A DNA stretch of 64,000 nucleotides from Escherichia coli (lineage in GTDB: Bacteria; Pseudomonadota; Gammaproteobacteria; Enterobacterales; Enterobacteriaceae), in NCBI RefSeq assembly GCF_003991155.1, contig NZ_CP031293.1; one strand, given 5' to 3'. Below the pieces are notes generated by a model. The model worked only from the letters and a program-made list of their open reading frames with translations. It was not told the DNA's origin and searched no databases. How positions within the stretch are numbered: the first letter of the stretch is position 1; every line of letters begins with the position of its first letter. A program made the translations under genes and the position numbers. This document shows positions 1-64,000 of the stretch, piece after piece.

Positions 1-391
1 ATAACTCAGTGGCCATTTTAATGTTTTTTAAGCCCATCTGGCATTGCCCCATATAATAAACCAAAGAGAAATCGTTATCGGGAGATAGCATTAAACAGAT
101 ATGATACATGTCGAATGCCTTTTGATAATCTTTCTTCAATTGACAGACGGCGGCATATCCTTTTAGATAGTTATAATTTTGGAAATCATAAATACAGAGA
201 AATTTAAAAAAGAGTTCAGCTTCGTCAAGTCTTCCTTTTTCATAAAAGTTATAAGCGTAAGCATAAACGCCTTCAAGGGTATCCGGGGTTATGCCATGCA
301 GCTCTGCAAGTGTTGCTCCCATACCTAATGCACGTTCGAACTTACTGGCAATTTCTTTATTTTCTTCTAAATCCAGATTTGCGCTTTCCAT
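1..391 (-). CDS. Type III secretion class II (TPR) chaperone, SicA/IpgC/LcrH/SycD family. Only the 5' part is present because the gene runs off the window start. Possibly the ETT2-associated EicA.
   Basis: My own minus-strand translation from the ATG at 389-391 reads MESANLDLEENKEIASKFERALGMGATLAELHGITPDTLEGVYAYAYNFYEKGRLDEAELFFKFLCIYDFQNYNYLKGYAAVCQLKKDYQKAF... This follows the SicA pattern GRLDEAE.FF.FLCIYDF...AAVCQLKK. An AAGGAG Shine-Dalgarno lies just upstream. The gene is absent from the ORF track because it has no stop codon inside the window. Confidence 0.75.
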   Translation of the reverse strand, partial: MESANLDLEENKEIASKFERALGMGATLAELHGITPDTLEGVYAYAYNFYEKGRLDEAELFFKFLCIYDFQNYNYLKGYAAVCQLKKDYQKAFDMYHICLMLSPDNDFSLVYYMGQCQMGLKNIKMATEL

Positions 392-692
392 CTCTACTCT
401 CTCCTTTCGAACATTCTTTGTTCAGACTTCACCATTTTTTAGAGGGTGGTGATATCAAAATTCGCTCATTTTTATGTCCATCCGTTGGGCTTCGTTTTCT
501 GCATTAAAAACAAGTATTGTTTCAATGAGATAAGATTTTCTATGTGATGAAATGAAAATAATGTAGAGGGAAATTTATCCACAATCCTGATGAACGGGTT
601 CAATTTTGATTGGAATTTAAAAAAGCAGGTGATTTACTGATGTGCGAGCTTAAGTCAGCGGCTGCTGGCCTGAGCGCGGAGGTGTGCGAAAT

Positions 693-986
693 TCACATAT
701 CCGGGCATTCCACCTTACCCAGCGCTTCCCAGTAGTTATTCTGATTATTACGCTCCATCGCCACAATAGCTTCGCGGATATGTTGTTTGTTACTCTCATC
801 AGACAACATTAATTTTTCCCACGCTTCGTCTGATAATGACGCCTGTGGCGTGCAAATTTTACGTAAATCTTGCAATACCGTGGTTTTCTCTTTTGCCGAC
901 TGTAGCGAGCTGAATGGCGACTCGGCCTGAGAAATGGCTGGAAAAGTCAGGAATACGGTAATCATGAGTAGCATCGTTGGCTTCAT
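693..986 (-). CDS. yicS: YicS, small exported protein (97 aa)
   Basis: The internal start MKPTMLLMITVFLTFPAISQAESPF... gives a signal peptide and the 97-aa length of K-12 YicS. The upstream extension in the ORF track is probably not translated. Confidence 0.85.
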   Translation of the reverse strand: MKPTMLLMITVFLTFPAISQAESPFSSLQSAKEKTTVLQDLRKICTPQASLSDEAWEKLMLSDESNKQHIREAIVAMERNNQNNYWEALGKVECPDM

Positions 987-1194
987 AGCGGCAACCTTCT
1001 GCAAATGTGCATCGAATGAAGCATAAGTGTAGTTTGCTTTTACCGCTCTCATCATGCTGTACGAAAGGTGTTTGCGTGGTCAGTAAGAAGTGCCAGTTTT
1101 TTATACCTTTTTCTTCTATTCGATAGCTTTTCGTTTTTTAAATCGTAGTGATCTTGCCATTATAGTCAGTTAATGATTAAAAAAAGGATAAAAA

Positions 1195-2013
1195 ATGAAA
1201 CTGACAACACATCATCTACGGGCGGGGGCCGCATTATTGCTGGCAGGAATTCTGCTGGCAGGTTGCGACCAGAGTAGCAGCGATGCAAAACACATTAAAG
1301 TTGGCGTTATAAATGGCGCAGAACAAGATGTCGCGGAAGTCGCTAAAAAGGTGGCAAAAGAGAAATATGGCCTCGATGTTGAACTGGTAGGATTTAGCGG
1401 TTCGTTGCTACCGAACGATGCGACAAATCATGGCGAGCTTGATGCGAACGTCTTCCAGCATCGGCCCTTTCTTGAACAAGATAATCAGGCGCATGGTTAT
1501 AAACTGGTAGCGGTGGGAAATACGTTTGTCTTCCCTATGGCGGGTTATTCCAAAAAAATCAAAACCGTGGCGCAAATAAAAGAAGGCGCGACAGTGGCGA
1601 TCCCCAACGACCCGACCAACCTTGGTCGCGCGCTTTTACTGTTGCAAAAAGAGAAGCTAATTACTCTGAAAGAGGGAAAAGGGTTATTACCTACCGCACT
1701 GGATATAACCGATAATCCTCGTCATTTGCAGATTATGGAACTCGAGGGGGCGCAGCTCCCGCGCGTACTGGATGATCCCAAAGTTGATGTGGCGATTATC
1801 AGCACCACTTACATTCAGCAGACCGGACTTTCTCCGGTGCACGACAGCGTATTTATTGAAGATAAAAATTCGCCGTATGTGAACATTCTGGTAGCACGGG
1901 AAGATAATAAGAATGCAGAAAACGTGAAGGAATTTCTGCAATCTTATCAATCATCCGAAGTCGCTAAAGCGGCAGAAACCATCTTTAACGGTGGCGCGGT
2001 GCCTGGCTGGTAA
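1195..2013 (+). CDS. nlpA: Lipoprotein-28 NlpA (methionine-binding lipoprotein family)
   Basis: 272 aa with the lipobox LLAGC at residues 20-24. It reads full-length like K-12 NlpA/MetQ-family proteins. Confidence 0.95.
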   Translation: MKLTTHHLRAGAALLLAGILLAGCDQSSSDAKHIKVGVINGAEQDVAEVAKKVAKEKYGLDVELVGFSGSLLPNDATNHGELDANVFQHRPFLEQDNQAHGYKLVAVGNTFVFPMAGYSKKIKTVAQIKEGATVAIPNDPTNLGRALLLLQKEKLITLKEGKGLLPTALDITDNPRHLQIMELEGAQLPRVLDDPKVDVAIISTTYIQQTGLSPVHDSVFIEDKNSPYVNILVAREDNKNAENVKEFLQSYQSSEVAKAAETIFNGGAVPGW

Positions 2014-2016
2014 TTC

Positions 2017-2940
2017 TCACTCATCCCGCGCCGGACGATTTATTTTTCTGGCGCGGCGACGGGAATCCATTGAAATCAAAATCACTGATGACAGAATCAG
2101 AAGCGTTCCCAGCCAGTCCGGTAATGTGAATGTGATCCCCAGCAACAGCAAAGAGAGCAGCGCGCTACTTAATGGTTCTGCACAGCTCAAAATGCTGGCT
2201 TTTGGACCGCCAATTAATTGTGCTCCTTTCAGGTACAGACTAAATGTCAGGGACGTACCAATGACCACCAAATAAAAAAACGCCAGAATCAAACTGCCGT
2301 TAACGACAAAGTTTGTCCCTTGTCTGGCATAAAAAGGCAACAGAATCAGACCGCCGATCAGCATACTCCAGCCGACGACAGGCAACGTGCCATAGCGGGC
2401 AATTAGCGTTGAGGGATAGGTGGTATAGAATGCCGCAGCAAATGCCGAGGCAATGCCCCAGAATAACGCGGCAGGAGAGATCGATAATGACGTCGGATTA
2501 CCGTGTGTCACCAGTAAAAAAGTCCCGACCAGCGATGTCAAAATAGCGCAAAAAACCAGAATGCCCGGGCGCGATTTACGTACCAGTGAGAACCAGGCGA
2601 CGATAATCGTCGGTGAGAGGAATTGCAGCACCGTTGCCGTGGCTGCGTTCGATTTTTCGATGGTTAGCAAAAAAGTGAGCTGTACGGTTAGCGCGCCAAC
2701 CACGGAAAAAATCAGCAGACTAATGGCATCTTTGTGATTGTTAATAATAGAAAAGATTTTATCGCCATGAACAAATGACAGCGTCAGCAGAATCAAACCG
2801 GCGAATATCAAACGCGTCATAGTCAAAAACTGCGACGACATCTGGCTTTGCTCCATGATGTATTGCGCGCAGACCCCTGAACTTCCCCACAACACGGCGG
2901 CAATCAGAACGTTCAGCATCCCCTTTCTGGTGGAACCCAT
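2017..2940 (-). CDS. yicL: EamA/DMT-family inner membrane transporter YicL
   Basis: 307 aa, polytopic and hydrophobic, with two EamA-like halves. It sits between nlpA and setC as in K-12. Confidence 0.9.
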
Positions 2941-3050
2941 TTTTCCCTCTGCATACTGTTTTGTCGTTTATGTATGCAGGCATGATAGCAAAAATGGCGA
3001 GGATGGCTCTGTTTGCGCCACGCCGATTTTTCTTAGCCCAGACTGGTGAG

Positions 3051-4235
3051 CTAAATATCTTTAATAAACAGCAGGCAAATCATCGCAATACCCAACATCC
3101 CTATCGCCAGCCAGAACAACGCGTGGTAGCTCCAGATTTCAACCATAATTCCGTCAACAGAGCCGGCGATAATCCAGCCGACGCGTGAGGTATTTGCATA
3201 TAACGTTGTCGCAGAGCCTATTTTTTCAGGCATCAGATCCTGAAAATAAAGCATGCCGATACCACAGAGAATACCAAGGAAGATGGCATTAAGAATTTGC
3301 AATTCCAGCTCAACTGCCGGAGTCGTCGCCATGAGTACGCTGGCGTAAAAACACATTCCACTCACGATAGCAATGAGCATTAATAGCCGCTTGCCAATAC
3401 GTTTCATGTAATAGCCTGCGATTAACATCATCGGAATTTCCAGACCGGCAGCGATACCAATCATTTCTCCAGCCAGTTTATCGGTTAGATGCAGTTCATC
3501 AATAATAAATAGCGGCATATTTATCATGTAGAGATTATTCGCCGCCCACATCATTGAACAGACCACAAAAAGTAGCCGCGTATCCCGCTTCCTGTGGGTG
3601 GAGGGTAAAATTTCTATGGGTTGGGTAACGACAGGAATATTTCTTTGTATTGATGGCAAAAACAACCAGACTATCAGTCCGCAAACAACAAATGCGATGG
3701 CAGCGGTGAGATACATCACTTTAAAACTAAATCCCATTGCCAGTTCATAAGCGAGCGGTGGCCCGATAACCCAGGCAAGCGAGATCTGAGCACGTAAAAA
3801 TGTACTGAACATGACCGTCTCACGGCCTGTTCTGTCGGCGTGTTCACGGGCGAGGGCGAACATTTGCGGGTTTGCAGTGGAAGCAAAACTACTCAGAAGT
3901 ACGCCCGTTGAGAGGAGAATGAAGTAGTTGCGATTCCACGCAAAAAGCGTGCAGGCCAGCACTCCAAATAAGCAACATAGCAGGATCAGTAATTTACGGT
4001 CGCCTTGTTTATCGGAGTGCCTTGCCAGAAATTGACTGACCAGAATTCCCATAATAGCGCTACCGGTGAAGAAAAAACCTACCATTATAGGACGGGCTTT
4101 CAGTTCATCTGCGAGGAATATACTTAGGGTGGGAGTCTGGAGAGCGCCCGCAATACCCGTCAGAAAGGCGACAAGTAAAAATGCCGCGGCAGTGAGATCA
4201 AGTATTTTTGATGGAGTAGTAGCCGTTTTTTGCAT
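3051..4235 (-). CDS. setC: Sugar efflux transporter SetC (MFS)
   Basis: 394 aa starting MQKTATTPSKILDLTAAAFLLVAFLTGIAGALQTPTLSIFLADELKARP, matching SetC/YicK as I recall it. 12-TM MFS architecture. Confidence 0.9.
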   Translation of the reverse strand: MQKTATTPSKILDLTAAAFLLVAFLTGIAGALQTPTLSIFLADELKARPIMVGFFFTGSAIMGILVSQFLARHSDKQGDRKLLILLCCLFGVLACTLFAWNRNYFILLSTGVLLSSFASTANPQMFALAREHADRTGRETVMFSTFLRAQISLAWVIGPPLAYELAMGFSFKVMYLTAAIAFVVCGLIVWLFLPSIQRNIPVVTQPIEILPSTHRKRDTRLLFVVCSMMWAANNLYMINMPLFIIDELHLTDKLAGEMIGIAAGLEIPMMLIAGYYMKRIGKRLLMLIAIVSGMCFYASVLMATTPAVELELQILNAIFLGILCGIGMLYFQDLMPEKIGSATTLYANTSRVGWIIAGSVDGIMVEIWSYHALFWLAIGMLGIAMICLLFIKDI

Positions 4236-4628
4236 TCTTCTGAATCACCGGGCGACAAAATATAACTGAGTTACAAATAAGTACCAGTCGAATGAGTATT
4301 GTATTAAGAATTTTTGAGTATCGCTGATACAACCAGAAAGCAATGCTAGCGCAATATTATAGGGCCAGCAATTGAGATTATTAGCAAAAGCATGTTAAGA
4401 GTTAATCACCGAATTTATATATTAATTATAGTAAGACAATGAGCTATTTTTGATAGTAAAAATAAAACAAATTTATTTGATATATTAAATGAACAAATTA
4501 ATCTTGATGGCAGTCTGATTATTGGTGAAGTTTACAGGTCAGTTTTTTTCGCCAGCGGTTAAAGGAATAGAATCGTCGTATAAAAAAAGGGTGTTCTGGG
4601 GCGTGTAAAACAACATCTTCACCTTAAT

Positions 4629-4810
4629 GGCGATACAGTTGGCTGAGAGTCAGCAGGGGGGCAAATCACCTGCAAATAAACACGGCGCATGCTGGCGCGA
4701 ATATCGCGGATGCGTTCGAGGACAGAAGAACCGACAGGCGGATTCTTCAGCCGCTCATCGTCCATCACAAAACCTTTGACCAGGTATTCCTGAAGCCGAT
4801 TGAATATTGA
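4629..4810 (-). pseudogene. Fragment of a RhuM-family (virulence-associated) gene
   Basis: The minus-strand translation ...RLQEYLVKGFVMDDERLKNPPVGSSVLERIRDIRASMRRVYLQVI... resembles the conserved RhuM core (EYLVKGF.MDDERLKNP...ERIR.IR.SE). There is no start codon, no full-length frame, and an internal gap. Confidence 0.5.
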
Positions 4811-4873
4811 GCAGTAGAAAATATCTGGATTGACAGTATTACAAGGGATTGGAGAACGTCAGAAGAGGCATTT

Positions 4874-4897
4874 TGGCGGAAGATCACAGGAGTCGAA
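4874..4897. repeat. Distal att direct repeat: a 24-bp copy of the selC 3' end
   Basis: tggcggaagatcacaggagtcgaa at 4874-4897 is identical to 50000-50023, the 3' end of intact selC on the minus strand. Imperfect similarity continues for ~15 nt on the low-coordinate side (tcagaagagg at 4859-4868 and 49985-49994). Confidence 0.9.
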
Positions 4898-4949
4898 TAT
4901 GAGAGTTAATGTTTTGATTTTAAATGATTAATACGTGTTGGATAAATGA

Positions 4950-4970
4950 GTAACCCCCATAAGAACCCCC
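4950..4970 (+). repeat. Paired ACCCCC motifs (candidate arm-type recombinase sites), distal island end
   Basis: gtaaccccc and agaaccccc lie 12 bp apart and are followed by aaa. The matching pair gtaccccc/gtaccccc lies 12 bp apart at 49867-49886 in the same orientation. Confidence 0.4.
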
Positions 4971-5032
4971 AAATGACTTTGCGTAAGGGAATGAGGCTAA
5001 AATACACAATCGAATCAATTCTTAGAGCTTTA

Positions 5033-5878
5033 TTATGAAGGTAACACTCCCGGATAGTGTTTCGCAATAATCTCATTAAGTCTGTCAACCAGTTCTGGTT
5101 TCCTGAACGTGATGTGCGCGGAGCCCTTCTTAAAGTATCTGATGCTGAACATCTCATCTTCATAGTCCTCTTTACCCTGAACTGAGTGGATGTGATCATC
5201 CAGACGAATAGTGATGTTTTCCCGGTTGTCGGGGATCGGTTTGCCGCTGAACAGGTGTAGCATTCTTTCCAGATCGGCAAGTCGATCTGCCTGTTGCCCG
5301 GTGATAAGATGAAACCCCCACCGGTCCCACCTCACCAGGTTGTTGACGATAATTTTACTGCCAAATTTACAGGGCGAGTTGGTTTTGTAATCCCAGCCCA
5401 GTCCTCTGAAAACGTTGATCACCCCTCGCTCAAACACCTCATCCTTATTCTGGTGCAGTTGTTCAAATGTGCTCAGAATGTTCGCTTCATTGATTTTCGG
5501 AAAATTATCATATTCCAGTGACCGGTACCATGTATCACGGGCCTGTGCATCCATTAAGGAAAGCATCCCTGAACGTTGCATCAAGTTTCGCCAGATTTCA
5601 CGGTCAAGGTTCCGGGTGATGGCTTTCATTGCGGTTTCCGGTTTTTCCATCAGCCAGCAACCGCAGCGAAAATCCTGTTTCATCGCCCAGTCCAGGGCGG
5701 TTTTACCTCCAATACTTTCTGTCAGTACTGAGATTTCTGCCAGTTGCCGGATAAGTGTGTCGATTTGCAGCAGCGCACTCTTTCGTACAGCCAGAATGTG
5801 GCGGATACTGGTTGAGCAGATAACGTCCGTATGCCCGTTGACCAGTTCCGGGCGGGAGATTGTGATATCTGACATCAT
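5033..5878 (-). CDS. Conserved CP4-type island protein (DUF4942-like, methyltransferase-like) found downstream of CbtA-type toxin modules
   Basis: 281-aa ORF at the island terminus. I recognise the sequence family from cbtA-containing prophage remnants. The DUF number is from memory. Confidence 0.6.
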   Translation of the reverse strand: MMSDITISRPELVNGHTDVICSTSIRHILAVRKSALLQIDTLIRQLAEISVLTESIGGKTALDWAMKQDFRCGCWLMEKPETAMKAITRNLDREIWRNLMQRSGMLSLMDAQARDTWYRSLEYDNFPKINEANILSTFEQLHQNKDEVFERGVINVFRGLGWDYKTNSPCKFGSKIIVNNLVRWDRWGFHLITGQQADRLADLERMLHLFSGKPIPDNRENITIRLDDHIHSVQGKEDYEDEMFSIRYFKKGSAHITFRKPELVDRLNEIIAKHYPGVLPS

Positions 5879-5900
5879 CGTTTTTCCTTTTGGTTTATAA

Positions 5901-5930
5901 ACGAAAACGCCAGCCCTGTTCAGGCTGGCG
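5901..5930 (-). terminator. Rho-independent terminator
   Basis: On the minus strand, the stem cgccagcc/ggctggcg with a 7-nt loop is followed by TTTTCGTTT. It lies between the stop at 5960 and the next start at 5878. Confidence 0.7.
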
Positions 5931-5959
5931 TCAGTGGAATGAAGTCTGGTGAGTGAGAT

Positions 5960-6157
5960 TCACCGGTTCTGGTGCAGAAGCTGCAGTTGGCGCAGGGTAT
6001 GGATATCCTCCCTCGCCTGTTCAATACAGGACAACAGTGCTGCCGAATCCGTTTTATCCTCATTGTTGTCAAAGATAATTCCGGATTCGCAGTCGATATT
6101 GTCCTGCAGCCACGCAATCAGAATATCCAGTGCGGTTTCCGTGGTTAATGATTTCAT
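5960..6157 (-). CDS. Small conserved island protein (65 aa, DUF957-like)
   Basis: Start MKSLTTETALDILIAWLQDNIDCESGIIFDNNEDKTDSAALL... is preceded by an AGGAG Shine-Dalgarno. I trimmed the ORF-track start to this ATG. Confidence 0.6.
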   Translation of the reverse strand: MKSLTTETALDILIAWLQDNIDCESGIIFDNNEDKTDSAALLSCIEQAREDIHTLRQLQLLHQNR

Positions 6158-6168
6158 GTTGCTCCTGG

Positions 6169-6657
6169 TTACCAGTTGAAAGTGGGTAAACCCGGCAGGC
6201 ATTCAGCGCTGGCATCCAGATGAATGAGACTGACGCCATAACGTCGGGTAAGTGTGATAACCAGACGACGGAACGTTTTTGACAGCCCCAGGCGTTTAAG
6301 CCGCAGAACCGGATATGACCACGCATCGGTACGTAACAGATATCCGCTACCTGTGAAATGAATCCATTCTGATTCACCGAAGTCACTGGTCTGGTGTGAC
6401 AGCGAGTACAGCCAGGCGTTGTCCGTTTCCGTGATATGTGCGGTACTGCAGCGTATACCGGTCAGGGCAGCAAATGGTGGCATGCAGTCTGTTGAGGCCC
6501 GGTCAGATGCATCAACAACACGAAGGGAGTGGCCATTATCACAGACCACGTTAATCAGTTCAGCGAGATTAACACCATCGACGTCAACGACAATGCGTCC
6601 CATGTTCAGTGCCTGCACGTTAATGCTGTCGGCTTCCAGCGTCAGGGCCAGTTTCAT
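6169..6657 (-). CDS. Conserved 162-aa protein translationally coupled to the CbtA-type toxin gene (YeeW-like)
   Basis: Its ATG at 6655-6657 overlaps the toxin gene's TGA (6654-6656) in an ATGA arrangement. I recognise no catalytic motif. Confidence 0.6.
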
Positions 6658-7031
6658 TGTTTCGCCTCCGGATGTTTCCCCTGGGTAATGTTATTTACCG
6701 TTCTGTAGTTATCGCGGGTCATCAGGCCGGTTGCCCTGCGAGCCCGGAGAATATCAATACTGTTTATTAACTGAGAGCGGGTACAGGCGCTGAATCCCGG
6801 CTGGTCGGTACGTATCAGTGCGTATTTTTCAACGAGAAAGTTCACCGCATCACACAGTGAAATGCCAGCTTCAATATGCTGCTCAATCACACGTTCATCG
6901 GCGAACGGTGTGTCATTCAGTGTGAGGCCATAGTGCTGGTCCAGCAACCGGGACAGCAGTGTCTGCCAGATGGTGACGGGAGACGGGCAGCGAGATACCT
7001 CCCGTACATGTGTGTCGGATAATGTTTTCAT
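6654..7031 (-). CDS. CbtA/YeeV/YkfI/YpjF-family type IV toxin
   Basis: 125 aa containing ...[65 protein letters not shown]..., which is typical of CbtA-family toxins. Confidence 0.9.
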
Positions 7032-7077
7032 CTTAAGTTCTCTGTAACTGGTAGTGCTAAAGGTGAGAGCTTCGGGG

Positions 7078-7452
7078 TTATGAGGTGGTTGCGGGTGCTG
7101 GTGTCGGATAAACAGTCAGATAAACGTAACCACAGGAGCCGAGGGTGTCGGCTTCGCAGGTCAGCCCTTTTGCATACAGCGTGACGGTATGCTGATGTCG
7201 GGGATTCAGTTCACCGCTGGTGAGCATGAGTTCCAGTTGTTTCATCAGCAGCGGAAAGGCCTGGTCCAGATGGTATGCATCTGCGTCGCTGAAGCGGCCT
7301 CTGATACCCGCGCGGTCGGCAAGGTAATGCAGGTGGTTACCCTCCTGCACCAGACGGGCGCCAAAACAGGGCCTCACTGTGCAGGGAAGCCCCCACCAGG
7401 GGCGGTCGTGATTGTCGTCGGGATGAGTTATCCCGGAGAGTTTGTCTGACAC
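7078..7452 (-). CDS. CbeA/YeeU/YafW/YfjZ-family antitoxin
   Basis: 124 aa reading ...[71 protein letters not shown]... It lies immediately upstream of the toxin. Confidence 0.9.
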
Positions 7453-7501
7453 GATAAAATCCTCTCTGAAAAGTGGTTAAGAATGGTTTAACGATGACAG
7501 G

Positions 7502-7615
7502 TCAGCCGGCGCGCTGACCGGTTTCGGTGAAGATGTATGCATTGATGAGAATGGCCTCATCCACAGCGGCGTCTGAGGTCATCTGGTCGTACTCGTTTCC
7601 CGGGTGACGGAACAT
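7502..7615 (-). CDS. Possible 37-aa ORF coupled to the YeeT-like gene
   Basis: The ATG overlaps the upstream TGA (TGATG). The product is MFRHPGNEYDQMTSDAAVDEAILINAYIFTETGQRAG. It is below the ORF-track size cut-off, and I do not recognise a homologue. Confidence 0.3.
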   Translation of the reverse strand: MFRHPGNEYDQMTSDAAVDEAILINAYIFTETGQRAG

Positions 7616-7836
7616 CAGTTCAGGGTGACACTCATCAGCCGGACATACGGGCCAAAACTGTCCTTACGGCGTTCTGCAAACACAGCCAGCACACCGGGAA
7701 TATCCTGCACTTCACGACCGGTATACGCTTCAGTGCCACCGTGCCAGCGGTACTTACCTGTGCAGAACGGAAAAAGACGGGATGCAGGATGCTGTTGGTG
7801 AATACGCATGGCTTCACCACGGGTGATGATTCTCAT
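7615..7836 (-). CDS. YeeT/YkfH/YpjJ-family protein (DUF987)
   Basis: 73 aa reading MRIITRGEAMRIHQQHPASRLFPFCTGKYRWHGGTEAYTGREVQDIPGVLAVFAERRKDSFGPYVRLMSVTLN, nearly the K-12 YeeT sequence as I recall it. Confidence 0.85.
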   Translation of the reverse strand: MRIITRGEAMRIHQQHPASRLFPFCTGKYRWHGGTEAYTGREVQDIPGVLAVFAERRKDSFGPYVRLMSVTLN

Positions 7837-7898
7837 GATGTGATACCTCTGAAGACAGAAGATAAAAGTGAAAACAGGTGTGATGTGGTTGTGACGGG

Positions 7899-8375
7899 TT
7901 AAAGCAGACCATGTTCGGCAAAGGAGAATACCTGGCTGCCACCGACTATCAGATGGTCCGGCACCCGGATATCCACCAGGGCCAGCGCCTGAACCAGACG
8001 TTCCGTAATAAGCCGGTCTGCCTTACTGGGTGTGACTTCACCGGACGGATGATTGTGCGCCAGCACCACGGCAGCGGCATTGTGGTACAGGGCGCGTTTA
8101 ATCACCTCCCGGGGATGAACTTCCGTGCGGTTGATGGTGCCGGTGAAGAGGGTTTCACCGGCAATCAGCTGATTCTGGTTGTTCAGATACAGCACCCGGA
8201 ACTCTTCACGCTCCAGTCCCGCCATGTTCAGAATCAGCCATTCTCGTGCCGCACGGGTGGAGGTGAAGGCCACGCCGGGTTCATGAAGATGGCGGTCCAG
8301 GGTTTTCAGGGCCCGTTGAATGAGGCTGCGCTCACCGGGCGTCATTTCTCCGGGCAGAAAGGAAATCTGTTGCAT
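7899..8375 (-). CDS. RadC-like JAB-domain protein (YeeS/YkfG/YfjY family)
   Basis: 158 aa with the JAMM-like motif HNHPSG...S..D. Confidence 0.9.
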   Translation of the reverse strand: MQQISFLPGEMTPGERSLIQRALKTLDRHLHEPGVAFTSTRAAREWLILNMAGLEREEFRVLYLNNQNQLIAGETLFTGTINRTEVHPREVIKRALYHNAAAVVLAHNHPSGEVTPSKADRLITERLVQALALVDIRVPDHLIVGGSQVFSFAEHGLL

Positions 8376-8389
8376 TGTTCCGGCCCCTT

Positions 8390-8869
8390 TCAGTCAATGA
8401 TGCGCATAATGGCGCTGCATTCCGGATGCTGCAGGGCGTAATCCCGCAGCCGGTAATAATGGACCGTCATGGCATAACATTCCGTACGACAGGCATGATG
8501 GCTGTACGTCATCAGACAGGCGGCAATACCGGCAGCTTCCGGACTCATTTCAGCGCGGTTACCGTTCATGGCATTGAACAGTACCCATGTTTCGTCATCA
8601 TCGTCATCCGGTTCAGGTGCCATAAATGCGCCACCGTTGTTCAGGGTGTACAGATTCCAGATGCCCCCGCAGTAGTCTTCGCACAGACGGTCCATCCAGC
8701 CGAAGACACGGGGCTCCAGGGTCACCCACTGTGGAATGAGGCCAAAATGCTGCGGCCAGAAGCTGATACGTTGTTCATCAGGGACGGGAGTAGCAACCAG
8801 TTGGGGCTGGTTATTCCCTGGTGCTGTGGCTGAAGAAAGAGCAGTTGTGTTCTGAGAAACGATTTTCAT
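8390..8869 (-). CDS. Antirestriction protein (YfjX/YafX/KlcA-ArdB-like family)
   Basis: The start is trimmed to MKIVSQNTTALSS... An acidic stretch PEPDDDDDETW is present, and the position between the RadC and DUF932 genes is conserved. Confidence 0.8.
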   Translation of the reverse strand: MKIVSQNTTALSSATAPGNNQPQLVATPVPDEQRISFWPQHFGLIPQWVTLEPRVFGWMDRLCEDYCGGIWNLYTLNNGGAFMAPEPDDDDDETWVLFNAMNGNRAEMSPEAAGIAACLMTYSHHACRTECYAMTVHYYRLRDYALQHPECSAIMRIID

Positions 8870-9134
8870 GAGTGAAATCCTTACAATGTGTATAAATGAG
8901 AGGAAATAAAGGCCGGGGGCTGACAACATCACGTTCATCACTGACCGTGAGACCCGGCAATATCAGGGATGAATGATATTCGGCTGAAATTCCGGACAGC
9001 CGTACGCGTAACCGTTCCGGTCACAGACGGATGGCCAGAAGATGCCATTGCCTGTACTCAGTCTGCACAGACTGAGTTCTCCGGGGCGTCGGGTGATTCT
9101 GGTGCCTGAATCACGCCTTCAGGGACAGATTGCA

Positions 9135-9953
9135 TCAGCGCAGGCTCTCCAGTAGCGTTTCTGCCATCACCCACAATGCGCGATTGAGCTTAATGTCGGT
9201 GTCGATGCTGTGAATGGCACGGGTGTGGATACGTTTTCCTCTGGCACTGCGACCGGAAATTCCGCCTTTCAGCATATTCTCCTGGATGGTCTGATAAGTA
9301 CTCCACAGGTCCTTACCGTAATCCTCCCGGCGTCGTGGCGTCAGAATGTCGGTAGTGGTGACGGGCTGATGTTCATCACCATAACGGTAAGTCAGCGCCG
9401 CCTGTGCCAGCGCCTGGCGTGCCGGTGGCGGCAGGACCAGCGACTGCATGGCATCACGCTTTTCCTCAATCCGGTCAAACACGCCCACCACTTCGTAAGC
9501 ACCTTCTATGACCCTGTCCACCACGTTTCCCCGGTGTGGCACCCGGACTTCTCCCAGCGACTGACCGCAGACCAGGCCATTGGTACAAATGGCACGAAAA
9601 TATCCGGGTAACATCTGGTAGCTGGATGAACCGTCATGGGAGTTGAGCAGAATAATTTCAGGCACATGCTGACCGGTTATCTGTCCGGCCCGCCGCAGAC
9701 GCAGCATATGTTTGGTATATTCCCGGCGGCTCTGGTCGCGCACACGGGTCTGGCAGGCGAAGAACGGCTGAAAGCCTTCCCGCTGCAGATTTTCCAGGAC
9801 GGTGATGGTGGGAATGTACGCATACCGTTCACTGCGGGAGGTGTGCCGGTCTTCTCCAAAAATACTCGGGACGTGGTACATCAGTTCTTCGCGTGTCAGT
9901 GGGCGCTCCCGACGGATCTGATTTACATGACCAAAACGACTGGCTAATTGCAT
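9135..9953 (-). CDS. DUF932-family protein (YfjQ/YafZ-like)
   Basis: 272 aa starting MQLASRFGHVNQIRRERPLTREELMYHVPSIFGEDRHTSRSERYAYIPT..., characteristic of YafZ/YfjQ. Confidence 0.85.
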   Translation of the reverse strand: MQLASRFGHVNQIRRERPLTREELMYHVPSIFGEDRHTSRSERYAYIPTITVLENLQREGFQPFFACQTRVRDQSRREYTKHMLRLRRAGQITGQHVPEIILLNSHDGSSSYQMLPGYFRAICTNGLVCGQSLGEVRVPHRGNVVDRVIEGAYEVVGVFDRIEEKRDAMQSLVLPPPARQALAQAALTYRYGDEHQPVTTTDILTPRRREDYGKDLWSTYQTIQENMLKGGISGRSARGKRIHTRAIHSIDTDIKLNRALWVMAETLLESLR

Positions 9954-9987
9954 ACTTTGCTCCTTATGAATGAATTAGCGGTATAAA

Positions 9988-10021
9988 CGAAAAGGCCGCG
10001 TCTCCCGGAGAAGACGCGGCC
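9988..10021 (-). terminator. Rho-independent terminator
   Basis: On the minus strand, the stem ggccgcgtct/agacgcggcc is followed by TTTTCGTTTAT. It has the same ATAAACGAAAA context as the terminator at 5901-5930. Confidence 0.7.
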
Positions 10022-10042
10022 TGATGGATGAAATGAAGACGT

Positions 10043-10276
10043 TTATTGCCTGAGAATTCCCTCACTGGCGAGGTACGAATTTAGCTGTTTTCCGGCGTCA
10101 GACTCAAAATTCCAGCACCGCCAGCGTAGTTGCCCTTCGGCATTGCGGATAACCAGCAGGAAATGCGTTCCATGGTCATCTTCAATAAGCACATTGCGGT
10201 AAGCTGTTGTGGCAGCCATTGCCTGTTTGCGTGAGAAAGGGCCTTCGGGCAATAAAACAGGGTGACAGTCCGACAT
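10043..10276 (-). CDS. Small DUF905-like island protein (YkfF-like)
   Basis: 77-aa ORF in the conserved position of CP4-type remnants. The family assignment is from memory. Confidence 0.6.
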
Positions 10277-10281
10277 ACCGG

Positions 10282-10959
10282 CTATTTTCCGATAAATTCA
10301 ACGCTGGCACTGGTGGCATTACCGTCAGCACCAACCGTGACGGTCACTTTGTCGTACGCACGGTCTTCAGGATTGAATACTTCAAACTCAACCTTATTGC
10401 CTTTTACTTCGTAAGAGCCAAAATCAGCGGTTTCTGTTGTTTCCTCGTCATATTCCCGGGCGTATGCCTGCCGGGCAGCCTGCAGGACGGAGTCTTTATT
10501 AATAGTGGTCGTCTGTTTCGGGGAAAAACCGGCAAGTGATGTGACAAATTTCGGACAGACCTTCAGCATATCACCGCGGGTGAATTCCATTCGTACACCA
10601 AATGCCTGTAAAACGGACACATCACGCTCTGCTATGGAGTGAACGGCTTTTTTGACCATTTCCGGCGCCTGTCCGATTTCCACCTCAACAGCCCTGAATC
10701 CCGTCTGCTGATTACACATTTGTGATGTGGGGATCAGGTTACCGTTAATACTGATACGGCTGCCCAGGAGCGTCTGTACGCCATTCGGGCATCCCTGCAT
10801 CAGGCCGGTAATACCAATCGTGCCATTTTTCAGCATTACCAGCGCCTGACCATCTTCCGTCATGGTCTGACACCAGCCGTTTTTGACAGCCCAGTTGCCG
10901 GCGGAGGCGGAGAATGATGCCACAGTGAACAGCAGGGGAAAAAGAGCTCTGGTATTCAT
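10282..10959 (-). CDS. Exported protein of CP4-type islands (YfjS/YafY-like)
   Basis: The start is trimmed to [20 protein letters not shown]|GNW, a type I signal peptide. 225 aa. Confidence 0.6.
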
Positions 10960-11106
10960 GACTGACCTCTGAAATGAACGTACGGTGTTATTGATAATGA
11001 TGGAAGGTATGCAGTGACTGTTCAGGGAATGACGTAGCCGTATATTTAGTTTTCTGTTCAACATATTGTCTCCATACCTGTCGGGACGGCTTTGGCAGGC
11101 CGGCGA

Positions 11107-11787
11107 TCACAGGTTAAAGGTGTTGATAAGTTTATGGATGAAAGAGAAATGTGGCAGGGCGGAGATAAAACGCTCTTCAGCGACCAGACTGTGGATGTGG
11201 CCTCTCCGTTCAAACCGTTCTGATGTCAGGCTGACTGATTTGATATCTGCCAGAGGAAAGACCTGCAGTTTTCCCTTCTGTAACGCGATCAGATACCAGC
11301 TACCGCTGTAATAAATGAGCCGGCAGGGCTCCAGTGACGGATACCATCGCTCAGTCATCAGAGAGATGTGGATACACTGTCTTATTGCCAGGATGAGTTG
11401 CGAGAAACACTCGGGGAACGTTGCAGTGATATTCGGCGCCGGTAGCCAGATAAGGCAGGGAGAGGGCTCCTGGTTGTCGGTAAGACAGGTTATCAGTCGT
11501 CCGTTCCGGAGCGGAAGTATCCGTGCGATCCCGGTATTCTGTATAAAAGAAAGCATTTCAGGGATCGCACCTGGGCTGCTCTGTCGTCTGAGGCTGTACC
11601 TGCCATTTCTGTACTCTAAATCCAGGTGAACCAGACGCTGATGAAAATCGCGCTGTAAAGTACGTTCTGTAACGCCAAATTCATCTGACAGTGTTTTTAG
11701 TGACAGAGATTCTCCGGCCATCAGTCGGCTGATAATGAGTGATAAGCGAACCGCCAGGCGATCATGCCGGGAACGATTATCAGACAT
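11107..11787 (-). CDS. HTH + WYL-domain transcriptional regulator (YfjR-like)
   Basis: The N-terminal HTH reads SLKTLSDEFGVTERTLQRDF. The C-terminal WYL signature reads YYSGSWYLIAL. Confidence 0.8.
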   Translation of the reverse strand: MSDNRSRHDRLAVRLSLIISRLMAGESLSLKTLSDEFGVTERTLQRDFHQRLVHLDLEYRNGRYSLRRQSSPGAIPEMLSFIQNTGIARILPLRNGRLITCLTDNQEPSPCLIWLPAPNITATFPECFSQLILAIRQCIHISLMTERWYPSLEPCRLIYYSGSWYLIALQKGKLQVFPLADIKSVSLTSERFERRGHIHSLVAEERFISALPHFSFIHKLINTFNL

Positions 11788-11989
11788 AGATGTGCACTCC
11801 GTAAGAAAACATCTTTTATTTCATGATGTTATTATGCCTCATGGTGTTGAAAGGATGTGTCGTATCTGAATAATCAGGAATAAAATGCAGCAGAAAAAAT
11901 ATTCCTTTAATTATCTGATTTTTAATGATGATTTCATAAAAAGAAGAATACTCATTAATCCAGCGACACATCCTGTCGGCGTGAGTGTG

Positions 11990-12874
11990 TCAGAACAGAC
12001 GATCCCACAGTGTTTCCAGCAGGCGGATAATGCGGTCCCGGGCTTTACGCAGAAGCTGTAACATCCAGACCGGAAAAGTGAACCGGGCAACGGCGTCGTC
12101 AAAACTTTTCCCGATGGCGTCACCAAAAGTCTGTTGTGCGTGTTTCTGGGCCTGTTCAGAGCGGTTTTCCCCCCGGATATGTGAATAAACCGCACTGGTT
12201 GCCTGCGGTGGCAGGGCGTGGATCATCAGCGACACAAACGCCGGAAGATTCCAGCCGACAGGCGCAGCAACGGGGAGTACCGGAAATGATGACGGGAACA
12301 GGGTTGCCACCCTGGCTGTAACAGTTGCCAGTGAGAGTTCCTGGTGACGGGATGGGCATTTTTCTGTGGCATTCCATTCTTCAGCAGGAAACACGCGATC
12401 GGCATGGCTGAGAACAAACAGAAAACGCGAGGGATCTGCACCTTCATTCAGTAAAAACTGATGCATGGCAATATCGGCAGCATACGCACGTTCATCAGCC
12501 CGCAGGATCCAGATAATCAGATCCAGTTCCGGCAGTAACTGACGGTAAAGCTCCCGGTATTCCTGATCATGCTGCGGTGTCTCACCAATGCCGGGCAGAT
12601 CGACCAGCGTCATTCTGCGTTCACCAATCTGCAGGGTGAGGCGATGAGCCTGGCGGGTGCAGCCGTTCAGGGGATGCGTGGCGCAGATACGGGACTGAAA
12701 AATGGCATTACACAGACTGCTTTTGCCGGAGCCGGATTTACCCATAATGCCAATCACGGGCTCGTAATGAATAACACCGTGGAGATGTTCAAGGATTTTC
12801 TGGCGAATTTCTTCAGGAAGAAACGTCAGATATGATTTCACTTGCGCGGAGAGGGAAGAATTGCTGAATGGCAT
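11990..12874 (-). CDS. YeeP/YfjP/YkfA-family GTPase
   Basis: P-loop GKSGSGKSSLCNAIF and G3 motif LVDLPGIGE. 294 aa. Confidence 0.85.
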   Translation of the reverse strand: MPFSNSSLSAQVKSYLTFLPEEIRQKILEHLHGVIHYEPVIGIMGKSGSGKSSLCNAIFQSRICATHPLNGCTRQAHRLTLQIGERRMTLVDLPGIGETPQHDQEYRELYRQLLPELDLIIWILRADERAYAADIAMHQFLLNEGADPSRFLFVLSHADRVFPAEEWNATEKCPSRHQELSLATVTARVATLFPSSFPVLPVAAPVGWNLPAFVSLMIHALPPQATSAVYSHIRGENRSEQAQKHAQQTFGDAIGKSFDDAVARFTFPVWMLQLLRKARDRIIRLLETLWDRLF

Positions 12875-12974
12875 ACCGGTATCCTGTTGATTTCACTGAA
12901 CCGGATCACACTAATCCGGTTTATCATTCAGGTAATATGGGTGTGAAAATTTTTCCATTGACGGGAAGAAGAGT

Positions 12975-14198
12975 ATGGCTAAAAACAAAGGTATCTGTCG
13001 GAATAAAAAATGCAGTAATCCTGTTTCAGAATTTGATGAGGCAAATGCCTTAAGGTTATGCGATGATCATTATAAGCTATGGAAGCGAAATAAAGAGAAT
13101 CGTCGGGTCAGGAATATTTGTCGTATAATTAGTAGATATGACAAAAGTCTGGACTGGGAGATATTTTATAGAGTAAGAGATGCTGCAAAAAATAAAACGG
13201 GAAAGAGAATTATTGAGGACGCAAAAATATTACATCAATGGCGTGCTTCAAAGCAAGTAAGAAAAAGTTTTCACAAGGGTGTGCTTCGGTCACGGGAATG
13301 GCTTAATACACAGGAGTTACTGAGCAGAAAACATATATCTGTTACAGGTGAACTATTTAAATTTTACATAAAAGATATTATCAGATTATATTGCTATAAG
13401 TTTCTCTACAGCAGAGAATATCTTAATGAAAACGCATACAAAAAACGATATCAGAGAGATATTCACCCCAGAAAAGTTAATGTTCCGATACTGCAACTTG
13501 AAGTTGCATGGATAAATAATAATTGCCGCTCAAGTGATTCAAGCACTGATATTATTATCCTTCCGAGGATGATAAGAAGAATGGTTGTATTTAATTATAC
13601 GAAGATAAATAAACAATTAGAGAAAGTGTTGGGGGGGATAGCACGAAAACAAACCTCAGAAAGGAATAAAGGCGGTCTCTATACCAGAATAAAAAAAGAA
13701 AGTGACTTTCTTTCTATGGATAGATTTATGGTGGAAATAGAAAATATCATAAGACCTGAAAGGTTTCCTACATCAATTTATCCAGTCTTTTCACATTCAT
13801 TTATTGAACGAGAGCTTCCGCTACTGAATCTTGCCCGATCACAGTATAAAAGAGCAATAAGTAAAAGAGTGGCGAATTCAATTTTTTATACTTTGCAAAA
13901 AACTAACGTGGCATTATGGCTATATCTTGAAATGTTTGCTCTGGTGGCATTCATTAAACTGTATACAGGAAAAGGTTTTGAATTCATAAAGAACATGTGT
14001 GTATTTATCGATTATGAGAAAGGGATAATAAAATCCACACATGAAGAACTGCTGGGTGAAATTAAGCGTAACATTCAAGTGAATTTGAAGGTGAATCCTG
14101 ATAATTTTCCAGAGTTAATAGACATATACAATTCATGCTTTAGTGAAAATATATTGTCATATGATATTCAGGATGGTAATTTTAAATGGCGCTCATGA
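12975..14198 (+). CDS. Hypothetical 407-aa Lys/Arg-rich protein with an N-terminal Cys/His cluster
   Basis: A long ORF in a visibly AT-rich segment, with a GGAAGAAGAG Shine-Dalgarno before the ATG. The N-terminus reads CRNKKC-x17-CDDH, which is zinc-ribbon-like. I recognise no family. Confidence 0.6.
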   Translation: MAKNKGICRNKKCSNPVSEFDEANALRLCDDHYKLWKRNKENRRVRNICRIISRYDKSLDWEIFYRVRDAAKNKTGKRIIEDAKILHQWRASKQVRKSFHKGVLRSREWLNTQELLSRKHISVTGELFKFYIKDIIRLYCYKFLYSREYLNENAYKKRYQRDIHPRKVNVPILQLEVAWINNNCRSSDSSTDIIILPRMIRRMVVFNYTKINKQLEKVLGGIARKQTSERNKGGLYTRIKKESDFLSMDRFMVEIENIIRPERFPTSIYPVFSHSFIERELPLLNLARSQYKRAISKRVANSIFYTLQKTNVALWLYLEMFALVAFIKLYTGKGFEFIKNMCVFIDYEKGIIKSTHEELLGEIKRNIQVNLKVNPDNFPELIDIYNSCFSENILSYDIQDGNFKWRS

Positions 14199-15434
14199 TG
14201 TAAAAATATTAATTTCACATTACATATTAATTATTCACAAAAAACATATAATTAATTTCAATGAGTTACATATAAAAATGTTGATGATTAGCCAGCTTAG
14301 TATGGTTATGCAATGTGATGCTTAACGCTTACAGATAATAACACATTCATATGAGCTATATATCATAATATTCAATAATCATGATATGCTAATCTGATTA
14401 TGGATAAAAATTACTGAATGACGCCATATTATGATTGGCAGTGTTTCCTGTATACGATGACTTATCTCTCCCGCATCATATGGGGGCACGTTTCTTAGGA
14501 AAAGTGACGGGGTTACAGAAGCCAATTACGATAGTTTGTTGTAGAGTTATCACGAGTTTTTGTTGTTCTGAAGACGGAATCAAAAAAATAATTCCAGAGT
14601 AAACCTGTCTGTTTTTTGACCAGTAAAGATCCATGCTGGCCGTGAAAAACTGAAATCAACACTCAGTCTGCATGGATGTCTGAAGATATTGAGAATGTCG
14701 GGAATGGTACTATATACGTATTATACAGACATATCTTCACTAAGTGTTATACACGCATTTTCATAAACAATTCTACAAGTGTTTTCATTAAGCATTGCTG
14801 TACACATTGTTTGATCTGATACACATCCAGTTTAGTAAATCTTTACGTTAGCTAAAATCAGTTTAAAGCTGCTACAAAACAATTTTTCTTGTTTAAGTAA
14901 TCAGGATGATATTCTATTTTTCTGAAGTTACGTTTAACCTTTTCTTAGTTTTTGTGTTTTTAGTCGTTAACCTGAGACAAGTGTCTTTATGTAAAAACGC
15001 AAATCCGGCTGAGATAACCTGGCGTGATTTACTGTGTGCTTACGATGATTTTGTTAAATGGTTTTATGGATGATTTTGTAACGATGAGATTGATGAGATG
15101 ATTAACTGGCCCTGGTGTTTTTTCTCAGCGCAAGACTCTTTTCAGGAAAAGCGTGATGATTGGTTCTGGTGTTTTGATTCAGATGAGGTTTACGTTATCG
15201 ATGGTTAACCGTTTTTATGGAGCGTAGTTAAAAGTAACGTTTTCAGTATAAGAAAATCGATTCTGATGTTGGTGGTTTTTGTTCTTGGGGCGGGGGTGTC
15301 TGTAAACAGGTTTTAATCGCGCTGTTCGGCTCTGTGATTGAGTTGTGTGGTTAAGCTGTAGGTGTGGTGTGATCTTACACAGCAATAGTGGACACGCGGC
15401 TAAGTGAGTAAACTCTCAGTCAGAGGTGACTCAC

Positions 15435-15734
15435 ATGACAAAAACAGTATCAACCAGTAAAAAACCCCGTAAACAGCATTCGCCTGAATTTCGCAGTGAA
15501 GCCCTGAAGCTTGCTGAACGCATCGGTGTTACTGCCGCAGCCCGTGAACTCAGCCTGTATGAATCACAGCTCTACAACTGGCGCAGTAAACAGCAAAATC
15601 AGCAGACGTCTTCTGAACGTGAACTGGAGATGTCTACCGAGATTGCACGTCTCAAACGCCAGCTGGCAGAACGGGATGAAGAGCTGGCTATCCTCCAAAA
15701 GGCCGCGACATACTTCGCGAAGCGCCTGAAATGA
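15435..15734 (+). CDS. insE: IS3 OrfA (transposase HTH component)
   Basis: Reads [52 protein letters not shown]... It overlaps orfB in the -1 frame, the usual frameshift arrangement. Confidence 0.9.
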
Positions 15735-16597
15735 AGTATGTCTTTATTGAAAAACATCAGGCTGAGTTCAGCATCAAAGCAATGTGCCGCGTGCTCCGGG
15801 TGGCCCGCAGCGGCTGGTATACGTGGTGTCAGCGGCGGACAAGGATAAGCACGCGTCAGCAGTTCCGCCAACACTGCGACAGCGTTGTCCTCGCGGCTTT
15901 TACCCGGTCAAAACAGCGTTACGGTGCCCCACGCCTGACGGATGAACTGCGTGCTCAGGGTTACCCCTTTAACGTAAAAACCGTGGCGGCAAGCCTGCGC
16001 CGTCAGGGACTGAGGGCAAAGGCCTCCCGGAAGTTCAGCCCGGTCAGCTACCGCGCACACGGCCTGCCTGTGTCAGAAAATCTGTTGGAGCAGGATTTTT
16101 ACGCCAGTGGCCCGAACCAGAAGTGGGCAGGAGACATCACGTACTTACGTACAGATGAAGGCTGGCTGTATCTGGCAGTGGTCATTGACCTGTGGTCACG
16201 TGCCGTTATTGGCTGGTCAATGTCGCCACGCATGACGGCGCAACTGGCCTGCGATGCCCTGCAGATGGCGCTGTGGCGGCGTAAGAGGCCCCGGAACGTT
16301 ATCGTTCACACGGACCGTGGAGGCCAGTACTGTTCAGCAGATTATCAGGCGCAACTGAAGCGGCATAATCTGCGTGGAAGTATGAGCGCAAAAGGTTGCT
16401 GCTACGATAATGCCTGCGTGGAAAGCTTCTTTCATTCGCTGAAAGTGGAATGTATCCATGGAGAACACTTTATCAGCCGGGAAATAATGCGGGTAACGGT
16501 GTTTAATTATATCGAATGTGATTACAATCGGTGGCGGCGGCACAGTTGGTGTGGCGGCCTCAGTCCGGAACAATTTGAAAACAAGAACCTCGCTTAG
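15731..16597 (+). CDS. insF: IS3 OrfB (DDE transposase)
   Basis: 288 aa with the integrase core [33 protein letters not shown]...HTDRGGQY. Confidence 0.9.
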
Positions 16598-16911
16598 GCC
16601 TGTGTCCATATTACGTGGGTAGGATCAGTGTTGCTGTTGATTTACAGCGCCAGAAAGCGTTCTGATTGCGTTTCTGACGTTTTGTTTGCGCGTTCTGTTG
16701 ATCCGTTTCCCTTCAGGCTTTGTAGTTTTTAAAAAACATTTATGCCGTTGTTGTGTGTTTTACTCTGCGTGTAGGTTTATTTTTTCTTCGTGGGGGATTC
16801 ATTCTGTTTTAATCAGGAGCCATTGGCGTTGCTCAATGGCGGGATGCCGTAAAGTTTTACCGCAGTGATTAATGATGTGAAGTCAATCCAAATCAACGGA
16901 GATCTCTCATC

Positions 16912-17643
16912 ATGAATCAACCAATACACAATGCTTACTGGTTATCCCGTTTTGAAAGTATTCTCAACAGTGCCCTGGCGCAACACCGTGCCGTCTCGTT
17001 AATCCGGGTGGATTTACGTTTCCCTGAGTATATGCCTGTCACCATCATGGATCCCGATCCGGATTCAGCGGTGATTTCCCGTTTTTTCGCATCCCTGAAA
17101 GCCAAAATTCAGGCTTACCAGCGGAAAAAAAGATGGGCCAATCAGCGTGTGCATGCAACCAGCCTGCGTTATTTCTGGTGCCGGGAGTTCGGCAAGATGT
17201 ATGGCAGGAAACATTATCACGTGATATTACTGCTCAACAAAGATACCTGGTGCTCGCTCGGGGATTTCAGCGAACCGTCTTCGCTGGCGACGATGATCCA
17301 GGAGGCATGGTGCAGCGCCCTGCATCTTGAGCCCTGGCAAGGCGATGGCCTGGTCCATTTTTCCAGGTGGACGCCTTCCCGTAAACCGACATCGTCTGAT
17401 GCTCGCCCTTCTTCCGATGACACGCCTTTGTCGGGTGGATGTTCTGATACCAGGAAGGCTTCAGACAAAAAGCCAGGTGAAGCCGCTGTGCTCTGGATCA
17501 AGCGTGGTGATGTGGAAGCGCTGCAGAAAGCCCGGAACAGAGCCAGTTATCTCGTGAAATATGAGACGAAGCAGCATGACGGTTCCGGGCAACGTAATTA
17601 TGGTTGCAGTCGTGGGCCGGGGCGTCTACTGGATGGCAGGTGA
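16912..17643 (+). CDS. YfjJ/YagK-family protein (inovirus Gp2-like), paralogue 1
   Basis: 243 aa reading ...LIRVDLRFPEY...YFWCREFG...HYHVILLLNKD... It has a GGAG Shine-Dalgarno 10 nt upstream. Confidence 0.7.
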   Translation: MNQPIHNAYWLSRFESILNSALAQHRAVSLIRVDLRFPEYMPVTIMDPDPDSAVISRFFASLKAKIQAYQRKKRWANQRVHATSLRYFWCREFGKMYGRKHYHVILLLNKDTWCSLGDFSEPSSLATMIQEAWCSALHLEPWQGDGLVHFSRWTPSRKPTSSDARPSSDDTPLSGGCSDTRKASDKKPGEAAVLWIKRGDVEALQKARNRASYLVKYETKQHDGSGQRNYGCSRGPGRLLDGR

Positions 17644-18163
17644 ACCCGGTAAAACAGCATCCGGTGCCTGAGCGTATACCACGGTCAGGACGTTGGCTGA
17701 CGCCCTTAGCTCGTTTTCTGATAATCGCCCTGAAGTCATGAAACGGTATTTTTATCTGCTTCCATTCTCATGTTCATATTTCCCCTTACACTTTCACTGT
17801 CTGTCATTGGAAGTACCGATTTATTTTGGTGCTGCTCACTTACTGCCATTCACGGAAGAGGATAGTGGTGAACCGTACGATCCTGACTGCTGGCGAGGGA
17901 AGGTTCAGAACTGGTATGAGGTTTAGTGCTGGAAGATGACTTTGAATCCCGGACTGAGCAGTGAGGGGGCAGTGGGAGGATGCTCTGGTGTAACAGGCCT
18001 GGATTGCAAAATACAAAACCGGTTGTACACTCGTAACGGGCAAAAGGATACGGGCAATAACACGTGGTACCCGGTGAGACAGGATCTTGTATCGCATTAC
18101 CGGGAATATTCTGACAGGTGAAATGTTCTGATAAGAATCATCCTGAGGGAGGATACAACGGAT

Positions 18164-18616
18164 ATGCACGTTATTAACAGCGGCATTCGTGATGTGAAAT
18201 TTGGTGAAAATGTGAAAGTCGTCATGCCAGTAAACCTCTATGAATGTGAACTGGGGGATGATGTTTTTATCGGTCCCTTTGTGGAAATACAGAAGGGATG
18301 CATCATTGGCAAGCGGAGCCGAATTCAGTCCCACAGTTTCATCTGTGAGAACGTCATTTTAGGTGATGGCTGTTTCATCGGTCATGGCGTAACTTTTGCT
18401 AATGATCTTTTTAAGTGTGGTGGTCCCGATGCCTCTGCAGAAAGCTGGATACGTATCGTATTAGGTAACACTGTAACAGTGGGTAGCGGAGCGACTATTT
18501 TAACAACAGAAATTTGCAGTGGAGCAGTGATTGGGGCTGGTAGTGTGGTTACAAAGCCCGTGCTGGTAAAAGGCGTGTATGCCGGTAATCCAGCCAGACT
18601 TTTGAGAACGCTTTAA
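18164..18616 (+). CDS. Left-handed beta-helix (hexapeptide-repeat) acyl/acetyltransferase
   Basis: 150 aa with repeated [LIV]G motifs: IGPFVEIQKGCIIGKRSRIQSHSFICENVILGDGCFIGHGVTF...VGSGATIL...IGAGSVV. A strong GAGGGAGG Shine-Dalgarno is present. Confidence 0.8.
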   Translation: MHVINSGIRDVKFGENVKVVMPVNLYECELGDDVFIGPFVEIQKGCIIGKRSRIQSHSFICENVILGDGCFIGHGVTFANDLFKCGGPDASAESWIRIVLGNTVTVGSGATILTTEICSGAVIGAGSVVTKPVLVKGVYAGNPARLLRTL

Positions 18617-19151
18617 TTATTATATTTACAAATCGTAAGCCAGAATTGACTCCAGACCATTATGTGCCTTATTCACCATGAGTGAAATGCGGGATGAGCC
18701 TGCAAGTTAAGAGGATATCGGAAACCAGCAACCAGGGCAGTGAGAGCGCTGTCGGGGTCATTGATATCTCCGAAGGGAAGCCCTGGTATAAGGTGTTTGC
18801 ATAAAATTATTAAACAGGCTCATTTTTAGCGATCCTCATGAAATTCATCGTAACATCCTGAATATCTTATGGTGTTTCCTGTCATCTCCGGTATTTATTC
18901 CGTTCATGCAAATAACCTGATGAAACAGGGCAACGCCATAAAACCGGATAAGGACAACATGGATTAACGATAAAAATTGTGATCCTGTTTTCATTTTTCA
19001 CTTTTTGATTCTGGACTGGTATTTACATTTCTAAAAACAGGCATAAAGTGAACACATGTTTGATTTTGAATATATGTTCAACTCTATCTGCGTGGTCGAA
19101 TAGAAATACAGATTTATTATTTTTGTGTTTTTAAATGTCAGGAGATGTGCC

Positions 19152-20087
19152 ATGTGTGATAAGGAATACATCATCACAATTGGCTCTGCCAATATAGATA
19201 TAGCCGGATATTCGTATGCCTCCTTAAATTATGCTGATTCTAACCCGGGGAAGATTAAATTCACGCCCGGAGGTGTGGGGCGTAATATTGCACATAATCT
19301 TGCTCTGCTGGGTAAAAAATCATGGCTGATGTCAGCTGTGGGAGATGATTTCTACGGGCAATCATTATTAGCACAAACGACTCAGTCCGGCGTTAATGTT
19401 GATAAATGTCTGATTGTTAATGGAGAAAATACCTCAAGTTATTTATCACTTCTCGATAAAACCGGTGAAATGTTGGTGGCAATAAATGACATGACGATTA
19501 GTGAACATATTTCAGCTGAGTTTTTATCACAGCATATTGATTTTATTCAGGGAGCGAAGGTTATTGTTGCAGACTGTAATATCAGTGAGTCAACACTTGT
19601 CTGGCTACTGAATAATGCAGGTAAGGTTCCGGTATTTGTTGACCCGGTATCTGCATGGAAGTGTGTCAAAATTCGTGAACATTTAGCACAAATTCATACT
19701 CTCAAGCCCAACCGGCTTGAAGCAGAAACACTCAGTGGTATTTCGCTTTCAGATCGGAATGATGCTGAAAAAGTGGCGGTATGGTTCCATACACATGGTC
19801 TGAATCGCCTTGTGCTCAGCATGGGGGGGGATGGAGTTTATTACAGCGAACTGTACGGAGCCAGCGGCTGGTCGCCGCCAGTAAAAACACAGGTGGTGAA
19901 CGTTACGGGGGCAGGGGATGCCATGATGGCAGGGCTGGCTTCCTGCTGGGTTGATAATATGCCATTTATTGATTCCATTCGATTTGCACAGGGGTGTTCA
20001 TCAATGGCGCTGGCCAGTGAGTATACCAATAATCCTGAATTATCTGTTGCTAACGTTAAAAGCTTAGTGGAGAAACAGAATGTCTGA
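19152..20087 (+). CDS. psuK: Pseudouridine kinase (PfkB family), island paralogue of PsuK/YeiC
   Basis: From MCDKEYIITIGSANIDIAGYSYASLNYADSNPGKIKFTPGGVGRNIAHNLALLG... the sequence is collinear with K-12 YeiC but clearly diverged. An AGGAG Shine-Dalgarno lies at 19141-19145. Confidence 0.85.
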   Translation: MCDKEYIITIGSANIDIAGYSYASLNYADSNPGKIKFTPGGVGRNIAHNLALLGKKSWLMSAVGDDFYGQSLLAQTTQSGVNVDKCLIVNGENTSSYLSLLDKTGEMLVAINDMTISEHISAEFLSQHIDFIQGAKVIVADCNISESTLVWLLNNAGKVPVFVDPVSAWKCVKIREHLAQIHTLKPNRLEAETLSGISLSDRNDAEKVAVWFHTHGLNRLVLSMGGDGVYYSELYGASGWSPPVKTQVVNVTGAGDAMMAGLASCWVDNMPFIDSIRFAQGCSSMALASEYTNNPELSVANVKSLVEKQNV

Positions 20088-21015
20088 AATAACCATTTCT
20101 TCTGAATTACTGCAAATTTCACCGGAAGTACAGGATGCCATTAACAGTAAAAAACCTGTTGTTGCTCTCGAGTCAACAATTATCTCACATGGTATGCCTT
20201 TTCCTCAGAATGCTCAGACGGCTATTGAAGTCGAAGAAACTATACGTAAACACGGAGCAGTACCAGCCACCATTGCCGTTATTGGCGGTGTAATGAAAGT
20301 CGGGTTAAGTAAAGATGAGATTGAATTACTGGGTCGCGAAGGACATAACGTTACCAAAGTCAGTCGCCGGGATTTACCTTTCGTTATTGCTGAAGGAAAA
20401 CATGGTGCAACAACGGTAGCTTCAACCATGATTATTGCTGCTCTTGCCGGAATTAAAGTTTTTGCCACAGGAGGAATTGGCGGCGTTCATCGCGGTGCAG
20501 AACACACTTTTGATATTTCAGCCGACCTACAGGAACTGGCACATACTAATGTCACCGTGGTTTGTGCAGGCGCGAAATCCATTCTCGATTTAGGGTTAAC
20601 CACGGAATATTTAGAAACATTTGGTGTACCTTTAATTGGCTATCAGACAAGATCATTGCCGGCATTTTTTTGCCGCACCAGTCCGTTTGAGGTCAGTATA
20701 CGTCTGGACAGTGCAAAAGAGATTGCCCGCGCGATGGCAGTGAAATGGCAAACCGGCCTGAACGGTGGTCTGGTTGTTGCCAATCCGATTCCGGAAGCTT
20801 ACGCCATGGCGGAAGAGAAAATTAATGCAGCAATTGACCAGGCCGTAAAAGAAGCGGAAGTGCAGGGCATTACCGGTAAAGAAAGCACACCGTTCCTGCT
20901 GGCACGGGTGGCAGAATTAACCGGTGGTGACAGTCTGAAATCAAATATTCAGCTGGTATTCAACAACGCAGTTCTGGCCTGTGAGATAGCAAAAGAATAT
21001 CAACAAATTGTCTGA
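20080..21015 (+). CDS. psuG: Pseudouridine-5'-phosphate glycosidase, island paralogue of PsuG/YeiN
   Basis: 311 aa reading ...PVVALESTIISHGMPFPQNAQTAIEVEETIRKHGAVPATIAVIGG... It overlaps the psuK 3' end by 8 nt. Confidence 0.9.
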   Translation: MSEITISSELLQISPEVQDAINSKKPVVALESTIISHGMPFPQNAQTAIEVEETIRKHGAVPATIAVIGGVMKVGLSKDEIELLGREGHNVTKVSRRDLPFVIAEGKHGATTVASTMIIAALAGIKVFATGGIGGVHRGAEHTFDISADLQELAHTNVTVVCAGAKSILDLGLTTEYLETFGVPLIGYQTRSLPAFFCRTSPFEVSIRLDSAKEIARAMAVKWQTGLNGGLVVANPIPEAYAMAEEKINAAIDQAVKEAEVQGITGKESTPFLLARVAELTGGDSLKSNIQLVFNNAVLACEIAKEYQQIV

Positions 21016-21098
21016 TATAAATGAACGGGCAGTGTGAGGTCGCCCGAAATTACCTGAACCAGATTCCGTGTCTGGTTCAGGTATAAGGGGAGAGCATT

Positions 21099-22349
21099 AT
21101 GGACATCATGAGAAGTATAGTGGGAATGGCAGTATTGCTGATAATTGCATTTCTACTATCAGTGAATAAAAAACGTATCAGTTTACGTACCACAGGAGCT
21201 GCACTGGTTCTTCAAATCGCGATTGGTGGGATCATGCTCTATTTCCCCCCGGGGAAATGGCTGGTTGAACAGGCTGCACTGGGCGTACATAAAATTATGT
21301 CTTACAGTGATGCGGGCAGTGCCTTTATTTTTGGCTCTCTGGTAGGGGACAAAATGGACGTACTGTTCGATGGGGCGGGTTTTATCTTCGCCTTCCGTGT
21401 ACTTCCTGCCATCATTTTTGTTACAGCGCTTATCAGTCTGCTGTACTACATCAGAGTGATGGGGGGGCTTATCCGTATTCTGGGGGGGATTTTTCAGAAA
21501 GCTCTGAACATAAGTAAAGTTGAGTCATTTGTGGCAGTAACGACAATTTTCCTGGGGCAAAACGAGATCCCGGCAATTGTAAAACCGTTTATTAATCGTC
21601 TGAATCGTAATGAATTATTTACTGTCATCTGCAGTGGGATGGCTTCGATTGCCGGTTCAATGATGATCGGCTATGCCGGGATGGGGGTTCCGATTGACTA
21701 TTTGCTGGCGGCGTCGTTGATGGCGATCCCGGGGGGGATCCTTTTTGCCCGTATTCTGAGTCCGGCCACAGAAGAATCAAAAGTCACTTTTGAAAATCTT
21801 TCTTTCACTGATACTCCTCCCAAAAGTGTTATTGAAGCAGTGGCCAGCGGGGCGATGACCGGGTTGAAAATCGCTGTCGGAGTTGCAACGGTAGTGATGA
21901 CCTTTGTTGCTATTATTGCTCTGATTAACGGTATAATCGGTGGTATCGGAGGCTGGTTTGGTTATGGTAATATTACCCTTGAGGGCATTTTCGGCTGGAT
22001 TTTGGCTCCCCTTGCGTGGATCATGGGCGTTGACTGGGCGGATGCTTCACTGGCAGGAAGTCTGATTGGTCAGAAGCTGGCAATTAACGAATTTGTTGCT
22101 TATCTCAATCTTTCACCCTATTTACAGCCAGGCAGTACGCTTGATGTGAAAACCACCGCAATTATTTCTTTTGCACTGTGTGGTTTTGCCAACTTTGGCT
22201 CCATTGGTGTGGTGGTGGGTGCCTTTTCAGCCATATCACCTCAGCGTGCACCTGAAATTGCACAACTGGGCATGCGTGCACTGGCGGCGGCCACCCTGTC
22301 AAACCTGATGAGTGCGACTATCGCTGGTTTTTTCATTGGGCTGGCATAA
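21099..22349 (+). CDS. psuT: Concentrative nucleoside transporter (NupC family), PsuT/YeiM-like
   Basis: 416-aa polytopic protein with a CNT-family N-terminus MDIMRSIVGMAVLLIIAFLLSVNKKRISLRT. Confidence 0.85.
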   Translation: MDIMRSIVGMAVLLIIAFLLSVNKKRISLRTTGAALVLQIAIGGIMLYFPPGKWLVEQAALGVHKIMSYSDAGSAFIFGSLVGDKMDVLFDGAGFIFAFRVLPAIIFVTALISLLYYIRVMGGLIRILGGIFQKALNISKVESFVAVTTIFLGQNEIPAIVKPFINRLNRNELFTVICSGMASIAGSMMIGYAGMGVPIDYLLAASLMAIPGGILFARILSPATEESKVTFENLSFTDTPPKSVIEAVASGAMTGLKIAVGVATVVMTFVAIIALINGIIGGIGGWFGYGNITLEGIFGWILAPLAWIMGVDWADASLAGSLIGQKLAINEFVAYLNLSPYLQPGSTLDVKTTAIISFALCGFANFGSIGVVVGAFSAISPQRAPEIAQLGMRALAAATLSNLMSATIAGFFIGLA

Positions 22350-22367
22350 AAAATACAATCCCGGGTG

Positions 22368-23462
22368 TTACCCCCGGGATGTTTTTAACAGATATTGCGC
22401 GTTATTAACGGAAAGTGTTGGGTTATTGATGCTGGTGCTGGCACGTGACAGTGCTGCACATGCCATCGCAAAGTGAGCACTTTCCTGGAAACTACTTCCT
22501 TCCAGAAAACTGTAAAGCAGACCTGCCATAAAGCCATCATCTGCACCAAAGCTGTCCACAACGGCATGAACGGGCGGTGTGAGCAGAAATTGTTCTCCCT
22601 CTCTTTGGCTACAGAAAACGGATTCATCTCCCATCCAGACAAAAATCTGTTGCACACCCTGCTGATGTAGTGCGTTCACTGCGGTGAGTAGATCGGTCTC
22701 ATTGTTGACAGGGGAACCCCATAATATCTCCAGTTCTTTTTGTGTGGGTTTCAGGGTATGGATATGCGGAAGCCAGTTTTTTACATTAACAGCCTTAAAT
22801 TTCGACACTGTATCAATAAAAACGGGAATGCCGTCAGCGACCGTAAAGATCCATTCAAGGGCGGCAGGTGTCAGATTACAGTCAGCCAGCACCACGCCAG
22901 CGTGACGGATTAACATACGTGAGGCGTCCAGCAACTGCGGCGTCAGTTGTTGCAGAATATGGGTATCATTAATCGCCATCACTGTTTCTGCCTGTAGGTC
23001 GGCGATGGAGACATAAGTTGAAGTATTTTGTCCGTTCAGTCGAATACAATTGGTGACATTAACGCCGGCCAGGCGGGTCTGCTCCAGTAATGTTTCGCCA
23101 TAAAAATCATTGCCTACAGCAGATATCAGATGCACATTGCGGCCCAGAAGGGCGAGATTATGGGCGATGTTGCGTCCGACACCTCCGGCAGAGCAGTAAA
23201 TACTGCCCGGACTGGAGGATTTCTGTGGATAATGGATATCCGCCACCCCACGGATATCCATGTTAATCGCCCCAAGAACAACACAGTATTCCTGTTCTGT
23301 CAGGATGTAGCCTTTCCCTTTAATCGCACCTTTGCGCATCAGATCCATAATGTGTGCAGCAACACGCGACCGACTGATTTGTAAAATCTCAGCAATTTCA
23401 TTCTGCTGGATCAGTGGGTTGTGACGCAGGATCCTGAGTATCTCTTTTTCTCTGTTGTCCAT
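22368..23462 (-). CDS. yeiI: HTH-fused PfkB kinase-like regulator (YeiI-like)
   Basis: An N-terminal winged HTH (MDNREKEILRILRHNPLIQQNEIAEILQISRSRVAAHIMDL) is fused to a PfkB kinase domain. 364 aa. Confidence 0.8.
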   Translation of the reverse strand: MDNREKEILRILRHNPLIQQNEIAEILQISRSRVAAHIMDLMRKGAIKGKGYILTEQEYCVVLGAINMDIRGVADIHYPQKSSSPGSIYCSAGGVGRNIAHNLALLGRNVHLISAVGNDFYGETLLEQTRLAGVNVTNCIRLNGQNTSTYVSIADLQAETVMAINDTHILQQLTPQLLDASRMLIRHAGVVLADCNLTPAALEWIFTVADGIPVFIDTVSKFKAVNVKNWLPHIHTLKPTQKELEILWGSPVNNETDLLTAVNALHQQGVQQIFVWMGDESVFCSQREGEQFLLTPPVHAVVDSFGADDGFMAGLLYSFLEGSSFQESAHFAMACAALSRASTSINNPTLSVNNAQYLLKTSRG

Positions 23463-23899
23463 GATTATGCAACTGCCTGTTCGGTTTTTCGTCAGCGATC
23501 ATCAAAGTAAATAGCTTCGTTTTTCCCGGTGAACGTGAAGCTAGGGGAGATTATACTTCCGGATGTTCATTCAGGGCAGAAGAATAATACATCAGTTAAT
23601 TTTCTGTTAGTACTTTGTAGTCGAATGTTTGGGGAGTGTGTCTGAATGACAGCCAGATGGAATGACTTTTTGTAGCCAGGTCATGACTACGACTCATACG
23701 CTATTCTTAATTCTTATTTCTTTCCATTATACGCAAGTATTTTTAATTTAGGTTTATTACTATAATTATATTCACTTTGTCTTTATTCACTCTGTTTTTA
23801 CTTACTCTCTATCTTTACTCATTCCATTACTCTGACCCTCACCCGATTATACTTACTCCCTTCCTTGTCTAATCTTCATTGCCACCATTATCATGGTAT

Positions 23900-23928
23900 C
23901 CACCTTCTCCACCTTCTCCACCTTCTCC
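23900..23928. repeat. 9-bp tandem repeat ccaccttct x3.2 inside a pyrimidine-rich tract
   Basis: Direct reading gives ccaccttct ccaccttct ccaccttct cc. Confidence 0.9.
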
Positions 23929-24762
23929 TTCATTCAATCATAACTACTGTAATTCATACGATACTCAGATAAGTTATTTTACTACGTTGTTGCTAATATC
24001 TACCTGTTATCAGTCTTCACTGAAACAGCAATTGATTTTAGTCATTATCCATAATGAACTGTATTGACTTAACGATGATTGTTGTTGACCTGAAGTGTTT
24101 TAACTATTCTGGTAAATATCAATACTTCTGTCATCACTGATTAACTGGATGTTTACTCTTTGATAAGGTATCCATGATTTCGTCATGTTTAACAGCGCAG
24201 GATAAACAATGAAATTAACAGAGTGAATTCCTGATTATATTTGTTCGTTTCTGATTATCTTGTATGTTAAACAAAATGAAAATTATCCATCCATGGTATA
24301 TTTTATTCTGGTACCGTGTACCCGTTAACGCTCATGTTTTGAAGTGAGTTGTTTTTAACAGATTAAATGAGAGTGTATGATTTTATCAGGTTACAGATAT
24401 GTGTTGGCCTTGTACACGTTTTTGCAGACTCACTGAGAGCAAGTTTGTAGTTTATGATGTGATTGGTCGCAATATGTTTCTTAATCTCCAGGTAGTGGGG
24501 TTTTAGCTCGTATTTTACAGTATTTCGTGATGTTTTATTGAGTCTGTATTTTCTTTACTCCTCGTTTATCTCATCTCTTTAGCTAATACCATCAGATAAT
24601 CCATTTCTTTCTGCATAATGCTGCGTATCGTTAATAACCCGTCGTATCCATTCTGCTACAGCATGCCTGATAAATACCATCTGTAAGTTATTACCGTTAT
24701 GAGCGAAAGCATTAATTCGTTCACAGAGCTTAAAACATCATTAACTTTCAGGAGTCATCAAC

Positions 24763-25329
24763 ATGCCTAAATCTTACACACCAAACTGGTTTTTTACCGC
24801 TTTACTTGACAATCACATCAATCAAATGCTGGCACGTTATTCCTGCCTGCGAGCTTTACGGATGGATTTCTTCTACAGGAAAGATACGCCTGATTTCTTA
24901 CAACCTGATCATCGCTGGCTTGAATTGCAGTTGCGTATGATGCTGGAACAGGTTGAACAATTTGAAAATATCGTTGGCTTCTTCTGGGTGATTGAATGGA
25001 CGGCTGATCATGGTTTTCATGCGCATGCGGTTTTCTGGATCGATCGTCAGAGGGTTAAAAAAATATATCCCTTTGCGGAGCGGATTACGGAATGCTGGCG
25101 GTCTATTACGCATAACAGCGGTTCGGTACATCGCTGTACATATCAGCCGCATTATACATACAACATCAACATTCCTGTGCGCCACAACGATCCTGAAAGC
25201 ATCAATAATATTCGCGGTGCCCTGCATTATCTGGCGAAAGAAGAGCAAAAAGACGGGTTGTGTGCCTACGGCTGCAATGAAGTTCCTGAACGTCCTGCTG
25301 CAGGGCGTCCTCGTAAGCCTCACTTCTGA
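24763..25329 (+). CDS. YfjJ/YagK-family protein, paralogue 2
   Basis: 188 aa reading ...LRMDFFYRKD...FFWVIEWTADHGFHAHAVFWIDRQ..., with a GGAG Shine-Dalgarno. Confidence 0.7.
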   Translation: MPKSYTPNWFFTALLDNHINQMLARYSCLRALRMDFFYRKDTPDFLQPDHRWLELQLRMMLEQVEQFENIVGFFWVIEWTADHGFHAHAVFWIDRQRVKKIYPFAERITECWRSITHNSGSVHRCTYQPHYTYNINIPVRHNDPESINNIRGALHYLAKEEQKDGLCAYGCNEVPERPAAGRPRKPHF

Positions 25330-25575
25330 AGCTTAAGGCCTGAGCCTCCGCTCCTGGAAACACTCCGTCGGTAAAACCTTACCACCTTGCTTAATGATGT
25401 GAACTGAAGTCAACGGAGATCATTCATCCTGAACCTGAATCCGGTGTTCTGTCCCTTATCTTCCCGTTCTGCTTCAGTTCTTCACTTATTCCATCAACCC
25501 CATCCGCAAACCATAACACGTCAGCGCATCCACGGGCAGGACGCGTTGTGGGCTGCGCATAACGGAACATATCTT

Positions 25576-26151
25576 ATGAATGCTATTCCTTATTTCGACT
25601 ATAGCCTGGCACCCTTCTGGCCATCTTATCAGAACAAAGTCATCGGCGTCCTTGAGCGTGCGCTACGTGAGCAGTCCTGCGCCCGGGTACGGCGGATCCT
25701 GCTTCGCCTGCCGGGGGAACATGACAACATCTTCAGTGACAGAAAAACCTGGTTCGGTATGGCCTTTATCGAAACTGTCAGTGCGCTGATGAATGCAACC
25801 CCCGGACGCGACCTCTGCTGGCTCCTGACCCGTCATCCTGAAAAGCCGGAATACCACGTGGTGCTGTGTGTCAGACAGGAGTATTTCGACGGCCCTGAAC
25901 TGGACCGGCTGATTCTGGATGCCTGGAGCAACGTACTGGGCTTCGCGTCACCGGGTTAAGCAAAGCCGTATCAGAAGCAGATCACCCGGGATGTAGTACT
26001 GGACAGTCGTTCGCCGGACTGCGAAGACCTGTTTAAAGACCTGATCTGGGCATTCAGCGATTTTGCCCGCGATCGTCGTGGTGTGTGCGATCCGGAAGCT
26101 CGTTGCCTTGCCGGTAATCCCGGGTATCCCGGATCTGCAGGACCGTTCTGA
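25576..26151 (+). pseudogene. YfjJ/YagK-family paralogue 3, interrupted by an in-frame TAA
   Basis: MNAIPYFDYS...NVLGFASPG ends at a TAA (25957-25959). The same frame then continues for 63 codons (AKPYQKQITRDVVLDSRSPDCEDLFKDLIWAFSDFARDRRGV...) to a TGA at 26149-26151. The combined length of ~191 aa matches the family. Confidence 0.55.
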
Positions 26152-26219
26152 AAACACGGCTCAGCATCTTCTTCCGCATTTGCACAACCTTCATAAATCT
26201 CACAAAGGACATTCTGACC

Positions 26220-26453
26220 ATGTTGACCACAACAAACCACGACAGCGTGTTGCTGCGTGCCGACGATCCCCTGATCGACATGAACTACATCACCAGTTTC
26301 ACTGGCATGACAGATAAATGGTTTTACAAGCTGATCAGTGAAGGCCATTTCCCTAAACCCATCAAACTGGGGCGCAGCAGCCGCTGGTACAAAAGTGAGG
26401 TGGAGCAGTGGATGCAGCAACGAATCGAGGAATCCCGGGGGGCAGCAGCATGA
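26220..26453 (+). CDS. AlpA-family (prophage CP4-57 regulatory/excisionase-like) DNA-binding protein
   Basis: 77 aa reading ...LIDMNYITSFTGMTDKWFYKLISEGHFPKPIKLGRSSRWYKSEVEQWM, the AlpA MerR-like HTH signature. Confidence 0.85.
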   Translation: MLTTTNHDSVLLRADDPLIDMNYITSFTGMTDKWFYKLISEGHFPKPIKLGRSSRWYKSEVEQWMQQRIEESRGAAA

Positions 26454-26704
26454 AACGTGTTGTAATGCCGGCGCTGGTATTGCGGAAATCAGCCCTGTCC
26501 CCGATGCTGGCGACACTCCCGCTCATCTTTCAGCTGACTCCTCTGGTCAGCCAACTGTTTGTCATCATTTCCTGACTGATTCGTCATTCCCTTCGTCCCG
26601 CCAGTCGCTGGTGTTTGTATTGTACCGTGCCGGTGTTGATGTGCGCTTTCCGTGTGTCTGCACCGGCTTAACAAAATTCAACAGGGTTTGAAAAGGAACA
26701 TTTC

Positions 26705-27253
26705 GTGCAAATAACCGAAGCCTTAATTTCAGAGCCGGGAGACATCCGGCGTTTTGTTCAGCAGGCGGTGGACCACTGGCCGCATCTGCTGGCATTTTAC
26801 TTCACACTCCATTCGGCAGAAGGAAATATCAACGGGCGACAGATTCATGCATTCTGTACTTCCTTTTACCGACAGGTGCACGAACGTATTACTGAGCGTA
26901 ATCACACGGCCAGTCCATCCTCGCCGGTGGTATTACGCTGGTTGCGGGAACAACATGGAGGAGCAACAATACGATGCCTGTTGCTGCTCAGCCAGACGAG
27001 CATTTGCCATCCGCGGGCCAGTGCCACGGTTGATGAACAATGTTCGCAAGTGGTGGATTTGCTGCAACAGAGCTGGCAGGTGATAAGTGCTGGCGGACAA
27101 TGCCGGGTGGAAAGGTGTTTTCGGGTTGCCCGGGGTGATACATCCGGCCAGTATGTTGCGTTAAAAACAGTCGCATTGTCTCTGGGGTTACCGGTTGTGA
27201 CCGCCATTACCCATCGTCCGGTACAGCGCTGTACATTGATTACAGCTCAGTGA
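26705..27253 (+). CDS. Island protein, distant YfjJ/YagK-like (paralogue 4)
   Basis: GTG start with an AAGGA Shine-Dalgarno. 182 aa reading ...LLAFYFTLHSAEG...FYRQVHERI... The family call is tentative. Confidence 0.45.
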   Translation: MQITEALISEPGDIRRFVQQAVDHWPHLLAFYFTLHSAEGNINGRQIHAFCTSFYRQVHERITERNHTASPSSPVVLRWLREQHGGATIRCLLLLSQTSICHPRASATVDEQCSQVVDLLQQSWQVISAGGQCRVERCFRVARGDTSGQYVALKTVALSLGLPVVTAITHRPVQRCTLITAQ

Positions 27254-27484
27254 ATCAGCGCTTTCTGGCTTTTCGTCGGTCATTCTGTCAACGCCACGAT
27301 GTTTGACCGTTATGGGGATGCGGACGATTTCCTGCACAGCGTTGTTTCACGGTGGTGGATGATGCAGCACCGCTGTTAAAAACAGTCGTTCAGTCCTTTG
27401 TGTTACCGGTTATGACAACAATCAGCTGGTGATGGTCGTGTGAACCAGCTGCGCTTCCGTTGATTCTTATGGACTGATAAAGTT

Positions 27485-27859
27485 TTGTCTGCTGAATCTT
27501 TATACGGAATTCTTTTCAGTATGCGTACACGAATTGATTATCTGGCGGATAAATACAGTTTTACTGAGCTGAATGAGTCTCCCCGTCTTCGCCGGCAGTG
27601 GCAGGATGTTCTGGAGGAGTGTCGGCAGACAGAGGCAGGGCCAGAAGAACGGTTGCGTATTGCACTGTTGAATGTGGATTACGTCACCAGTTTTGAACTG
27701 CCTTTTCGCTTGTTGCTTACCCGTACACCACAACTGACTGCTATGCTGCGTGAAGAATGGGATATCAGCCAGAAAAATGTGGTGTTCAACGATAAACGCT
27801 TTGGCTGCGTGTACAGCCTGAAGGCCAGTCTTTGTGGTGTGCTTCAGGCCGATGCTTAG
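27485..27859 (+). CDS. Hypothetical island ORF whose 3' end is replaced by an IS66-family fragment
   Basis: The start is uncertain (TTG at 27485 or ATG at 27521). The last residues, GVLQADA, derive from the IS66 tnpC fragment that begins at ~27834. Confidence 0.35.
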   Translation: MSAESLYGILFSMRTRIDYLADKYSFTELNESPRLRRQWQDVLEECRQTEAGPEERLRIALLNVDYVTSFELPFRLLLTRTPQLTAMLREEWDISQKNVVFNDKRFGCVYSLKASLCGVLQADA

Positions 27860-27985
27860 GCGTTATACGAATCCGGCAGAGTAACGGAAGCCGCGTGTAT
27901 GGCTCATTCCCGGAGAAGAATCCACGATGTGCATGTAAGAGTGCCAACCGACATCACCACGGAAGCCCTGCAGCGTATCGGCAAT
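27834..27985 (+). mobile_element. Internal fragment of an IS66-family tnpC (~150 bp)
   Basis: It aligns at the nucleotide level with the reverse complement of ~33800-33960 in the full tnpC of this window (ggtgtgcttcaggccgatgctta...gcgttatacgaatccggcag...cagcgtatcgg). There is a 13-bp deletion and scattered mismatches. Confidence 0.8.
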
Positions 27986-28315
27986 GGTTTGTTCCAGACC
28001 ATGCCGCTTACAGACCTCGAAATCAGTCACCGTGCAAGGTTCATAACCGCCAATCTGAAATGCCACCACCACAAAATCGGCATCCTGTAAGGCTTCTTTC
28101 TGTTGGGTGTGGCAGGTGATTTTGCCGCTGGCCCCTGCTGAATCCATCAGCTTACGCACCACAATATGCGACTCTTCCCGGCGGGTGGGATCAATGTCCA
28201 TCAGGGCAATATGCGCCGTTTTCAGCGCCTCACGATGGAACACATCACCAAGAATATTTTTAACGAAAATCGTCGAACCAGCGCCGATAAATGTAATTTT
28301 GGGTGCAGACATCAT
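27986..28315 (-). pseudogene. melA: 5' quarter of an alpha-galactosidase gene (melA-like, GH4)
   Basis: MMSAPKITFIGAGSTIFVKNILGDVFHREALKTAHIALMDIDPTR...[16 protein letters not shown] is almost identical to the K-12 MelA N-terminus. Homology stops at the IS66 junction. Confidence 0.85.
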
Positions 28316-28392
28316 GCAGATCTCCTGGCTTGCTTGATAACTTCATCATGGCAGGCGAATCTGCAGAAAACCTCCGGCTTCCAGATTGAGAA

Positions 28393-28446
28393 TTCCCATA
28401 AACTCAGATCCTGCGTGAAGCATCAGTAAATCTGAGTTTATGGGAA
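28393..28446. promoter_or_regulatory. melAB promoter operator: perfect 17-bp inverted repeat (MelR-binding sites)
   Basis: ttcccataaactcagat (28393-28409) and atctgagtttatgggaa (28430-28446) lie upstream of the melA fragment. The sequence matches the MelR site as I recall it. Confidence 0.7.
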
Positions 28447-28595
28447 TAAATTACCTGAAAAGAAGAGTTTTCGGCCTCATGATGCTCGGACGGACCCCTC
28501 TCCTCTCTGGGTAGAGGGTGAAAACCGTGCTCCCACTCGCAGTCATCCTCCCTCACTCCTGCCATAATTCTGATATTCCAGGAAAGAGAGCCATC

Positions 28596-28628
28596 CATGA
28601 ATACAGATCTCTTTATGTGCAGCAGTGC
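28596..28628 (+). pseudogene. melR: First ~10 codons of melR
   Basis: ATGAATACAGATCTCTTTATGTGCAGCAGT encodes MNTDLFMCSS, compared with K-12 MelR MNTDTFMCSS. The sequence then switches to the antisense of a PTS gene. Confidence 0.6.
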
Positions 28629-29011
28629 TTTAATCATCCCCGTGCCAGTAATAGCAGGGGTGAAAGATCTCGAAATAACACTGATAATCAGGGCGACGAT
28701 CCCAGCCGGCTTCGCGTTTTTATCGCTGCCTGCCGCGCCTTTCTTCTCCAGCAGCACATTATAGAGCAGGCGATAAACCTGCTGTACCTCATTACCAATA
28801 ACTATCTGGAACTGAAGCCTTTCTCCACCACGCAGATCAGGCCAGGGAGGGCACCAATCTGCGCATTGTTAACCTTTGAGCTGTCGTTGAACTCGGGGTA
28901 AGCAATGGTGAGCATACGGATGTTTTCCGCACCGCCCATCACGTAGAGGATTTTGTCTGCTGTTTCGTTATAGTTCATAGTGTCCCCTAGTGTTGGCGCA
29001 AAAAAGACCAA
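28629..29011 (-). pseudogene. Remnant of a glucose/beta-glucoside-class PTS EIIBC gene
   Basis: MNYNETADKILYVMGGAENIRMLT... is an EIIB-type N-terminus but lacks the CATRLR active-site motif. A stop follows, and then ...LISVISRSFTPAITGTGMIKALL (EIIC-like) reads in another frame. Confidence 0.6.
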
Positions 29012-29039
29012 AACGGCAGTGGCAATGGCATTCTCCAGC

Positions 29040-29225
29040 GTTTAAACGGAGAGCCGGATGCGTTGAAAGGTGCTGCTCCGGTTCGGAGAGGAGATACTGG
29101 GAAATAGTTCGACTACCCCCTATCTCTTACTCTACTCTGGACAGGTTAACGATGAGATACCTCACAGTAATATTTGCTCTGTTCGCAAGAAAGCTAGTGG
29201 GATGGGTAATGTTGTTGGACTGAAT
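29040..29225 (+). mobile_element. IS3-family transposase (OrfB) fragment
   Basis: The translation ...RRYWEIVRLPPISYSTLDRLTMRYLTVIFALFARKLVGWVM resembles a degraded W..DITY....G..YL..V.DLFSRK.VGW.M core. Confidence 0.45.
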
Positions 29226-29366
29226 CGCCACGGATAATCAGGCATTTCTGAGTTGTTTCAAGAAGGCGGCATTATTTGTGCTGCTCGTATCCCGGTCATC
29301 AGTGAACCGGTGAACGTAAATCAGCCGGAGGCACGATTTGGGCAAAAGAGATTTCCTGACAGGCAA

Positions 29367-29389
29367 GAAGCCAGCGAATGGCTGGCTTC
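29367..29389 (-). terminator. Hairpin downstream of tnaB
   Basis: The stem gaagccagc/gctggcttc with loop gaatg starts 10 nt after the tnaB stop. The U-tract is weak (TTGCCTGTC). Confidence 0.45.
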
Positions 29390-29398
29390 CTGAAGGAT

Positions 29399-30646
29399 TT
29401 AGCCAAATTTAGGTAACACGTTAAAGACGTTACCGAACCAGCATAAAATTACGGTTATACCAAAGAGAATGACAATCGCCGGAATAAGATTGCCGCCCCA
29501 GACTGTGAACATCTGATTGGGAAATTTCTTGCGGGCTTTGATTGCCAGCACTGCGGGAATAATGACCGCCCAGATGGTGGCGCACAGTCCGGCACCGCCG
29601 ATCCCGTAAATAAAGCCGTTCGGGAAGATCAGATACAACAACGCGGGTGGCAGGAAGGTTAACAGCACGGTTTTGAAACGCCCGGCGTGGGAGTTATCAA
29701 TCTTAAACAGATCCGCCAGATAATCGAACAATCCCAGCGTGACACCAAAGAACGAACTGGCAACAGCTAAGTTAGAGAACACCAGCAGGCAAAACTCGAT
29801 AATCCCATGCTGTTTGGTGCCGAGGAATGATTTCACCAGCGAATCAACGTTGCCGCCTGAGGAGATTATCGCCTTAAAGCTTTCTCGCGGGATATTCCCC
29901 ATCGTGCAATAGAGCCAGAAGAGATAAATCACCAGCGCCAGCAGCGAACCGAAGACCACGCTTTTGATTAGCTTATCTTTGCGTTTTCCATAGCAAATAA
30001 TCAGGCTGGGAATATTGCCGTGGAAACCAAATGACGCCAGACACACCGGCAAAGCCATAAAGATATACGGGAAGTAAGACTTACCCGCAGTGGAGCTGGC
30101 TGCATCGCGCAGAATGGAATAATCGGCCTGGAAGAAGAGAGAGCCAAACACGATCACAAAGGAGATAATCTTCAGCCCGAGGAACAATGAGGTAATACGA
30201 CTGGCGGCTAACGAACTTATCCACAATACGCTGGCAACGAAAATGGCTGTGCAGACTCCGACAATACGTGGATTAGCGTGATAACTCAGATTCATTGATA
30301 TCGTTTCGCTAATGATTGCGCCGTTAGCAGAAATATAGGCATAAGTGAGGATATAGAGAACGAAGGCAACGGTAATACCGCTGATAATGTTCCAGGTGTT
30401 ACCGATTAAATCTTTGGCGATGGTGTTAAAACTGGATCCGACGGGATAGTTTAAATTTGCTTCTAATAACAATAACCCGGAATGAAGCATTGAAAACCAG
30501 GCAATGATAAGGATAAAGGCTCCCCAGAAAAACCAGGCACCGGCAAGATCAACAGGTAAAGCAAACATCCCACCGCCAATTACCGTACCGGCTATAACCA
30601 TAACACCCCAAAATGCAGAGTGTTTTTTTTCAGCTTGTTCAGTCAT
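29399..30646 (-). CDS. tnaB: Low-affinity tryptophan permease TnaB
   Basis: 415 aa, collinear with K-12 TnaB with scattered substitutions (for example MTEQAEKK versus MTDQAEKK). Confidence 0.95.
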   Translation of the reverse strand: MTEQAEKKHSAFWGVMVIAGTVIGGGMFALPVDLAGAWFFWGAFILIIAWFSMLHSGLLLLEANLNYPVGSSFNTIAKDLIGNTWNIISGITVAFVLYILTYAYISANGAIISETISMNLSYHANPRIVGVCTAIFVASVLWISSLAASRITSLFLGLKIISFVIVFGSLFFQADYSILRDAASSTAGKSYFPYIFMALPVCLASFGFHGNIPSLIICYGKRKDKLIKSVVFGSLLALVIYLFWLYCTMGNIPRESFKAIISSGGNVDSLVKSFLGTKQHGIIEFCLLVFSNLAVASSFFGVTLGLFDYLADLFKIDNSHAGRFKTVLLTFLPPALLYLIFPNGFIYGIGGAGLCATIWAVIIPAVLAIKARKKFPNQMFTVWGGNLIPAIVILFGITVILCWFGNVFNVLPKFG

Positions 30647-30737
30647 GATGCCACCTTTAGATGAAGGCTATTTTTATTATTGAGGATGTAGGGTAAGAGA
30701 GTGGCTAACATCCTTATAGCCACTCTGAGTGTTTTAA

Positions 30738-32153
30738 TTAAACTTCTTTCAGTTTTGCGGTGAAGTGACGCAATACTTTCGGTTCGTAGGTAAAGGTTAA
30801 CCCTTTAATATTCGCCGCGTTCTCTTTCACATGTTTAAAGGCTTCAATAATGAAGTCCATATGTGTTTGAGTATATGTTGCGCGCGGAATGGTTAAACGC
30901 AGCAGTTCAGCCGGGCATGGCAGTTGTTTACCGGTTTTCGGATCGCGGCCTAACAGGAAAGAGCCAATTTCTACCGCACGGATACCGGCGACTTTATACA
31001 GCTCGCAGGCCAGCGCCTGTGCCGGGAACTGATCTGCCGGGATATGCGGCAGTAGTTTACCGGCATCAACGAATGCCGCGTGACCGCCCGCCTGCTGGCA
31101 GACAACGCCAATCTCTTCCAGGCCATCGACCAGATACTGCACCTGCGCAATACGATAAGCCAGCCAGTCCAGATTCATGCCGTCATACAGACCTACCGCC
31201 AGACGCTCCATAGCGCCGCCTTCCAGGCCGCCATATGTCGGGAAGCCTTCCTGCACCACGCAAAGGGTTCTGCATTCGGTGTACACATCAAAGAAGCTGT
31301 CGTCTTTCATGCACAGCAGGCCGCCCATCGGCACCATCGCATCTTTCTTGGCGGACATCGCCAGCATATCGGCATATTTGTAGGTTTCGCGGGTGATTTG
31401 CTCGATGGTCCAGTCTTTGTATTCTGCTTCACGCTGCTTGATGAAATAGGCGTTTTCGGCAAAGCGTGCGGAGTCCATTACCACCGGAATATCGTATTTC
31501 TTCGCGATGCTGTACATCGCTTTTAAGTTTGCCAGTGAAACCGGCTGACCACCTGCGGAGTTACTGGTGATGGTTGCAACGATATACGGCACGTTATTCG
31601 GGCCAACTTCTTCAATACCGCGTTCTAATCCCTCAAGGTCAAAGTTGCCTTTAAAGTCGTAACGCACGCCCGTATCGAAGGCTTCTTTGATATAGACGTT
31701 ACGCACGGTACAGCCGTTAATCTGGCTATGGCCCTGCGTGGTATCAAAGAAATAGTTAGAGAACGCCACCATTTTGCTGCGATCCAGGCCTTTTTCCTGC
31801 TCGCGTTTTTTAATCAGTACCGGAATATAGATTTGCTCTGCACCACGGCCCTGGTGAGTCGGAATAGTGTATTGATAACCAAAGATATTTTTCACTGACT
31901 CGGCTAACGCGTAGTAGCTGCGGCTGCCGCTGTAAGCTTCGTCGCCGCGCATCATCGCGGCCTGCATACTCTGCGTCACCGCCCCGGTACCGCTGTCGGT
32001 CAGTAAATCGATAAACACATCTTCACTATCCAGCAGGAACGGGTTCATGCCGGCTTTAATAATTGCTTCTTCACGATAAGCGCGAGTGGTACGTTTTACT
32101 GGCTCAATAACACGAATGCGGAACGGTTCAGGGAGATGTTTAAAGTTTTCCAT
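30738..32153 (-). CDS. tnaA: Tryptophanase TnaA
   Basis: From [32 protein letters not shown]... it is 471 aa. The PLP-lysine region reads [12 protein letters not shown]. Confidence 0.95.
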
Positions 32154-32359
32154 TACGTAATCCTTCATTTATTTTAAGGACAGAAAATTACGGAGATATT
32201 GCAAATGCAATACCCGATAGTTCGCTAAAATATTTGCAAGAGACATCATTTATAAAAATGAATGATAGTCTTTACAAAAGCAGAAATAAGATATGCCAAA
32301 CAGACAGGTTAGATGGAATTCAATCTATTTGACAAAAATGATGGTTACAGAAAGGCAAG

Positions 32360-32434
32360 TTAAGGGTGGTGTTCAACAATCTTGTTGTCGATATTGAACC
32401 ATTTTGAGGTCACACATATATGTAAGATATTCAT
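32360..32434 (-). CDS. tnaC: tna operon leader peptide TnaC (24 codons), variant
   Basis: My own translation is MNILHICVTSKWFNIDNKIVEHHP followed by TAA. K-12 reads ...IVDHRP followed by TGA. W12, D16 and P24 are conserved. Confidence 0.9.
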   Translation of the reverse strand: MNILHICVTSKWFNIDNKIVEHHP

Positions 32435-32509
32435 AATGCACTTATCCTCGAAAGACACGAGGTTACAGTATAATACTCAAGAAATTTGTCTATCCTGAAA
32501 TTGTTTAAA

Positions 32510-32525
32510 TGTGAATCGAATCACA
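32510..32525. promoter_or_regulatory. CAP/CRP site of the tna promoter
   Basis: tgtgaatcgaatcaca is a perfect palindrome, TGTGA-N6-TCACA. It lies ~75 nt upstream of the tnaC start, as at the K-12 tna promoter. Confidence 0.8.
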
Positions 32526-33488
32526 GTTGGTTATTAGTGATATAAAATGACAATGATTTTGCATCATTAAAAATATTTATCAATTACGTTGATAAAACTA
32601 TTACATGCAGGTGTTAATAAATGGTGATAAAAATGGTAAATGACAGAGATGTAATGTTGAAGATGATTCCTTGATGAGAATTATGTTCTACGGAAGTGGT
32701 ACATCAACTTTTTGGGAAGGTATATAAATAAAGCAGAATAGATCACGTTTGGCACACATCTGATTACTCATGTAATTAACTAATTTCAGCACGGTTTTTC
32801 TTGCTTTTTTAGAGTAATTAATATACCGATGCCCAAGATGAATATCATAAGAAATACTATCAAAATAATGTCTGGAATGAAATATTATACAGATGAATGA
32901 TTGCGGTTACCTGATGATTTAAATAATGAATATGTGATTTGCTTGTTATATAAGAAAATTTAAATATTGCCGATAGTGTATTGAATAGTGCCTGCTTAAC
33001 GGGGTCCCCTGTTAAGTTGTCAAGCATGTTTATGAGACTGCTGGGGGATAAAAAGTCCCGGCACACATCCTGCTAACAGGACATCACTGCACTGTCTGAG
33101 CGATAAACGCTTGGTTGTGTCGTATTCCACGGCTCATTTTACGTGTGTAGTACGTTTGGGTATTGGTTTTCGGAGAGCAGCAAAGGCTGACAGGAACAAT
33201 GCCCGTTTGATGAGTTTATTGTCTCGTCTTGGCGGATGTTCGCCACATATTGATGAACCGTAACGCTAGGTAAAAAGGGGAAGCAAGACCCCACTGTTTC
33301 ACTTCAAAAGCCTTGCTTATGTAGAGTGATGAGATGGAGTGCCAGAAGGCCTGGAGTGGCAGAATAACGACTGCGGCATGCGTACCGGGAGCGATCATGG
33401 TTTGTTGTACCAGTGCCTGAGTGATGTCTGCCGCGGGGCGTTTTTCAAGATGAGGCTCAAGCTTGCAGGGCTGCCAGCTTCTTTTCAC

Positions 33489-34883
33489 TTAGCGAAGCCA
33501 GTTTTTCCGGCCTACGGCTACTCCCCGTAAGGCGTTCTCTGCGATGTTGTTGTCGATTTCCACCCAGCCATTGCTGCAGTACACGTTCAGGCCATCCCAC
33601 TGTTTCAGCAGGTATGCGAACGCTTTTGCCGTATCTGAGTGACGCGACAGTGTTTTCATCTGTTGCTGTATCCAGTCATACAGTGACTGCATCAGTGGCG
33701 CGGCTCTGGCTTTTCTTGCCGCCAGACGCTGTTCTGCTGAACAGCCCCGGACCTCTGCCTCGATGGCATACAGTTCACCGATACGCTGCAGGGCTTCCGT
33801 GGTGATGTAGGTGGGCGCTCTTGCATGCACATCGTGGATTTTTCTCCGGGCATGAGCCATACACGCGGCTTCCGTTATTCTGCCGGATTCGTATAACGCC
33901 CGGTAACCACCGTAAGCATCGGCCTGAAGCACACCGCTGTAACCGGCCAGGTGATTTTGTGGATGGATACCTTTCCGGTCCGGACTGTACGCGAACCAGA
34001 CCGCCGGGGGCATCTGTGAACCGGCGTTACGGTCATCACGGACGTAGACCCACAGCCGGGCTGTCCGGGTTTTACCGCTGCCCGGCTCCTGGACCGGGAC
34101 GGGGATATCATCAGCATGGACTTTACCGGGCATCAGCACATACTGGCGCAGGACGTCATACAGCGGCTCCAGCAGTTCAGCAACAGCACCTGTCCAGCGC
34201 CCCAGTGTGGCACGGCTCAGCTCCACTCCCTGACGACGGTATATTTCTGACTGGCGGTATAACGGCAGATGGTCTGCATATTTCCCGGTGACAACATGGG
34301 CCAGAAGCCCCGCTCCGGCATAACTGCGTGCAATGGGTTTTGAAGGTACTGGTGCCTGCACGATATGGTCGCACCGGCAACAGGCCTGTTTCGGACGTTG
34401 TGTTTCGATAACCTTAAAGGCGCTGCTGATAAGCTCCAGTTGCTCTGACACATCACATCCCAGAGAACTGAGTTCACCACCACAGGCAGGACAGCATTCC
34501 TCTTCCGGCCGGATAACCCGGGTTTCACGGGGAAGTGAGGCCGGTAACGGTTTACGGGCTGAAGACTGGCGCAGGGCGGATGGCAGTACCGGGTCATATT
34601 GCTCACCCAGCGTTTCCGCCATTTCTTCCTGAAGTGCGCTGATTCGCTCCTGTGCTTCCTGTATCTGCCGTTCGGTTTTTGCACGAAGTTTTTCTGAGCT
34701 TTTACCGAACTGCATACGTTGCAGTTTCGCAACCAGCGCCTTCAGCCGGTTGATTTCGGAAGCATAAGCCGCCACCCGCTGTGAGAGCAGGCGGTTGTAT
34801 TCAGCCATCTGGCGGATGGTGTCCTGTTGCGTCTGCAACAGTGCCCGCAGGCGGGCGTTCTCATGAGCAAGTGAGGTGTCCAT
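33489..34883 (-). pseudogene. IS66-family transposase TnpC, 3' end disrupted
   Basis: The 464-aa ORF ends ...[16 protein letters not shown], whereas family members continue ~50-60 aa past GRKNWLF. The downstream sequence keeps weak similarity in other frames. Confidence 0.7.
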
Positions 34884-34902
34884 ATCCTCACTTTACAACG
34901 GG

Positions 34903-35250
34903 TTATATGCGGATTCCAGCGCGTTCCGTTCGTTTCGGGTGCTTCCAGTTGATACCTTCAAGAAGCATGGATAACTGAGCCGGAGTAAGGTGCACCTTGC
35001 CGTCACGGGTGACTGGCCAGACGAAGCGGCCCCGCTCCAGGCGTTTGGTGAAGAGGCACAGTCCGTCACTGTCAGCCCACAACACTTTTATCTGGTCACC
35101 CCGGCGTCCGCGGAAGATGAACAGGTGTCCGGAGAACGGGTCATCCTTCAGGACGTTCTGAACTTTTGATGCCAGGCCGTTAAAGCCATTTCGCATATCG
35201 GTGATACCTGCAACCAGCCAGATACGCGAACCTGCAGGGAGAGATATCAT
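34903..35250 (-). CDS. IS66-family TnpB (orf2)
   Basis: 115 aa reading MISLPAGSRIWLVAGITDMRNGFNGLASKVQNVLKDDPFSGHLFIFRGRRGDQIKVLWAD. Confidence 0.9.
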   Translation of the reverse strand: MISLPAGSRIWLVAGITDMRNGFNGLASKVQNVLKDDPFSGHLFIFRGRRGDQIKVLWADSDGLCLFTKRLERGRFVWPVTRDGKVHLTPAQLSMLLEGINWKHPKRTERAGIRI

Positions 35251-35927
35251 CAGTGGCTGCTCCCTTTTATTTCGCGGATAAGTGTCTGTAATAACGCCGG
35301 CGTCAGTTTACCTTTAAGCCTGAGAGTTCCGGCCGGCAGAACCAGCTCACAACACAGACTGTCGGACGGTGTATTTATCTGCTCTGGTTCCTGTGCGGGG
35401 GCCGGGATTTTATTATCCGGCTCCGGCGTTAACGTCACGGGAAGCAGTGCCGGCATATTTTTTCCGGAAGGCAGCAGGCCACCTTTCCGGTATTGATGGC
35501 GCCAGTTGAAGAGCAGGTTATCGTTGATTCCGTTTTCCCGGGCGATCTGCGCCACACAGGCTCCGGGCTGCAGTGACTGCTCCACTAAGGCGATTTTAAA
35601 CTCATAAGGGAAGTTGGGCCGCCGGGGACGTTTTTTTACCACGGGGGCTTCGGATATAACGGTGCTTTCAGGACGTACGACTGGTACCGTGGAAAATTGT
35701 CCGTAAAGGCAGGCATCAAGTTCCTGCTCCGACATGCCTGCGGGCAAAGGCCACGAAAGGCCAGCTCTCCGAAAGCGCACGAACATACTACAAACTGTTG
35801 ATTTTGGTACACCCAGGCGACGCCCGGCCACAACCCGGGGTAAATGTTCTTCAAAGTGAAGACGTAAAGCTTCAGTGATCCAGGTCCGGTGTTTCATACG
35901 ATAGTGTCCATTAAAAATGATGGACAT
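35250..35927 (-). CDS. IS66-family TnpA (orf1), long form with an extra N-terminal HTH
   Basis: ...RRPNFPYEFKIALVEQSLQPGACVAQIARENGINDNLLFNWRHQYRKG... Its stop overlaps the tnpB start (ATGA). Confidence 0.8.
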   Translation of the reverse strand: MSIIFNGHYRMKHRTWITEALRLHFEEHLPRVVAGRRLGVPKSTVCSMFVRFRRAGLSWPLPAGMSEQELDACLYGQFSTVPVVRPESTVISEAPVVKKRPRRPNFPYEFKIALVEQSLQPGACVAQIARENGINDNLLFNWRHQYRKGGLLPSGKNMPALLPVTLTPEPDNKIPAPAQEPEQINTPSDSLCCELVLPAGTLRLKGKLTPALLQTLIREIKGSSH

Positions 35928-35980
35928 TATTTTTGTAGAGCCGGAGGAAACAGACCAGACGGTTTAAATGAGCCGGTTAC

Positions 35981-36251
35981 TTTCCCTCGCGCCATTGTTG
36001 TCGCCATTTGAACAACAGATTGGCGTTAATGCCATTTTCAAGAGCAAGTTTTGAGATGGATATCCCGGGTTCACAGGAGGCAGCAACGAGCTGCTGTTTA
36101 AATTCGGGAGGATAATTAGGGCAGCCTTTTCGCCTGCCGGGAGTCACATTTTTCTGCATATCTGACACTTTGGTTCCCACTACTTATTTGGTGGACACCA
36201 CTTTGTCTAATTCGTCAGATTCTGACCAGACGGTTCAGGCTGTACGCTTAC
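35981..36251 (-). mobile_element. Remnant (IRL plus 5' tnpA) of a second IS66-family element, cut by the insertion at 35980
   Basis: The terminal GTAAGCG reads on the minus strand ending at 36251. The 67-aa ORF (35977-36180) ...PPEFKQQLVAASCEPGISISKLALENGINANLLFKWRQQWREGK ends at a stop codon supplied by the inserted element's terminus. Confidence 0.7.
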
Positions 36252-36836
36252 GTAGAACGCAGGTTCGTTTCGGTTCAGGATCGCGACAGTGCCCCCTCAC
36301 CTTCAGCTACAGTTCCCATAGAATTTTTTTCAGGTCAGTAATACTGGCTGCTGTTGTTGTCAGGATTTGATAGCTCATAAGCCCCGTTTGTCTTATTGGT
36401 ATAAGAGCATCTTTAAAAGCACTCTTAAAAGTACTCGTGTTGAAAAAACAGCCAGAACAAATGAAGTATGGCTCTTTCCGACAACTCTCTAAAACGTTCT
36501 GTAACACATTCTGAGCGTTTTTACGTCAGTTAGGCACGCCGCTCAGTGCTTCTGAGCGGCCTTGTTGCCGCGATCTGTTGTCCTGATCTTGATAAATGAA
36601 CATCAATACGGCGTTCCGTCAGTGTTTACAATAACTCCCAATTCATAACTACTTTTAACACATTTGTGTGATTCCCCCTTTCTGCTGAAAATATAGTTAT
36701 TTCCAATATAATCAATGAGTTTTATTAATTTGTTGATTTTTTTTTTCATGTTTTTTTTGTGATAATTATCATTTGAATGTGAATGTTGCTCCTGAATAAT
36801 GTTTATCAAAGTTGTCTGGTACGAGGGAGAAATTTC

Positions 36837-38099
36837 ATGGCTATCATCATGGGGATCATCGCTGACGATTTTACTGGCGCGACTGATATTGCCTGCTTTA
36901 TGGCAGAGAATGGTTTTCGGGTTGCGCTGTTGCCCGGTTTGCATGCACTCACGCAGTCATGGGATGAAGAGGCTGATGCAATAGTCATTTCACTGAAAAG
37001 TCGTTCATTACCCGCGAATCAGGCAATTGAGCAGACTTTGCTAAGTTATCATTGGTTGCGTGACTGTGCGGGGGCGCAGCAGATCTATTTCAAATATTGC
37101 TCAACATTTGATTCCACTGCAGATGGCAATATCGGCCCGGTCAGCGATGCACTGATGAAGGTGATGGGCACACCTTATGTCGTGCATTGTCCCGCTTTGC
37201 CCCAAAATGGCCGAACAGTTATCCATGGACATCTTTTTGTTAACGGTATACCCCTTAACGAATCCGGCATGGAAAAACACCCCCTGAATCCAATGACCGA
37301 CACTAACCTGCTGCGCGTACTGGCTGCACAAACCCCCAATAGAGTTGGTAATCTTGATCTGAGGACAGTTCAACAGGGCGAGCAAGCCATCACCACCGCA
37401 CTTTCCCGTTGTCAGGCTGAAGGGAAGCAACACATTATTGTCGATACATTAACTGAAAATGATCTGCAAAGCCTGGCAAATGTATTACGCCATACACCTT
37501 TACTGGCTGGGGGATCCGGACTGGGTGGGGCGTTAGCCGCTTTTTTACAGCAACATCCTTATACGCCAGCCTCCGCGTTTCCCAATCCTGCCAGAACGGT
37601 AATCTTCTCCGGAAGTTGTTCAGTGATGAGTAATCGACAGGTGGATGCTTATAAATCGCATGCAGCCACGCAGTTGCTTGATGTTGCTCGTTGTCTGGAC
37701 GATGGCAATAGATATATCGATCAATTACTTGAATGGACAATTGCGCACATCAATGATCCGCTTGCTCCGTTGATTTACGCCACTCAACCTGCGGATGTGT
37801 TGAAATCTATACAGCAAACCTGGGGTGAACACGCGGCAAGTAAAGCCATTGAACAAACTTTTGCGCAGCTTAGCCAAAAATTGCAGGTCGCGGGTGTCAA
37901 CACTTTTATTGTTGCTGGGGGAGAAACTTCCGGGACTGTAGTGGAAGCGCTAAATGTGAAACGGCTAACAGTGGGGAGCACTATTACGCCGGGCGTACCA
38001 TGGGTTTTTTCGGCAGAACCGCCCCTGGCACTGGCGCTGAAATCTGGCAATTTTGGGGAGCCTGATTTTTTCATTAAGGCTCAGGAGCATGGATTATGA
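36837..38099 (+). CDS. DUF1537 four-carbon acid-sugar kinase (OtnK/YgbK-like)
   Basis: The start is trimmed to MAIIMGIIADDFTGATDIACFMAENGFRV, with a GAGGGAG Shine-Dalgarno. It is collinear with YgbK motifs (IADDFTGATD, YFKYCSTFDST..GNIGPV, GGETSG, LKSGNFG). Confidence 0.85.
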   Translation: MAIIMGIIADDFTGATDIACFMAENGFRVALLPGLHALTQSWDEEADAIVISLKSRSLPANQAIEQTLLSYHWLRDCAGAQQIYFKYCSTFDSTADGNIGPVSDALMKVMGTPYVVHCPALPQNGRTVIHGHLFVNGIPLNESGMEKHPLNPMTDTNLLRVLAAQTPNRVGNLDLRTVQQGEQAITTALSRCQAEGKQHIIVDTLTENDLQSLANVLRHTPLLAGGSGLGGALAAFLQQHPYTPASAFPNPARTVIFSGSCSVMSNRQVDAYKSHAATQLLDVARCLDDGNRYIDQLLEWTIAHINDPLAPLIYATQPADVLKSIQQTWGEHAASKAIEQTFAQLSQKLQVAGVNTFIVAGGETSGTVVEALNVKRLTVGSTITPGVPWVFSAEPPLALALKSGNFGEPDFFIKAQEHGL

Positions 38100-38734
38100 G
38101 TGAACTCATCGAACAAAAATTACGTGAACAACTCGTCTATTACGGGCGTTCGCTCTTTATGCGCGGTTTCAGTAGTGGCGGTTCCGGCAATATCAGCGTC
38201 AAACTGGCTGAAGACCGTTTTTTGGTCACGCCGACCAATTCCTGTCTTGGCGAGTTAGATAGTGAAAGAGTGAGTCTTATCGATATTCATGGCAACCATA
38301 TCAGTGGTGATAAGCCGTCAAAAGAGGTGCCTATGCATCTTGCCTGGTATCGACATCGTCCGAACTGTGGAGCGGTGGTACATCTGCACTCGCCATGGCT
38401 GACGGCACTTTCGTGTTTACCTTGCACAACACCAGAGAATTGCTTACCGCCGCTCACTCCCTATTACGTGATGCGTGTGGGGAAATTACCATTATTGCCT
38501 TATTTCAAACCAGGACATGAGGATATCGCTACGGCATTAAGCCATATAGCGGCCGACTCTACCGCAGCTCTGTTGGCGAATCATGGCCCCGTTGTCAGCG
38601 GAAGAACATTGCGCGAAGCGGTATTTAATGCCGAAGAGCTGGAAGACAGTGCCCGTATCTGGCTGACCTTAAAACCACTTGGCTATGTTCCTCTTTCGGC
38701 AAAAGACATCGCTGAACTGGAACAGGCCAGATGA
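38096..38734 (+). CDS. Class II aldolase/adducin-fold protein (OtnC/YgbL-like 3-oxo-tetronate 4-phosphate decarboxylase family)
   Basis: 212 aa reading ...GGSGNISVKL...FLVTPTNSCLGEL...HLHSPW...ANHGPVVSG. Its ATG overlaps the upstream stop (ATGA). Confidence 0.8.
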   Translation: MSELIEQKLREQLVYYGRSLFMRGFSSGGSGNISVKLAEDRFLVTPTNSCLGELDSERVSLIDIHGNHISGDKPSKEVPMHLAWYRHRPNCGAVVHLHSPWLTALSCLPCTTPENCLPPLTPYYVMRVGKLPLLPYFKPGHEDIATALSHIAADSTAALLANHGPVVSGRTLREAVFNAEELEDSARIWLTLKPLGYVPLSAKDIAELEQAR

Positions 38735-38749
38735 TAACGAGGTGAGAGG

Positions 38750-39556
38750 ATGATACCCGAGCAAAGGCGAGACTTTATTTACCGCTATGTCCATGAGAAA
38801 AACGTTGCTTCATTTAATGAACTGGCTGAGTTGATGAGCGTTTCGCATATGACAGTGCGTCGTGATATTCAATTACTGGAAGAAGAAGGCAAAGTTATTA
38901 CCATAAATGGCGGCGTTAAGCTGAACAACCAACTTAAATTGGAGTTACCGTGGCGAGAAAAAGCTGAACTGCATCATGATATTAAGCGTGACATGGGGCA
39001 GCTTGCTGCGATGTTGATCGAACCCGGGCAGACACTCTATTTAGATGCCGGAACCTCATTATTTGAGGTCGCAAAAGCAATCGTTGCCAGCCAGTGCTTT
39101 AATCTCACTATCGTGACAAATGATTTCTCTATCAGCCATTACCTGATGGATATGCAACATATCACGCTTTACCACACCGGGGGATTGGTAGATCAACGCA
39201 ATCGTTCTTGTTTGGGGAAAAGTGCAGCTGATTTTCTGCGCACGATTAATATCGATGTTGCATTTCTTAGCTCCTCTTCATGGGATACACAAAGAGGAAT
39301 GTCAACACCAAATGAAGGTAAAGCTACAGTGAAAGAGGCGGCGCTTACGGTCTCCCGTCGCCGCGTATTAGTGTGTGATAGCAGTAAATTCGGTAAATAC
39401 GGAATGTTCCATATATGCGAGCTCAGCCAATTGACCGATATCATTTCAGATAACCAGTTGCCTTTATCGGCGCAGGAAAGCATTACACAGCTGGGCGTGA
39501 AATTACATCTGGTTAATAGCCGGGAGGGAACGCAGCATGTTGAAGCTGGCGGCTAA
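38750..39556 (+). CDS. DeoR-family transcriptional regulator (YgbI-like)
   Basis: N-terminal HTH FNELAELMSVSHMTVRRDIQLLEEEGKV plus a DeoR C-terminal sugar-phosphate sensor domain. 268 aa. Confidence 0.85.
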   Translation: MIPEQRRDFIYRYVHEKNVASFNELAELMSVSHMTVRRDIQLLEEEGKVITINGGVKLNNQLKLELPWREKAELHHDIKRDMGQLAAMLIEPGQTLYLDAGTSLFEVAKAIVASQCFNLTIVTNDFSISHYLMDMQHITLYHTGGLVDQRNRSCLGKSAADFLRTINIDVAFLSSSSWDTQRGMSTPNEGKATVKEAALTVSRRRVLVCDSSKFGKYGMFHICELSQLTDIISDNQLPLSAQESITQLGVKLHLVNSREGTQHVEAGG

Positions 39557-40313
39557 TCTCGACTGGTTGTTCACAGAACTGCCGATGTCTGCACGGTTTC
39601 ATGCAGCCAGACGGGAGGGGTTTCGTGCTGTTGAAGGAATGTTTTTCTGTCAGCATTCTCTGGATATGCTGAGAATTGCGCAGCAAGAATCGGGAATGAG
39701 CGTGGTGCTGATGAATGCTCCGGCAGGTGACTGGCTACGAGGTGAGCGTGGCCTGGCTGCACTTCCTGGCCGCGATGATGAATACCTGAACAGTTTGCTC
39801 ATTGCCCGCCGATATGCAGGGACGCTGGGATGCAGGCAGGTTCATGTTATGGCGGGCCTTCGGGATCACTCTGTGACAGAAGATGAACAACTGGAGTTAC
39901 TGGTTAATCGCTTGTGCATAGCCTGCGATGTGCTGGCGGAAAAAGATATTACAGTATTAATCGAACCCCTGAATTCTGAAGATATGCCTGGCTATATTAT
40001 TAATAGCCTTCCTCGAGCAAAAGATATTATCCGGCGGGTTTCTCACCAAAATATTGGTTTGCAGTTTGATATTTATCATTGCCAGAAAATTCATGGTAAT
40101 GTCACCCAAAATATAGATAAATATTTATCAATAGTTAAGCATTTTCAGATTGCCTCTGTGCCTGGTCGCCACGAACCAGGTTCTGGTGAGCTAAATGATA
40201 CGTGGATATTAAATTTTATTAATCAAAAAAACTTCCAGGGCTGGATTGGCTGTGAGTATAAACCTTCCACACTGACAACCGAGTCATTACGCTGGATGAA
40301 ACCATATTTATAA
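39537..40313 (+). CDS. Hydroxypyruvate-isomerase-fold TIM-barrel isomerase (OtnI/YgbM/Hyi-like)
   Basis: MLKLAANLDWLFTELPMSARFHAARREGFRAVE... is the typical Hyi-family N-terminus. 258 aa. It overlaps the DeoR gene by 20 nt. Confidence 0.8.
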   Translation: MLKLAANLDWLFTELPMSARFHAARREGFRAVEGMFFCQHSLDMLRIAQQESGMSVVLMNAPAGDWLRGERGLAALPGRDDEYLNSLLIARRYAGTLGCRQVHVMAGLRDHSVTEDEQLELLVNRLCIACDVLAEKDITVLIEPLNSEDMPGYIINSLPRAKDIIRRVSHQNIGLQFDIYHCQKIHGNVTQNIDKYLSIVKHFQIASVPGRHEPGSGELNDTWILNFINQKNFQGWIGCEYKPSTLTTESLRWMKPYL

Positions 40314-40334
40314 AATCTTTTTCTGGAGGAAAAT

Positions 40335-41147
40335 ATGTCGGATACCGTCATAATTTCGTTGGCACCTGTGGCCGCAGACTGCACCAGAGTCATACCCGAA
40401 GAATTGGCGCAGGAAATTTTGGCTTGCGTTGAATATGGAGCAGCAATTGTTCATTTACACGTTCGTGATAAGCAAGGCAAGTTAACGCCAGATACAACCG
40501 ATTTCCAGTCAACCATTGATCTCGTCAGACATCAATCAGACTTAATTATTCAGGCTTCTACGGGCGGAGTCTCTGCCATGTCAATAGCCGAGCGTTGCGC
40601 GCCTCTGGACTGCCCTGGCGTTGAAATGGCGTCGCTGAATGTAGGGTCGGTGAACCTTGGTGATGCCGTCTACGCTAATCCAACACCGGATGTCGAATAT
40701 TGTTCACAGCAAATTACCGCGCGTAGTATTGTTCCTGAATTTGAAGTGTTTGAAATTGGAATGGTTAATAATATTTTAACCCTCAATGAAAAGATAAAAT
40801 TCAGAAACCCCATGTTATTTAATATTGTACTTGGTCATAGAGGAAGTTCTCCGGCGACAATAGATGCATTAATTGCGATGCGCAGTATGATCCCGCGAGA
40901 TGCATTATGGGGTATTACTCACTTTGGCAGAAAGAATTTTGATGTTATTGCTGCTGCGGTAGCTATGGGAGCTAGCGAGGTCAGAATTGGTTTTGAAGAT
41001 AGTTATTATTTAAGTGCAGAGGAGATGGCGGAACAAAATTATCAGCAAGTTAAAAAACTCGCCAGACTTATTCGTAGTATGGATAAACAAGTGGCCTCAC
41101 CGGAAATTGCCCGACGGATATTAAATATCCCAATCCGGCAGCAATGA
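40335..41147 (+). CDS. BKACE-family enzyme (3-keto-5-aminohexanoate cleavage enzyme-like, DUF849)
   Basis: 270 aa reading ...IISLAPVAAD...AAIVHLHVRDKQGKLTPD...IIQASTGG..., the DUF849 signature as I recall it. Confidence 0.7.
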   Translation: MSDTVIISLAPVAADCTRVIPEELAQEILACVEYGAAIVHLHVRDKQGKLTPDTTDFQSTIDLVRHQSDLIIQASTGGVSAMSIAERCAPLDCPGVEMASLNVGSVNLGDAVYANPTPDVEYCSQQITARSIVPEFEVFEIGMVNNILTLNEKIKFRNPMLFNIVLGHRGSSPATIDALIAMRSMIPRDALWGITHFGRKNFDVIAAAVAMGASEVRIGFEDSYYLSAEEMAEQNYQQVKKLARLIRSMDKQVASPEIARRILNIPIRQQ

Positions 41148-41168
41148 CGACAGACAGGACATTTTACT

Positions 41169-42479
41169 ATGACTATAACAACCCTAATACAAAAAGCAGG
41201 ACTTACAATCTGTATAGCTGGCGGTGTACTCGCGGCAACAGGCGGGTTGATGCAATCCGCTGTGCTCTGGCAACCTGGATTGGTGATGCTTACTGCAGGC
41301 TTTGCCCTCGGTGCTGGTTACTGGCCGATACTTCGAAGTTATCAATTCACGTTATGGATTATCGCAGGTTTCGTGGCTGCGATGACCTGGTCGATGGATT
41401 TGATTGTCTGGGGCGGGTTTAACATTACTCACAAATGGATCGTGTTTTTAGTCATTCAGGCAACGATGTTCAGTATGGGTACCAAACTGACGATTCAGGA
41501 TTTTATCGATGTTGCCAAAATGCCATGGGCGGTGTTTATTGGCACCTTCTGCCACTTTGTGATTATGCCGTTGCTGGGGCTAACCATTACGCTGTTATTT
41601 GATTTTCCGCCAGAAGTTGCGGTGGGGATCCTGCTCATAGGTGCCTGCCCTAGCGGTTTATCATCAACTGTTATGGTTTATATCGCTAACGCGAACCTCG
41701 CGCTGGCGGTATCAATCGCCGCAGTTTCTACGCTGGCAGCAACGGTTATGACGCCGTTGTGGGTAAATTTGCTGGCTGGCTCCATGATTGACATCCAACT
41801 TACCGCAATGGTTATGGACGTGGTGAAAATTGTCCTTATACCAATTGGTGCAGCAATTTTGCATGACTACCTGAAAACGTACGCTGGAGTTCGAGGTCGA
41901 CGAACCGTGCAGCTTCTCGCCGGGATCTGCGCCCTGTGGCTAATTTACATGAGCTCTGGTGGTTGGGACTATCTCTTTGACAACGCCAGTGCAGACGTAC
42001 AAATGTATGCCGTGGTACTGAACTTTGTCACGGGTGGCATTGTATGGGCGTTGTTCTATAACTGGCTGTACAGTCGCGTGGAAGGCATTCAAAAGATTAT
42101 GCCAACCATCTCTATGATTGGGATCATCTTCTTTACCACCACCGCTGCGGCAGCTGGTCGTGATAACCTGTTGCAGGTTGGTTTCCTGCTTTGTTTCGCC
42201 ATGTTGTTGCATAACCTTGGCGGTTTCCTGATTGGCTATCTGATGAGTCGCTGGATATTCCGCATGGACGAACAATCGTCCCGTACCGTAGCCTTTGAAG
42301 TGGGATTGCAAAACGGAGGTATGGCGTCAGGTCTGGCAGCGGCAATGGGCAAACTGGCTACAGTTGGCCTTGCCTCTGCAGTCATGACACCTCTCGGCAA
42401 TGTGAGTGGTTCGCTGTTGGCAAACTACTGGCGCAAAAAAGACGCTCGTAAAGCACAGACTGCGAATAAAGACAAATAG
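41169..42479 (+). CDS. BASS-fold (bile acid:Na+ symporter family) permease with an N-terminal extension
   Basis: 436-aa polytopic protein. The motif GACPSGLSSTVMVYIANANLALAVS resembles the BASS CPGG..SNV...A.GN..LS motif. Confidence 0.65.
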   Translation: MTITTLIQKAGLTICIAGGVLAATGGLMQSAVLWQPGLVMLTAGFALGAGYWPILRSYQFTLWIIAGFVAAMTWSMDLIVWGGFNITHKWIVFLVIQATMFSMGTKLTIQDFIDVAKMPWAVFIGTFCHFVIMPLLGLTITLLFDFPPEVAVGILLIGACPSGLSSTVMVYIANANLALAVSIAAVSTLAATVMTPLWVNLLAGSMIDIQLTAMVMDVVKIVLIPIGAAILHDYLKTYAGVRGRRTVQLLAGICALWLIYMSSGGWDYLFDNASADVQMYAVVLNFVTGGIVWALFYNWLYSRVEGIQKIMPTISMIGIIFFTTTAAAAGRDNLLQVGFLLCFAMLLHNLGGFLIGYLMSRWIFRMDEQSSRTVAFEVGLQNGGMASGLAAAMGKLATVGLASAVMTPLGNVSGSLLANYWRKKDARKAQTANKDK

Positions 42480-42514
42480 TCTGCCTGTTGTAACCTTTCA
42501 AAAGGAAACTCAAT

Positions 42515-42934
42515 ATGACGACATTGACCCTGAAACAAGCATTGCTTGCAGTAGAGTATGCGCTTGATCTTGCAGTGCAACAATATGCTGGCCGTCCTTT
42601 AAGTGTGGCAGTATGCGATGTTAATGGTGAATTGCTGAGCTTTGCCCGCATGGATAGAGCCAAACTGTTAACTATTGAATTAACGCAGCGTAAAGCACGA
42701 ACCAGTAGTCGTCTGGGCTGTACGACAGCAGCATTCTTACAGCGTCTACAAAAAGAGCAACTTGATATCAGCTATTTTGGAGATCCCCGGTTTACCGCAT
42801 TACCAGGAGGGATCCCTATTCTGGTTAAAGGAAAATGCATTGGTGCTGTTGCTGTGGGGGGATTATCCGCACGAGAAGATCATGATGCGGCACAGGCTGT
42901 CGCAGATAAACTGCTTGAGGAGATGACCAAATGA
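42515..42934 (+). CDS. GlcG/HbpS-like (DUF336) protein
   Basis: 139 aa reading ...LPGGIPILVKGKCIGAVAVGGLSAREDHDAAQA, the typical DUF336 C-terminal motif. Confidence 0.75.
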   Translation: MTTLTLKQALLAVEYALDLAVQQYAGRPLSVAVCDVNGELLSFARMDRAKLLTIELTQRKARTSSRLGCTTAAFLQRLQKEQLDISYFGDPRFTALPGGIPILVKGKCIGAVAVGGLSAREDHDAAQAVADKLLEEMTK

Positions 42935-43581
42935 AAAAAATAGCCATGCTTCACACCAGTTCAGCCACGCTTGCGGTGATGCAACAACTGATAGGCGATA
43001 TCATGCCTGAGGCTGAAGTGATGCATCTGGTTGAGGAGTCTATGATTAAGCAGGTGATGAAAGCGGGCGGTGTTACGCCAGATATCGCCGCACGGATCGC
43101 TGATTACATACGGATCGCTGAAAAAGCCGACTGCGATATTTTCATTACCGCTTGTTCATCAATTGGTACTGCTGTCGAACAGTGTCAATTTATGACTTCA
43201 GTACAACTGGCACGGATTGACTGTGCGATGGTGGATGAAGCAATCAACAAAGGGGAACACATTGCTGTGCTGGCAACGGTGGCCACAACGCTGAAACCGA
43301 CGCTTGATTTTGTCCGGCGAAAAGTTCAGGAAAGTGGAAAACAGCGGATTATTACACCTGTTTTAATGGAAGAAGCCTTCCATGCGTTATTGAATGGTGA
43401 TATGGGAACGCATGACCGCATTGTGAGTGAAGGATTACAAAAGGCCTTTGGGCAGGCAGATGTTATTATGTTAGCGCAGGCATCGATGGCACGGGTGCTG
43501 CAAAATATGCCTGAGCCTCCGGTTCCGGTATTAACATCGCCAGAAAGCGGTATTCGCTGGTTGAAAACATTCGCGAGTTAA
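42931..43581 (+). CDS. Asp/Glu/hydantoin-racemase-fold protein
   Basis: 216 aa with a Rossmann-like start KKIAMLHTSSAT and a candidate catalytic Cys in ITACSSIG. The second canonical Cys position reads LAQASM, so there is no second Cys. ATGA overlap with the upstream gene. Confidence 0.6.
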   Translation: MKKIAMLHTSSATLAVMQQLIGDIMPEAEVMHLVEESMIKQVMKAGGVTPDIAARIADYIRIAEKADCDIFITACSSIGTAVEQCQFMTSVQLARIDCAMVDEAINKGEHIAVLATVATTLKPTLDFVRRKVQESGKQRIITPVLMEEAFHALLNGDMGTHDRIVSEGLQKAFGQADVIMLAQASMARVLQNMPEPPVPVLTSPESGIRWLKTFAS

Positions 43582-44174
43582 GTCAGGTATAGTTTCTATA
43601 TTAAAGACGTTTACACATAATGGTGTACAGGCCCATTCAGAAACGGAACTGGGAATTTATTAACGGATAATCCGGAAACGTATTAAATGGCAGAAGGTAA
43701 CTACTTTCTGCCATTTCACAGACAGGATGTACATATTAATCGGCCATGATGGTTGACATAAAAAATGCATCGGCAGTGATGTGGCAAGTTTTTCCCGGAC
43801 AATGTTTTTCTTCATCCCACTTGCAGAAAATATATAATATTATATTTTATATAACATTTTCTAACTCATTGAATACACTTGCAAATCTTCTCATTCTTAC
43901 TTAGAAATATTATTAATTTTAACGTTCTTTGTTGAATGTTTGTTTGGTTACAGCCATCTAATTTTTTAAATGCACAGTATCTGTGGATAACTTTGCGTAA
44001 ACACTGGGGACAGAGCTCGTTGAACCAGAGAAAGCACGCATGAAAACAAAATACTCATTCTTTAACCATTCTGTATAAGATCAGATGTCAGATCTGCTCA
44101 ATTCCGCTTTCCCGGTCACTGACTCGCTACGCTCGATCGTTCGGTTGCGGCGAGCGGAGTCTCCTTTCTCAAAA

Positions 44175-44800
44175 TCAGGCTTCGTGCATCTGGTCACAAA
44201 CCCGTATATCAATCATCATTGATGAGAAATTATCTTTATGAGGGCGTTTTTTTGGTTTCAGTTTTGCACGGAACCAGGAGATTTTTGGGAGTTGTTTTAT
44301 GTATGTTGTAAATAAAATTTTAATATTGACATCTACTGTACGTGCATAGAGTACGCCGGTGACCAACGTCAGCATTCCACTGTTCCAGTAACTAATTAAC
44401 GTAAGTGAAGTTATCGAGGAAGCAATACTGGATGGAGAAGTCGTCCTTGAGGTATTCACTTTCCTTTCGTTCTGCCCATTAGTGGACAGCTAACTAGTGG
44501 CAGGACATCGGAGTACAGCACCTTCCCGTTGTTATTTATCAGCACGGCAGCTTTCTGGTTATTGACGAGCACAGTTTTCACGCCGCCGCCAAAGTTGTGG
44601 AAGACTCGCACCAGTGACTCATGGGTATGTTCAGCATCCTGTATGGGGCAGCAAAGAGATAGAAGCGACGTGAGAACCCCCTGCGTATTAGTCGCGAAGT
44701 TAATGCAGCATCGTTGTCTGACCAGTACCCCAGTCATGCTGGAGCTGGTAATCCGGCTGAGTTTTGAAGCGAACCGTTTTCTTCGATTTCCGTCTGGGAA
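44175..44800 (-). pseudogene. Degraded IS21-family istA
   Basis: ...THESLVRVFHNFGGGVKTVLVNNQKAAV...GRTKGK, followed by a stop and more similarity, resembles the family pattern H..AF..FGGVP..VL.DN.KTAV...RA.TKGKVE. Confidence 0.6.
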
Positions 44801-44929
44801 GTAATCAGACTCAGCACGGACAAAAATTGCAGCGCCCGGATGGCACGGGTAATGGTCAGATTACCGGATGCGGATTAGGTGCCGCGTAGTGAAGCGCGCC
44901 GGATTCAGAGTCGCTAGTATGGTCATACA

Positions 44930-45140
44930 GCGAAGGAAAGCCGCCAATTTTTGTGCCGGACGTGGAATATACAGCGAATGCTGATGTAAAAGGCGCTCGT
45001 AATATTTTAGCTGCGGGACATACTGTGCTTGCCAGGGAAGGGATGGTGCAGTCAGACCACCCGTTGAAGCGAAATGAACCTGAACCATACGACAACCTGA
45101 AAGTAGCAGGAATCCACGCCCTGAAGGACGTGGAGGAAGT
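44930..45140 (+). pseudogene. C-terminal remnant of an IS200/IS605-family tnpB
   Basis: ...YTANADVKGARNILAAGHTVLAREGMVQSDHPLKRNEPEP resembles the TnpB tail NADVNAA.NILAAGH.VLA.GE. Confidence 0.55.
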
Positions 45141-45219
45141 CAAATCGATGGTAGGTTGTAGGTTTATGGCAACATCTGCTTCATTAGATACATGTCGATA
45201 TACAGAACATATATCACAT

Positions 45220-45903
45220 TTATGAATTTTCTTTTATCCTGCTATTTTGGGGTTTATTGTGAAAGTAACTTTCAAGAACAGGCAGATAGTACCAGGATTC
45301 AGGATGTTTTTTCAGGAATTCATTTAAAAATGATTGCATTGTTAAATATAAATCTTTGTTATTTCCTTTATGTATAAAATCATAAATCCACACGTAATTA
45401 CTGTAATTAGAATCAAAGTATGATGCAATAAAATACGCATTAGCACCTGCGCGTCTTACAATATATTCCCAACCACCGTGCAACCATGCTTTCTTATTCA
45501 GTAGACAAGCTTCTCTTACAGAACCATAGTTTTCGCTACTATACACTGAGGGTATATCTGGTAATATAATCAAATTAGCTCCGTTTTTTACAAGCTTAAT
45601 CATGGCCTTTATTTCTGTAATGCCATTTTTTTCGAAAACAGTAATCTGATGCCCAAGTCCAGAAAGTGAATGTATTAATTCCAACTCATTGAGACCATTT
45701 ACAGAACTTCTATAAAAAATAAAATGTGAGTTAGATTTATATGAAAGTAGAATTTTATGAATGGCTGTCCAGTATTCACCAGAATGTAAAACTACAAACA
45801 CAGAATTATTAAGTGTTTTATGTAATGCATCCAAAAAACAGTCTTCATATATAAATTTTGTACGGTGTGCATACTCATGAAGGGTATTCATAGACACAAT
45901 CAT
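45220..45903 (-). CDS. Hypothetical 227-aa protein, possibly a short LpxL/LpxM-type (lipid A late acyltransferase family) homologue
   Basis: AT-rich ORF. VFVVLHSGEYW, ILPDIPS and KKHPESWYYL loosely parallel the family blocks H.G.WE, .DQ. and PEQYLW. The HX4(D/E) dyad is not exactly preserved and ~90 N-terminal residues are missing. Confidence 0.35.
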   Translation of the reverse strand: MIVSMNTLHEYAHRTKFIYEDCFLDALHKTLNNSVFVVLHSGEYWTAIHKILLSYKSNSHFIFYRSSVNGLNELELIHSLSGLGHQITVFEKNGITEIKAMIKLVKNGANLIILPDIPSVYSSENYGSVREACLLNKKAWLHGGWEYIVRRAGANAYFIASYFDSNYSNYVWIYDFIHKGNNKDLYLTMQSFLNEFLKKHPESWYYLPVLESYFHNKPQNSRIKENS

Positions 45904-45983
45904 TTTAGCCCTATTACTGACAATAATGATAATTGATATTCTGAGCGTATCGAAAATAAGTCCGAATTATCAGAAGGTTTATT

Positions 45984-46756
45984 ATGAAAATACTCATTGC
46001 AGGGGCAACCGGAAGTATTGGTCTTCATGTCGTGAATACCGCTATTGAAATGGGTCATCAGCCCGTGGCGCTGGTCAGAAATAAACGCAAAGTAAAATCT
46101 CTTCCTCGTGGAACAGATGTTTTTTACGGCGATGTTTCAATGCCGGAAACACTCACCGAATTGCCGAAAGATATTGATGCCATCATCTTCACTCTCGGTT
46201 CTGATGGCCAGGGGCGTATTGGTGCCAGAGCGATCGATTACGGAGGAGTGCGTAATATTTTGCGAATATTCAGGGATACACCTGTTCGTATCAGCTAATG
46301 ACCACGATTGGCGTGACTGAGCGGCTCAGCACTTGGAATCAACGCACTGAGGTTCATGACAGGAAAAGACGTGCCGAGCGTCTGGTCAGGGCCAGCGGTC
46401 ATCCCTATATTATCGTCCGGCCCGGCTGGTTTGATTACAACAATGATGATGAACACAGGATCGTTATGCTTCAGGGGGATCGTCGCCATGCAGGAACACC
46501 GGAAGATGGTGTGATATCCCGGGAGCAAATCGCCCAGGTTCTGGTCAGTGCCCTGACCAACGACGAGGCAAAAAATAAAACGTTCGAGCTGGTGGCTGAA
46601 CGAGGTGAAGCACCACAGGATCTTACCCCACTGTTTGCAGAACTGCAGACTGATGATGCACAAAAAAATGATGGGGTTCTGGACATAGACAATATGCAGC
46701 TGAGAGAAGAACCGGAGTGCATTATTAACGAGCTGAACCTGTATTCAAAAAATTAA
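45984..46756 (+). pseudogene. NAD(P)-binding NmrA/SDR-like oxidoreductase, split by a 1-nt frameshift
   Basis: MKILIAGATGSIGLH (a GxxGxxG motif) ...PVRIS stops at 46296-46298. The sequence continues as MTTIGVTER... in the +2 frame. Restoring one T in agc(t)taatg gives a continuous ~256-aa protein. Confidence 0.75.
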
Positions 46757-46897
46757 ACAATCTACAACCCTGACAATTTTGTCATATAGCGGTCAGCCTC
46801 ATGACAGTTTAAGTCTGTATATTTACATACACAAACGGGGATAGTTCCCTTGATACGAATCCAGTTTTAAACATAGATTTTAAAAGAGGTATTAAAT

Positions 46898-47149
46898 ATG
46901 AAAGCATTACTTATTACTACATTGGTCATGGGGTTTATTTCAGTGAATGCCGCATCTGCAGCTCAGGAAATTAACCATGCAGATGGGAAAGAAAAGATAG
47001 GTGTAGTCTCAGCCAGCAATGCCTATACGCTTGATGAATTATCGAATACGCTTTCTCGTAAGGCTGATGAACAAGGAGCAACATCGTTCAAAATTCTGTC
47101 AACCACGGGGAATAACCGGCTGCACGGGGTTGCTGAAATCTATAAGTAA
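46898..47149 (+). CDS. YhcN/BhsA/McbA-family (DUF1471) small periplasmic stress protein
   Basis: 83 aa with a signal peptide MKALLITTLVMGFISVNAASA and the C-terminal motif GATSFKILSTTGNNRLHGVAEIYK. Confidence 0.85.
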   Translation: MKALLITTLVMGFISVNAASAAQEINHADGKEKIGVVSASNAYTLDELSNTLSRKADEQGATSFKILSTTGNNRLHGVAEIYK

Positions 47150-47205
47150 ATCATTAGTATCCTGAGCAGGATGTGTCTTAACCCTCTTATAGCGAGCGTC
47201 GATTT

Positions 47206-47541
47206 ATGTTTAGAACAGAAGACATCATCGATGAGATAACCCAATGGATTGATTCAAATTTACATAAGCCGCTGAAGATAGAGGATGTTGCTGCGCGGGC
47301 AGGATACTCGAGGTGGCATCTTCAGCGGATTTTTGTGCAGGTGAGAGAAATTAGCCTTGGGAAGTACATAAGAGATACGAAACTTAGACTTGCAGCAAAA
47401 GATCTTATCGCGACTAATGAGCCAGTGATGGTTATCGCCTTTAAATATGGATTCGATTCACAACAAACTTTTACTCGGATTTTCTTTAAAAAATATAAAT
47501 TGCCACCATTGAAATATAGGGTAATGACTCCAACTTATTGA
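47206..47541 (+). CDS. MarA/SoxS/RamA-like small AraC-family regulator, with its 3' end altered by IS1
   Basis: ...[30 protein letters not shown]...[15 protein letters not shown]1 enters after codon ~105. Without IS1 the frame would continue ...LKYRNAERRKKLHQPMS*. Confidence 0.8.
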
Positions 47542-48038
47542 TAGTGTTTTATGTTCAGATAATGCCCGATGACTTTGTCATGCAGCTCCACCGATTTTGA
47601 AAACGACAGCGACTTCCGTCCCAGCCGTGCCAGGTGCTGCCTCAGATTCAGGTTATGCCGCTCAATTCGCTGCGTATATCGCTTGCTGATTACGTGCAGC
47701 TTTCCCTTCAGGCGGGATTCATACAGCGGCCAGCCATCCGTCATCCATATCACCACGTCAAAGGGTGACAGCAGGCTCATAAGACGCCCCAGCGTCGCCA
47801 TAGTGCGTTCACCGAATACGTGCGCAACAACCGTCTTCCGGAGCCTGTCATACGCGTAAAACAGCCAGCGCTGGCGCGATTTAGCCCCGACGTATCCCCA
47901 CTGTTCGTCCATTTCCGCGCAGACGATGACGTCACTGCCCGGCTGTATGCGCGAGGTTACCGACTGCGGCCTGAGTTTTTTAAATGGCGGAAAATCGTGT
48001 TGAGGCCAACGCCCATAATGCGGGCGGTTGCCCGGCAT
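47535..48038 (-). CDS. insB: IS1 InsB reading frame (expressed as the InsAB' frameshift fusion)
   Basis: ...[40 protein letters not shown]... matches IS1 InsB. Confidence 0.9.
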
Positions 48039-48232
48039 CCAACGCCATTCATGGCCATATCAATGATTTTCTGGTGCGTACCGGGTTGAGAAGCGGTGTA
48101 AGTGAACTGCAGTTGCCATGTTTTACGGCAATGAGAGCAGAGATAGCGCTGATGTCCGGCGGTGCTTTTGCCGTTACGCACCACTCCGTCAGTAGCTGAA
48201 CAGGAGGGACAGCTGATAGAAACAGAAGCCAC
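47957..48232 (-). CDS. insA: IS1 InsA
   Basis: 91 aa starting [43 protein letters not shown]... Confidence 0.95.
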
Positions 48233-48522
48233 TGGAGCACCTCAAAAACACCATCATACACTAAATCAGTAAGTTGGCAGCATCACCGAAATATAGAAAC
48301 GCGGAAAGGAGAAAAAAACTTCACCAGCCCATGTCTTAAGTTCTGTCAGTATGGCTACAGCCTGTTTGCTGAGTGGCACAAGGTGTGGTGTTCGAATCTT
48401 GGTTCCCCAATGAGAGTTCAGGCGGTGTGGGCAAATAAAAAAGAAAACATAAATAAAACCATCCGACCGTTGGTGGGGCTGGATGGTTATTCATTATTTC
48501 TATGTCACTGAACTTTCATTCA

Positions 48523-49704
48523 TCAGATCTGCTCAGAAAGTGAATCAATGTAGTCAGCATACCACTGCATCATTTCACGGCGACCATCCAGATACTGGGC
48601 ATGATTATAGGTACCTCTGATAGCGTTTTTATCCATATGAGCTAACTGCATTTCAATCCAGGCAGAATTAAAGCCCTGTTCGTGCAGAATTGTACTCATG
48701 GTGTGTCTGAAACCGTGCCCTGTGAGTCTTCCCTTATATCCTAGTAATTCAATGACTTGGTTTATGCTTTCCTTACTAATTGGTTTGCGAGGATCGTTCC
48801 TACCGATAAAGACCAGAGGATGATGTTTTGAGATTGGTTCAAGTTGCTTAAATAGCGCAATGACCTGCTCAGAGAGCGGCACAATATGAGGTCGCTTCAT
48901 CTTCATTACTTCTGCCGGGATCTCCCATAATTTTGTCTCAAAATCGATATCCTCCCAGCGTGCGAAACGCAATTCTTGAGTTCGTACACCAGTTAGCATA
49001 ATGATTTGAGTGGCTGTCTTAGTGATAATACTTCCGGTATAACCCGCCAGATCATTGAGGAAGTGGGGAAGTTCATTAGCAGTAAGAAAGGGAAAATGTA
49101 CTTTTTTCGGTGTAGCTAAAGCACTGGCAAGATCGGGAGCAGGGTTGTAGTTAGCCCGACCAGTAACAATTGCATAGCGGAACACCTCTCCACAGCGCTG
49201 GCGGACCTTACGCATTTTCTCCAGAGCTCCACGTTTTTCCATTTTACGCAATGCTTCCAGTAACTCCATTGGTTTGATTTCAGCAATAGGGCGTTTGCCA
49301 ATATAGGGAAAAATATCTTTTTCAAAGGTATCAATGATTTCATCACGATAGCGTAATGACCACCGATCGGCTTTTGACTGATGCCATTCTCGAGCAACGG
49401 CCTCAAATGTGTTTTTCAAACTCATTTGCAGCGCGATTTTTTCTTCTTTTTTTGTCTCACCCGGATCGCATCCTGCAGCGAGGATTTTCCTAGCTTCACT
49501 GCGTTTTTCGCGAGCGTCGGCTAGAGTTACATCGGGGTATACGCCAATAGAAAGCATCTTTTCTTTGCCAGCAAAGCGGTACTTCATACGCCAATATTTA
49601 GAACCATTAGTGTTAATGAGTAGATACATACCGCCACCATCAGACAGCTTATAGGGCTTTTCTTTTGGTTTTGCGGTTTTCACTTTAATATCAGTTAACG
49701 CCAT
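48523..49704 (-). CDS. P4-type tyrosine integrase
   Basis: 393 aa. The N-terminus MALTDIKVKTAKPKEKPYKLSDGGGMYLLI is DUF4102-like. The catalytic region has HGFRHTMST and GTYNHAQY. It lies adjacent to the selC 3' end. Confidence 0.9.
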   Translation of the reverse strand: MALTDIKVKTAKPKEKPYKLSDGGGMYLLINTNGSKYWRMKYRFAGKEKMLSIGVYPDVTLADAREKRSEARKILAAGCDPGETKKEEKIALQMSLKNTFEAVAREWHQSKADRWSLRYRDEIIDTFEKDIFPYIGKRPIAEIKPMELLEALRKMEKRGALEKMRKVRQRCGEVFRYAIVTGRANYNPAPDLASALATPKKVHFPFLTANELPHFLNDLAGYTGSIITKTATQIIMLTGVRTQELRFARWEDIDFETKLWEIPAEVMKMKRPHIVPLSEQVIALFKQLEPISKHHPLVFIGRNDPRKPISKESINQVIELLGYKGRLTGHGFRHTMSTILHEQGFNSAWIEMQLAHMDKNAIRGTYNHAQYLDGRREMMQWYADYIDSLSEQI

Positions 49705-49866
49705 GACATCCTCCGGATTTTGATGAATCCATGTTCCTGGACTTCTGCCAGTAACTGACCTGATATCCCCAATGCACCCCCATGTATAACAAAGATGTTG
49801 TTAAAAGCCGTTGTTATATATCACATTTTTTCCATTATGGGGGTGCTGATATTTTAAGAGAAAATA

Positions 49867-49886
49867 GTACCCCCTAAAGTACCCCC
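49867..49886 (+). repeat. Paired GTACCCCC motifs (candidate arm-type sites), integrase-proximal island end
   Basis: Two gtaccccc copies lie 12 bp apart. Another acccc c motif lies at 49776-49781 and an inverted ggggg at ~49840. Compare the pair at 4950-4970. Confidence 0.4.
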
Positions 49887-49999
49887 AAAAGCAACTTGAT
49901 ATGGGGTGATACCGGTTGACCTCGGGATACAAAGAAATCCTGATATACAATAGGTTATATGGAGATTGTTGATATAAGGAGAGTTCAGAAGAGGTTAAT

Positions 50000-50094
50000 T
50001 GGCGGAAGATCACAGGAGTCGAACCTGCCCGGGACCGCTGGCGGCCCCAACTGGATTTGAAGTCCAGCCGCCTCACCGGAGACGACGATCTTCC
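50000..50094 (-). tRNA. selC: tRNA-Sec (selenocysteine, UCA anticodon)
   Basis: The minus strand reads GGAAGATCGTCGTCTCCGGTGAGGCGGCTGGACTTCAAATCCAGTTGGGGCCGCCAGCGGTCCCGGGCAGGTTCGACTCCTGTGATCTTCCGCCA. This is the 95-nt E. coli selC sequence, with its long extra arm and 8-bp acceptor stem. Confidence 0.97.
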
Positions 50095-50386
50095 GCGCCT
50101 CGATTGCTACATGGAGGCGGGGCGCATTATAGCTACTTCCTTGAGTTTCTACATCCCCCAGATCAGTTTTTTCCGCCTAATACACGCAGCGTATTATCAC
50201 GAAAGCATTATAATTCATATAAAACCCATACTTTACAATGATATATGAGCGTAATTTACGCTACCACGATCACATAAAACAAGAATCATAAATTAATAAC
50301 CAGATATCGGAATATTCGCTCTCACAGGGATGGTTTACAAAATGCGTTATCGGTCTCAGCACCCCTATAGCATCAAGGAAAAGCAG

Positions 50387-51769
50387 ATGAAGAGTGAAGT
50401 GTTGTCCGTTAAAGAGAAAATTGGTTATGGCATGGGAGACGCCGCCAGCCACATTATTTTCGATAACGTAATGTTATATATGATGTTCTTTTATACCGAT
50501 ATTTTTGGCATTCCTGCCGGATTTGTCGGAACCATGTTTTTGGTCGCTCGTGCACTGGATGCGATTTCCGATCCTTGCATGGGGTTGTTGGCCGATCGAA
50601 CGCGCTCTCGCTGGGGTAAATTTCGTCCGTGGGTACTGTTTGGCGCACTGCCATTTGGGATCGTCTGTGTACTGGCCTATAGCACGCCAGATCTCAGTAT
50701 GAACGGAAAAATGATTTATGCAGCAATTACTTACACCCTACTTACCTTACTTTATACCATCGTTAATATCCCTTACTGCGCATTGGGTGGGGTAATCACC
50801 AATGACCCGACTCAGCGTATCTCGCTGCAATCCTGGCGTTTTGTGCTGGCGACCGCGGGAGGCATGCTCTCTACTGTTCTGATGATGCCACTGGTTAATT
50901 TAATTGGTGGTGATAATAAACCACTCGGTTTCCAGGGCGGAATCGCGGTCCTTTCCGTGGTGGCATTTATGATGCTGGCATTTTGTTTCTTCACCACTAA
51001 AGAACGCGTTGAAGCACCACCTACAACGACGTCTATGCGGGAAGATTTACGTGATATCTGGCAAAACGACCAGTGGCGTATTGTCGGTTTACTAACCATT
51101 TTCAATATTCTGGCGGTATGCGTACGCGGTGGGGCGATGATGTATTACGTCACATGGATTTTGGGTACGCCGGAAGTGTTTGTCGCTTTTCTTACCACTT
51201 ATTGCGTGGGTAACCTGATTGGTTCCGCACTGGCGAAACCGCTGACCGACTGGAAATGTAAAGTCACTATCTTCTGGTGGACGAACGCCCTGCTGGCAGT
51301 GATTAGCCTGGCGATGTTCTTTGTTCCTATGCAGGCCAGCATCACCATGTTTGTCTTCATCTTCGTGATTGGTGTGCTGCATCAACTGGTGACACCTATC
51401 CAGTGGGTAATGATGTCCGATACCGTCGATTACGGCGAGTGGTGCAATGGTAAACGCCTGACCGGGATCAGTTTTGCTGGCACGCTGTTTGTGCTCAAAC
51501 TGGGGTTGGCCTTCGGCGGCGCTCTTATCGGCTGGATGCTGGCTTATGGCGGATATGATGCGGCAGAAAAAGCGCAGAACAGCGCCACGATTAGCATCAT
51601 TATTGCGCTATTCACGATTGTTCCGGCGATCTGTTATTTGCTGAGCGCGATTATCGCTAAACGCTACTACTCACTCACGACGCACAATCTGAAAACCGTT
51701 ATGGAACAGCTGGCCCAGGGCAAACGCCGTTGCCAGCAACAATTCACCTCTCAAGAAGTGCAGAACTAA
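50387..51769 (+). CDS. yicJ: GPH-family sugar:cation symporter YicJ
   Basis: The start is trimmed to MKSEVLSVKEKIGYGMGDAASHIIFDN..., giving the 460 aa of K-12 YicJ. Confidence 0.9.
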   Translation: MKSEVLSVKEKIGYGMGDAASHIIFDNVMLYMMFFYTDIFGIPAGFVGTMFLVARALDAISDPCMGLLADRTRSRWGKFRPWVLFGALPFGIVCVLAYSTPDLSMNGKMIYAAITYTLLTLLYTIVNIPYCALGGVITNDPTQRISLQSWRFVLATAGGMLSTVLMMPLVNLIGGDNKPLGFQGGIAVLSVVAFMMLAFCFFTTKERVEAPPTTTSMREDLRDIWQNDQWRIVGLLTIFNILAVCVRGGAMMYYVTWILGTPEVFVAFLTTYCVGNLIGSALAKPLTDWKCKVTIFWWTNALLAVISLAMFFVPMQASITMFVFIFVIGVLHQLVTPIQWVMMSDTVDYGEWCNGKRLTGISFAGTLFVLKLGLAFGGALIGWMLAYGGYDAAEKAQNSATISIIIALFTIVPAICYLLSAIIAKRYYSLTTHNLKTVMEQLAQGKRRCQQQFTSQEVQN

Positions 51770-51778
51770 GGAACGGCA

Positions 51779-54097
51779 ATGAAAATTAGCGACGGAAACT
51801 GGTTGATTCAACCTGGCCTCAATTTGATTCACCCGCTTCAGGTGTTCGAGGTTGAACAGCAGGGTAATGAAATGGTGGTCTATGCTGCCCCTCGTGATGT
51901 GCGTGAACGTACCTGGCAGCTTGATACGCCTTTATTTACGCTGCGCTTTTTCTCCCCACAGGAAGGTATTGTCGGTGTACGGATTGAGCATTTTCAGGGG
52001 GCGCTGAATAACGGTCCTCATTATCCGCTCAATATTTTGCAGGACGTGAAGGTCACAATCGAAAACACAGAACGTTACGCTGAGTTTAAAAGTGGCAACT
52101 TAAGCGCGCGTGTCAGCAAAGGTGAGTTCTGGTCACTGGATTTTCTGCGCAACGGCGAACGTATTACCGGTAGTCAGGTGAAAAATAACGGCTACGTGCA
52201 GGACACGAATAATCAACGAAATTATATGTTTGAGCGGCTGGATCTTGGCGTTGGCGAAACAGTTTACGGTCTGGGAGAGCGCTTTACTGCCCTGGTGCGC
52301 AATGGCCAGACGGTAGAGACCTGGAACCGGGACGGCGGCACAAGTACTGAACAGGCGTATAAAAATATTCCGTTCTATATGACTAACCGTGGTTATGGGG
52401 TACTGGTCAATCATCCTCAATGCGTCTCTTTTGAAGTGGGATCGGAGAAAGTCTCCAAAGTGCAGTTCAGCGTTGAGAGTGAATATCTCGAATACTTTGT
52501 TATCGACGGCCCGACGCCGAAAGCGGTACTTGATAGTTATACCCGTTTTACTGGTCGTCCGGCGCTGCCGCCCGCGTGGTCCTTCGGCCTGTGGCTAACC
52601 ACTTCATTTACCACCAACTACGACGAAGCGACGGTAAACAGCTTTATCGATGGTATGGCGGAACGCAATCTGCCGCTGCATGTTTTCCACTTTGACTGTT
52701 TCTGGATGAAAGCCTTCCAGTGGTGCGATTTTGAGTGGGACCCGCTGACTTTCCCGGACCCGGAAGGGATGATCCGCCGCCTGAAAGCGAAAGGGCTAAA
52801 AATCTGCGTCTGGATTAACCCCTATATCGGGCAAAAATCCCCTGTCTTTAAAGAGTTACAAGAGAAAGGTTATTTACTCAAACGCCCGGACGGTTCGCTG
52901 TGGCAGTGGGATAAATGGCAGCCAGGTCTGGCGATTTATGACTTTACCAATCCGGATGCCTGCAAATGGTACGCCGACAAACTGAAAGGTCTGGTCGCGA
53001 TGGGCGTTGATTGCTTTAAGACCGACTTTGGCGAACGTATTCCAACCGATGTTCAATGGTTTGATGGTTCCGATCCGCAGAAAATGCATAACCATTATGC
53101 GTACATCTACAACGAACTGGTGTGGAACGTGCTCAAGGAAACCGTTGGCGAGGAAGAAGCCGTCTTGTTTGCCCGCTCGGCCTCCGTCGGTGCGCAGAAA
53201 TTCCCGGTACATTGGGGTGGCGACTGTTACGCTAACTACGAATCAATGGCGGAAAGCCTGCGCGGTGGTTTGTCTATTGGCCTTTCTGGTTTTGGCTTCT
53301 GGAGCCACGATATCGGCGGCTTTGAGAATACCGCTCCGGCGCACGTTTACAAACGCTGGTGCGCGTTTGGTTTGCTCTCCAGCCATAGCCGTTTACACGG
53401 CAGCAAATCTTATCGTGTGCCGTGGGCCTATGATGATGAGTCCTGTGATGTGGTGCGCTTCTTCACGCAACTGAAATGCCGCATGATGCCGTATCTGTAT
53501 CGTGAAGCTGCACGTGCAAACGCCCGGGGTACCCCGATGATGCGGGCCATGATGATGGAGTTCCCGGACGATCCGGCTTGTGATTACCTTGACCGTCAAT
53601 ACATGTTAGGCGATAACGTGATGGTTGCTCCGGTGTTCACTGAAGCGGGCGATGTGCAGTTCTACCTGCCGGAAGGTCGCTGGACACACCTGTGGCACAA
53701 CGATGAACTCGACGGTAGTCGCTGGCATAAACAGCAGCACGGCTTCCTGAGTCTGCCCGTTTATGTGCGTGATAACACCCTACTGGCGCTGGGCAACAAC
53801 GAGCAACGTCCCGATTACGCGTGGCACGAAGGCACGGCATTCCAGCTCTTTAATCTGCAAGACGGGCATGAAGCCATCTGTGAAGTGCCCGCTGCCGATG
53901 GTTCCGTTCTTTTCACCCTGAAAGCGGCGCGTACTAGCAACACAATTACTGTGACTGGTGCGGGCGTGGCGAAGAACTGGACGCTGTGCTTGCGCAATGT
54001 TGTGAAAGTAAATGGTCTGCAAGGCGGTTCGCAGGCTGAAAGTGAGCAGGGGCTGGTGGTGACGCCTCAAGGGAATGCGCTGACAATTACGTTGTAA
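51779..54097 (+). CDS. yicI: Alpha-xylosidase YicI (GH31)
   Basis: 772 aa starting [40 protein letters not shown]... The GH31 catalytic region reads KTDFGE / WGGD. Confidence 0.95.
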
Positions 54098-54391
54098 TCT
54101 ATTGAAGAATGCCGGATACGAATGGTTTTGTGTCGTATCCGGTAAATAATCTCACATCTGGTAATAAATATTTCTTCCATCGTATTTGCGAGCATGATCA
54201 CGATTATTCATCACGAAAATGTGATCTGTGCTGAAAAATATCCCTTAACCGCCTTGCTTTGTTTTATCACTGTCCGGATTACGGACATATTTTAGTATTG
54301 TTGTGAAATTATTCTGCTTTATATTTACCCTCAGAGATGGCAACTGAAGCTCTTCCTCATAGGGCTTCTTAATCTGTGATAAGGGTAAAAA

Positions 54392-55945
54392 ATGCAAATG
54401 ATTACCTCGCGACAAAACAGATTATTACGATTCCTTTTACCTCGAAGGGAATATACGACTATTGTTACGATTGCCGGCTATTTAAATGTTTCGGAAAAAA
54501 CCATTCAACGTGATTTACGTTTACTTGAGCAATGGCTGGGGCAATGGAGAATAAATGTTGAGAAGCGTGCTGGCGCGGGTGTGATGTTAAGCGCGGAGAA
54601 TATTGCTGATTTGCTGCATCTTGATCATTTGTTGGGAGCAGAATGTGAAGAGATTGATGGTGTAATGAATAATGCCAGGCGCGTTAAAATAGCGTCGCAG
54701 TTATTAAGTGAAACACCGAATGAAACGTCGATCAGTAAATTGTCAGAACGCTACTTTATCAGCGGAGCCTCTATTGTTAATGACCTGAGAGTAATTGAGT
54801 CCTGGCTTGCGCCGTTGGGGTTATCATTGATCCGCAGCCCAAGTGGTACGCATATTGAAGGTAGTGAAGGGCAAGTCCGACAGGCAATGGCATTACTGAT
54901 TAACGGCATTATTAACCATAATGAGCCGCAAGGTGTCGTGTATTCACGTCTGGATCCCGGAAGTTATAAAGCATTAGTCCATTATTTTGGAGAAGAAGAG
55001 GTGTTATTTGTCCAGTCATTGTTACTGGATATGGAAAATGAATTAAGTTGGTCTTTGGGAGAGCCTTATTACGTTAACATTTTTACTCACATCCTTATTA
55101 TGATGTATCGCAACACGCACGGGAATGCGTTATCCAGAGAAGAAGATCAAACCAGGCAATATGATGAAAATATCTTTAATGTTGCCAGTCAGATGATTCA
55201 TAAGATAGAACAACGAATTGCACATACATTGCCCGATGATGAAGTCTGGTTTATTTATCAATATATCATTTCATCAGGTGTGGCGATTGATGGACAAAAA
55301 GATGTGAGCATTATTTCACATATGCAGGCCAGCAATGAAGCGCGTCTGATTACCTGGCGTTTAATTACGGTATTCAGTGACATCGTGGACTGCGATTTTA
55401 GTGAAGACAGCGCATTATATGATGGCTTGTTGGTTCATATTAAGCCGCTGATTAACCGACTAAATTATCGCATTCATATCCGTAATCCATTGCTGGAAGA
55501 TATTAAAGCAGAATTAGCGGATGTCTGGCGGTTGACGCAATATGTGGTGAATCAGGTATTTAAAACCTGGGGTGAGAATGCAGTGAGCGAGGATGAAGTG
55601 GGTTACCTGACCGTTCATTTTCAGGCTGCGATGGAGCGGCAAATTGCCCGTAAACGCGTATTACTGGTCTGTTCAACCGGAATCGGAACTTCGCATCTAC
55701 TGAAAAGCCGTATTCTGCGAGCGTTTCCTGAATGGACGATTGTTGATGTTATTTCAGCAGCGAATTTATCACAGGTTTTGCCTGACAATATCGAACTGAT
55801 TATTTCGACCATTAATTTGCCTACAGTCACTATGCCGGTCGCTTATGTTACCGCTTTTTTTAATGATGCCGATATTAAGCGGGTCACTGAAATGGTGATT
55901 ACGGAAAAATTACATCATGCGACGTCTCGGGTCGTTGAAATTTAA
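54392..55945 (+). CDS. PRD-domain transcriptional regulator (MtlR/LicR/BglG-activator type: HTH + 2 PRD + EIIB-like domain)
   Basis: 517 aa with the N-terminal HTH IAGYLNVSEKTIQRDLRLLEQWL. The C-terminal KRVLLVCSTGIGTSHLLKSRI is an EIIB(Gat)-like Cys loop. Confidence 0.75.
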   Translation: MQMITSRQNRLLRFLLPRREYTTIVTIAGYLNVSEKTIQRDLRLLEQWLGQWRINVEKRAGAGVMLSAENIADLLHLDHLLGAECEEIDGVMNNARRVKIASQLLSETPNETSISKLSERYFISGASIVNDLRVIESWLAPLGLSLIRSPSGTHIEGSEGQVRQAMALLINGIINHNEPQGVVYSRLDPGSYKALVHYFGEEEVLFVQSLLLDMENELSWSLGEPYYVNIFTHILIMMYRNTHGNALSREEDQTRQYDENIFNVASQMIHKIEQRIAHTLPDDEVWFIYQYIISSGVAIDGQKDVSIISHMQASNEARLITWRLITVFSDIVDCDFSEDSALYDGLLVHIKPLINRLNYRIHIRNPLLEDIKAELADVWRLTQYVVNQVFKTWGENAVSEDEVGYLTVHFQAAMERQIARKRVLLVCSTGIGTSHLLKSRILRAFPEWTIVDVISAANLSQVLPDNIELIISTINLPTVTMPVAYVTAFFNDADIKRVTEMVITEKLHHATSRVVEI

Positions 55946-55971
55946 TGTCAGAATTTTATGAGGTATGACGA

Positions 55972-56442
55972 ATGGACATAACAAAAATCCTGAATACGAA
56001 TCGCGTTATTTTAGATATGCAAGCGACGAATAAAGCGGAGGCGATTGAAGAATTAACTAATCTTCTCAAAAAAGATGGTGCGATCGATTGTCGGGAAACC
56101 TTTATTAAAGATGTCTGGCAGCGCGAAGCGGAAGGCTCGACTGGTTTTGAAAATCATATTGCGATCCCGCATGGTAAATCTTCTGCGGTAATTAATACTA
56201 CGCTGGCAATTGGCCGTACCCGCCAGGATATTCCCTGGGAAACGCTGGATGGCAGTAGCGTGCGCTGTATTATTTTATTTGCGGTACGTCTTGAAGATCA
56301 AAATACCACTCATATCCGTTTACTTTCCCAGGTCGCGGGCGCGCTGGCGGATGATGACATCATAGAACAATTGTTAGTTGAGACGAGTCCGCAAAAAATC
56401 ATTGATCTCTTTAGTCAGTATGCACAATCCGATGTCTGCTAA
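55972..56442 (+). CDS. PTS EIIA component, fructose/mannitol (type 2) family
   Basis: 156 aa with the active-site context FENHIAIPHGKS. Confidence 0.85.
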   Translation: MDITKILNTNRVILDMQATNKAEAIEELTNLLKKDGAIDCRETFIKDVWQREAEGSTGFENHIAIPHGKSSAVINTTLAIGRTRQDIPWETLDGSSVRCIILFAVRLEDQNTTHIRLLSQVAGALADDDIIEQLLVETSPQKIIDLFSQYAQSDVC

Positions 56443-56459
56443 ATAACAGGGAGTATGTC

Positions 56460-56774
56460 ATGAATATTGTCTGTGTTGCCGCCTGTACGGCGGGTATTGC
56501 TCATACCTATATTGCTCGTGAAAAGTTAATCAAAGGAGCAAAAGCTCTGGGCCATACCATTAAAGTTGAAACCCAGGGAACCATTGGTACAGAAAATGAA
56601 TTACAGGCGGCAGATATCTCTGCTGCTGACGTCGTGATTCTTGCTGTAGATGTGAAAATAAAAGGAGAAGAACGCTTCACCAATAAACGTATTGTGCGAG
56701 TAAAGACAGAGATCGTCATTAAATCGCCCGTTCAATTTCTTGAAAAGGTCGAAAAATCACTGGGAAACAAATGA
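56460..56774 (+). CDS. PTS fructose-type EIIB component
   Basis: 104 aa. MNIVCVAACTAGIAHTYIAREKL matches the C(P/T)xGIAHTY phospho-Cys loop of FrwB/FrvB-type EIIB. Confidence 0.85.
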   Translation: MNIVCVAACTAGIAHTYIAREKLIKGAKALGHTIKVETQGTIGTENELQAADISAADVVILAVDVKIKGEERFTNKRIVRVKTEIVIKSPVQFLEKVEKSLGNK

Positions 56775-56798
56775 TCCTTATACTGGAGGGATCTTAAT

Positions 56799-57890
56799 AT
56801 GAAAGACAATAAAATTCCGGTTTCACAGGAAATTAAAAAACATTTATTAACCGGCATCTCGTGGATGATACCCCTTATTGTGGCCGCCGGGATATGTATT
56901 GCGTTGGGGCAAGTTCTTGGCGGTACAGATGTTGGTGAAAAAACAGGAACAATCCCGTGGATGCTTAATCAGATTGGCGGCTGGGGAATGGGGCTGATTG
57001 TGCCGCTGATTAGCGCGGCAATTGCCTATTCTATTGCCGATCGTCCCGGATTTGCCCCGGGTCTGATTGTCGGCTTTCTCTGTGGGCAAATCCATACCGG
57101 ATTTATTGGCGGTATGTTGGGTGGTTTCCTGGTGGGCTACACCATTTTGCTACTTAAACGCTATATCCGCCTGCCGCAGTCGATGCAAGGACTCATGCCA
57201 ATCATGGTGTTGCCGGTATTAAGCACCATTATCGGTGGGCTGTTAATGATGACGCTGATTGGTAAACCCATCGCCTGGTTACAAGAAGCACTGATTCATT
57301 TGCTCGAGTCGATGCAGGGCGGATCGCGCTTCCTGATGGGGGCCATACTTGGCGCGATGGCAACCTTCGATTTCGGTGGTCCGGTCAACAAAACCATGTC
57401 GCTGTTTTCCGATGGCTTGCTGGTCAGTGGCGTCTACGGACCAGAAGCCGTGAAATTTGTCGGCTCAATCATCCCTCCGTTTGGCATCACACTTTCGTTC
57501 TTACTGACACGCCATAAATACACCCGTGCGGAGCGCGAGGCGCTGAAAGCCGCGTTTCCGATGGGGATCTGCATGATCACTGAAGGAGTCATTCCGATCG
57601 CCGCGCGTGACCTGCTGCGAGTAGTGGGATCTTGTGTGGTGGCATCGGCGGTCGCGGGCGGCTTAATCATGGTGTGGGGCGTGGAGAGTCCGGTTCCGCA
57701 TGGCGGCATGTTTGTTGTGCCTCTGTTCACCCATCCTCTGCTGTTTTGCCTGGCGCTGGGTATAGGCACGGTGATTTGTGGCGTGATGCTTTCACTCTGG
57801 AAGAAACCGGTAACGGAACGCGACGAAGAGTTTGACGAACTGAGCGATCAAAAGCTGAAAGATGAAGAGATCACTTTCACCCTCGAATAA
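56799..57890 (+). CDS. PTS fructose-type EIIC permease
   Basis: 363-aa polytopic protein placed directly after EIIB, with an acidic C-terminal tail. Confidence 0.8.
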   Translation: MKDNKIPVSQEIKKHLLTGISWMIPLIVAAGICIALGQVLGGTDVGEKTGTIPWMLNQIGGWGMGLIVPLISAAIAYSIADRPGFAPGLIVGFLCGQIHTGFIGGMLGGFLVGYTILLLKRYIRLPQSMQGLMPIMVLPVLSTIIGGLLMMTLIGKPIAWLQEALIHLLESMQGGSRFLMGAILGAMATFDFGGPVNKTMSLFSDGLLVSGVYGPEAVKFVGSIIPPFGITLSFLLTRHKYTRAEREALKAAFPMGICMITEGVIPIAARDLLRVVGSCVVASAVAGGLIMVWGVESPVPHGGMFVVPLFTHPLLFCLALGIGTVICGVMLSLWKKPVTERDEEFDELSDQKLKDEEITFTLE

Positions 57891-57901
57891 CCGGAGGCCC
57901 T

Positions 57902-58753
57902 ATGTTTGCCGATATGAAAAGTATGGTGATGAAAGCCTGGCATGAACATTACGCCTTACTGGCGATCAACTGTATGAATCTGGAAAGTGCTCACGCAGCT
58001 ATCCGCGTGGCGGAGAAGAATCGCGCTCCGATCATTCTCAATCTCTATCAGGGGCATCTGGCGCATTTTCCAGCACCCGTCGCGGCGGCAGTGGTTAAAA
58101 CGCTCGCGGAATCTGCCTCAGTACCGGTCGCTCTGGCGCTTGATCATGGCAAAAATCCGGACTGTATTCGTCAGGCGTTTCGTGCTGGTTTCAGCGGATT
58201 AATGATTGATGCTTCTGCTTTTCCCCTGGAGGAAAACGTGCGCCAGACCAGGGCGGTGGTGGAACTCGCCGCCAGCGTGCAGCTCTGCGTGGAAGGCGAA
58301 CTGGGCCATCTGGCAGATGCGCCGCGTTACGACCAGGCCGCCAATGCAGACCTGATGACGCAACCCACTGATGTGGAACCGTTTATCGCGCAGACAGGCA
58401 TTGATCTACTGGCCGTCTCGGTAGGCACGGCGCACGGCATGTACGCGCCTGGTGTTGTACCTGCTATTGATTTTCAGCGTCTGGCGGAGATTTTCCACTG
58501 CTCGAGCGTGCCTCTGGCATTACATGGCGGTAGCGGTACGCCGTTCGATCAGCTCCAGCTCTGTACGACGCTGGGGGTAGCAAAAATCAACGTGGGGGCG
58601 GCCATTTTTGAACGGGGGAAATCCGCGCTCCTGCATACCCTCTGTCACGATATATCCATTGAACTGGTGGACGCGCTGAAAGCTATGGAACTGGCCTTCG
58701 AAGAAGCGATTACACCGTATTTACAGGCGAGCGGCTCTATCGGCAAAGCCTGA
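57902..58753 (+). CDS. Class II ketose-bisphosphate aldolase family protein (paralogue 1)
   Basis: 283 aa with the motifs LALDHGK, EGELGHL, GTAHGMY and LALHGGSG. Confidence 0.8.
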   Translation: MFADMKSMVMKAWHEHYALLAINCMNLESAHAAIRVAEKNRAPIILNLYQGHLAHFPAPVAAAVVKTLAESASVPVALALDHGKNPDCIRQAFRAGFSGLMIDASAFPLEENVRQTRAVVELAASVQLCVEGELGHLADAPRYDQAANADLMTQPTDVEPFIAQTGIDLLAVSVGTAHGMYAPGVVPAIDFQRLAEIFHCSSVPLALHGGSGTPFDQLQLCTTLGVAKINVGAAIFERGKSALLHTLCHDISIELVDALKAMELAFEEAITPYLQASGSIGKA

Positions 58754-58833
58754 TTCATTTTCTGTCATGGCCTTTATGCCAGTGCAATAACGCACCGGCA
58801 GGGCGGACTACACGCTGAAACTGGAGATTTAAC

Positions 58834-59694
58834 ATGTTAGTTTCGATGAAAGAATTACTGCAACCTACCCGCCAGCACGGCTTTGCCATTGGCGCATTTA
58901 ATGTGGCGGATAACTGTTTCCTTCGCGCAGTCGTGGATGAAGCAGAAGCGACAAATACTCCGGCGATTATTGCCATCCATCCCAGCGAACATGATTTTGT
59001 GGGCGATGCCTTTTTCGCTCACGTTCGCGAAATTACCCAGCGTAGTCCGGTCCCGTTTGTACTGCACCTCGATCATGGTGCCTCTGTAGAGCATGTTTTG
59101 CGTGCGATTCGCTGCGGATTTACCTCAGTAATGATCGACGGTTCGCTGCTGCCGTATGAAGAAAACGTGGCGCTGACCGCAGAAGTGGTTCGCCTCGCTC
59201 ACGCGGTTGGAGTGTCGGTTGAGGGTGAACTGGGAACCATCGGACAAACAGGAACGTCGGTAGAAGGTGGTGTTTCACAAGTGACCTACACAGATCCGGC
59301 GCAGGCCGCCGATTTTATTGCTCGTACAGGTGCCGACACTCTGGCTGTGGCGATTGGTACAGCACATGGCATCTATCCAAAAGGGATGCAGCCGAAGCTG
59401 CAAATGGACATTTTGCGCGACATTGCCGGACGTATTGATATTCCGCTGGTGCTACACGGTGGTTCGGCAAACCCGGACGCGGAGATTGCTGAATCAGTTA
59501 CGCTCGGCGTCGGCAAAATCAATATCTCCAGCGATATGAAATACGCCTATTTCCAGAAAGTGCGTGAAATTCTCGCTAAAGAGAGCTGGTGGGACCCGAA
59601 CGTCATCTATCCGGATGCGATTAACGCGGCGCGGGAAGTCATTCGCCACAAAATGAAACTGTTCGGTTCGCTCGGTAAAGCATCACTGTACTAA
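58834..59694 (+). CDS. Class II ketose-bisphosphate aldolase (GatY/KbaY/FbaA-like, paralogue 2)
   Basis: 286 aa with the motifs LHLDHGAS, EGELGTIG, GTAHGIY and LVLHGGSA. Confidence 0.85.
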   Translation: MLVSMKELLQPTRQHGFAIGAFNVADNCFLRAVVDEAEATNTPAIIAIHPSEHDFVGDAFFAHVREITQRSPVPFVLHLDHGASVEHVLRAIRCGFTSVMIDGSLLPYEENVALTAEVVRLAHAVGVSVEGELGTIGQTGTSVEGGVSQVTYTDPAQAADFIARTGADTLAVAIGTAHGIYPKGMQPKLQMDILRDIAGRIDIPLVLHGGSANPDAEIAESVTLGVGKINISSDMKYAYFQKVREILAKESWWDPNVIYPDAINAAREVIRHKMKLFGSLGKASLY

Positions 59695-59701
59695 GCCAGA
59701 A

Positions 59702-59722
59702 GGGCGGGGTGACCCGCCTTTT
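59702..59722 (+). terminator. Small intrinsic terminator or attenuator between aldolase 2 and the ROK kinase gene
   Basis: The stem ggcggg/cccgcc with loop GTGA is followed by TTTT, starting 8 nt after the aldolase stop. Confidence 0.5.
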
Positions 59723-59741
59723 ACGCAACAAGGAACGAGAA

Positions 59742-60674
59742 ATGCACTATCTGGGGTTGGATATTGGTGGGACCAAAATCGCCGCCGTCGTCATGGATGC
59801 GCATGGCTGGGAGATTCGCCGTTACCGCTGCCCGACGCAAAAGTCGACATATCAACAATTTGTCTCATGTGTTGTGGCGCTTATCGAGCAGATTAGGCGG
59901 GACGTTCAACGACCGATGCTGACAGGGATCGCCTTACCCGGCAGTATCTCGCCACTCACTGGCCTGATTAAAAACGCGAATATTCAGGTGATTAACGGTC
60001 ATGCGTTACAGGCTGATTTGCAGCAATTGCTTGGGCAACCGGTGGTGATAGCCAATGATGGTAACTGTTTCGCGCTATCAGAAGCTTGCGACGGTGCCGG
60101 GCAAGATTATGACGTGGTATTTGGTATTACGCTTGGTACGGGCTGCGGCGGTGGCATTGCCATCAAGCAACGACCGTTTATAGGGGCCTGGGGAAATGCT
60201 GCCGAATGCGGTCATATCACGTTGCCAGGCTATACGGAGCAGGAAGATGGTCCATCAGTCAGTTGCTATTGCGGCAAACACAACTGCGTGGAGTCGTTTG
60301 TTTCCGGCAGCGGTTTTAGTGAACGCTATCAACAGATGACTGGTAACTTGCTCACTCCTGCGGCGATTGTCACCCTGGCACAACGTGGTGATGCTGGTGC
60401 CATGCAGCAGGTGGCACGTTTTCGCCAACAGCTTGCCCGCACGCTGGCAACCATCGTTAATGTTGTTGACCCTGGCGTGATTGTGATCGGCGGCGGGCTT
60501 TCGAATGTGGAACTGCTTATCACCGATCTGAACGCAGAAGTTGCTCCACTGGTTTTCACCGATCAATTCACCACTCCCATTGTAAAAGCACAGCACGGCG
60601 ACAGTAGCGGAATGCGTGGCGCTGCCTGGCTTGCTATGCGCAACGGAGAAGCCAATGAAACGTTCACAAATTAA
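59742..60674 (+). CDS. ROK-family sugar kinase
   Basis: From MHYLGLDIGGTKIAAVVMD (ATP-binding DxGGT motif). The zinc motif reads GHITLPG...CYCGKHNCVES. An AAGGAA Shine-Dalgarno is present. Confidence 0.85.
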   Translation: MHYLGLDIGGTKIAAVVMDAHGWEIRRYRCPTQKSTYQQFVSCVVALIEQIRRDVQRPMLTGIALPGSISPLTGLIKNANIQVINGHALQADLQQLLGQPVVIANDGNCFALSEACDGAGQDYDVVFGITLGTGCGGGIAIKQRPFIGAWGNAAECGHITLPGYTEQEDGPSVSCYCGKHNCVESFVSGSGFSERYQQMTGNLLTPAAIVTLAQRGDAGAMQQVARFRQQLARTLATIVNVVDPGVIVIGGGLSNVELLITDLNAEVAPLVFTDQFTTPIVKAQHGDSSGMRGAAWLAMRNGEANETFTN

Positions 60675-61335
60675 TTATGTTATTGATAAAGCACATGCCA
60701 TTGCGCAGACCTTCCGCGTTTGTTTGCCAGAGTTCGCCTATTTTACGGTGGATGACTGGCTGCAGCGGGAACGGGATAACTGGCAAGAAGTGGTCGACTT
60801 ACAGCTCGGTTGGGATATCACCGATTTTGGTCGTGGTGATTTCAACCAAACGGGACTAACACTGCTAACGATGCGCAACGGCGCGCTGGGGTCGGCGGCA
60901 TATCCAAAACCGTATGCTGAGAAAATGTTGCAGATCCAACAAGATCAGCAGACTCCCTGGCATTTTCACACCCACAAAATGGAAGATATCCTCAATCGGG
61001 GCGGTGGAGACTTATGCATGCAGTTGGCCTGGGCCAACGAAGCCAATCTCTGTGATGATCAACGAGTCATTACCGTGAGTGTTGATGGTCAGCGGCGTAC
61101 CATGAAACCTGGTGAAACGCTGGTGCTAAAGCCGGGGCAGGGCATTTGCCTGCCGCCGCGTCTGTATCATCGCTTCTGGGCGGAAAAAGCGTTTGTTCTC
61201 GGCTGGGAAATTTCGATGGTAAATGATGACCAACACGATAATTATTTTCTTGAGCCGGGAGGACGTTTTCCGGCGATAGAAGAAGATGAACCGGTGAAAT
61301 GGTTATTGTGCAGTGAGTATGGAATTTTGCGCTAA
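60655..61335 (+). CDS. Cupin-type D-lyxose/D-mannose ketol-isomerase
   Basis: From MKRSQINYVIDKAH... The metal site reads WHFHTHKMEDILNRGGG. A GGAGA Shine-Dalgarno is present. It overlaps the kinase 3' end by 20 nt. Confidence 0.8.
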   Translation: MKRSQINYVIDKAHAIAQTFRVCLPEFAYFTVDDWLQRERDNWQEVVDLQLGWDITDFGRGDFNQTGLTLLTMRNGALGSAAYPKPYAEKMLQIQQDQQTPWHFHTHKMEDILNRGGGDLCMQLAWANEANLCDDQRVITVSVDGQRRTMKPGETLVLKPGQGICLPPRLYHRFWAEKAFVLGWEISMVNDDQHDNYFLEPGGRFPAIEEDEPVKWLLCSEYGILR

Positions 61336-61344
61336 TAACGGGGA

Positions 61345-61380
61345 ACGCTAGCGCTGATATCCGCTAGCGTCCTTATTTTT
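61345..61380 (+). terminator. Rho-independent terminator after the isomerase gene (convergent with the yicH stop)
   Basis: The stem acgctagcg/cgctagcgt with an 8-nt loop is followed by ccTTATTTTT. Confidence 0.7.
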
Positions 61381-63088
61381 ACTGCACCGGCTCCGTCGAC
61401 GTAACTTCACCACTGGAAACGACGCCCGCATTTATGGTTTGAGTCACTTGCTGCTTTGCGGCATTCACGGCATGCAATTGCCCGCTAACCGTAGGTTTCA
61501 GCGGGACATTGGCCTGAATATCGCCACTGGCGGTAAGCTGAATATTGCCGTCGCCAGTCAACGGTAATTCAGGCCATCCCCAATGTTGCAAAATATTCAC
61601 CGGCACACCGCGTCCATTCAGGCTGATATGGGTCTGACGTTGTGGCGTTTGTGAAACACTGGCGGTGGCTTCCAGAATGCCTTTTTCAGTAAATGCACTC
61701 AGTTCGCTGATATTCACCGTGCTGCTGTTGGCGGTCAGCGCCAGCGATGGGCGACGAACATCAACACGATTGAATGTCGCGGCGGCGGCATTCAGATTCG
61801 CCGAACCACTCCAGACGCCCCATTTATGATCGGTAACCAGCGTCAGGTTGGCACCGTAACCATCGAGCGCGGTGAGCTGCCACGGGAAGTCAGGGTCGAT
61901 ATCAATGATCAGATTGCGGCTGGCGCTAAATCTCTTCAGTTGCAGGCTGTTTAACCAACCGGGTGTCGTTTCCATCCACAACTGTTGCCAGTTTTTTGGC
62001 AAGGTATATTCCAGTCCGGCAATTGCCGCATCATCGAGGATCAACATTTTCCCGTCACGCAACCAGTTCCCTGACGTTCTGACCATGCCCCCTTCCCAGC
62101 GGCTGGTGAACTGGCGCAGTGCTACGCCCTGCGGGGAAAATTCCGCGTTTATAATCGGGTCAAATAAATGCAGCGAACCATAAATGAACTCGCTGGCGTT
62201 CATCGACAGTTTGCCTTCCTGTGTCTGCCAGTCATCTTTACTGAAGGTCATGTTGCGCAAGCTGAGATCGAGGTCGGTCACCGCCCAGTCCGGACCTTGC
62301 AAACGAGCATCGATCACTTCCAGGCGACCAATCTGCAACGACGGGACAGAGCGTAATGGCGCAAAGAAGTCGGTTAGCGATTTTTCGCTTTGTAGACGGA
62401 TATCCGCCATGCGCAGATTTTCCACTTGCCAGCTGCCGTCGGCGTTACGCTGCGCGTTTCCGGTTAATGTCCCGCGGGCGATGTCGGCACCCAGGTTAGT
62501 CAGCGTAACGCGATCGTTATCAATACTGCCTTCAATCAGTACATTGGTGGCAGGAACATCATTGAGCGAAAGCGATCCGGCACTAAACTGAATCTGCGCC
62601 TTCGTACCCAGCACTTTACCGGCTTCTGGTGACCACGGAACCACGCCGCCATTTACCCGCTGCGCGCTCAGTTTCCATTCGCTATTCGGGCTATTAAACG
62701 CCATATTACGCAGTTGCAGACGATCGGCTTTGAACGGTAGCGGCGCGGTCTGGTCGGTGAGATTCAGCGTCCCGTTTTCCAGCAGGATGGTATCGACATG
62801 GCGTGGTTCGGTCAGTTGCCGACTGCTTAGCGCAATGTCGACACTTTTTGCCACCAGGGTCGCGGGCTGGCCATCACGACCAAACGTGACGTTCTCCAGC
62901 ACGATATGAGATGGCGCGGAAAAACGGTGATCCATCGCCCCGAAGGCCAGATGATAGTCGCTATTCTCGGAAACCCATGCGCTGATATGTTCTGCTCCCC
63001 AGCGAGTTTGCAGAAGAAAATAGAGGCCAGCGATCACCACTAACAGAGCGATGAGAATGTAGAGAAGCAGCTTCCCAATAAATTTCAT
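61379..63088 (-). CDS. yicH: AsmA-family protein YicH
   Basis: The start is trimmed to MKFIGKLLLYILIALLVVIAGLYFLLQTRWG..., giving the 569 aa of K-12 YicH. Confidence 0.9.
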   Translation of the reverse strand: MKFIGKLLLYILIALLVVIAGLYFLLQTRWGAEHISAWVSENSDYHLAFGAMDHRFSAPSHIVLENVTFGRDGQPATLVAKSVDIALSSRQLTEPRHVDTILLENGTLNLTDQTAPLPFKADRLQLRNMAFNSPNSEWKLSAQRVNGGVVPWSPEAGKVLGTKAQIQFSAGSLSLNDVPATNVLIEGSIDNDRVTLTNLGADIARGTLTGNAQRNADGSWQVENLRMADIRLQSEKSLTDFFAPLRSVPSLQIGRLEVIDARLQGPDWAVTDLDLSLRNMTFSKDDWQTQEGKLSMNASEFIYGSLHLFDPIINAEFSPQGVALRQFTSRWEGGMVRTSGNWLRDGKMLILDDAAIAGLEYTLPKNWQQLWMETTPGWLNSLQLKRFSASRNLIIDIDPDFPWQLTALDGYGANLTLVTDHKWGVWSGSANLNAAAATFNRVDVRRPSLALTANSSTVNISELSAFTEKGILEATASVSQTPQRQTHISLNGRGVPVNILQHWGWPELPLTGDGNIQLTASGDIQANVPLKPTVSGQLHAVNAAKQQVTQTINAGVVSSGEVTSTEPVQ

Positions 63089-63208
63089 GGTCTTCCATCC
63101 CGTGAAATGCACATAAGGGAGTTATGCACGATTTACGCGCAATCCTCAAGGCGGGAATGGTGAAAGAGGTGAGACTGCGGCGGTAATTATCTTACCGCCG
63201 CCAGTGAA

Positions 63209-64000
63209 TTACTGTTTTTCTGGTGGGAAAATCAGATTCAGCACGATGGCAGTAATACCGCCCGCGGCGATCCCGGAGGAGAGCAGGTTTTTCAGCCATT
63301 CAGGGGCAAACTGCAAAATCAGCGGCTGCTGAGACACGCCCAGACCGACCGCCAGCGACAGCGCGATAATCAGAATCGCCCGGCGGTTCAGCGGCTCACG
63401 AGAAACGATACGCACACCGGAGGCGGCGATGGTGCCAAACATTACAAGCGTTGCGCCGCCCAGAACCGGTTCTGGAATGTGTTGTACAAAACCGCTCACT
63501 GCCGGGAACAGACCCAGCACGATCAACATCAGCGCGACGACAAAACCGACATAGCGGCTGGCAACACCGGTTAACTGGATCACCCCGTTGTTCTGCCCGA
63601 AGCAGGAGTTCGGGAAGGTATTAAATACCGCCGAGACAAACGAGTTCAGGCCGTTTGCCAGCACGCCGCCTTTCAGGCGTTTCATGTACAGCGGACCGGA
63701 AACCGGCTGTTCGGAAACGTCAGAGGTCGCCGTGATATCGCCAATGGTTTCCAGCGAAGTGATCATAAAGACCAGCATCAGCGGCAGCAGCAGACTCCAT
63801 TCAATGCCAAGACCGTAATAGAGCGGCGTTGGCACCATAATCAGTTCTTGCGTCATCGGTTCGTTGCTTTCTGGCAACATGTCCATAAACCACGCCAGCG
63901 CATATCCAGCCGCCATCGCAATCACCAGTGAGGCCACGCGTAAGTAAGGGTTACGTTGACGGTTAAGCAGGATAATTAAGGCTAAGACCACGCCTGCCAG
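63209..64000 (-). CDS. xanP: Xanthine permease XanP (YicE), C-terminal part; the gene continues beyond the window end
   Basis: ...[22 protein letters not shown]... is the NCS2/NAT signature region, and the protein ends ...NLIFPPEKQ. The reading frame is open to position 64000. Confidence 0.9.

Follow-up and report, generated by a model that had tools for sequence, protein, structure and literature searches.

selC is the insertion site of a widespread family of E. coli genomic islands in which metabolic cargo is common (PMC6174562, PMC3325963). [quoted passage not shown] 2006, as cited in PMC3325963 and PMC6174562), and its published description includes a tRNA-derived core repeat, TTCGACTCCTGTGATC, and sub-terminal repeats TTTGGGGGT...GGGGGT (PMC6174562). 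GIselC17584/1 of STEC O91:H21 is a mosaic of 48.5-50.6 kb that its authors termed a "survival kit" of fitness genes (PMC6174562).

Here we describe an island at selC in a 64,000-nucleotide stretch of an ST457-type E. coli chromosome (the window; assembly GCF_003991155.1, contig NZ_CP031293.1). It is a well-formed, ordinary member of the family to which AGI-3, GIselC17584/1, the Tia island and LEE-selC also belong. An earlier note on this DNA had singled out a payload that is metabolic rather than LEE-type; within this family such a payload is not unusual. Compared with AGI-3 as described in the literature, the island shares the selC site, a size of around 50 kb and catabolic cargo (in AGI-3 the carbohydrate-catabolism operon fos); the AGI-3 core repeat is contained in its 24-bp repeat and the sub-terminal repeats match. 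The operons themselves differ (fos there, psu, a second tnaCAB and an otnK cluster here), and the contribution to virulence reported for AGI-3 finds no corresponding sign in the present island. GIselC17584/1 has the same 24-bp selC repeat, sub-terminal repeats, yee/CP4-44 toxin-antitoxin module and CP4-type integrase (PMC6174562), but also hemolysin/hemagglutinin-type and other putative virulence genes that the present island lacks.

At the same site, the islands of strains NMBU_W05E18 and Eco889 match window positions 4862-26770, including the psu module and the AlpA-family gene, at 94-99% nucleotide identity. Their cargo is metabolic too, with dsdCXA and a cutCD choline microcompartment in NMBU_W05E18 and a grp glycyl-radical propanediol microcompartment in Eco889, but their integrase-proximal part is wholly unlike the tna and otnK genes found here. 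LEE, Tia-PAI, SHI-2 and PAI I-536 share the selC site, the integrase family and selC-derived direct repeats (PMC7545054), whereas their T3SS, invasin, aerobactin or hemolysin determinants are missing from our island. Integrase-region matches at selC reach 92.6% nucleotide identity in ETEC H10407 and about 90% in O104:H4 and O157. Overall, the integrase region is at least 80% covered in 1,238 genomes, with best matches mostly 90-95% identical.

CP4-57 and CP4-44 of K-12 and the GI-pheV islands resemble the present island in having a P4-type integrase by a tRNA, an AlpA-family regulator, YfjJ/YagK and the CbtA/YeeU yee module. In CP4-57, alpA lies near intA and in the same direction, whereas in the present island 22 kb separate the AlpA-family gene from the integrase and the two face opposite ways; the tRNA used as target is not the same one either. 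The GI-pheV islands are modular, the integrase being their sole constant gene (PMC11537424).

Boundaries and mosaic gene content

The 24 nt at the 3′ end of the intact selC (TGGCGGAAGATCACAGGAGTCGAA) occur in two exact copies in the whole window, one at each end of the island (Table 1), and the exact repeat extends to 25 nt (4873-4897 and 49999-50023). No third copy was found in the window at up to 3 mismatches (chance expectation 0), nor any other selC-derived piece of at least 13 nt within the island. The K-12 MG1655 region setC-yicT-selC is colinear with the left flank of the window through the repeat and then continues into selC. Because this empty site aligns colinearly across the junction, the interval of 45,126 bp is a precise insertion. 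The integrase ORF is oriented like selC and separated by 295 bp from the 3′ end of the tRNA. Thus ARAGORN, repeat search, Pfam and the K-12 alignment bear out the earlier reading of a single selC island that is bounded by exact att repeats and whose integrase adjoins an intact tRNA. Further selC-derived repeats deeper in the island, named there as a sign of several independent elements, were searched for and none was found, while in six other genomes the same kind of test did reveal att junctions of this internal type.

The island is a mosaic of a widely shared backbone and a rare cargo region. In 338 of 5,426 complete genomes, matches span at least 80% of window positions 4000-28000, essentially the backbone and the psu module. 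The cargo region at 27.8-48.5 kb (about 20 kb) is restricted to 21 of the 5,426, as is the otnK cluster.

In the backbone, the yee/CP4-44-like module reads DUF4942, DUF957, DUF5983, CbtA toxin, YeeU antitoxin, DUF987, RadC, antirestriction, DUF932, DUF905, a hypothetical gene, WYL/HTH and a YeeP-like GTPase. The 407-aa protein that follows gave no match with Pfam or PADLOC and has the identical accession in NMBU_W05E18 and Eco889. Among four other selC islands aligned, Eco889 and NMBU_W05E18 have the psu module and EC0585 and MMC-J-0091 lack it; the module's PsuK, PsuG and PsuT proteins share 79, 90 and 90% amino-acid identity with K-12, and YeiI 71%.

Table 1. Features of the selC island (window coordinates)
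Feature	Position	Strand	Evidence
Distal att repeat, 24-nt copy of selC 3′ end	4874..4897	.	Repeat search, K-12 empty-site alignment
Sub-terminal repeat TTTGGGGGTTCTTATGGGGGT; conserved end of selC islands, candidate integrase arm-type site	4953..4973	-	Matches AGI-3 and GIselC17584/1 sequence in PMC6174562
yee/CP4-44-like backbone module	5033..12874	-	PGAP, Pfam; 85-99% nt in other selC islands
Conserved uncharacterised backbone protein, 407 aa, 33% GC stretch	12975..14198	+	PGAP
IS3 insertion, missing from four other selC islands compared	15371..16628	+	PGAP; alignment gap vs Eco889
YagK/YfjJ ("inovirus Gp2") Rep-like backbone gene	16912..17643	+	Pfam PF11726, PF23343
psu module, inserted into backbone	17764..25563	+	PGAP, Pfam
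Hexapeptide acyltransferase (psu module)	18164-18616	+	
psuK	19152-20087	+	
psuG	20080-21015	+	
psuT/nupC-type transporter	21099-22349	+	
yeiI-like HTH-PfkB kinase, divergent	22368-23462	-	
Second, short YagK/YfjJ-like gene (psu module)	24763-25329	+	
Only AlpA-family (PF05930) gene, 77 aa, intact; candidate excision regulator or RDF	26220..26453	+	Pfam 40.8 bits vs cut-off 21
IS66-family transposase fragment; start of lineage-specific cargo	27823..27981	+	Repeat search, PGAP
Gene debris beside tnaB: melA and bglF N-terminal fragments	27971..29135	-	PGAP
Group II intron domain fragment (tnaB-side debris)	29049-29135	+	PGAP, Rfam
Second tnaCAB operon with CRP site	29309..32525	-	PGAP, sequence comparison
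tnaB (island)	29399-30646	-	
tnaA (island)	30738-32153	-	
tnaC (island)	32360-32434	-	
IS110 fragment, truncated ISCro1 (IS66 family: tnpC′, tnpB, tnpA), small transposase ORF	33084..36160	-	PGAP
Eight-gene otnK cluster	36837..43581	+	PGAP, Pfam
Integrase-proximal miscellany	44175..47541	.	PGAP, Pfam
IS1 with 9-bp target duplication GAAATATAG	47521..48288	-	Sequence comparison
P4-type tyrosine integrase, 393 aa, intact	48523..49704	-	Pfam domains, catalytic residues
Sub-terminal repeat TTTGGGGGTACTTTAGGGGGT, partner of 4953-4973	49869..49889	-	Repeat comparison, PMC6174562
Intact selC (tRNA-Sec); 3′ 24 nt (50000-50023) = proximal att repeat	50000..50094	-	ARAGORN; Rfam RF01852, 83.8 bits

The tna segment is bracketed by IS66-fragment inverted repeats (27823-27981 and 33778-33948, 94% complementary). 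The host chromosome retains the canonical mnmE-tnaCAB-mdtL locus; compared with it, the island copies show 98.2% (tnaA) and 96.2% (tnaB) nucleotide identity and a far more diverged leader spacer. Taken with these identities, the divergence of the spacer indicates that the island tnaCAB is an import and not a fresh duplication.

The otnK cluster encodes OtnK, an OtnC-type class II aldolase/decarboxylase, a DeoR regulator (YgbI-like), an OtnI-like isomerase, a BKACE protein, a BASS-family transporter, GlcG/HbpS and an Asp/Glu-racemase-family protein. The Otn proteins share 38-52% amino-acid identity with YgbK/L/M/I. An atypical Escherichia, "E. coli" SCPM-O-B-8794, has a chromosomal otnK cluster, flanked by glnH and rhtA, that is 91% identical at the nucleotide level, compared to 73% for Citrobacter and Klebsiella. 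The integrase-proximal miscellany consists of small hypotheticals, IncFII RepA and TnpB fragments, an acyltransferase-like gene, a frameshifted SDR, a DUF1471/BhsA-like gene and an AraC-type HTH gene. The latter (47206-47541) neighbours the integrase and has its 3′ end clipped by IS1, an insertion peculiar to the window and missing from the 21 island-bearing complete genomes.

Cargo annotation was taken from PGAP for the identical island in AR Bank #0349. It agrees with the payload described in the earlier note, namely catabolic modules (psu, tna, otn-like) together with CP4-type genes and IS scars (remnants of IS3, IS66, IS110 and IS1), and, again as that note had it, shows neither a T3SS nor an adhesin or toxin operon; the island has no virulence operon. 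The IS3 transposase contains a programmed frameshift, and several island genes are pseudogenized or IS-disrupted. The cargo operons are ordinary ones, present as xenologous copies (psuKGT with a yeiI-like gene, the second, intact tnaCAB and otnK). The cargo is presumably expressed, and would add or duplicate catabolic capacity and not virulence.

Presence and absence of the island in one chromosomal background

The 21 copies of the island are about 100% identical and all lie in one chromosomal background. The empty selC-setC junction, which the earlier note had proposed to look for, does exist: a synthetic empty site with 2 kb of each flank matches 4000/4000 (100%) in 13 genomes whose flanks are identical, published ST457 strains among them. 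By published typing, ST457 covers both empty (CREC-544, LWY24) and occupied (MRY15-117, MRY15-131) strains (PMC5884925, PMC13593837, PMC5430464).

At least two further genomes of this background carry other selC islands, one being the Tia/LeoABC island of MMC-J-0091, and two more have selC displaced. Across the 21 island-bearing, the 13 empty and the at least two other-island genomes, 14 kb of the right flank differ by 0-1 SNP. Given identical flanks with an empty or differently occupied selC, gain or loss of the island was recent and precise.

Origin and mobility of the island

Most probably, the locus holds one tRNA-targeting island of the selC family known from E. coli, inserted by its P4-type integrase and bearing a metabolic cargo built by IS elements and recombination. 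A circular element would have recombined into the selC 3′ end through the tyrosine integrase, regenerating an intact selC and leaving 24/25 nt of the tRNA end duplicated at the distal boundary. The layout is the family standard, with the integrase by the tRNA, variable cargo and a conserved distal backbone (AlpA-family, YagK/YfjJ and yee/CP4-44-like genes). Chromosomal operons of related enterobacteria, that is, the psuKGT-yeiI nucleoside module, a full second tnaCAB (tryptophanase/indole) including CRP site and leader peptide, and the otnK-type acid-sugar cluster, were probably captured via IS66, IS110 and other IS and through recombination between backbones.

The P4-type integrase, the AlpA-family gene and the yee/CP4-44-like genes might also be read as a cryptic CP4-type prophage. 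We consider this very improbable: capsid, terminase, tail, lysis and phage replication genes are absent from the roughly 60 PGAP features, the Pfam families are metabolic, IS-related or of the island backbone, and an attP pattern scan of viral contigs was empty. Relaxase, coupling-protein and T4SS genes are all missing from the PGAP annotation of the identical island, so that transfer would have to use a helper or proceed by generalised mechanisms. This leaves room for arrival within a large chromosomal fragment (Hfr-like or transduced DNA) by homologous recombination in place of the integrase, a route documented in E. coli for other islands that cannot transfer themselves. Such an origin is nevertheless quite unlikely here, as island-bearing and island-free flanks are identical over the lengths given above, no imported tract is visible in them and the junctions fall exactly at the tRNA-derived repeat.

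Tandem insertion deserves a little more weight. The island could be a composite of two or more selC integrations whose internal boundaries were later lost: it has two YagK/YfjJ-type genes with similar upstream segments (16849-16916 and 25371-25433), the psu module comes and goes between backbones, and a variant assembly (L091) has two AlpA modules in tandem. Moreover, six other genomes have an attP-like junction inside; 14EC001, the one of them inspected, carries a tandem array at selC, consistent with serial site-specific integration there. For the present island we still find a composite unlikely, since it has a single integrase, no internal selC-derived repeat under either search, module junctions that fall at IS fragments and not at att sites, and a backbone order that matches simpler single islands.

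The weightiest of the alternatives concerns mobility. The single, integrase-inserted island may be a fixed, immobile remnant that entered one ST457 sub-lineage once and was then inherited vertically, the empty sites being ancestral; we regard this as possible, if somewhat less than probable. The near-identity of the 21 copies in one background fits a single gain with vertical inheritance equally well. SNP 59870 T>C is common to three empty-site genomes and the two island-bearing genomes compared have private SNPs only; no homoplasy that would demand repeated gain or loss was seen. Neither metagenome nor viral contig scans revealed an attP or circular junction of the island, and complete E. coli genomes gave only junctions of other islands at 84-88% identity. 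The many IS elements and pseudogenes point the same way, as does the position of AlpA. While the earlier note was right that the integrase and AlpA ORFs are intact, AlpA is not beside the integrase but on the opposite strand at the distance given above.

Against immobility, the integrase is full length, with complete Arm-DNA-bind_3, Phage_int_M and Phage_integrase domains (Pfam) and the catalytic residues R...HxxR...H...Y. The att copies are identical, the sub-terminal repeats are retained at both ends and the AlpA-family ORF is undamaged; excision by integrase and AlpA may therefore still occur. Finally, at least two other selC islands, whose integrase alleles differ, have entered the same background, and accordingly the site and the selC family have been active on recent timescales.

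Boundaries and class of the selC island

The island is a precise integrase-type insertion with an intact integrase, identical att copies and the end repeats of its family. The sole tRNA gene in the window is selC (tRNA-Sec by ARAGORN; 83.8 bits in Rfam). The 24-mer TGGCGGAAGATCACAGGAGTCGAA, which is the reverse complement of the selC 3′ end including the CCA, is found at 50000-50023 and again at 4874-4897, with no third copy in the window at up to three mismatches (0 expected by chance). The exact direct repeat is 25 nt long and the similarity reaches 39 nt at 90%. In K-12 MG1655, setC-yicT-selC is colinear with the left flank of the window, through the repeat and into selC, so the 45,126 bp between the repeats correspond to a precise insertion. 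Based on the two copies and on this colinearity, we confirm the exact boundaries claimed in an earlier note made from the sequence, with a 24-bp repeat equal to the tRNA 3′ end. The integrase which that note placed beside an intact tRNA is of P4 type, adjoins selC and is co-oriented with it. Insertion took place at the 3′ end of selC and left the tRNA gene intact, and the sequence of this end is directly repeated at the two borders of the island.

Further selC-derived repeats deeper in the island had been named as a sign of several independent elements. None was found, either as 24-mer copies with up to three mismatches or by blastn-short with selC plus 60 nt as query (no other stretch of at least 13 nt within the island). 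An Rfam scan of the whole window matched selC and a group II intron fragment only; with no further tRNA fragment in the window, nothing points to a second integration module. Given the single integrase and the lack of an internal att site, the present structure is one element.

Outside the island, between setC and the distal repeat, we found a RhuM-family pseudogene (yicT in K-12; 4635-4796, minus strand). As the K-12 empty site has it as well, it is older than the island and does not belong to it; it is probably the scar left by an earlier selC element.

What class of element this is can be read from its gene content. A pathogenicity island, of the LEE type or other, is ruled out: no T3SS, adhesin, toxin or siderophore genes are found in the PGAP annotation of the identical island, and in Pfam and NCBIfam the unnamed ORFs match metabolic or backbone families only. 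The annotation agrees with the earlier description of a cargo made of catabolic modules (psu, tna, otn-like), CP4-type genes and IS scars, and, as in that first reading of the sequence, no T3SS, adhesin or toxin operon is seen in the PGAP listing or the profile scans. A prophage is rejected as no structural genes are annotated in the island. An integrative conjugative element is rejected as well: the annotated features include no conjugation gene, with relaxase, coupling protein and mating-pair-formation genes all missing among them (profile searches covered part of the small ORFs), and the Rep-like genes are YagK/YfjJ only. The AlpA-family gene clearly belongs to PF05930 (40.8 bits against a cut-off of 21), which recalls elements of the CP4-57 type. 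In those, however, alpA lies beside the integrase gene and AlpA induces integrase expression and excision, whereas the island gene is 22 kb from the integrase and on the opposite strand. Two small ORFs nearer to the integrase (44175-44375 and 44456-44737), considered as a hidden AlpA or Xis, had no Pfam match. Very probably, then, we are dealing with one selC-family island with IS-assembled metabolic cargo.

The family itself is well described. Its islands have a 24-bp direct repeat derived from selC (PMC6174562), and AGI-3 and GIselC17584/1 have a second repeat pair, TTTGGGGGTACTTTAGGGGGT and TTTGGGGGTTCTTATGGGGGT (PMC6174562). Both sequences are found exactly in our island, at 49869-49889 and 4953-4973, so that the sub-terminal repeats at its two ends are those of AGI-3 and GIselC17584/1. 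The cargo of AGI-3 includes the fos fructo-oligosaccharide operon (PMC3325963), and GIselC17584/1 has been named a fitness 'survival kit' by its authors (PMC6174562). The layout of a P4-type integrase by a tRNA gene, modular cargo and a yee/CP4-44 module is also that of GI-pheV (PMC11537424). With the integrase region as query, 1,238 complete genomes reach a coverage of at least 80%, mostly with a best match of 90-95% identity, and matches at selC include ETEC H10407, O104:H4 and O157. The kind of element, the site, the repeats, the backbone and metabolic cargo at selC are all known, and RefSeq genomes already include this island in annotated form. Its novelty lies in the combination of cargo: chiefly an island-borne second tnaCAB, and also an otnK cluster without the canonical dehydrogenase.

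Mosaic make-up and distribution

Features of the selC island, as annotated by PGAP for its identical copy in AR Bank #0349 and combined with Pfam and NCBIfam scans
Feature	Position	Strand	Remarks
selC	50000-50094	-	
P4-type integrase	48523-49704	-	393 aa; Arm-DNA-bind_3, Phage_int_M, Phage_integrase; R...HxxR...H...Y residues
IS1	47521-48288		
Small or decayed genes	44175-47541		AraC-type HTH, DUF1471/BhsA-like, frameshifted SDR, IncFII RepA and TnpB fragments
otnK cluster	36837-43581		eight genes
Truncated ISCro1, IS110 fragment, small transposase ORF	33084-36160		
tnaCAB	29309-32525		
melA, bglF and group II intron fragments	27971-29135		
IS66 fragment	27823-27981		
Short YagK/YfjJ-like gene, pseudogene, AlpA-family gene, hypothetical	24763-27253		hypothetical of 182 aa
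AlpA-family gene	26220-26453	+	77 aa; PF05930
psu module	17764-23462		
YagK/Gp2 Rep-like gene	16912-17643		
IS3	15371-16628		
Hypothetical protein gene	12975-14198	+	407 aa; 33% GC DNA
yee/CP4-44-like module	5033-12874	-	GTPase to DUF4942

The island is found 100% identical in 21 of the 5,426 complete RefSeq genomes of E. coli. While window positions 4000-28000 are at least 80% covered in 338 genomes, positions 28000-51000 reach this coverage in the 21 only. Pairwise blast against other selC islands defines the backbone as 4862-15370, 16628-17763 and 25564-27285. The IS3 is missing from all four other islands compared. The psu module, taken as 17764-25563, is 99% identical in the islands of Eco889 and NMBU_W05E18 and missing from those of EC0585 and MMC-J-0091, and the DNA between about 27.8 kb and the integrase is found in the 21 genomes alone. 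What comes after this backbone in NMBU_W05E18 is dsdCXA with a cutCD choline microcompartment, and in Eco889 it is a grp glycyl-radical propanediol microcompartment. The GC content ranges from 33% to 55% along the island, which is consistent with a mosaic.

The tna segment is flanked by inverted IS66-family fragments (27823-27981 and 33778-33948) that are 94% complementary. The cargo was probably put together through capture by IS elements and through recombination among related backbones. Gene fragments of IncFII RepA and TnpB/InsQ are found at 44782-45084 and indicate that part of the cargo region went through a plasmid. The IS1 element has a target duplication, GAAATATAG, and clips the 3′ end of the AraC-type gene; it is missing from all 21 island-bearing complete genomes. 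Among the remnants around the captured tna operon, between tnaB and the piece of bglF, is a fragment of a group II intron domain (29049-29135, plus strand; Rfam RF00029, 50.1 bits).

A variant of the island in GCA_964048855.1 has two AlpA/YagK modules in tandem and a complete IS66. There, a sulfatase gene and an IS1 are found in place of tnaC, and no leader ORF is called. This variant shows ongoing rearrangement of the island.

The 407-aa backbone protein has the same protein accession in the selC islands of NMBU_W05E18 and Eco889, and it has no match in Pfam or PADLOC. A role in defence was considered for the unassigned backbone proteins and rejected, PADLOC being empty but for a weak LeoBC-like match to the YeeP-type GTPase.

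Catabolic operons of the cargo

The cargo duplicates core catabolism, namely pseudouridine salvage, tryptophan-to-indole conversion and tetronate-type acid-sugar use, with operons that are xenologous copies of ordinary ones. The practical issue is accordingly one of gene dosage or changed regulation (of indole, for example) and not of a new trait.

The second tna operon is a 3.2-kb copy reaching from a conserved upstream palindrome, TGTGATTCGATTCACA, which we take to be the CRP-binding palindrome, to about 90 bp beyond tnaB, and the host retains the canonical mnmE-tnaCAB-mdtL besides it. tnaC, tnaA and tnaB are all intact. Compared to the host genes, island tnaA is 98.2% identical in nucleotides with one amino acid changed, and tnaB 96.2% identical with ten changed. 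Divergence is much greater in the tnaC-tnaA spacer than in the genes, with 13 bp deleted there. The island leader peptide TnaC (32360-32434, minus strand), MNILHICVTSKWFNIDNKIVEHHP, differs from host TnaC by D21E and R23H and keeps W12, D16 and P24, residues that are important in TnaC. Among the 5,424 genomes with a match, the island type of tna is found at 99% identity or more in the 21 only; its identity to the canonical tna of other genomes is about 94.5-95%. The operon is an import and no fresh duplication. When the exact island TnaB protein was looked up, all contexts returned were islands. Our literature searches returned no paper describing a second tna operon on an island in E. coli.

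The psuKGT set for pseudouridine catabolism is complete in the island: PsuK kinase, PsuG glycosidase and the nucleoside transporter are 79, 90 and 90% identical in amino acids to K-12 PsuK, PsuG and PsuT, respectively. PsuK scores 649 bits in the equivalog model (cut-off 540), PsuG falls in the Indigoidine_A family, and the divergently oriented HTH-kinase of the module is 71% identical to YeiI. Of the 5,426 genomes, 5,391 have psuKGT of the K-12 type. Our literature search returned nothing relevant on a selC island with pseudouridine genes.

The otnK cluster is less conventional. OtnK (510 bits, cut-off 350) and OtnC (289, cut-off 250) are both above their NCBIfam equivalog cut-offs; the OtnI-like isomerase falls short of its own (282, cut-off 325) and is matched nearly as well by the hydroxypyruvate isomerase model, and the DeoR regulator is likewise below its NCBIfam cut-off. 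The otn proteins are 38-52% identical in amino acids to YgbK, YgbL, YgbM and YgbI; only these four were matched, with no counterpart of YgbJ in the cluster. Nor do the eight genes include a tetronate (threonate/erythronate, LtnD/DenD) dehydrogenase. In its place are found a BKACE protein, a BASS-family transporter, GlcG and a racemase-family protein. OtnK, OtnC and the OtnI-like protein may form a route fed by BKACE, the racemase-family enzyme and GlcG, with uptake via the BASS-family transporter.

Within E. coli, megablast finds the otnK cluster in the 21 genomes only, the K-12-type ygbI-N being present in 4,577 of 5,426. Among GTDB species representatives, the whole 6.9-kb cluster is 91% identical in nucleotides in 'E. 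coli' SCPM-O-B-8794, and about 73% identical in Citrobacter amalonaticus and Klebsiella spallanzanii. In SCPM-O-B-8794 it is chromosomal, lying between glnHPQ (glnH) and rhtA (9863-16729 of the extracted locus). The neighbours identified there are core genes only and the locus holds no tRNA gene. This is likely the kind of locus from which the cluster came.

The cargo operons may well be expressed. We think it rather unlikely that with them ST457, an emerging multidrug-resistant lineage, gains (i) a functional second tna, maybe regulated differently, and (ii) an uncharacterised OtnK/OtnC/OtnI-like route. A different regulation of tna is suggested by D21E and R23H in the leader and by the strongly diverged Rho-dependent spacer. 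If both tna and otn are expressed, strains of the same ST with and without the island would differ in indole output and signalling as well as in the range of gut carbon sources open to them. The two would then form a natural isogenic system within one sequence type.

Occupancy of the selC site and mobility

The island, with its mosaic, non-virulence cargo, shows a recent presence/absence polymorphism. To represent the empty site, 2 kb of each flank were joined at the repeat. This synthetic sequence is matched at 4000/4000 by 13 complete genomes and almost perfectly by nine more, with coverage of at least 80% in 2,475 genomes overall; the empty selC-setC junction that the earlier note had asked for is thus present. 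The 14-kb right flank shows 0-1 SNP in the 21 island-bearing genomes, the 13 empty-site genomes and four genomes in which selC is displaced by an insertion of another size. Two of these four were opened and both have other selC islands. That of EC0585 (28.8 kb) carries GH43, xylA and Dnd-type restriction genes, and that of MMC-J-0091 (47 kb) carries Tia/LeoABC and an IS1-flanked blaOXA-244. Their integrase regions are 92.8% (EC0585) and 94.3% (MMC-J-0091) identical in nucleotides to that of our island, and their backbone alleles differ too; both are accordingly independent acquisitions. In MMC-J-0091, two copies of IS1B enclose blaOXA-244, a carbapenemase gene (33631-36870 of the extracted locus), and the chromosomal flanks of this locus are identical to the window.

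ST457 is found with and without the island. MRY15-117 and MRY15-131, two of the 21 genomes and both ST457 (PMC5430464), are occupied, while CREC-544 (ST457; PMC5884925) and LWY24 (ST457 after reclassification; PMC13593837) are empty. With other islands found as well and all junctions exact, we conclude that the selC site turns over in a shared chromosomal background. Within one background that includes ST457, the same site can be empty or hold a metabolic island, a xylan-xylose island or a Tia/LeoABC island with blaOXA-244. tRNA-linked islands are exchangeable cargo platforms, of which selC here is a clean example. The value of the case lies in correct annotation and in a natural presence/absence system; it opens no long-standing question.

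Three of the empty genomes share the SNP 59870 T>C in the right flank, and only private SNPs occur in the two island-bearing genomes compared there. No homoplasy was found in the 14-kb right flank, where 0-1 SNP per genome is too few to tell an ancestral empty site from excision. The exact 41-nt attP junction has 0 matches in metagenome contigs and 0 in viral contigs, and a 600-nt synthetic query did not find the island's attP junction in complete E. coli genomes. The same query found junctions 84-88% identical in six other genomes. The one of them that was examined, 14EC001, has an attP-like junction (12001-12562 of the extracted locus) between the LEE, at its espF end, and a small yee-module island by selC. 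The genome thus carries a tandem array, which fits serial site-specific integration in the selC family, and the detection of an internal junction there serves as a positive control for its absence in the window. The integrase could excise the island, with the AlpA-family protein perhaps assisting as activator or directionality factor. That the island is still excisable at a measurable rate is a tentative reading, to which we give somewhat less than even weight. Transfer would need a helper, as no relaxase or T4SS gene is annotated.

The flanks have accessory loci of their own. At the left edge of the window (1-392, minus strand), PGAP annotates the 3′ portion of a gene for a type III secretion chaperone of the SycD/LcrH family beside yicS, so that a T3SS-related locus flanks the region, although no such locus is present within the island. 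Of 5,426 genomes, only 1,601 cover at least 80% of the 14-kb right flank. This flank holds a 7-kb accessory cluster between yicI and yicH (54392-61335, plus strand), which encodes a BglG-type antiterminator, fructose-type PTS IIA, IIB and IIC components, two class II aldolases, a ROK protein and a lyxose/mannose isomerase.

Follow-up and report, generated by a model that had tools for sequence, protein, structure and literature searches.

The locus and its non-coding regions

The stretch of Escherichia coli DNA analyzed here (64,000 nucleotides of contig NZ_CP031293.1, referred to as the window) contains an open reading frame of 407 codons with an ATG start, on the plus strand at positions 12975–14198, as an earlier note on this DNA had stated. 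Its product (WP_001107219.1), annotated as a hypothetical protein in RefSeq, belongs to an unnamed superfamily of island backbone proteins. The basic character of the product (pI 9.82; K+R minus D+E of +32) and the AT-richness of the segment (GC content of 0.27–0.38 over approximately 12800–15200, versus 0.48–0.59 on either side) were as that note described them, and the gene does lie inside a CP4-like mobile island. On its left, a YfjP-family GTPase gene (11990–12874, minus strand; identified from the ORF and from the RefSeq annotation of an identical strain) heads a leftward string of backbone genes, encoding WYL/YfjR, a hypothetical protein, DUF905, DUF932, an antirestriction protein, RadC, DUF987 and CbeA/CbtA. 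On its right, the conserved neighbour of the non-coding tract is a gene of the YfjJ/YagK family (16912–17643, plus strand; 'inovirus Gp2 family', REP_ORF2-G2P). The alpA gene of the window was located by tblastn at about 26217–26441; in E. coli islands, AlpA is encoded at least 3 kb from the 407-aa gene and is not adjacent to it.

The GTPase gene and the 407-aa gene diverge from an intergenic region of 100 bp (12875–12974), the first 75 bp or so of which are common to all E. coli allele types (seven E. coli loci compared). This region contains an inverted repeat, AACCGGAT (12899–12906) and ATCCGGTT (12914–12921), and a −10-like element, GGTAATATGG, at 12931–12940, in which TAATAT (12933–12938) is followed by the ATG 37 nt further on. 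The sequence GGTAATATRG is kept in loci L003, L004, L006 and L020, and the pairing of the hairpin is preserved, with differing arm sequences, among the window, L003 and L006. The inverted repeat of the promoter region is identical in all E. coli allele types, which makes it unlikely to serve the 407-aa protein as an allele-specific operator. No promoter or terminator site scored above chance.

Immediately downstream of the gene lies a hypervariable, very AT-rich spacer (14199–14600; GC content of about 0.27–0.31) that travels with it. The spacer is only about 75% identical between loci at which the genes are 96.7% identical, and it is missing from loci with other allele types; the gene and about 400 bp of spacer are exchanged as a cassette, between flanks that are 92–97% conserved. 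Iterons were sought in the 400-bp spacer and none was found, and a terminator-like hairpin at 14468–14486 was not conserved in the loci compared.

The earlier description of a stretch without ORFs of 60 aa or more, from 14326 to the IS3 copy, was accurate, the largest frames being of 47–56 aa. The IS3 element (1258 bp; 15370–16627, plus strand) is strain-specific, is flanked by a 3-bp GTG target duplication (15367–15369 and 16628–16630) and divides the tract, its right end lying 284 bp from the yfjJ-like start codon. Removal of the element yields a sequence identical to the IS3-free allele of other strains (1452/1452 bases), so the true ORF-free tract extends from 14199 to the yfjJ-like start at 16912 and measures 1452 bp without IS3. 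Beyond the spacer, it comprises a proximal region common to all allele types (14601–15369, plus strand) and a distal part directly upstream of the yfjJ-like gene (16631–16911, plus strand), with a G+T content of 67–70% on this strand. The distal 1 kb of the tract accompanies yfjJ and is kept in 1866 genomes, with a divergence close to the neutral (synonymous) rate. Degenerate direct repeats, 'TTTTACTAAGYRTT', are found at about 14658–14810; their copy number differs between islands, and the iteron motif of this cluster is not above chance in the window itself.

A hidden gene in the tract was considered and rejected, as we found no codon periodicity, indels that were not in multiples of three, and no ORF common to the copies. 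Searches by tblastn with three AlpA proteins likewise revealed no alpA remnant there. Rfam gave no match to the tract at E values up to 1, with either the window or the IS3-free copy, and no long inverted repeats were detected. In a search for conserved RNA structure, the alifold z-scores were unremarkable, except for one block (z = −9) that overlaps the gappy repeat region and on which we do not rely. The ORF-free tract is non-coding, and the part beyond the spacer is a long non-coding region upstream of yfjJ, interrupted by IS3.

Features and ancestry of the 407-aa protein

The earlier note could place the 407-aa protein in no known family, and profile searches agree: Pfam and NCBIfam returned no families at E values up to 10, and PADLOC and PHROGs were equally empty. 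No match was obtained in PDB or BFVD. PADLOC, recommended in that note as a check on a defence function, has no model matching the 407-aa protein or any clade of the superfamily (PADLOC-DB v2: no families for the 407-aa protein and no meaningful matches for 10 remote relatives). A word-indexed homology search with the superfamily alignment recovered only the clade of the window protein (the window clade), and a literature search on the superfamily found nothing. One homologue (A0AAX3CP38) bears the automatic UniProt name 'reverse transcriptase'; we reject this assignment, as the entry has no Pfam domain on record, no member scanned matched an RVT model and all other sources describe the protein as hypothetical.

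The N-terminal Cys/His cluster to which the note had drawn attention is conserved and corresponds to a putative C2CH metal-binding module (12990–13079, plus strand), with the arrangement C8-x4-C13-x15-C29-x2-H32. In alignments of 24–27 diverse members, C8, C13, C29 and H32 are invariant across the superfamily, and residues 1–60 are the most constrained part of the gene (dN/dS of 0.05). AlphaFold2 models this module as a short hairpin followed by a helix, with a pLDDT of 80–88. A Pfam scan of the module identified no recurrent family, with 13 different families matched by one member each, and the best match in PDB was the zinc finger of TtuA (E = 0.43). No tool confirmed a similarity of this module to the 'GLC..HY.R' type present in actinobacterial HNH proteins. 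The C2CH finger would be expected to bind zinc.

A more distant origin is suggested by a remote clade of the superfamily, which is homologous to the window clade over its full length (hhalign probability 99.8%, E = 2.6e-30, 367 columns). Members of the remote clade carry the sequence LE(V/L)CH.YPNS.GG.N...N.IIAP..INR..D.IP, an HNH-like core (H...N...N). Core segments from this clade matched four families in total, three of which are HNH families: HNH_4 was matched by 11 of 19 (best E = 4.5e-4) and HNH_5 by 5 of 19, all of these matches falling under the Pfam curated cut-offs. Ten of the 12 weak PDB matches of the remote clade were HNH nucleases, aligned on the catalytic core. These matches of the remote clade to HNH_4 and HNH_5, weak but specific, support descent from the HNH superfamily rather than membership as an active enzyme.

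The corresponding segment of the window protein, 'LQLEVAWINNNCRSSDSSTDIIILPRMIRRMV' (residues ~171–206; 13485–13592, plus strand), aligns with the core of the remote clade. Its residues W179, D192 and R201 occupy the columns of the invariant His, Asn and Asn of that clade, D192 and R201 being aligned with N171 and N180 (P0035 numbering); within the window clade, the column of residue 179 is W, F or K. By the criteria used for HNH (beta-beta-alpha-Me) nucleases, the window protein has neither the general-base His at the end of beta-1 nor the structural Asn and the metal-ligand Asn/His. The statement in the earlier note that there was no obvious nuclease motif stands as regards the catalytic residues, which are gone, but it overlooked an apparent relic of the HNH core. 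A beta-beta-alpha arrangement is predicted at residues 175–179, 193–197 and 198–219 with low confidence (pLDDT about 60). The AlphaFold models of both the window protein and the remote clade are poor, the latter having a pLDDT of 57 overall and of about 30 over the HNH motif, and a Foldseek search of the remote-clade model against PDB gave no match. The two clades are homologous, and the motif residues have been lost from the window protein; judging from the alignments, the 407-aa protein appears to descend from an HNH-type nuclease family with loss of its catalytic residues, and it is probably devoid of catalytic activity.

Purifying selection acts on the 407-aa ORF, a real gene of the expressed type. 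Its overall dN/dS is about 0.27, similar to that of the neighbouring genes, with a value of 0.09 for the HNH-relic segment, and 50 residues are invariant within the window clade.

Distribution, allele types and position in the islands

The gene had been described as an orphan, and this proved incorrect: of the 5426 complete E. coli genomes, 975 contain it, with up to four copies per genome, and distant homologues occur in other genera, Citrobacter, Klebsiella, Salmonella and Atlantibacter having relatives that are about 35% identical. Among 1.84 billion proteins, just 43 representative clusters were found, and a genome scan with a narrow alignment recovered only three loci among representatives of 185,579 species. 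No homologue of the 407-aa gene was found in phages or plasmids.

Elsewhere in E. coli, the position is taken by genes for proteins of 376 and 316 aa, which belong to this same superfamily but have diverged. The 376-aa protein matched the superfamily profile with E = 1e-57 and the window-clade profile with E = 5e-15, and the corresponding values for the 316-aa protein were 5.5e-13 and 3.3e-5. The three allele types were found in 975, 463 and 499–743 genomes, the sum of which is roughly equal to the 1866 genomes with the tract. Neither of the two commonest clades in E. coli has kept the catalytic residues.

At every locus examined, a family member was found where the YfjP-GTPase...CbtA string meets the AlpA/YfjJ module. 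This junction is occupied in seven diverse E. coli loci, and tblastn scoring of the non-E. coli loci placed AlpA adjacent in 8/8, the GTPase gene in 5/8 (WYL in the others) and YfjJ in 6/8. In L003, L004, L006 and the E. coli loci, the 407-aa-type gene and the GTPase gene diverge from a region of about 95–100 bp; in Klebsiella (L009 and L010), the former is upstream of the latter and co-directional with it, and in Providencia (L011 and L012), the 407-aa-type gene overlaps the end of the AlpA gene. The suggestion that the gene is cargo in a variable slot is contradicted by this fixed place beside AlpA and the GTPase or WYL gene in all eight diverse non-E. coli loci, and by the homology of the E. 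coli alternatives. What does qualify as cargo, namely R-M, TIR and restriction endonuclease genes and the psu operon, was found downstream of yfjJ. Rather than cargo, the 407-aa gene forms part of the core (backbone) of CP4-57/CP4-6-type integrative islands in enterobacteria, and it is conserved but fast-diverging.

Possible roles and comparison with known systems

The protein would consist of an N-terminal C2CH zinc finger, a central HNH relic and a helical C-terminal domain. We propose that DNA cutting was lost and that the dead HNH fold may now serve, along with the zinc finger, as a nucleic-acid-binding module. Together with AlpA, the 407-aa protein would then take part in controlling or propagating the island itself, at the level of transcription, excision or replication, and, in E. 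coli, diverged alleles would be swapped between islands together with the downstream spacer of ~400 bp. The protein is most likely a non-catalytic DNA-binding factor of the AlpA-linked module, its DNA binding and its regulatory or propagation role both being predicted. Taken as a whole, our best explanation, a backbone zinc-finger/HNH-relic protein acting with AlpA in island control or propagation, has in our judgement an even chance of being correct.

The replacement of a cassette between conserved flanks would also be expected of a specificity or arms-race determinant, which is a point against reading the protein as a backbone factor. The superfamily might indeed be a specificity determinant of P4-like islands, either a single-protein immunity or interference factor or a protein recognizing an origin or site, with one active HNH clade and two dead-HNH clades exchanged from one promoter and the AT-rich DNA as the cognate target; we consider this doubtful. 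The earlier note had guessed at a defence, abortive-infection or addiction function, for which we found no positive support. In its fuller form, this idea would make the gene a single-gene defence factor against phages or mobile elements (or else one that counters defence or interferes with helpers), subject to diversifying selection, with the remote clade as an HNH nuclease and the His-less clades working by binding in place of cutting. The swapping of gene and spacer as a unit between flanks of 92–97% conservation, giving three deeply diverged E. coli allele types, is compatible with it, as are the abundance of antirestriction, RadC, toxin-antitoxin and defence cargo genes nearby, the presence of AbpAB and RnlAB in the comparable K-12 island CP4-57, the intact HNH-like core of one clade and the narrow taxonomic spread of the superfamily. 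We nonetheless regard it as unlikely, because PADLOC models match no clade, the gene occupies one backbone position rather than a place among the cargo downstream of yfjJ, selection within an allele type is purifying (dN/dS of 0.27, as in neighbouring genes), the two commonest E. coli clades lack the catalytic residues, and phages and plasmids have no homologues.

The association of the gene with about 400 bp of DNA with a GC content of only 0.27–0.31 might instead reflect a module of initiator and origin, or of protein and cognate site, in which the protein binds the adjacent AT-rich DNA and starts replication after excision, the alleles preventing cross-talk between co-resident islands. Such a module would be comparable to rep-ori of SaPI/PICI satellites or O-ori of lambda; the SaPI origin is situated just 3′ of rep. 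The gene shares an operon or direction with AlpA and YfjJ (Rep/G2P-like), YfjI (P4 alpha-like) follows in some islands, as many as four copies of the gene can coexist in one genome, and a direct-repeat cluster of variable copy number lies close by. However, no domain of a helicase, an ATPase or a known initiator was identified in the protein, the spacer itself contains no iterons, and the repeat cluster lies within the portion common to all allele types, with a motif not above chance in the window. Furthermore, where the proteins are about 97% identical, the spacer is only 75% identical, a disparity that speaks against tight co-evolution of protein and site, and we hold a module of this kind to be quite improbable. 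It is also conceivable that the gene is a functionless, decaying ex-nuclease gene drifting in an H-NS-silenced AT-rich segment, with the tract as junk DNA. The loss of catalytic residues, the foreign-looking base composition, the near-synonymous rate of divergence of the tract and the absence of promoter or terminator sites above chance would all fit. This is nevertheless very improbable, given that hundreds of genomes, as well as relatives at 35% identity, keep the frame of 407 codons unbroken, that the dN/dS of 0.27 falls to 0.05 and 0.09 over the two motifs, that 50 residues are clade-invariant and that the −10-like element is retained upstream in distant loci.

A family member occupies this same island junction in about a third of complete E. 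coli genomes, and every database records it as a hypothetical protein. The annotation of thousands of genomes would gain from its description as backbone rather than cargo, with three E. coli allele types in one superfamily and an HNH-like ancestor, and a tempting but unsupported 'defence gene' call is corrected. The excision of CP4-type islands and their cargo (toxin-antitoxin, defence and virulence genes) matter for the biology of E. coli. The question raised is that of the role of a dead-nuclease zinc-finger protein in the AlpA-controlled module of such islands.

The island of the window is of the same type as CP4-57, CP4-6 and CP4-44 of K-12 (backbone genes alpA, yfjI, yfjJ/yagK, yfjP/ykfA/yeeP, yfjQ, yfjR, yfjX, yfjY and yfjZ-ypjF), with which it shares the YfjP GTPase, WYL/YfjR, DUF932, antirestriction, RadC, CbeA/CbtA, YfjJ and AlpA. 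A six-frame translation of CP4-57 contained no member of the 407-aa superfamily. In CP4-57, the alpA-yfjI-yfjJ module and the yfjP string run in the same direction, with defence cargo between them, whereas in the window, the modules are divergent and the 407-aa gene is at their junction. The comparison with CP4-57 drawn in the earlier note was sound, since AbpAB and RnlAB do lie between yfjJ and yfjP in K-12. The 407-aa gene resembles this defence cargo (AbpAB/Hachiman, RnlAB) and the defence hotspots of satellites and prophages in its location in a P4-like island and in the exchange of alleles between conserved flanks. It differs from such cargo in that its alternative alleles are mutually homologous instead of unrelated systems, in its lack of relationship to PADLOC models and in its fixed position by AlpA and the GTPase gene.

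Among HNH endonucleases, the remote-clade motif aligns on the catalytic core of HNH_4 (PF13395, Cas9-type) and HNH_5 (PF14279), and also on that of 4h9d, McrA, Cas8f-HNH and Cas9. The window protein itself greatly exceeds a plain HNH domain in size, since it also has a zinc finger at the N-terminus and a C-terminal half, helical and about 200 aa long, without known relatives. It is matched by no Pfam HNH model at any threshold. No specific family among the described pseudo-HNH proteins matches it. As in pseudo-nucleases in general, a segment of the fold appears to have been retained under constraint (dN/dS of 0.09) after the loss of the catalytic residues, and the 407-aa protein is predicted to bind DNA.

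The 407-aa protein and its HNH-like segment

The ORF listing of the window includes a 407-aa ORF (12975–14198, + strand), the product of which (WP_001107219.1) is named a hypothetical protein in RefSeq. GC content dips to 0.27–0.38 over ~12800–15200, between flanks of 0.48–0.59, and the protein has a pI of 9.82, a net charge of +32 and an N-terminal C8-x4-C13-x15-C29-x2-H32 arrangement. The ORF, AT-richness, Cys/His N-terminus, basic product and ORF-free downstream DNA described in an earlier note were all confirmed. That note could not place the protein in any family, and Pfam, NCBIfam, PADLOC, PHROGs and the PDB sequences indeed yielded no match.

However, the protein is not an orphan, as had been suggested: DNA of the gene was found in 975 of 5426 complete E. 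coli genomes (at most four copies per genome), and relatives with 33–37% identity occur in other genera. A word-indexed search of 5.8 billion proteins retrieved only 16 clusters, consisting of the E. coli copies and these relatives, including those from Citrobacter and Klebsiella michiganensis. An exhaustive HMMER scan with the clade profile identified 43 proteins among 1.84 billion representatives, and only three loci were found among representatives of 185,579 species. No members were found in phage or plasmid collections; the family is small and essentially confined to enterobacterial chromosomal islands. Every source calls it 'hypothetical', apart from the automatic UniProt label 'Reverse transcriptase' of one homologue, which we rejected, as it lacks domain support. 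In an assembly titled Chryseobacterium sp. 18061 (CACSKA010000007.1, L019), the arrangement was nearly that of L018 (Enterobacteriaceae bacterium), and the query matched both with equal tblastn identity; the presence of such an enterobacterial island here suggests contamination or mislabelling.

The superfamily alignment revealed three clades. The remote clade, found in Klebsiella pneumoniae, Enterobacter and Providencia among others, combines a second CxxC...C...H cluster with the motif LE(V/L)CH.YPNS.GG.N...N.IIAP..INR..D.IP, whose His, Asn and Asn are invariant. The window clade, comprising the nearest relatives of the 407-aa protein, has LEVAW/F at this motif, and the third clade likewise lacks the His. 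A Pfam scan limited to the motif segment (74 aa) of each of 19 remote-clade proteins matched HNH_4 in 11 (best E = 4.5e-4), HNH_5 in five (best E = 2.7e-3) and HNH in one, with only one non-HNH family. The segment profile gave 12 weak matches to PDB sequences, ten of them HNH nucleases (including 4h9d, McrA 6ghc, Cas8f-HNH and Cas9 8d2k) aligned at the catalytic H..P.s.GG..t.N core. These HNH matches were singly below threshold, but are jointly specific. Profile–profile alignment of the window and remote clades (probability 99.8%, E = 2.6e-30, 367 columns) aligned W179, D192 and R201 with these His, Asn and Asn residues, and on this basis the window protein is a homologue of probable HNH nucleases with the entire catalytic triad replaced. 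The earlier reading of 'no obvious nuclease motif' thus holds for the triad, which is absent, but overlooked the HNH relic, homologous to the remote clade.

In its AF2 model, the window protein has beta strands at 175–179 and 193–197 and a helix at 198–219, with a pLDDT of only ~60; the remote-clade model was uninformative over the motif, and structural searches with the models gave no meaningful match. The putative HNH fold is supported by sequence comparison. The N-terminal C2CH module is invariant in the superfamily and confidently modelled by AF2; this Cys/His cluster, described earlier as 'zinc-ribbon-like', matched no named zinc-finger family. Two Salmonella enterica proteins (P0018 and P0056, 465–468 aa) carry two tandem N-terminal C2CH modules, the first like that of the 376-aa clade described below and the second like that of the window clade, which suggests that the zinc finger behaves as a module, open to duplication or recombination.

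Position in the islands and allele types

A YfjP-family GTPase gene and the homologue diverge over 95–100 bp in Citrobacter (L003), K. michiganensis (L004) and a metagenome assembly (L006); alpA and then yfjJ/yagK follow the homologue. The remote-clade member of two K. pneumoniae loci (L009/L010) lies between an AlpA-domain gene and a GTPase-WYL-DUF932-RadC-CbeA-CbtA string, in the same direction as the string, and in Providencia (L011/L012) the family member overlaps the end of alpA. When backbone proteins were scored against eight non-E. coli loci, AlpA was next to the family member in all eight, the GTPase gene in five (the rest having a WYL gene nearby), and YfjJ followed AlpA in six. Downstream of yfjJ lies the cargo: a type I R-M system (L004), a TIR gene (L006), a restriction endonuclease (L016), ireA (L008) and, in the window, a pseudouridine/nucleoside operon. 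AbpAB (Hachiman) and RnlAB are likewise downstream of yfjJ in K-12 CP4-57 (PMC10732053, PMC11914072). No member of the 407-aa family was found in K-12 CP4-57.

The island is rearranged in the window (16912–26441) with respect to its non-E. coli relatives: a block of pseudouridine kinase/glycosidase, nucleoside transporter and sugar kinase genes sits between the first YfjJ-like gene and a second one (~24760–25323) with the alpA orthologue (~26217–26441). A 318-aa gene is divergent from alpA in two islands (L011:8569-9525, Providencia; L017:4645-5601, K-12 yfjH).

In E. coli, the slot divergent from the GTPase gene has three occupants: the 407-aa gene (975 genomes), a 376-aa gene (L015, L016; 463 genomes) and a 316-aa gene that converges with a 262-aa gene (L008; 499–743 genomes), summing to approximately the 1866 tract-bearing genomes. 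The 376-aa protein matched the superfamily profile with E = 1e-57 and the window-clade-only profile with 5e-15; for the 316-aa protein, which lacks the N-terminal Cys cluster, the values were 5.5e-13 and 3.3e-5. In E. coli FY26 (L008:3742-5477), the 316-aa member is tail-to-tail with the unrelated 262-aa hypothetical protein, for which no family match was found. By these profile matches, the alternative occupants are superfamily homologues rather than unrelated cargo. The slot had been taken for one of variable cargo, a view we abandon given the homologous occupants, the constant AlpA neighbour and the location of the real cargo; the 407-aa gene can with good confidence be considered a positionally conserved island backbone gene.

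Conservation between loci of different allele type covers the GTPase gene (94–95%), the initial ~75 bp of intergenic DNA (96%), ~1050 bp at the distal end of the tract downstream of the 407-aa gene (82–88%) and yfjJ (92–97%), with no DNA similarity in the gene itself and the next ~400 bp.

The flanking non-coding DNA

Given the conservation of the initial ~75 bp of intergenic DNA, one promoter-proximal region serves all allele types; it contains a -10-like GGTAATATGG that recurs in distant loci. The divergent intergenic region also has an inverted repeat, AACCGGAT-N7-ATCCGGTT (12899–12906/12914–12921), forming a hairpin. At the equivalent spots in Citrobacter (L003:9907-10000) and the metagenome (L006:9903-10000), the arms are ATCCTGGC/GCCAGGAT and ATCCG../..CGGAT, surrounding a TTGACA-like loop; the arms thus differ in sequence with pairing retained. 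L004 lacks the hairpin. The element may act as an operator, or as a hairpin in RNA or ssDNA.

No ORF of at least 60 aa was found between the 407-aa gene and IS3 (15370–16627, GTG target duplication). IS3 is absent from some strains (including L001), many otherwise identical, and its deletion in silico gives their exact sequence; the ORF-free DNA proper therefore measures 1452 bp and reaches from 14199 to the YfjJ/'inovirus Gp2'-family start codon at 16912. Lying 284 bp upstream of this codon, IS3 parts yfjJ from the greater part of the conserved DNA ahead of it in the window strain. The proximal tract (14199 to ~14600) accompanies the 407-aa allele; where loci share 96.7% identity in the gene, they share only ~75% here, and the single terminator-like hairpin is not conserved. 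The distal tract (~14600 to 16911, minus IS3) is common to all allele types and accompanies yfjJ.

No part of the tract resembles coding sequence: there was no 3-base periodicity of substitutions and no ORF common to the copies, and ~12% of indels are multiples of three. Rfam gave no match in the window or the IS3-free copy, and no long inverted repeats were found. Tract divergence is similar to that at synonymous sites of the flanking genes, so nucleotide-level constraint cannot be shown; the only notable point is that 1866 genomes keep these ~1.5 kb of non-coding DNA. Strand asymmetry is strong, with G+T reaching 61–70% on the yfjJ sense strand in the last ~750 bp before yfjJ (~14900–15369 and 16631–16911). 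In E. coli JML285 (L014:5160-5690), the otherwise non-coding tract is stretched to 2363 bp by insertion of an additional gene, for a 176-aa hypothetical protein, on the opposite strand.

Possible function

Taken together, we have good confidence that this is a positionally conserved, fast-diverging island backbone gene, the product of which combines a zinc finger with a dead HNH core. It is very improbable that it is a functionless relic: dN/dS between E. coli alleles is 0.27 (GTPase gene, 0.11–0.22; yfjJ, 0.26–0.36), with constraint strongest around the zinc finger (0.05) and in the HNH relic (0.09) and weakest at residues 61–170 (0.51). These values argue that the gene is functional and the dead HNH segment still important. 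As two of the three clades lack the catalytic residues and the segment is strongly constrained, the shared function presumably cannot be DNA cleavage.

We favour a non-catalytic nucleic-acid-binding role, within an AlpA-linked module for control or propagation of the island, given that the protein is basic and has a zinc finger and that its gene is linked to alpA as an operon partner or neighbour (the two overlap in Providencia); we give this role, the mechanism of which is inferred, about an even chance. A diversifying defence or interference factor is unlikely, and an initiator-plus-origin style specificity module a little more so. Degenerate direct repeats (TTTTACTAAGYRTT, TACACRTGTTTTCATTAAG) cluster at ~14658–14810 in the window, L013:4504-4661 and L008:6144-6282, with copy number varying by island (L013: TRF period 12–13, 3.7 copies); although iteron-like, the cluster is weak in the window, the motif occurring there no more often than expected by chance.

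We found the 407-aa protein in no curated family, publication or catalogue of defence systems, and the family, common in E. coli, is entirely uncharacterised. The findings hold no mechanistic surprise; the protein is best seen as a probable HNH-derived pseudo-nuclease in islands of a known type, that of CP4-57/CP4-6.

What the first reader, a model, noticed from the sequence alone, without database searches (positions are those of the whole stretch)
29340..32560. Complete tnaCAB operon, with its CAP site and leader, carried as island cargo between IS debris
In K-12 the tna operon is a backbone locus (next to mnmE and mdtL), not at selC. Here a full unit lies inside the selC island: the palindromic CRP site (32510-32525), tnaC, a ~206-nt spacer, tnaA, tnaB and the downstream hairpin. 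It is flanked by an IS3-family fragment (29040-29225) and IS66-family elements (33260-36251). None of the K-12 neighbouring genes are present. The proteins are close to the K-12 versions but not identical. This could be a second, diverged copy (altered indole dosage) or a relocated only copy.
Basis: partly seen in the sequence, partly recalled or inferred. Interest (0 to 1): 0.7.

Follow-up and report, generated by a model that had tools for sequence, protein, structure and literature searches.

The report
Second tryptophanase operon in selC island
This E. coli lineage (two of the matching genomes are published as ST457) carries a second, intact indole-producing tnaCAB operon inside a mobile island at selC, and its tryptophan-sensing leader differs sharply from every other Escherichia copy compared, so the extra copy may be switched on differently.

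Summary
Window 29309-32525 (minus strand) holds a complete tnaC-tnaA-tnaB unit with the CRP site, promoter, 206-nt spacer and terminator hairpin. It lies inside a 45-kb island at selC that is bounded by direct repeats. It is a second copy, not a relocated one: the same genomes keep an intact mnmE-tnaCAB-mdtL locus. Only 21 of 5,426 complete E. coli genomes have it, and two of them are published as ST457.

The new point is that the unit is a mosaic. The promoter, the 5' part of tnaC and tnaA are ordinary E. coli alleles (tnaA is 98.9% identical to phylogroup B2 alleles). The tnaC 3' end plus the tnaC-tnaA spacer, which is the Rho-dependent attenuator, is at most 70% identical to every other E. 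coli copy and 61-72% identical to six other Escherichia lineages. It differs at positions that do not vary across the genus. The leader peptide ends EHHP instead of DHRP. R23H is a published tryptophan-hypersensitive mutation that raises basal expression.

I predict a CRP-dependent, tryptophan-responsive operon with a lower induction threshold. This is untested.

I rate it a new member of a known kind, of moderate interest.

The parts
4874..50025 (.). selC-integrated genomic island, about 45.1 kb, bounded by direct repeats of the selC 3' end
   Evidence: The repeat TGGCGGAAGATCACAGGAGTCGAA occurs at 4874-4899 (24/26) and 50000-50025, with 0 matches expected by chance. Backbone setC lies to the left and yicJ/yicI to the right.
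50000..50094 (-). selC, the tRNA-Sec gene (island attachment site)
   Evidence: ARAGORN.
48523..49704 (-). Island tyrosine-type integrase next to selC
   Evidence: RefSeq annotation of the identical DNA, mapped to window coordinates.
32510..32525 (-). CRP (CAP) binding site of the tna promoter, TGTGATTCGATTCACA. Homology to backbone tna loci starts exactly here.
   Evidence: Identical in the E. coli, E. ruysiae and E. whittamii loci aligned across the promoter.
32435..32509 (-). tna promoter and tnaC ribosome-binding site, of the phylogroup F/B2 E. coli haplotype
   Evidence: Three differences from the strain's own backbone copy over the 91 nt from the CRP site to the tnaC ATG. The promoter core AATTTCTTGAGTATTATACTGTA is identical to the backbone.
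32360..32434 (-). tnaC leader peptide gene: MNILHICVTSKWFNIDNKIVEHHP, stop codon TAA. W12, D16, I19 and P24 are kept. D21E and R23H are unique within Escherichia.
   Evidence: The exact peptide forms a singleton cluster seen on 349 contigs.
32154..32359 (-). tnaC-tnaA spacer, the site of Rho-dependent attenuation. It is 206 nt against 218-223 nt in other Escherichia and is hyper-divergent.
   Evidence: At most 69.6% identity to the other 5,367 of the 5,388 E. coli genomes that gave a match. 61-72% identity to seven Escherichia lineages, which are 75-98% identical to each other. The ratio of spacer divergence K to synonymous divergence dS is 1.1-3.2 for island pairs and 0.19-0.81 for 21 orthologous pairs.
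30738..32153 (-). tnaA, tryptophanase, 471 aa, intact. An ordinary E. coli allele.
   Evidence: PF01212, 281 bits. 98.2% nucleotide identity to the strain's own backbone copy; the best other E. coli alleles reach 98.9%. Only 7 sites differ from all six E. coli alleles compared. One unique amino-acid change, S34A.
29399..30646 (-). tnaB, low-affinity tryptophan permease, 415 aa, intact. It contains two divergent patches (about 30332-30256 and 30143-30081).
   Evidence: PF03222, 508 bits. 96.2% identity to the backbone copy; best other E. coli allele 97.0%. Seven amino-acid changes are unique to the island copy; four of them fall at sites that do not vary even in the outgroup genera.
29368..29392 (-). 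Stem-loop after tnaB, terminator-like. The tract homologous to the tnaB-mdtL intergenic region continues to 29309.
   Evidence: -22.2 kcal/mol, z = -3.2. Extent of homology.
32526..32993 (.). AT-rich DNA upstream of the CRP site, with no match outside this lineage. Possibly the donor's original flank.
   Evidence: No match in any E. coli genome outside the 21 carriers. No match in the tna loci of other genera.
29049..29135 (+). Group II intron remnant (domains V/VI).
   Evidence: Rfam RF00029, 50.1 bits, E = 1.4e-7. 87-90% identical to group II introns next to ltrA on plasmids.
32994..33510 (-). IS110-family (ISEc20-like) transposase fragment
   Evidence: RefSeq annotation. 81-84% identity to ISEc20 copies.
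33495..36159 (-). IS66-family element (ISCro1-like): a truncated transposase gene, tnpB, tnpA and a further transposase ORF
   Evidence: RefSeq annotation of identical DNA. ORFs.

Best explanation
This is a horizontally acquired second tnaCAB operon. It is carried as cargo in a 45-kb island integrated at selC. Among 5,426 complete E. coli genomes the island copy is found in only 21, and two of those are published as ST457. The normal mnmE-tnaCAB-mdtL locus is retained.

The cassette was cut inside the flanking intergenic regions. It starts at the CRP site and ends about 43 nt before the position where mdtL would start. It sits between a group II intron remnant and IS110/IS66 debris.

The cassette is a recombination mosaic:
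- The promoter, tnaC codons 1-19 and tnaA are E. coli alleles of the phylogroup B2/F type.
- tnaC codons 20-24, the whole attenuator spacer and two patches of tnaB come from, or evolved in, a much more divergent lineage.

Every part needed for the known mechanism is present: the CRP site, the promoter, the tnaC ribosome-binding site, TnaC residues W12/D16/I19/P24 at the usual spacing, a stop codon, a C-rich and G-poor weakly structured segment directly after tnaC, the tnaA Shine-Dalgarno sequence, and intact tnaA and tnaB.

I therefore infer that it works as a catabolite-repressed operon in which a tryptophan-stalled ribosome on tnaC blocks Rho-dependent termination.

The leader carries H23. 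In K-12, R23H raises basal expression more than 20-fold and lowers the tryptophan needed for stalling about 3-fold. The spacer is also rewritten at positions that are invariant across the genus. I therefore infer that the island copy has a different set-point from the backbone copy, most likely a lower tryptophan threshold or a higher basal level. That would add indole output and tryptophan uptake at tryptophan levels where the backbone copy is still off.

Shown: structure, copy number, distribution, mosaic pattern, conservation of the motifs.
Inferred: expression, direction of the regulatory change, any fitness effect.
For: Second copy:
- Intact backbone locus in the same genome.
- Two tna places in each of the 21 genomes.

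Island cargo:
- tRNA-Sec, integrase and direct repeats.
- The right half of the island is unique to these 21 genomes.
- MRY15-117 and MRY15-131 are ST457 (PMC5430464).

Intactness:
- Pfam hits for all three products.
- The operon is 100% identical in the 21 genomes.
- The exact TnaB, TnaA and TnaC products are seen on 360, 296 and 349 contigs, and the 27 contigs read for TnaB were all in the island context.

Mosaic:
- tnaA: 7 sites differ from all E. coli alleles. tnaB: 24 sites, clustered in two patches. Spacer: 70 of 226 alignment columns.
- The divergent tract has sharp edges, at about 32375 and about 32167.
- No other E. coli spacer is more than 69.6% identical.
- Spacer K/dS is 1.12-3.24 for island pairs against 0.19-0.81 for 21 orthologous pairs, including E. 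marmotae and E. albertii.

Leader:
- EHHP plus TAA, against DHRP in all seven Escherichia lineages.
- R23H phenotype from PMC8429421 and PMC10941005.
- The rut site lies immediately after the tnaC stop codon (same papers).
- The first 80 nt after the stop have C18/G10, against C18/G12 in the backbone.
- No significant secondary structure in the leader.
Against: - There are no expression data. The R23H effect was measured in the K-12 leader, with D21, a UGA stop codon and the K-12 spacer.
- H23 occurs naturally in 8 of 39 TnaC peptides from other genera. In those hosts it presumably gives normal regulation, so context may cancel the effect.
- The spacer changes fall at positions invariant across the genus. 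They could equally have weakened the rut or pause sites (constitutive expression) or damaged tnaA translation.
- TnaB carries four substitutions at sites invariant even in the outgroup genera. This could mean relaxed constraint.
- One genome (CDE6306) shows a 1-nt deletion in the island tnaB. This may be decay or a sequencing error.
- The AT-rich upstream flank could attract H-NS silencing (my inference, not tested).
- The donor of the divergent tract was not found. E. fergusonii could not be sampled.
Confidence: 0.7

Rival explanations
1. Relocated only copy. The strain's single tna operon moved from the mnmE-mdtL locus into the selC island.
For: None beyond the window itself, which cannot show the rest of the genome.
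Against: The same genome has an intact mnmE-tnaC-tnaA-tnaB-mdtL locus. All 21 carriers have two tna places. The two copies differ by 5.1% over 3.2 kb.
Confidence: 0.01
2. Assembly or coordinate artefact: a mis-join that places backbone tna sequence in the island.
For: None.
Against: The junctions are identical in 21 independently finished genomes and in the 27 contigs read out of 349 collection blocks that list the exact TnaB. The island copy has its own sequence, with a spacer at most 70% identical to any backbone copy.
Confidence: 0.01
3. Passenger in slow decay. The operon arrived by chance with IS-mediated shuffling, is redundant with the backbone copy, is silent or unselected, and its unusual spacer and TnaB changes are the first signs of degeneration.
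For: - It sits among IS and intron debris and gene fragments of melA and a bgl-type PTS gene.
- The spacer differs at genus-invariant positions.
- TnaB has four changes at sites invariant across genera.
- One carrier may have a tnaB frameshift.
- A sub-lineage has an IS1 about 100 nt upstream of the CRP site.
Against: - All three ORFs, the CRP site, the promoter, both ribosome-binding sites and every essential TnaC residue are intact and identical in 21 of 21 finished genomes.
- The spacer has diverged about 3 times more than the synonymous sites of the adjacent genes. Neutral decay since a common origin cannot produce that.
- The edges of the divergent tract are sharp, which points to recombination rather than gradual erosion.
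- The C-over-G composition typical of a rut site is kept.
Confidence: 0.22
4. In-place rapid evolution. The whole cassette came from an ordinary E. coli, and the spacer, the TnaC C-terminus and the tnaB patches then changed quickly under selection for new regulation, with no foreign donor.
For: - 61 of the 70 spacer differences are unique to the island copy rather than shared with other Escherichia species.
- The TnaB changes at universally invariant sites are derived, not ancestral.
- No donor was found in the genome or metagenome scans.
Against: - About 60 substitutions plus a 14-nt deletion in 206 nt, next to a tnaA with only 7 private sites, implies a local rate more than 50 times higher. 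I know of no mechanism for that.
- EHHP combines residues that are native to other enterobacterial genera.
- The orphan flanks on both sides fit a foreign origin with later gene conversion of the coding parts by E. coli alleles.
Confidence: 0.2

Closest known systems
E. coli K-12 tnaCAB operon (b3707-b3709): TnaC-mediated, Rho-dependent attenuation under CRP control
   Same: - Same gene order.
- Identical CRP site.
- Same 91-nt distance from the CRP site to the tnaC ATG.
- A 24-codon tnaC with W12, D16, I19 and P24.
- TnaA 99.8% and TnaB 97.6% identical at the protein level.
- A C-rich, G-poor segment directly after the tnaC stop codon.
- The same tnaA Shine-Dalgarno block.

   Different: - Location: selC island instead of between mnmE and mdtL.
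- The leader ends EHHP-TAA instead of DHRP-TGA. This also changes the boxA-like CGCCCTTGA to CACCCTTAA (the boxA role is from my memory of Konan & Yanofsky 2000, which I could not read here).
- The spacer is 206 nt instead of 220 nt and only about 70% identical.
- Seven private TnaB substitutions.
Laboratory TnaC(R23H) and TnaC(R23F) tryptophan-hypersensitive mutants (van der Stel et al. 2021, PMC8429421; PMC10941005)
   Same: The island tnaC has the same CGC to CAC change at codon 23. In K-12 this change gives more than 20-fold higher basal reporter expression and about 3-fold lower [L-Trp]0.5.
   Different: The island version is a natural allele combined with D21E, a UAA stop codon and a different spacer. 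Its phenotype has not been measured.
tna operons carried on mobile DNA in other bacteria, for example the tnaAB-bearing Salmonella enterica plasmid NZ_CP022662
   Same: Tryptophanase genes carried as accessory cargo outside the usual chromosomal locus.
   Different: The Salmonella plasmid copy is only 81% identical, and only tnaA and tnaB are annotated under the match. It gives indole production to a species that lacks the operon. Here an Escherichia-type copy, complete with its leader, is added to a genome that already has one.
selC-integrated islands of E. coli (LEE, PAI I-536, SHI-2, the Tia island; named from memory)
   Same: The same tRNA-Sec attachment site, a P4-type integrase next to the tRNA, a direct repeat of the tRNA 3' end at the far border, and a mosaic interior rich in IS elements.
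   Different: The cargo is metabolic: tna, a 3-oxo-tetronate kinase cluster and pseudouridine catabolism, together with a CP4-like module containing a CbtA/YeeU toxin-antitoxin pair. No virulence locus is annotated in it.

Membership tests
tnaCAB tryptophanase operon (E. coli type) | tnaA encodes a full-length PLP-dependent tryptophanase | tested here: met
   471 aa. PF01212 at 281 bits against a cut-off of 27. 99.8% protein identity to E. coli TnaA. The SAKKD motif containing the PLP-binding lysine can be read in the translation (the motif's role is from my own knowledge).
tnaCAB tryptophanase operon (E. coli type) | tnaB encodes a tryptophan permease directly downstream of tnaA | tested here: met
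   415 aa. PF03222 at 508 bits. The tnaA-tnaB gap is 91 nt, as in the backbone.
tnaCAB tryptophanase operon (E. coli type) | An upstream 24-codon leader, tnaC, with W12, D16 and P24 immediately followed by a stop codon | tested here: met
   MNILHICVTSKWFNIDNKIVEHHP followed by a stop. PF08053 at 64 bits against a cut-off of 25.
tnaCAB tryptophanase operon (E. coli type) | CRP-dependent promoter with the palindromic CAP site | tested here: met
   The site is 16/16 identical. There are three differences from the strain's own backbone copy over the 91 nt from the CRP site to the tnaC ATG. Binding itself was not tested.
tnaCAB tryptophanase operon (E. coli type) | A rut site and Rho-dependent termination points in the tnaC-tnaA spacer | tested here: inconclusive
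   The composition is kept (C18/G10 in the first 80 nt; 12 YC dimers against 11) and there is no strong structure. However, about 17 of the first 65 nt differ from a block that is nearly invariant across the genus.
tnaCAB tryptophanase operon (E. coli type) | Induction by tryptophan and repression by glucose | not testable with these tools
   This needs reporter or RNA measurements.
tRNA-integrated genomic island at selC | Insertion at the 3' end of tRNA-Sec, an adjacent tyrosine-type integrase, a direct repeat at the far border, and conserved backbone genes on both sides | tested here: met
   The repeats are at 4874-4899 and 50000-50025, with setC on the left and yicJ/yicI on the right.
   The stretch matches the group II intron model RF00029 and plasmid group II introns. 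No IS3 feature is annotated there.

The most novel reading that the evidence does not exclude
The island operon is a naturally re-tuned tryptophan sensor. A TnaC with the hypersensitive H23 residue, combined with a replaced Rho-attenuator spacer, switches on tryptophanase and TnaB at lower tryptophan levels than the backbone operon, or partly constitutively. The carrier lineage would then have a two-threshold indole system that contributes to its success across hosts. It would be the first natural example of paralogous arrest-peptide attenuators with different ligand set-points in one genome.
Probability: 0.25. Interest if true: 0.6.

Novelty: new member of a known kind. Interest (0 to 1): 0.4.

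Why it matters
Indole affects E. coli biofilm formation, stress and drug tolerance, and signalling to the host. ST457 is a multidrug-resistant lineage found in livestock, wildlife and people.

A lineage-specific second tna operon would change indole and tryptophan handling. It also gives a simple marker for these 21 genomes.

For the ribosome-arrest field, it offers a natural R23H leader joined to a very different spacer. This is a ready-made test of how the peptide, the stop codon and the rut region together set tryptophan sensitivity.

I found no paper describing it in the searchable library. That library is incomplete.

Tried and rejected
- Searching for a donor. None carried the island spacer.
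- Metagenome scan with a 22-mer specific to the spacer. It gave only two chance hits in contigs of 26-30% G+C.
- Plasmid search. No plasmid carries this variant.
- TnaB homologue search. Clustering at 90% identity puts all Escherichia TnaB in one cluster, so it gave no resolution.
- E. fergusonii could not be obtained. E. marmotae and E. albertii loci were obtained through cluster members.
- Konan & Yanofsky 2000 (PMC94583) is not held, so the statements about boxA and the exact rut site rest on later papers and on my memory.
- I first read locus L084 as having a split tnaA. It is only a run of N.
- I first read locus L086 as having lost tnaC. In fact an IS1 sits upstream of an intact CRP site and leader.
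- I considered that the rut site had simply degenerated. I rejected this as a firm claim because the C/G composition is unchanged.
- The consensus promoter/terminator scan and the RNA folding of the leader gave nothing above chance.
- The Rfam search found no other RNA family in 26000-38000.


Full report
**What is there**

On the minus strand of the window lies a complete tna unit.
- The palindromic CRP site TGTGATTCGATTCACA is at 32510-32525.
- tnaC is at 32434-32360, followed by a 206-nt spacer.
- tnaA is at 32153-30738 and tnaB at 30646-29399.
- A stem-loop of -22.2 kcal/mol lies after tnaB.

Pfam recognises all three products well above the curated cut-offs. Homology to the ordinary E. 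coli tna locus begins exactly at the CRP site. It ends at 29309, about 43 nt short of the position where mdtL would start. No part of mnmE or mdtL is present.

**Setting**

tRNA-Sec is at 50000-50094, with a tyrosine-type integrase next to it. A 24/26 copy of the selC 3' end lies at 4874-4899. Backbone setC lies to the left and yicJ/yicI to the right. The operon therefore sits inside a 45-kb island at selC that is bounded by direct repeats.

Its immediate neighbours are:
- a group II intron remnant at 29049-29135 (Rfam RF00029, 50.1 bits; plasmid intron matches). This is not an IS3 fragment.
- 468 bp of AT-rich DNA (32526-32993) with no match outside this lineage.
- an ISEc20-like IS110 fragment from about 32994.
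- an ISCro1-like IS66 element.

**Second copy or relocated copy**

It is a second copy. The window is 100% identical over 1-25000 to a set of finished E. coli genomes. Over 25001-50000 it matches them at 100% identity apart from an IS1 at 47520-48287 that only the window carries. One of those genomes (AR Bank #0349) has an intact mnmE-tnaC-tnaA-tnaB-mdtL locus.

All 21 genomes that carry the island copy show two tna places. The carriers are 21 of 5,426 complete genomes, and the right half of the island is found only in them. Two of them, MRY15-117 and MRY15-131, are ST457 according to PMC5430464.

The exact island TnaB is listed in 349 blocks of the public assembly collection. The 27 contigs that were read all showed the island context.

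Relatives such as IAI39 and CE10 share only the left part of the island.

**Where the divergence sits**

Overall the island copy is 94.9% identical to the strain's own backbone copy, but the divergence is very uneven.

- tnaA is 98.2% identical to the backbone copy and 98.9% identical to phylogroup B2 alleles such as that of Nissle 1917. Only 7 of its 1416 sites differ from all six E. coli alleles compared. That is no more than the private differences of ordinary alleles.
- The promoter core has the F/B2 haplotype and is identical to the strain's own backbone.
- tnaB is 96.2% identical to the backbone copy, and the best other E. coli allele reaches 97.0%. 24 sites differ from all E. coli alleles, and 22 of them lie in the 5' half of the gene. 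They cluster in two patches, at about 30332-30256 and 30143-30081.
- The tract from tnaC codon 20 to 14 nt before the tnaA start is very different. It has 70 differing alignment columns, 61 of them unique to the island copy, plus a 14-nt deletion. Its edges are sharp.

No other E. coli genome has a spacer more than 69.6% identical to the island's. That holds for the other 5,367 of the 5,388 genomes that gave a match.

I added E. ruysiae, E. whittamii, a divergent "E. coli" lineage (L005), E. marmotae and E. albertii. All of them have TnaC ending DHRP. All keep a nearly invariant first 65 nt of spacer and an invariant block ahead of the tnaA Shine-Dalgarno sequence. The island copy differs in exactly these blocks.

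The ratio of spacer divergence to synonymous divergence of the adjacent genes is 0.19-0.81 for 21 orthologous pairs. For the 7 pairs that include the island copy it is 1.12-3.24. The spacer and the coding regions therefore do not share one history.

**Origin**

I could not find a donor. The evidence that bears on origin is:
- sharp tract edges;
- flanks on both sides with no known relatives;
- remnant divergent patches in tnaB;
- a TnaC C-terminus that combines residues native to other genera. HHP occurs in 8 of 39 TnaC peptides, for example in Atlantibacter, Citrobacter amalonaticus and Leclercia. E21 occurs in Pseudocitrobacter.

Together these fit a cassette from a lineage outside the sampled Escherichia, whose coding parts were later overwritten by gene conversion from resident E. 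coli alleles.

The rival is rapid change in place. It is supported by the fact that most spacer differences are unique to the island copy. It is also supported by four TnaB substitutions that are derived and fall at sites invariant even in the outgroup genera. I cannot decide between the two, and E. fergusonii was not sampled.

**How it probably works**

The published mechanism is as follows. CRP-cAMP activates the promoter. A ribosome translating tnaC stalls at P24 and the stop codon when free tryptophan is bound. The stalled ribosome covers the rut site directly after tnaC, so Rho cannot terminate transcription before tnaA (PMC8429421, PMC10941005, PMC12360218).

The island copy keeps every element of this: the CRP site, the promoter, both ribosome-binding sites, W12, D16, I19 and P24 at the usual spacing, and a stop codon. 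TAA is also the native stop codon in four of the Escherichia lineages compared. The segment after the stop is C-rich, G-poor and weakly structured. tnaA and tnaB are intact. I infer that the operon is functional.

The change at codon 23, CGC to CAC (R23H), is the same as a laboratory mutation. In K-12 that mutation raises basal reporter expression more than 20-fold and lowers the half-maximal tryptophan concentration about 3-fold. It also makes expression without added tryptophan resemble the induced level.

With the rewritten spacer as well, my best guess is a lower induction threshold or a higher basal level than the backbone copy. This is an inference. H23 is native in other genera, so its effect may depend on context. 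The spacer changes could also impair expression.

**Comparison and verdict**

This is a member of the tnaCAB family. Five of six defining features are met, rut function is unresolved, and induction cannot be tested here. It is carried in a typical selC island.

What is new:
- It is a second, Escherichia-type copy in a genome that already has one.
- It is found in only 21 of 5,426 complete E. coli genomes, two of them published as ST457.
- Its attenuator lies outside the variation seen in the genus.

I found no description of it in the searchable literature. I rate it a new member of a known kind, with moderate interest (0.4). The interest would rise if the two leaders prove to have different tryptophan set-points.

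Noticed in passing
window 47520-48287: A 768-bp insertion with a 9-bp target duplication, the size of an IS1. It is present in the window but absent from all 21 otherwise identical finished genomes. It lies in the small helix-turn-helix gene just inside the island integrase.
   Followed up: partly
L086 7308-8005 and L088 contig end (window position about 32622-32626): A sub-lineage has an IS1 about 100 nt upstream of the tna CRP site. Beyond it lie a 456-aa sulfatase-domain gene (PF00884, the domain family also found in phosphoethanolamine transferases) and another IS66. The island tna operon itself is intact there.
   Followed up: partly
window 32786-32848 (-): A 20-codon hydrophobic ORF (MIFILGIGILITLKKQEKPC) lies in the AT-rich orphan DNA upstream of the island tna promoter. 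I saw it by eye. It may be chance.
   Followed up: no
window 36837-43581 (+): Island cargo that, like the rest of the right half of the island, is found only in the 21 carriers: 3-oxo-tetronate kinase (otnK), an aldolase, a DeoR regulator, a hydroxypyruvate isomerase-like protein, a 3-keto-5-aminohexanoate cleavage protein, a bile acid:sodium symporter-family protein, GlcG and a racemase. It looks like an acid-sugar catabolic cluster.
   Followed up: no
window 19152-23462: A pseudouridine kinase and glycosidase, a NupC-family transporter and a sugar kinase in the left part of the island. This part is shared at about 97% identity with phylogroup F strains such as IAI39 and CE10.
   Followed up: no
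window 27500-29000: A run of gene fragments between the tna cassette and the left part of the island: an IS66 piece, the 5' part of melA and a frameshifted beta-glucoside PTS IIABC fragment (RefSeq annotation of identical DNA).
   Followed up: no
window 44782-45084: Annotated fragments of an IncFII RepA replication initiator and of an InsQ/TnpB-type gene inside the island. They suggest that plasmid-derived DNA contributed to it.
   Followed up: no
NZ_CP191552.1 (strain CDE6306) 93400-94646: The island tnaB matches over 1247 nt instead of 1248 nt (99.9%). This implies a single-base deletion, which may be a real frameshift or a sequencing error.
   Followed up: no
L003 (CP178306.1, E. coli ECGI0523): The tna locus of this genome, which the genome collection holds as a separate species representative, is identical to that of K-12 MG1655 over the region compared.
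   Followed up: no

Follow-up and report, generated by a model that had tools for sequence, protein, structure and literature searches.

In Escherichia coli K-12, the tryptophanase operon tnaCAB lies between mnmE and mdtL, and its leader gene tnaC encodes TnaC, an arrest peptide that acts by inhibiting RF2-mediated release at a UGA stop codon (PMC8450073; PMC10941005). The preliminary description of the locus studied here had put the K-12 mechanism in the same terms, in agreement with both papers. The importance of the conserved residues W12, D16, I19 and P24 has been documented (PMC10941005, PMC3902921), codon-level saturation mutagenesis of tnaC has been published (a 2020 study, as described in PMC10631719), and a role of boxA in tna is credited to Konan & Yanofsky 2000, as cited in PMC10941005. 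The inhibition by TnaC falls preferentially on RF2, and release of the peptide by RF1 is said to be efficient (Emmanuel et al. 2019, as related in PMC8450073 and PMC10314930).

Position 23 of the peptide lies beside the peptidyl-transferase centre, and the hypersensitive laboratory mutants TnaC(R23H) and TnaC(R23F) are altered there (van der Stel et al. 2021; Judd et al. 2024). R23H emerged as an intragenic suppressor of D16E. As a single mutation, it gives a basal lacZ level more than 20-fold higher and brings the half-maximal L-Trp concentration for arrest to nearly threefold below 0.32 mM, and it was interpreted as Trp-hypersensitive, not Trp-independent (PMC8429421). The same change suppresses loss-of-function changes at W12, D16 and P24, gives higher CAT-reporter expression without added Trp, and, as has been proposed, would slow the accommodation of RF2 at the peptidyl-transferase centre (PMC10941005). 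As for residue 21, cryo-EM indicates that D21 touches the ribosome by its peptide bond only, stacking on A2062 (PMC8450073); because that bond is its only contact, a conservative D21E change is expected to have a mild effect.

The window of our study is the whole stretch of 64,000 nucleotides of E. coli DNA that was analysed. It holds a tnaC gene at 32360..32434 on the minus strand: the reverse complement of these positions reads MNILHICVTSKWFNIDNKIVEHHP, 24 codons, followed by TAA, with the ATG at 32434-32432 and the stop at 32362-32360, and translation of the plus strand of the same interval yielded no TnaC-like ORF. The preliminary description had given the right interval but named no strand. 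In a profile-HMM search, the peptide scored 37.0 bits against NCBIfam TIGR02616 (tnaC_leader; curated cutoff 23.55, E = 2.2e-9). Pfam PF08053 (Tna_leader) is recorded for the gene, and RefSeq/PGAP labels it tnaC in NZ_CP029747.1 (WP_072275316.1). A 44-nt tnaC probe matched the window once, where no match was expected by chance. The gene lies on the same strand as tnaA, and 206 nt separate its stop from the tnaA ATG (32153). The HMM score, the synteny and the annotation rule out a chance ORF.

Compared with K-12, the first 20 residues of the peptide are identical, H22 and P24 (with the same CCT codon) are kept, and both leaders have 24 codons; the K-12 peptide has D21, R23 and UGA where this one has E21, H23 and UAA. 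In the alignment to the native gene of E. coli ATCC 11775, the native 3' end AAGATTGTCGATCACCGCCCTTGA (KIVDHRP-TGA) stands against AAGATTGTTGAACACCACCCTTAA (KIVEHHP-TAA) in the window, and the differences are D21E (GAT>GAA), R23H (CGC>CAC), TGA>TAA in the stop, and three silent changes at codons 13, 15 and 20. The residues W12 (32401-32399), D16 (32389-32387), K18, I19 (32380-32378) and P24 (CCT, 32365-32363) are unchanged, with E21 at 32374-32372 and H23 at 32368-32366; the spacing W-x3-D-x7-P is present, and the stop follows Pro24 directly (CCT TAA). Translation, TIGR02616 and the ATCC 11775 alignment thus bear out what had been claimed from the letters of the sequence, namely a TnaC leader with D21E, R23H and a TAA stop in which W12, D16 and P24 are kept. 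The K-12 C-terminus, DHRP-UGA, had also been given correctly, and the stop and two of the final four residues do differ from it.

The tnaCAB operon of the window is a second copy, located on a genomic island and not at the native tna locus. The usual E. coli tnaCAB has mnmE and mdtL as its neighbours, whereas this copy is flanked by IS remnants. The annotation of NZ_CP029747.1, mapped to the window, places an IS110 fragment, a truncated ISCro1 (IS66-family) transposase gene and IS66 tnpB and tnpA directly upstream of the operon (33084..35927, minus strand). Downstream are a truncated beta-glucoside PTS (bgl-PTS) gene and a truncated melA (27824..28978, minus strand), together with an IS66-family transposase fragment on the strand opposite to these two genes. 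NZ_CP029747.1 belongs to E. coli 2016C-3878, to which the window is 99.998% identical bar one extra IS1B, and this genome keeps an intact native tnaC (with the K-12 allele), tnaA and tnaB at 4523055-4526103, about 101 kb from the island copy and in the same orientation. These flanks and the native copy 101 kb away exclude an allele of the native locus. The preliminary description had missed this context, that of a second operon carried by an island, and the high divergence of its spacer. Our literature search turned up no report of such an additional tna operon at selC.

The island spans about 46 kb (approximately 4235-50094). Its integration site is the tRNA-Sec gene, selC (50000..50094, minus strand), beside which lies a tyrosine integrase ORF (48523-49704), and the other end is near a rhuM fragment and setC (approximately 4235-4800). 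Mobile debris of IS66, IS110, IS3 and IS1 elements is scattered over it. The cargo includes a sugar-acid catabolic cluster with otnK (36837-38099), an aldolase, a DeoR regulator and hydroxypyruvate isomerase-like and bile acid:Na+ symporter-like genes; a CbtA/YeeU toxin-antitoxin pair (approximately 6654-7500); and antirestriction, RadC and pseudouridine-utilisation genes. The extra IS1B is an insertion of 768 bp (window 47520-48287) that is absent from NZ_CP029747.1, and the 9-bp overlap at its junction is consistent with a target-site duplication.

On the upstream side, homology to native E. coli tna loci starts at the CAP site, where the sliding identity rises from about 46% to 97%. This CAP/CRP-binding site, TGTGATTCGATTCACA (32510..32525, minus strand), which we take to be one from the established knowledge of the K-12 tna promoter, is identical to that of native E. 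coli in the alignment. The promoter core and 5' leader that follow (32435..32509, minus strand) are about 97% identical to native E. coli, a level that the sliding comparison extends into the 5' part of tnaC; they contain a -10-like TATACT (within 32476-32465) and the Shine-Dalgarno region (within 32447-32435), both on the minus strand. Transcription presumably starts about 24 nt upstream of the tnaC ATG, a position taken over from K-12. At the other end of the leader gene, a boxA-like element runs from codon 23 through the stop (32356..32368, minus strand) and reads CACCCTTAACTTG against the K-12-type CGCCCTTGATTTG; the R23H and TGA>TAA changes both fall inside it and are its two differences from the native element.

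The spacer between tnaC and tnaA (32154..32359, minus strand) is 206 nt long, against 220 nt in native E. coli, and about 67% identical to that of K-12. Its first 80 nt or so (32359-32280, minus strand) are C-rich and G-poor in composition and form the presumed rut site for Rho: these 80 nt hold 18 C, 10 G and 12 YC in the island copy and 18 C, 12 G and 11 YC in native E. coli. The loss of the rut site, which we considered, is unsupported, since this composition matches native E. coli. The first 40 nt after the stop are poorer in C, with 8 against the 13 of native E. coli. Toward the 3' end of the spacer, about 40 nt upstream of the tnaA ATG, lies a hairpin, GGGTATTGC-ATTT-GCAATATCT, with a T-rich tail (32194..32215, minus strand). 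Island and native Escherichia spacers alike are predicted to form a 9-10-bp hairpin some 40-60 nt before the tnaA ATG, despite their divergence of about 33%; comparing the island hairpin with the native Escherichia ones, we found one-sided (wobble) changes and no compensatory pairs. The spacer matched no Rfam family. With no Rfam match, and with a hairpin that is common to native spacers and has no compensatory pairs, we rejected an intrinsic terminator or structured RNA in the spacer. The ribosome-binding region of tnaA is conserved with respect to native E. coli in the alignment.

The island leader shares with that of K-12 an identical CAP site, a near-identical promoter, a C-rich, G-poor region after the stop and a spacer of about 200 nt. 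Since the CAP site, promoter, sensor and stall residues, stop, C-rich stretch and spacer length of the attenuator are all retained, the leader very probably encodes a working Trp-sensing arrest peptide and subjects a second tryptophanase operon to Rho-dependent attenuation, like the canonical E. coli attenuator. We infer from this conservation that stalling and Rho termination would both take place in the island operon. Following CRP-dependent initiation of transcription, a ribosome would translate the 24 codons of tnaC; at high free L-Trp, the nascent TnaC, through W12, D16, I19 and P24, and the bound Trp would block release-factor hydrolysis of TnaC-tRNAPro at the stop. The stalled ribosome would then cover the adjacent C-rich rut site, Rho could not terminate, and tnaA-tnaB would be transcribed (mechanism as in PMC10941005 and PMC3902921).

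To see how far the end of the island TnaC departs from natural tnaC genes, its alleles were counted as exact 30-mers in 5,426 complete E. coli genomes, by megablast with a 28-nt word requirement; other synonymous 30-mers exist, and the native-allele counts are lower bounds. At the native locus, DHRP-TGA occurs in at least 3,139 genomes and DHRP-TAA in at least 1,724 of the 5,426 (32%), while R23H is found as DHHP-TGA in at least 17 genomes, including NCTC86, and as DHHP-TAA in at least 6. EHHP-TAA is the allele of the island, present in 21 genomes. The locus at NZ_CP012380.1 4109581-4109655 is an example of the polymorphic stop (DHRP-TAA/TGA), and native R23H is found, for example, at NZ_CP019778.1 4260848-4260877 (NCTC86) and at NZ_CP053234.1 2717454-2717483. 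The presence of R23H on both TGA and TAA native backgrounds implies a recurrent origin. An R23L allele of tnaC exists too. Co-adaptation of H23 with TAA finds no support, as R23H is equally rare at TGA-type (17 of about 3,156) and TAA-type (6 of about 1,730) native loci.

By exact-protein look-up, the DHHP peptide is present on at least 1,000 contigs and the EHRP peptide on 113. The latter is the D21E-only allele (MNILHICVTSKWFNIDNKIVEHRP), whose 113 contigs are assigned to E. coli and also, by UniRef, to Pantoea alhagi. Native DHRP-TAA shares its stop with the island allele, and DHHP-TAA shares both TAA and R23H and is one substitution (D21E) away from it; these alleles sit at the native locus, before an E. 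coli-type spacer (TTTACCCTTCTGTAGCC...), in contrast to the divergent spacer of the island.

The same variants recur outside E. coli. Our species survey of 80 representative genomes found a recognisable tnaC in 74, with stops TAA in 61, TAG in 9 and TGA in 4; among the 34 enterobacterial representatives whose TnaC ends Pro-stop, the stops are TAA (29), TAG (3) and TGA (2). The representatives of E. ruysiae, E. whittamii and a third Escherichia all have DHRP-TAA, and the UGA of E. coli is an exception even in its own genus. Pro followed by TAG was seen at three loci each of Kluyvera, Cardiobacteriaceae and Rodentibacter. TAG is read by RF1 only, and if arrest occurs at termination, TnaC must block RF1 in these species. 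E21 appears in Pseudocitrobacter, whose TnaC ends EHRP-TAA and so has the E21 and TAA of the island peptide, and in one Citrobacter species. In Leclercia, Silvania, Atlantibacter, Citrobacter amalonaticus and Yokenella, TnaC normally ends in HHP; the end reads NHHP-TAA, and these peptides have in common with the island HHP-TAA and W-x3-D-x7-P. In all these Enterobacteriaceae, the N-terminal half of TnaC differs from that of the island, the tnaA genes are 78-83% identical to the island tnaA at the DNA level, and the spacers 34-39%; such divergence means that they are not the source of the island operon.

All three differences of the island allele are thus ordinary natural variants. The preliminary description had rightly singled out TAA as a departure from K-12, but this stop is not unusual, since at least 32% of native E. 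coli loci and 29 of 34 enterobacterial representatives use it. Its framing of the leader as a natural test of C-terminal context and release-factor identity loses its force as well, given that TAA is common, R23H has already been assayed, D21E is natural and the RF1/RF2 preference has already been studied. As a TnaC variant, the island allele is of little import: each substitution is either a common natural polymorphism or already characterised, and RefSeq already labels the gene tnaC. Two side results may be of interest for research on ribosome arrest peptides. The structural model rests on RF2 acting at UGA, yet tnaC ends in UAA in about one third of E. coli and in most Enterobacteriaceae, and in RF1-only UAG in some genera. 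R23H, the "hypersensitive" mutation of the laboratory, has recurred on no fewer than two native E. coli backgrounds, that of Escherich's strain NCTC86 among them, and is fixed in the island copy.

How these changes act together concerns the tryptophan set-point of the operon. Going by what single mutants have shown in published work, R23H is expected to reduce the Trp threshold and increase basal expression, and UAA, by admitting RF1, to work against induction. R23H, the two boxA changes and the C-poorer first 40 nt argue for higher basal or lower-threshold induction, and UAA argues for the opposite; the net effect of R23H, UAA and D21E on the set-point is not predictable, and the set-point is possibly shifted.

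A shift toward greater sensitivity is a fair possibility, though one to which we give somewhat less than an even chance. The operon would then be Trp-hypersensitive or semi-constitutive, with R23H slowing release-factor accommodation and the boxA and proximal rut changes weakening Rho loading, and it would yield tryptophanase and indole at lower Trp than the native operon. The rise of more than 20-fold in basal lacZ and the roughly threefold lower half-maximal L-Trp with R23H alone (PMC8429421), the raised CAT expression without added Trp (PMC10941005), the two substitutions in the boxA-like element and the 8 C of the first 40 nt of the spacer, where native E. coli has 13, all point in this direction. 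Against it, the R23H and R23F alleles of the laboratory were placed in a K-12 leader with D21 and UGA, whereas in the island R23H stands together with D21E, UAA and another spacer; at UAA, RF1 can act, and it reportedly releases TnaC with efficiency (in the account given by PMC8450073); and the rut-like composition over 80 nt equals that of native E. coli.

The reverse, a less inducible operon to which RF1 would give termination of TnaC at UAA despite bound Trp, so that the island would add little tryptophanase, seems unlikely to us. In its favour, Konan and Yanofsky reportedly found in 1999 that replacing UGA with UAA or UAG gave about half the expression, with induction retained. The preferential inhibition of RF2 and the efficient release by RF1 speak for it too (Emmanuel et al. 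2019, as relayed by PMC8450073 and PMC10314930). But UAA ends 32% of native E. coli tnaC genes and most of those of Enterobacteriaceae, and TAG, open to RF1 only, ends those of Kluyvera, Cardiobacterium and Rodentibacter; many such taxa produce indole, so that non-UGA stops are evidently compatible with a working system, and R23H should in any case counteract faster release. The toeprinting assays and tnaC-tnaA'-lacZ fusions that had been proposed for comparing this leader with that of K-12 have in part been anticipated, R23H having already been tested in this way (PMC8429421); such experiments have largely been done for the changes taken individually. What the carriers do offer is one cell with a natural pair of differently built attenuators, usable to ask whether leader variation tunes indole output.

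The genes behind the leader are intact. The island tnaA encodes a tryptophanase of 471 aa (30738..32153, minus strand; TIGR02617, 1010.6 bits, cutoff 825.8), and tnaB a low-affinity tryptophan permease of 415 aa (29399..30646, minus strand; NF007235, 913.5 bits, cutoff 497). Their DNA is 98.2% (tnaA) and 96.2% (tnaB) identical to the native genes of the same strain, within normal E. coli diversity, as two native E. coli copies compared with each other give 98.5% and 95.8%. The spacer behaves otherwise: its identity to the spacers of E. coli, E. ruysiae, E. whittamii and one further Escherichia representative is 59-67%, while these four are 79-98% identical to each other. At this level of identity, the pause and termination sites mapped in K-12 may not be conserved in the island spacer. 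It is still Escherichia-like, with 34-39% identity to the spacers of Citrobacter, Pseudocitrobacter and Leclercia. A divergence of about 33% over some 230 nt beside a tnaA that differs by 1.8% is not neutral drift since a duplication, and it assigns the 3' end of tnaC and the spacer to another ancestry than that of the coding regions. Judged by these identities, the island operon is a localised mosaic, which would be either a deep paralogue or xenologue with its coding parts homogenised to E. coli, or an operon with a recombined-in leader segment.

Candidate donors gave no closer match. Another genus (Citrobacter, Leclercia, Kluyvera and others) was rejected, with a tnaA that is only 77-83% identical and spacers at 34-39%. 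The E. albertii representative contig in this comparison stops 27 nt before tnaA, and the returned loci included none from E. fergusonii. The flanks hold no donor context: upstream of the CAP site there is no match to any tna locus, and after tnaB the last 60-90 nt of Escherichia tna homology (29309..29398, minus strand) mark the end of the transferred segment. Metagenome scans with an island-specific spacer 24-mer and with the degenerate pattern DNKIVEHHP-TAA returned zero matches each. A plasmid origin was likewise discarded, as the only real plasmid match in PLSDB is a Salmonella plasmid at 81%, the others being chromosomes mislabelled as plasmids. Salmonella is normally indole-negative. 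The plasmid in question (Salmonella enterica, NZ_CP022662.1, 132.6 kb) carries tnaA-tnaB at 89786-92545 with 81% identity; the match starts past the leader region, and no tnaC is annotated under it.

Tentatively, and with more doubt than confidence in the proposal as a whole, we suggest that the tnaC 3' end and spacer diverged anciently and stem from a lineage, so far unsampled, at the margin of the genus Escherichia or just beyond it, that recombination or gene conversion made the coding regions uniform with tnaA and tnaB of E. coli, and that R23H, UAA and the remodelled boxA and rut set a Trp threshold different from the native one, which would give carriers a two-tier control of tryptophan catabolism and indole signalling. 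We consider it improbable that the operon is a decaying, redundant duplicate, a passenger in an IS-riddled island whose regulation is unselected and whose divergent spacer reflects lost constraint. The surroundings are indeed a patchwork of truncated genes and IS fragments, the intact native operon makes the island copy redundant, and in one assembly the island tnaA is split; yet the three ORFs are intact in the window and every regulatory element is retained, the divergence of about 33% is confined to some 230 nt with a flanking tnaA at 1.8%, which is not neutral decay and points to different ancestry, and the operon shows no difference among 21 genomes that come from several hosts and continents. 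The most interesting results of our analysis are incidental to the leader allele itself: the second operon, which an island carries and whose attenuator is mosaic and deeply divergent, and the natural UAA (32%) and recurrent R23H polymorphisms of E. coli.

Of the 5,426 complete E. coli genomes, 21 carry the island operon, with 100% identity; each of the 21 has two tna places and keeps an intact native operon as well. The carriers, whose sources are humans, cattle, pigs, sheep, dogs, mink and wastewater in several countries and on several continents, represent a minor but globally distributed E. coli lineage. That all 21 copies are identical is due to the clonal relatedness of the genomes and possibly to constraint too. 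In the wider assembly collection, the exact island TnaB occurs in 349 indexed blocks, and the exact island TnaC peptide on 349 contigs. The split tnaA is that of GCA_053000185.1 (positions 4695-5909 of locus L087), where two ORFs of 113 and 258 aa are called, which points either to a disrupted island tryptophanase in that isolate, and with it to a copy whose loss would carry no penalty, or to an error of assembly. In GCA_964048855.1 (positions 1812-4005 of locus L089), the island tnaC is preceded, at a distance of about 200 nt, by an IS1 and a sulfatase-family gene; the tnaC sequence is present at 4213, though no gene is called there.
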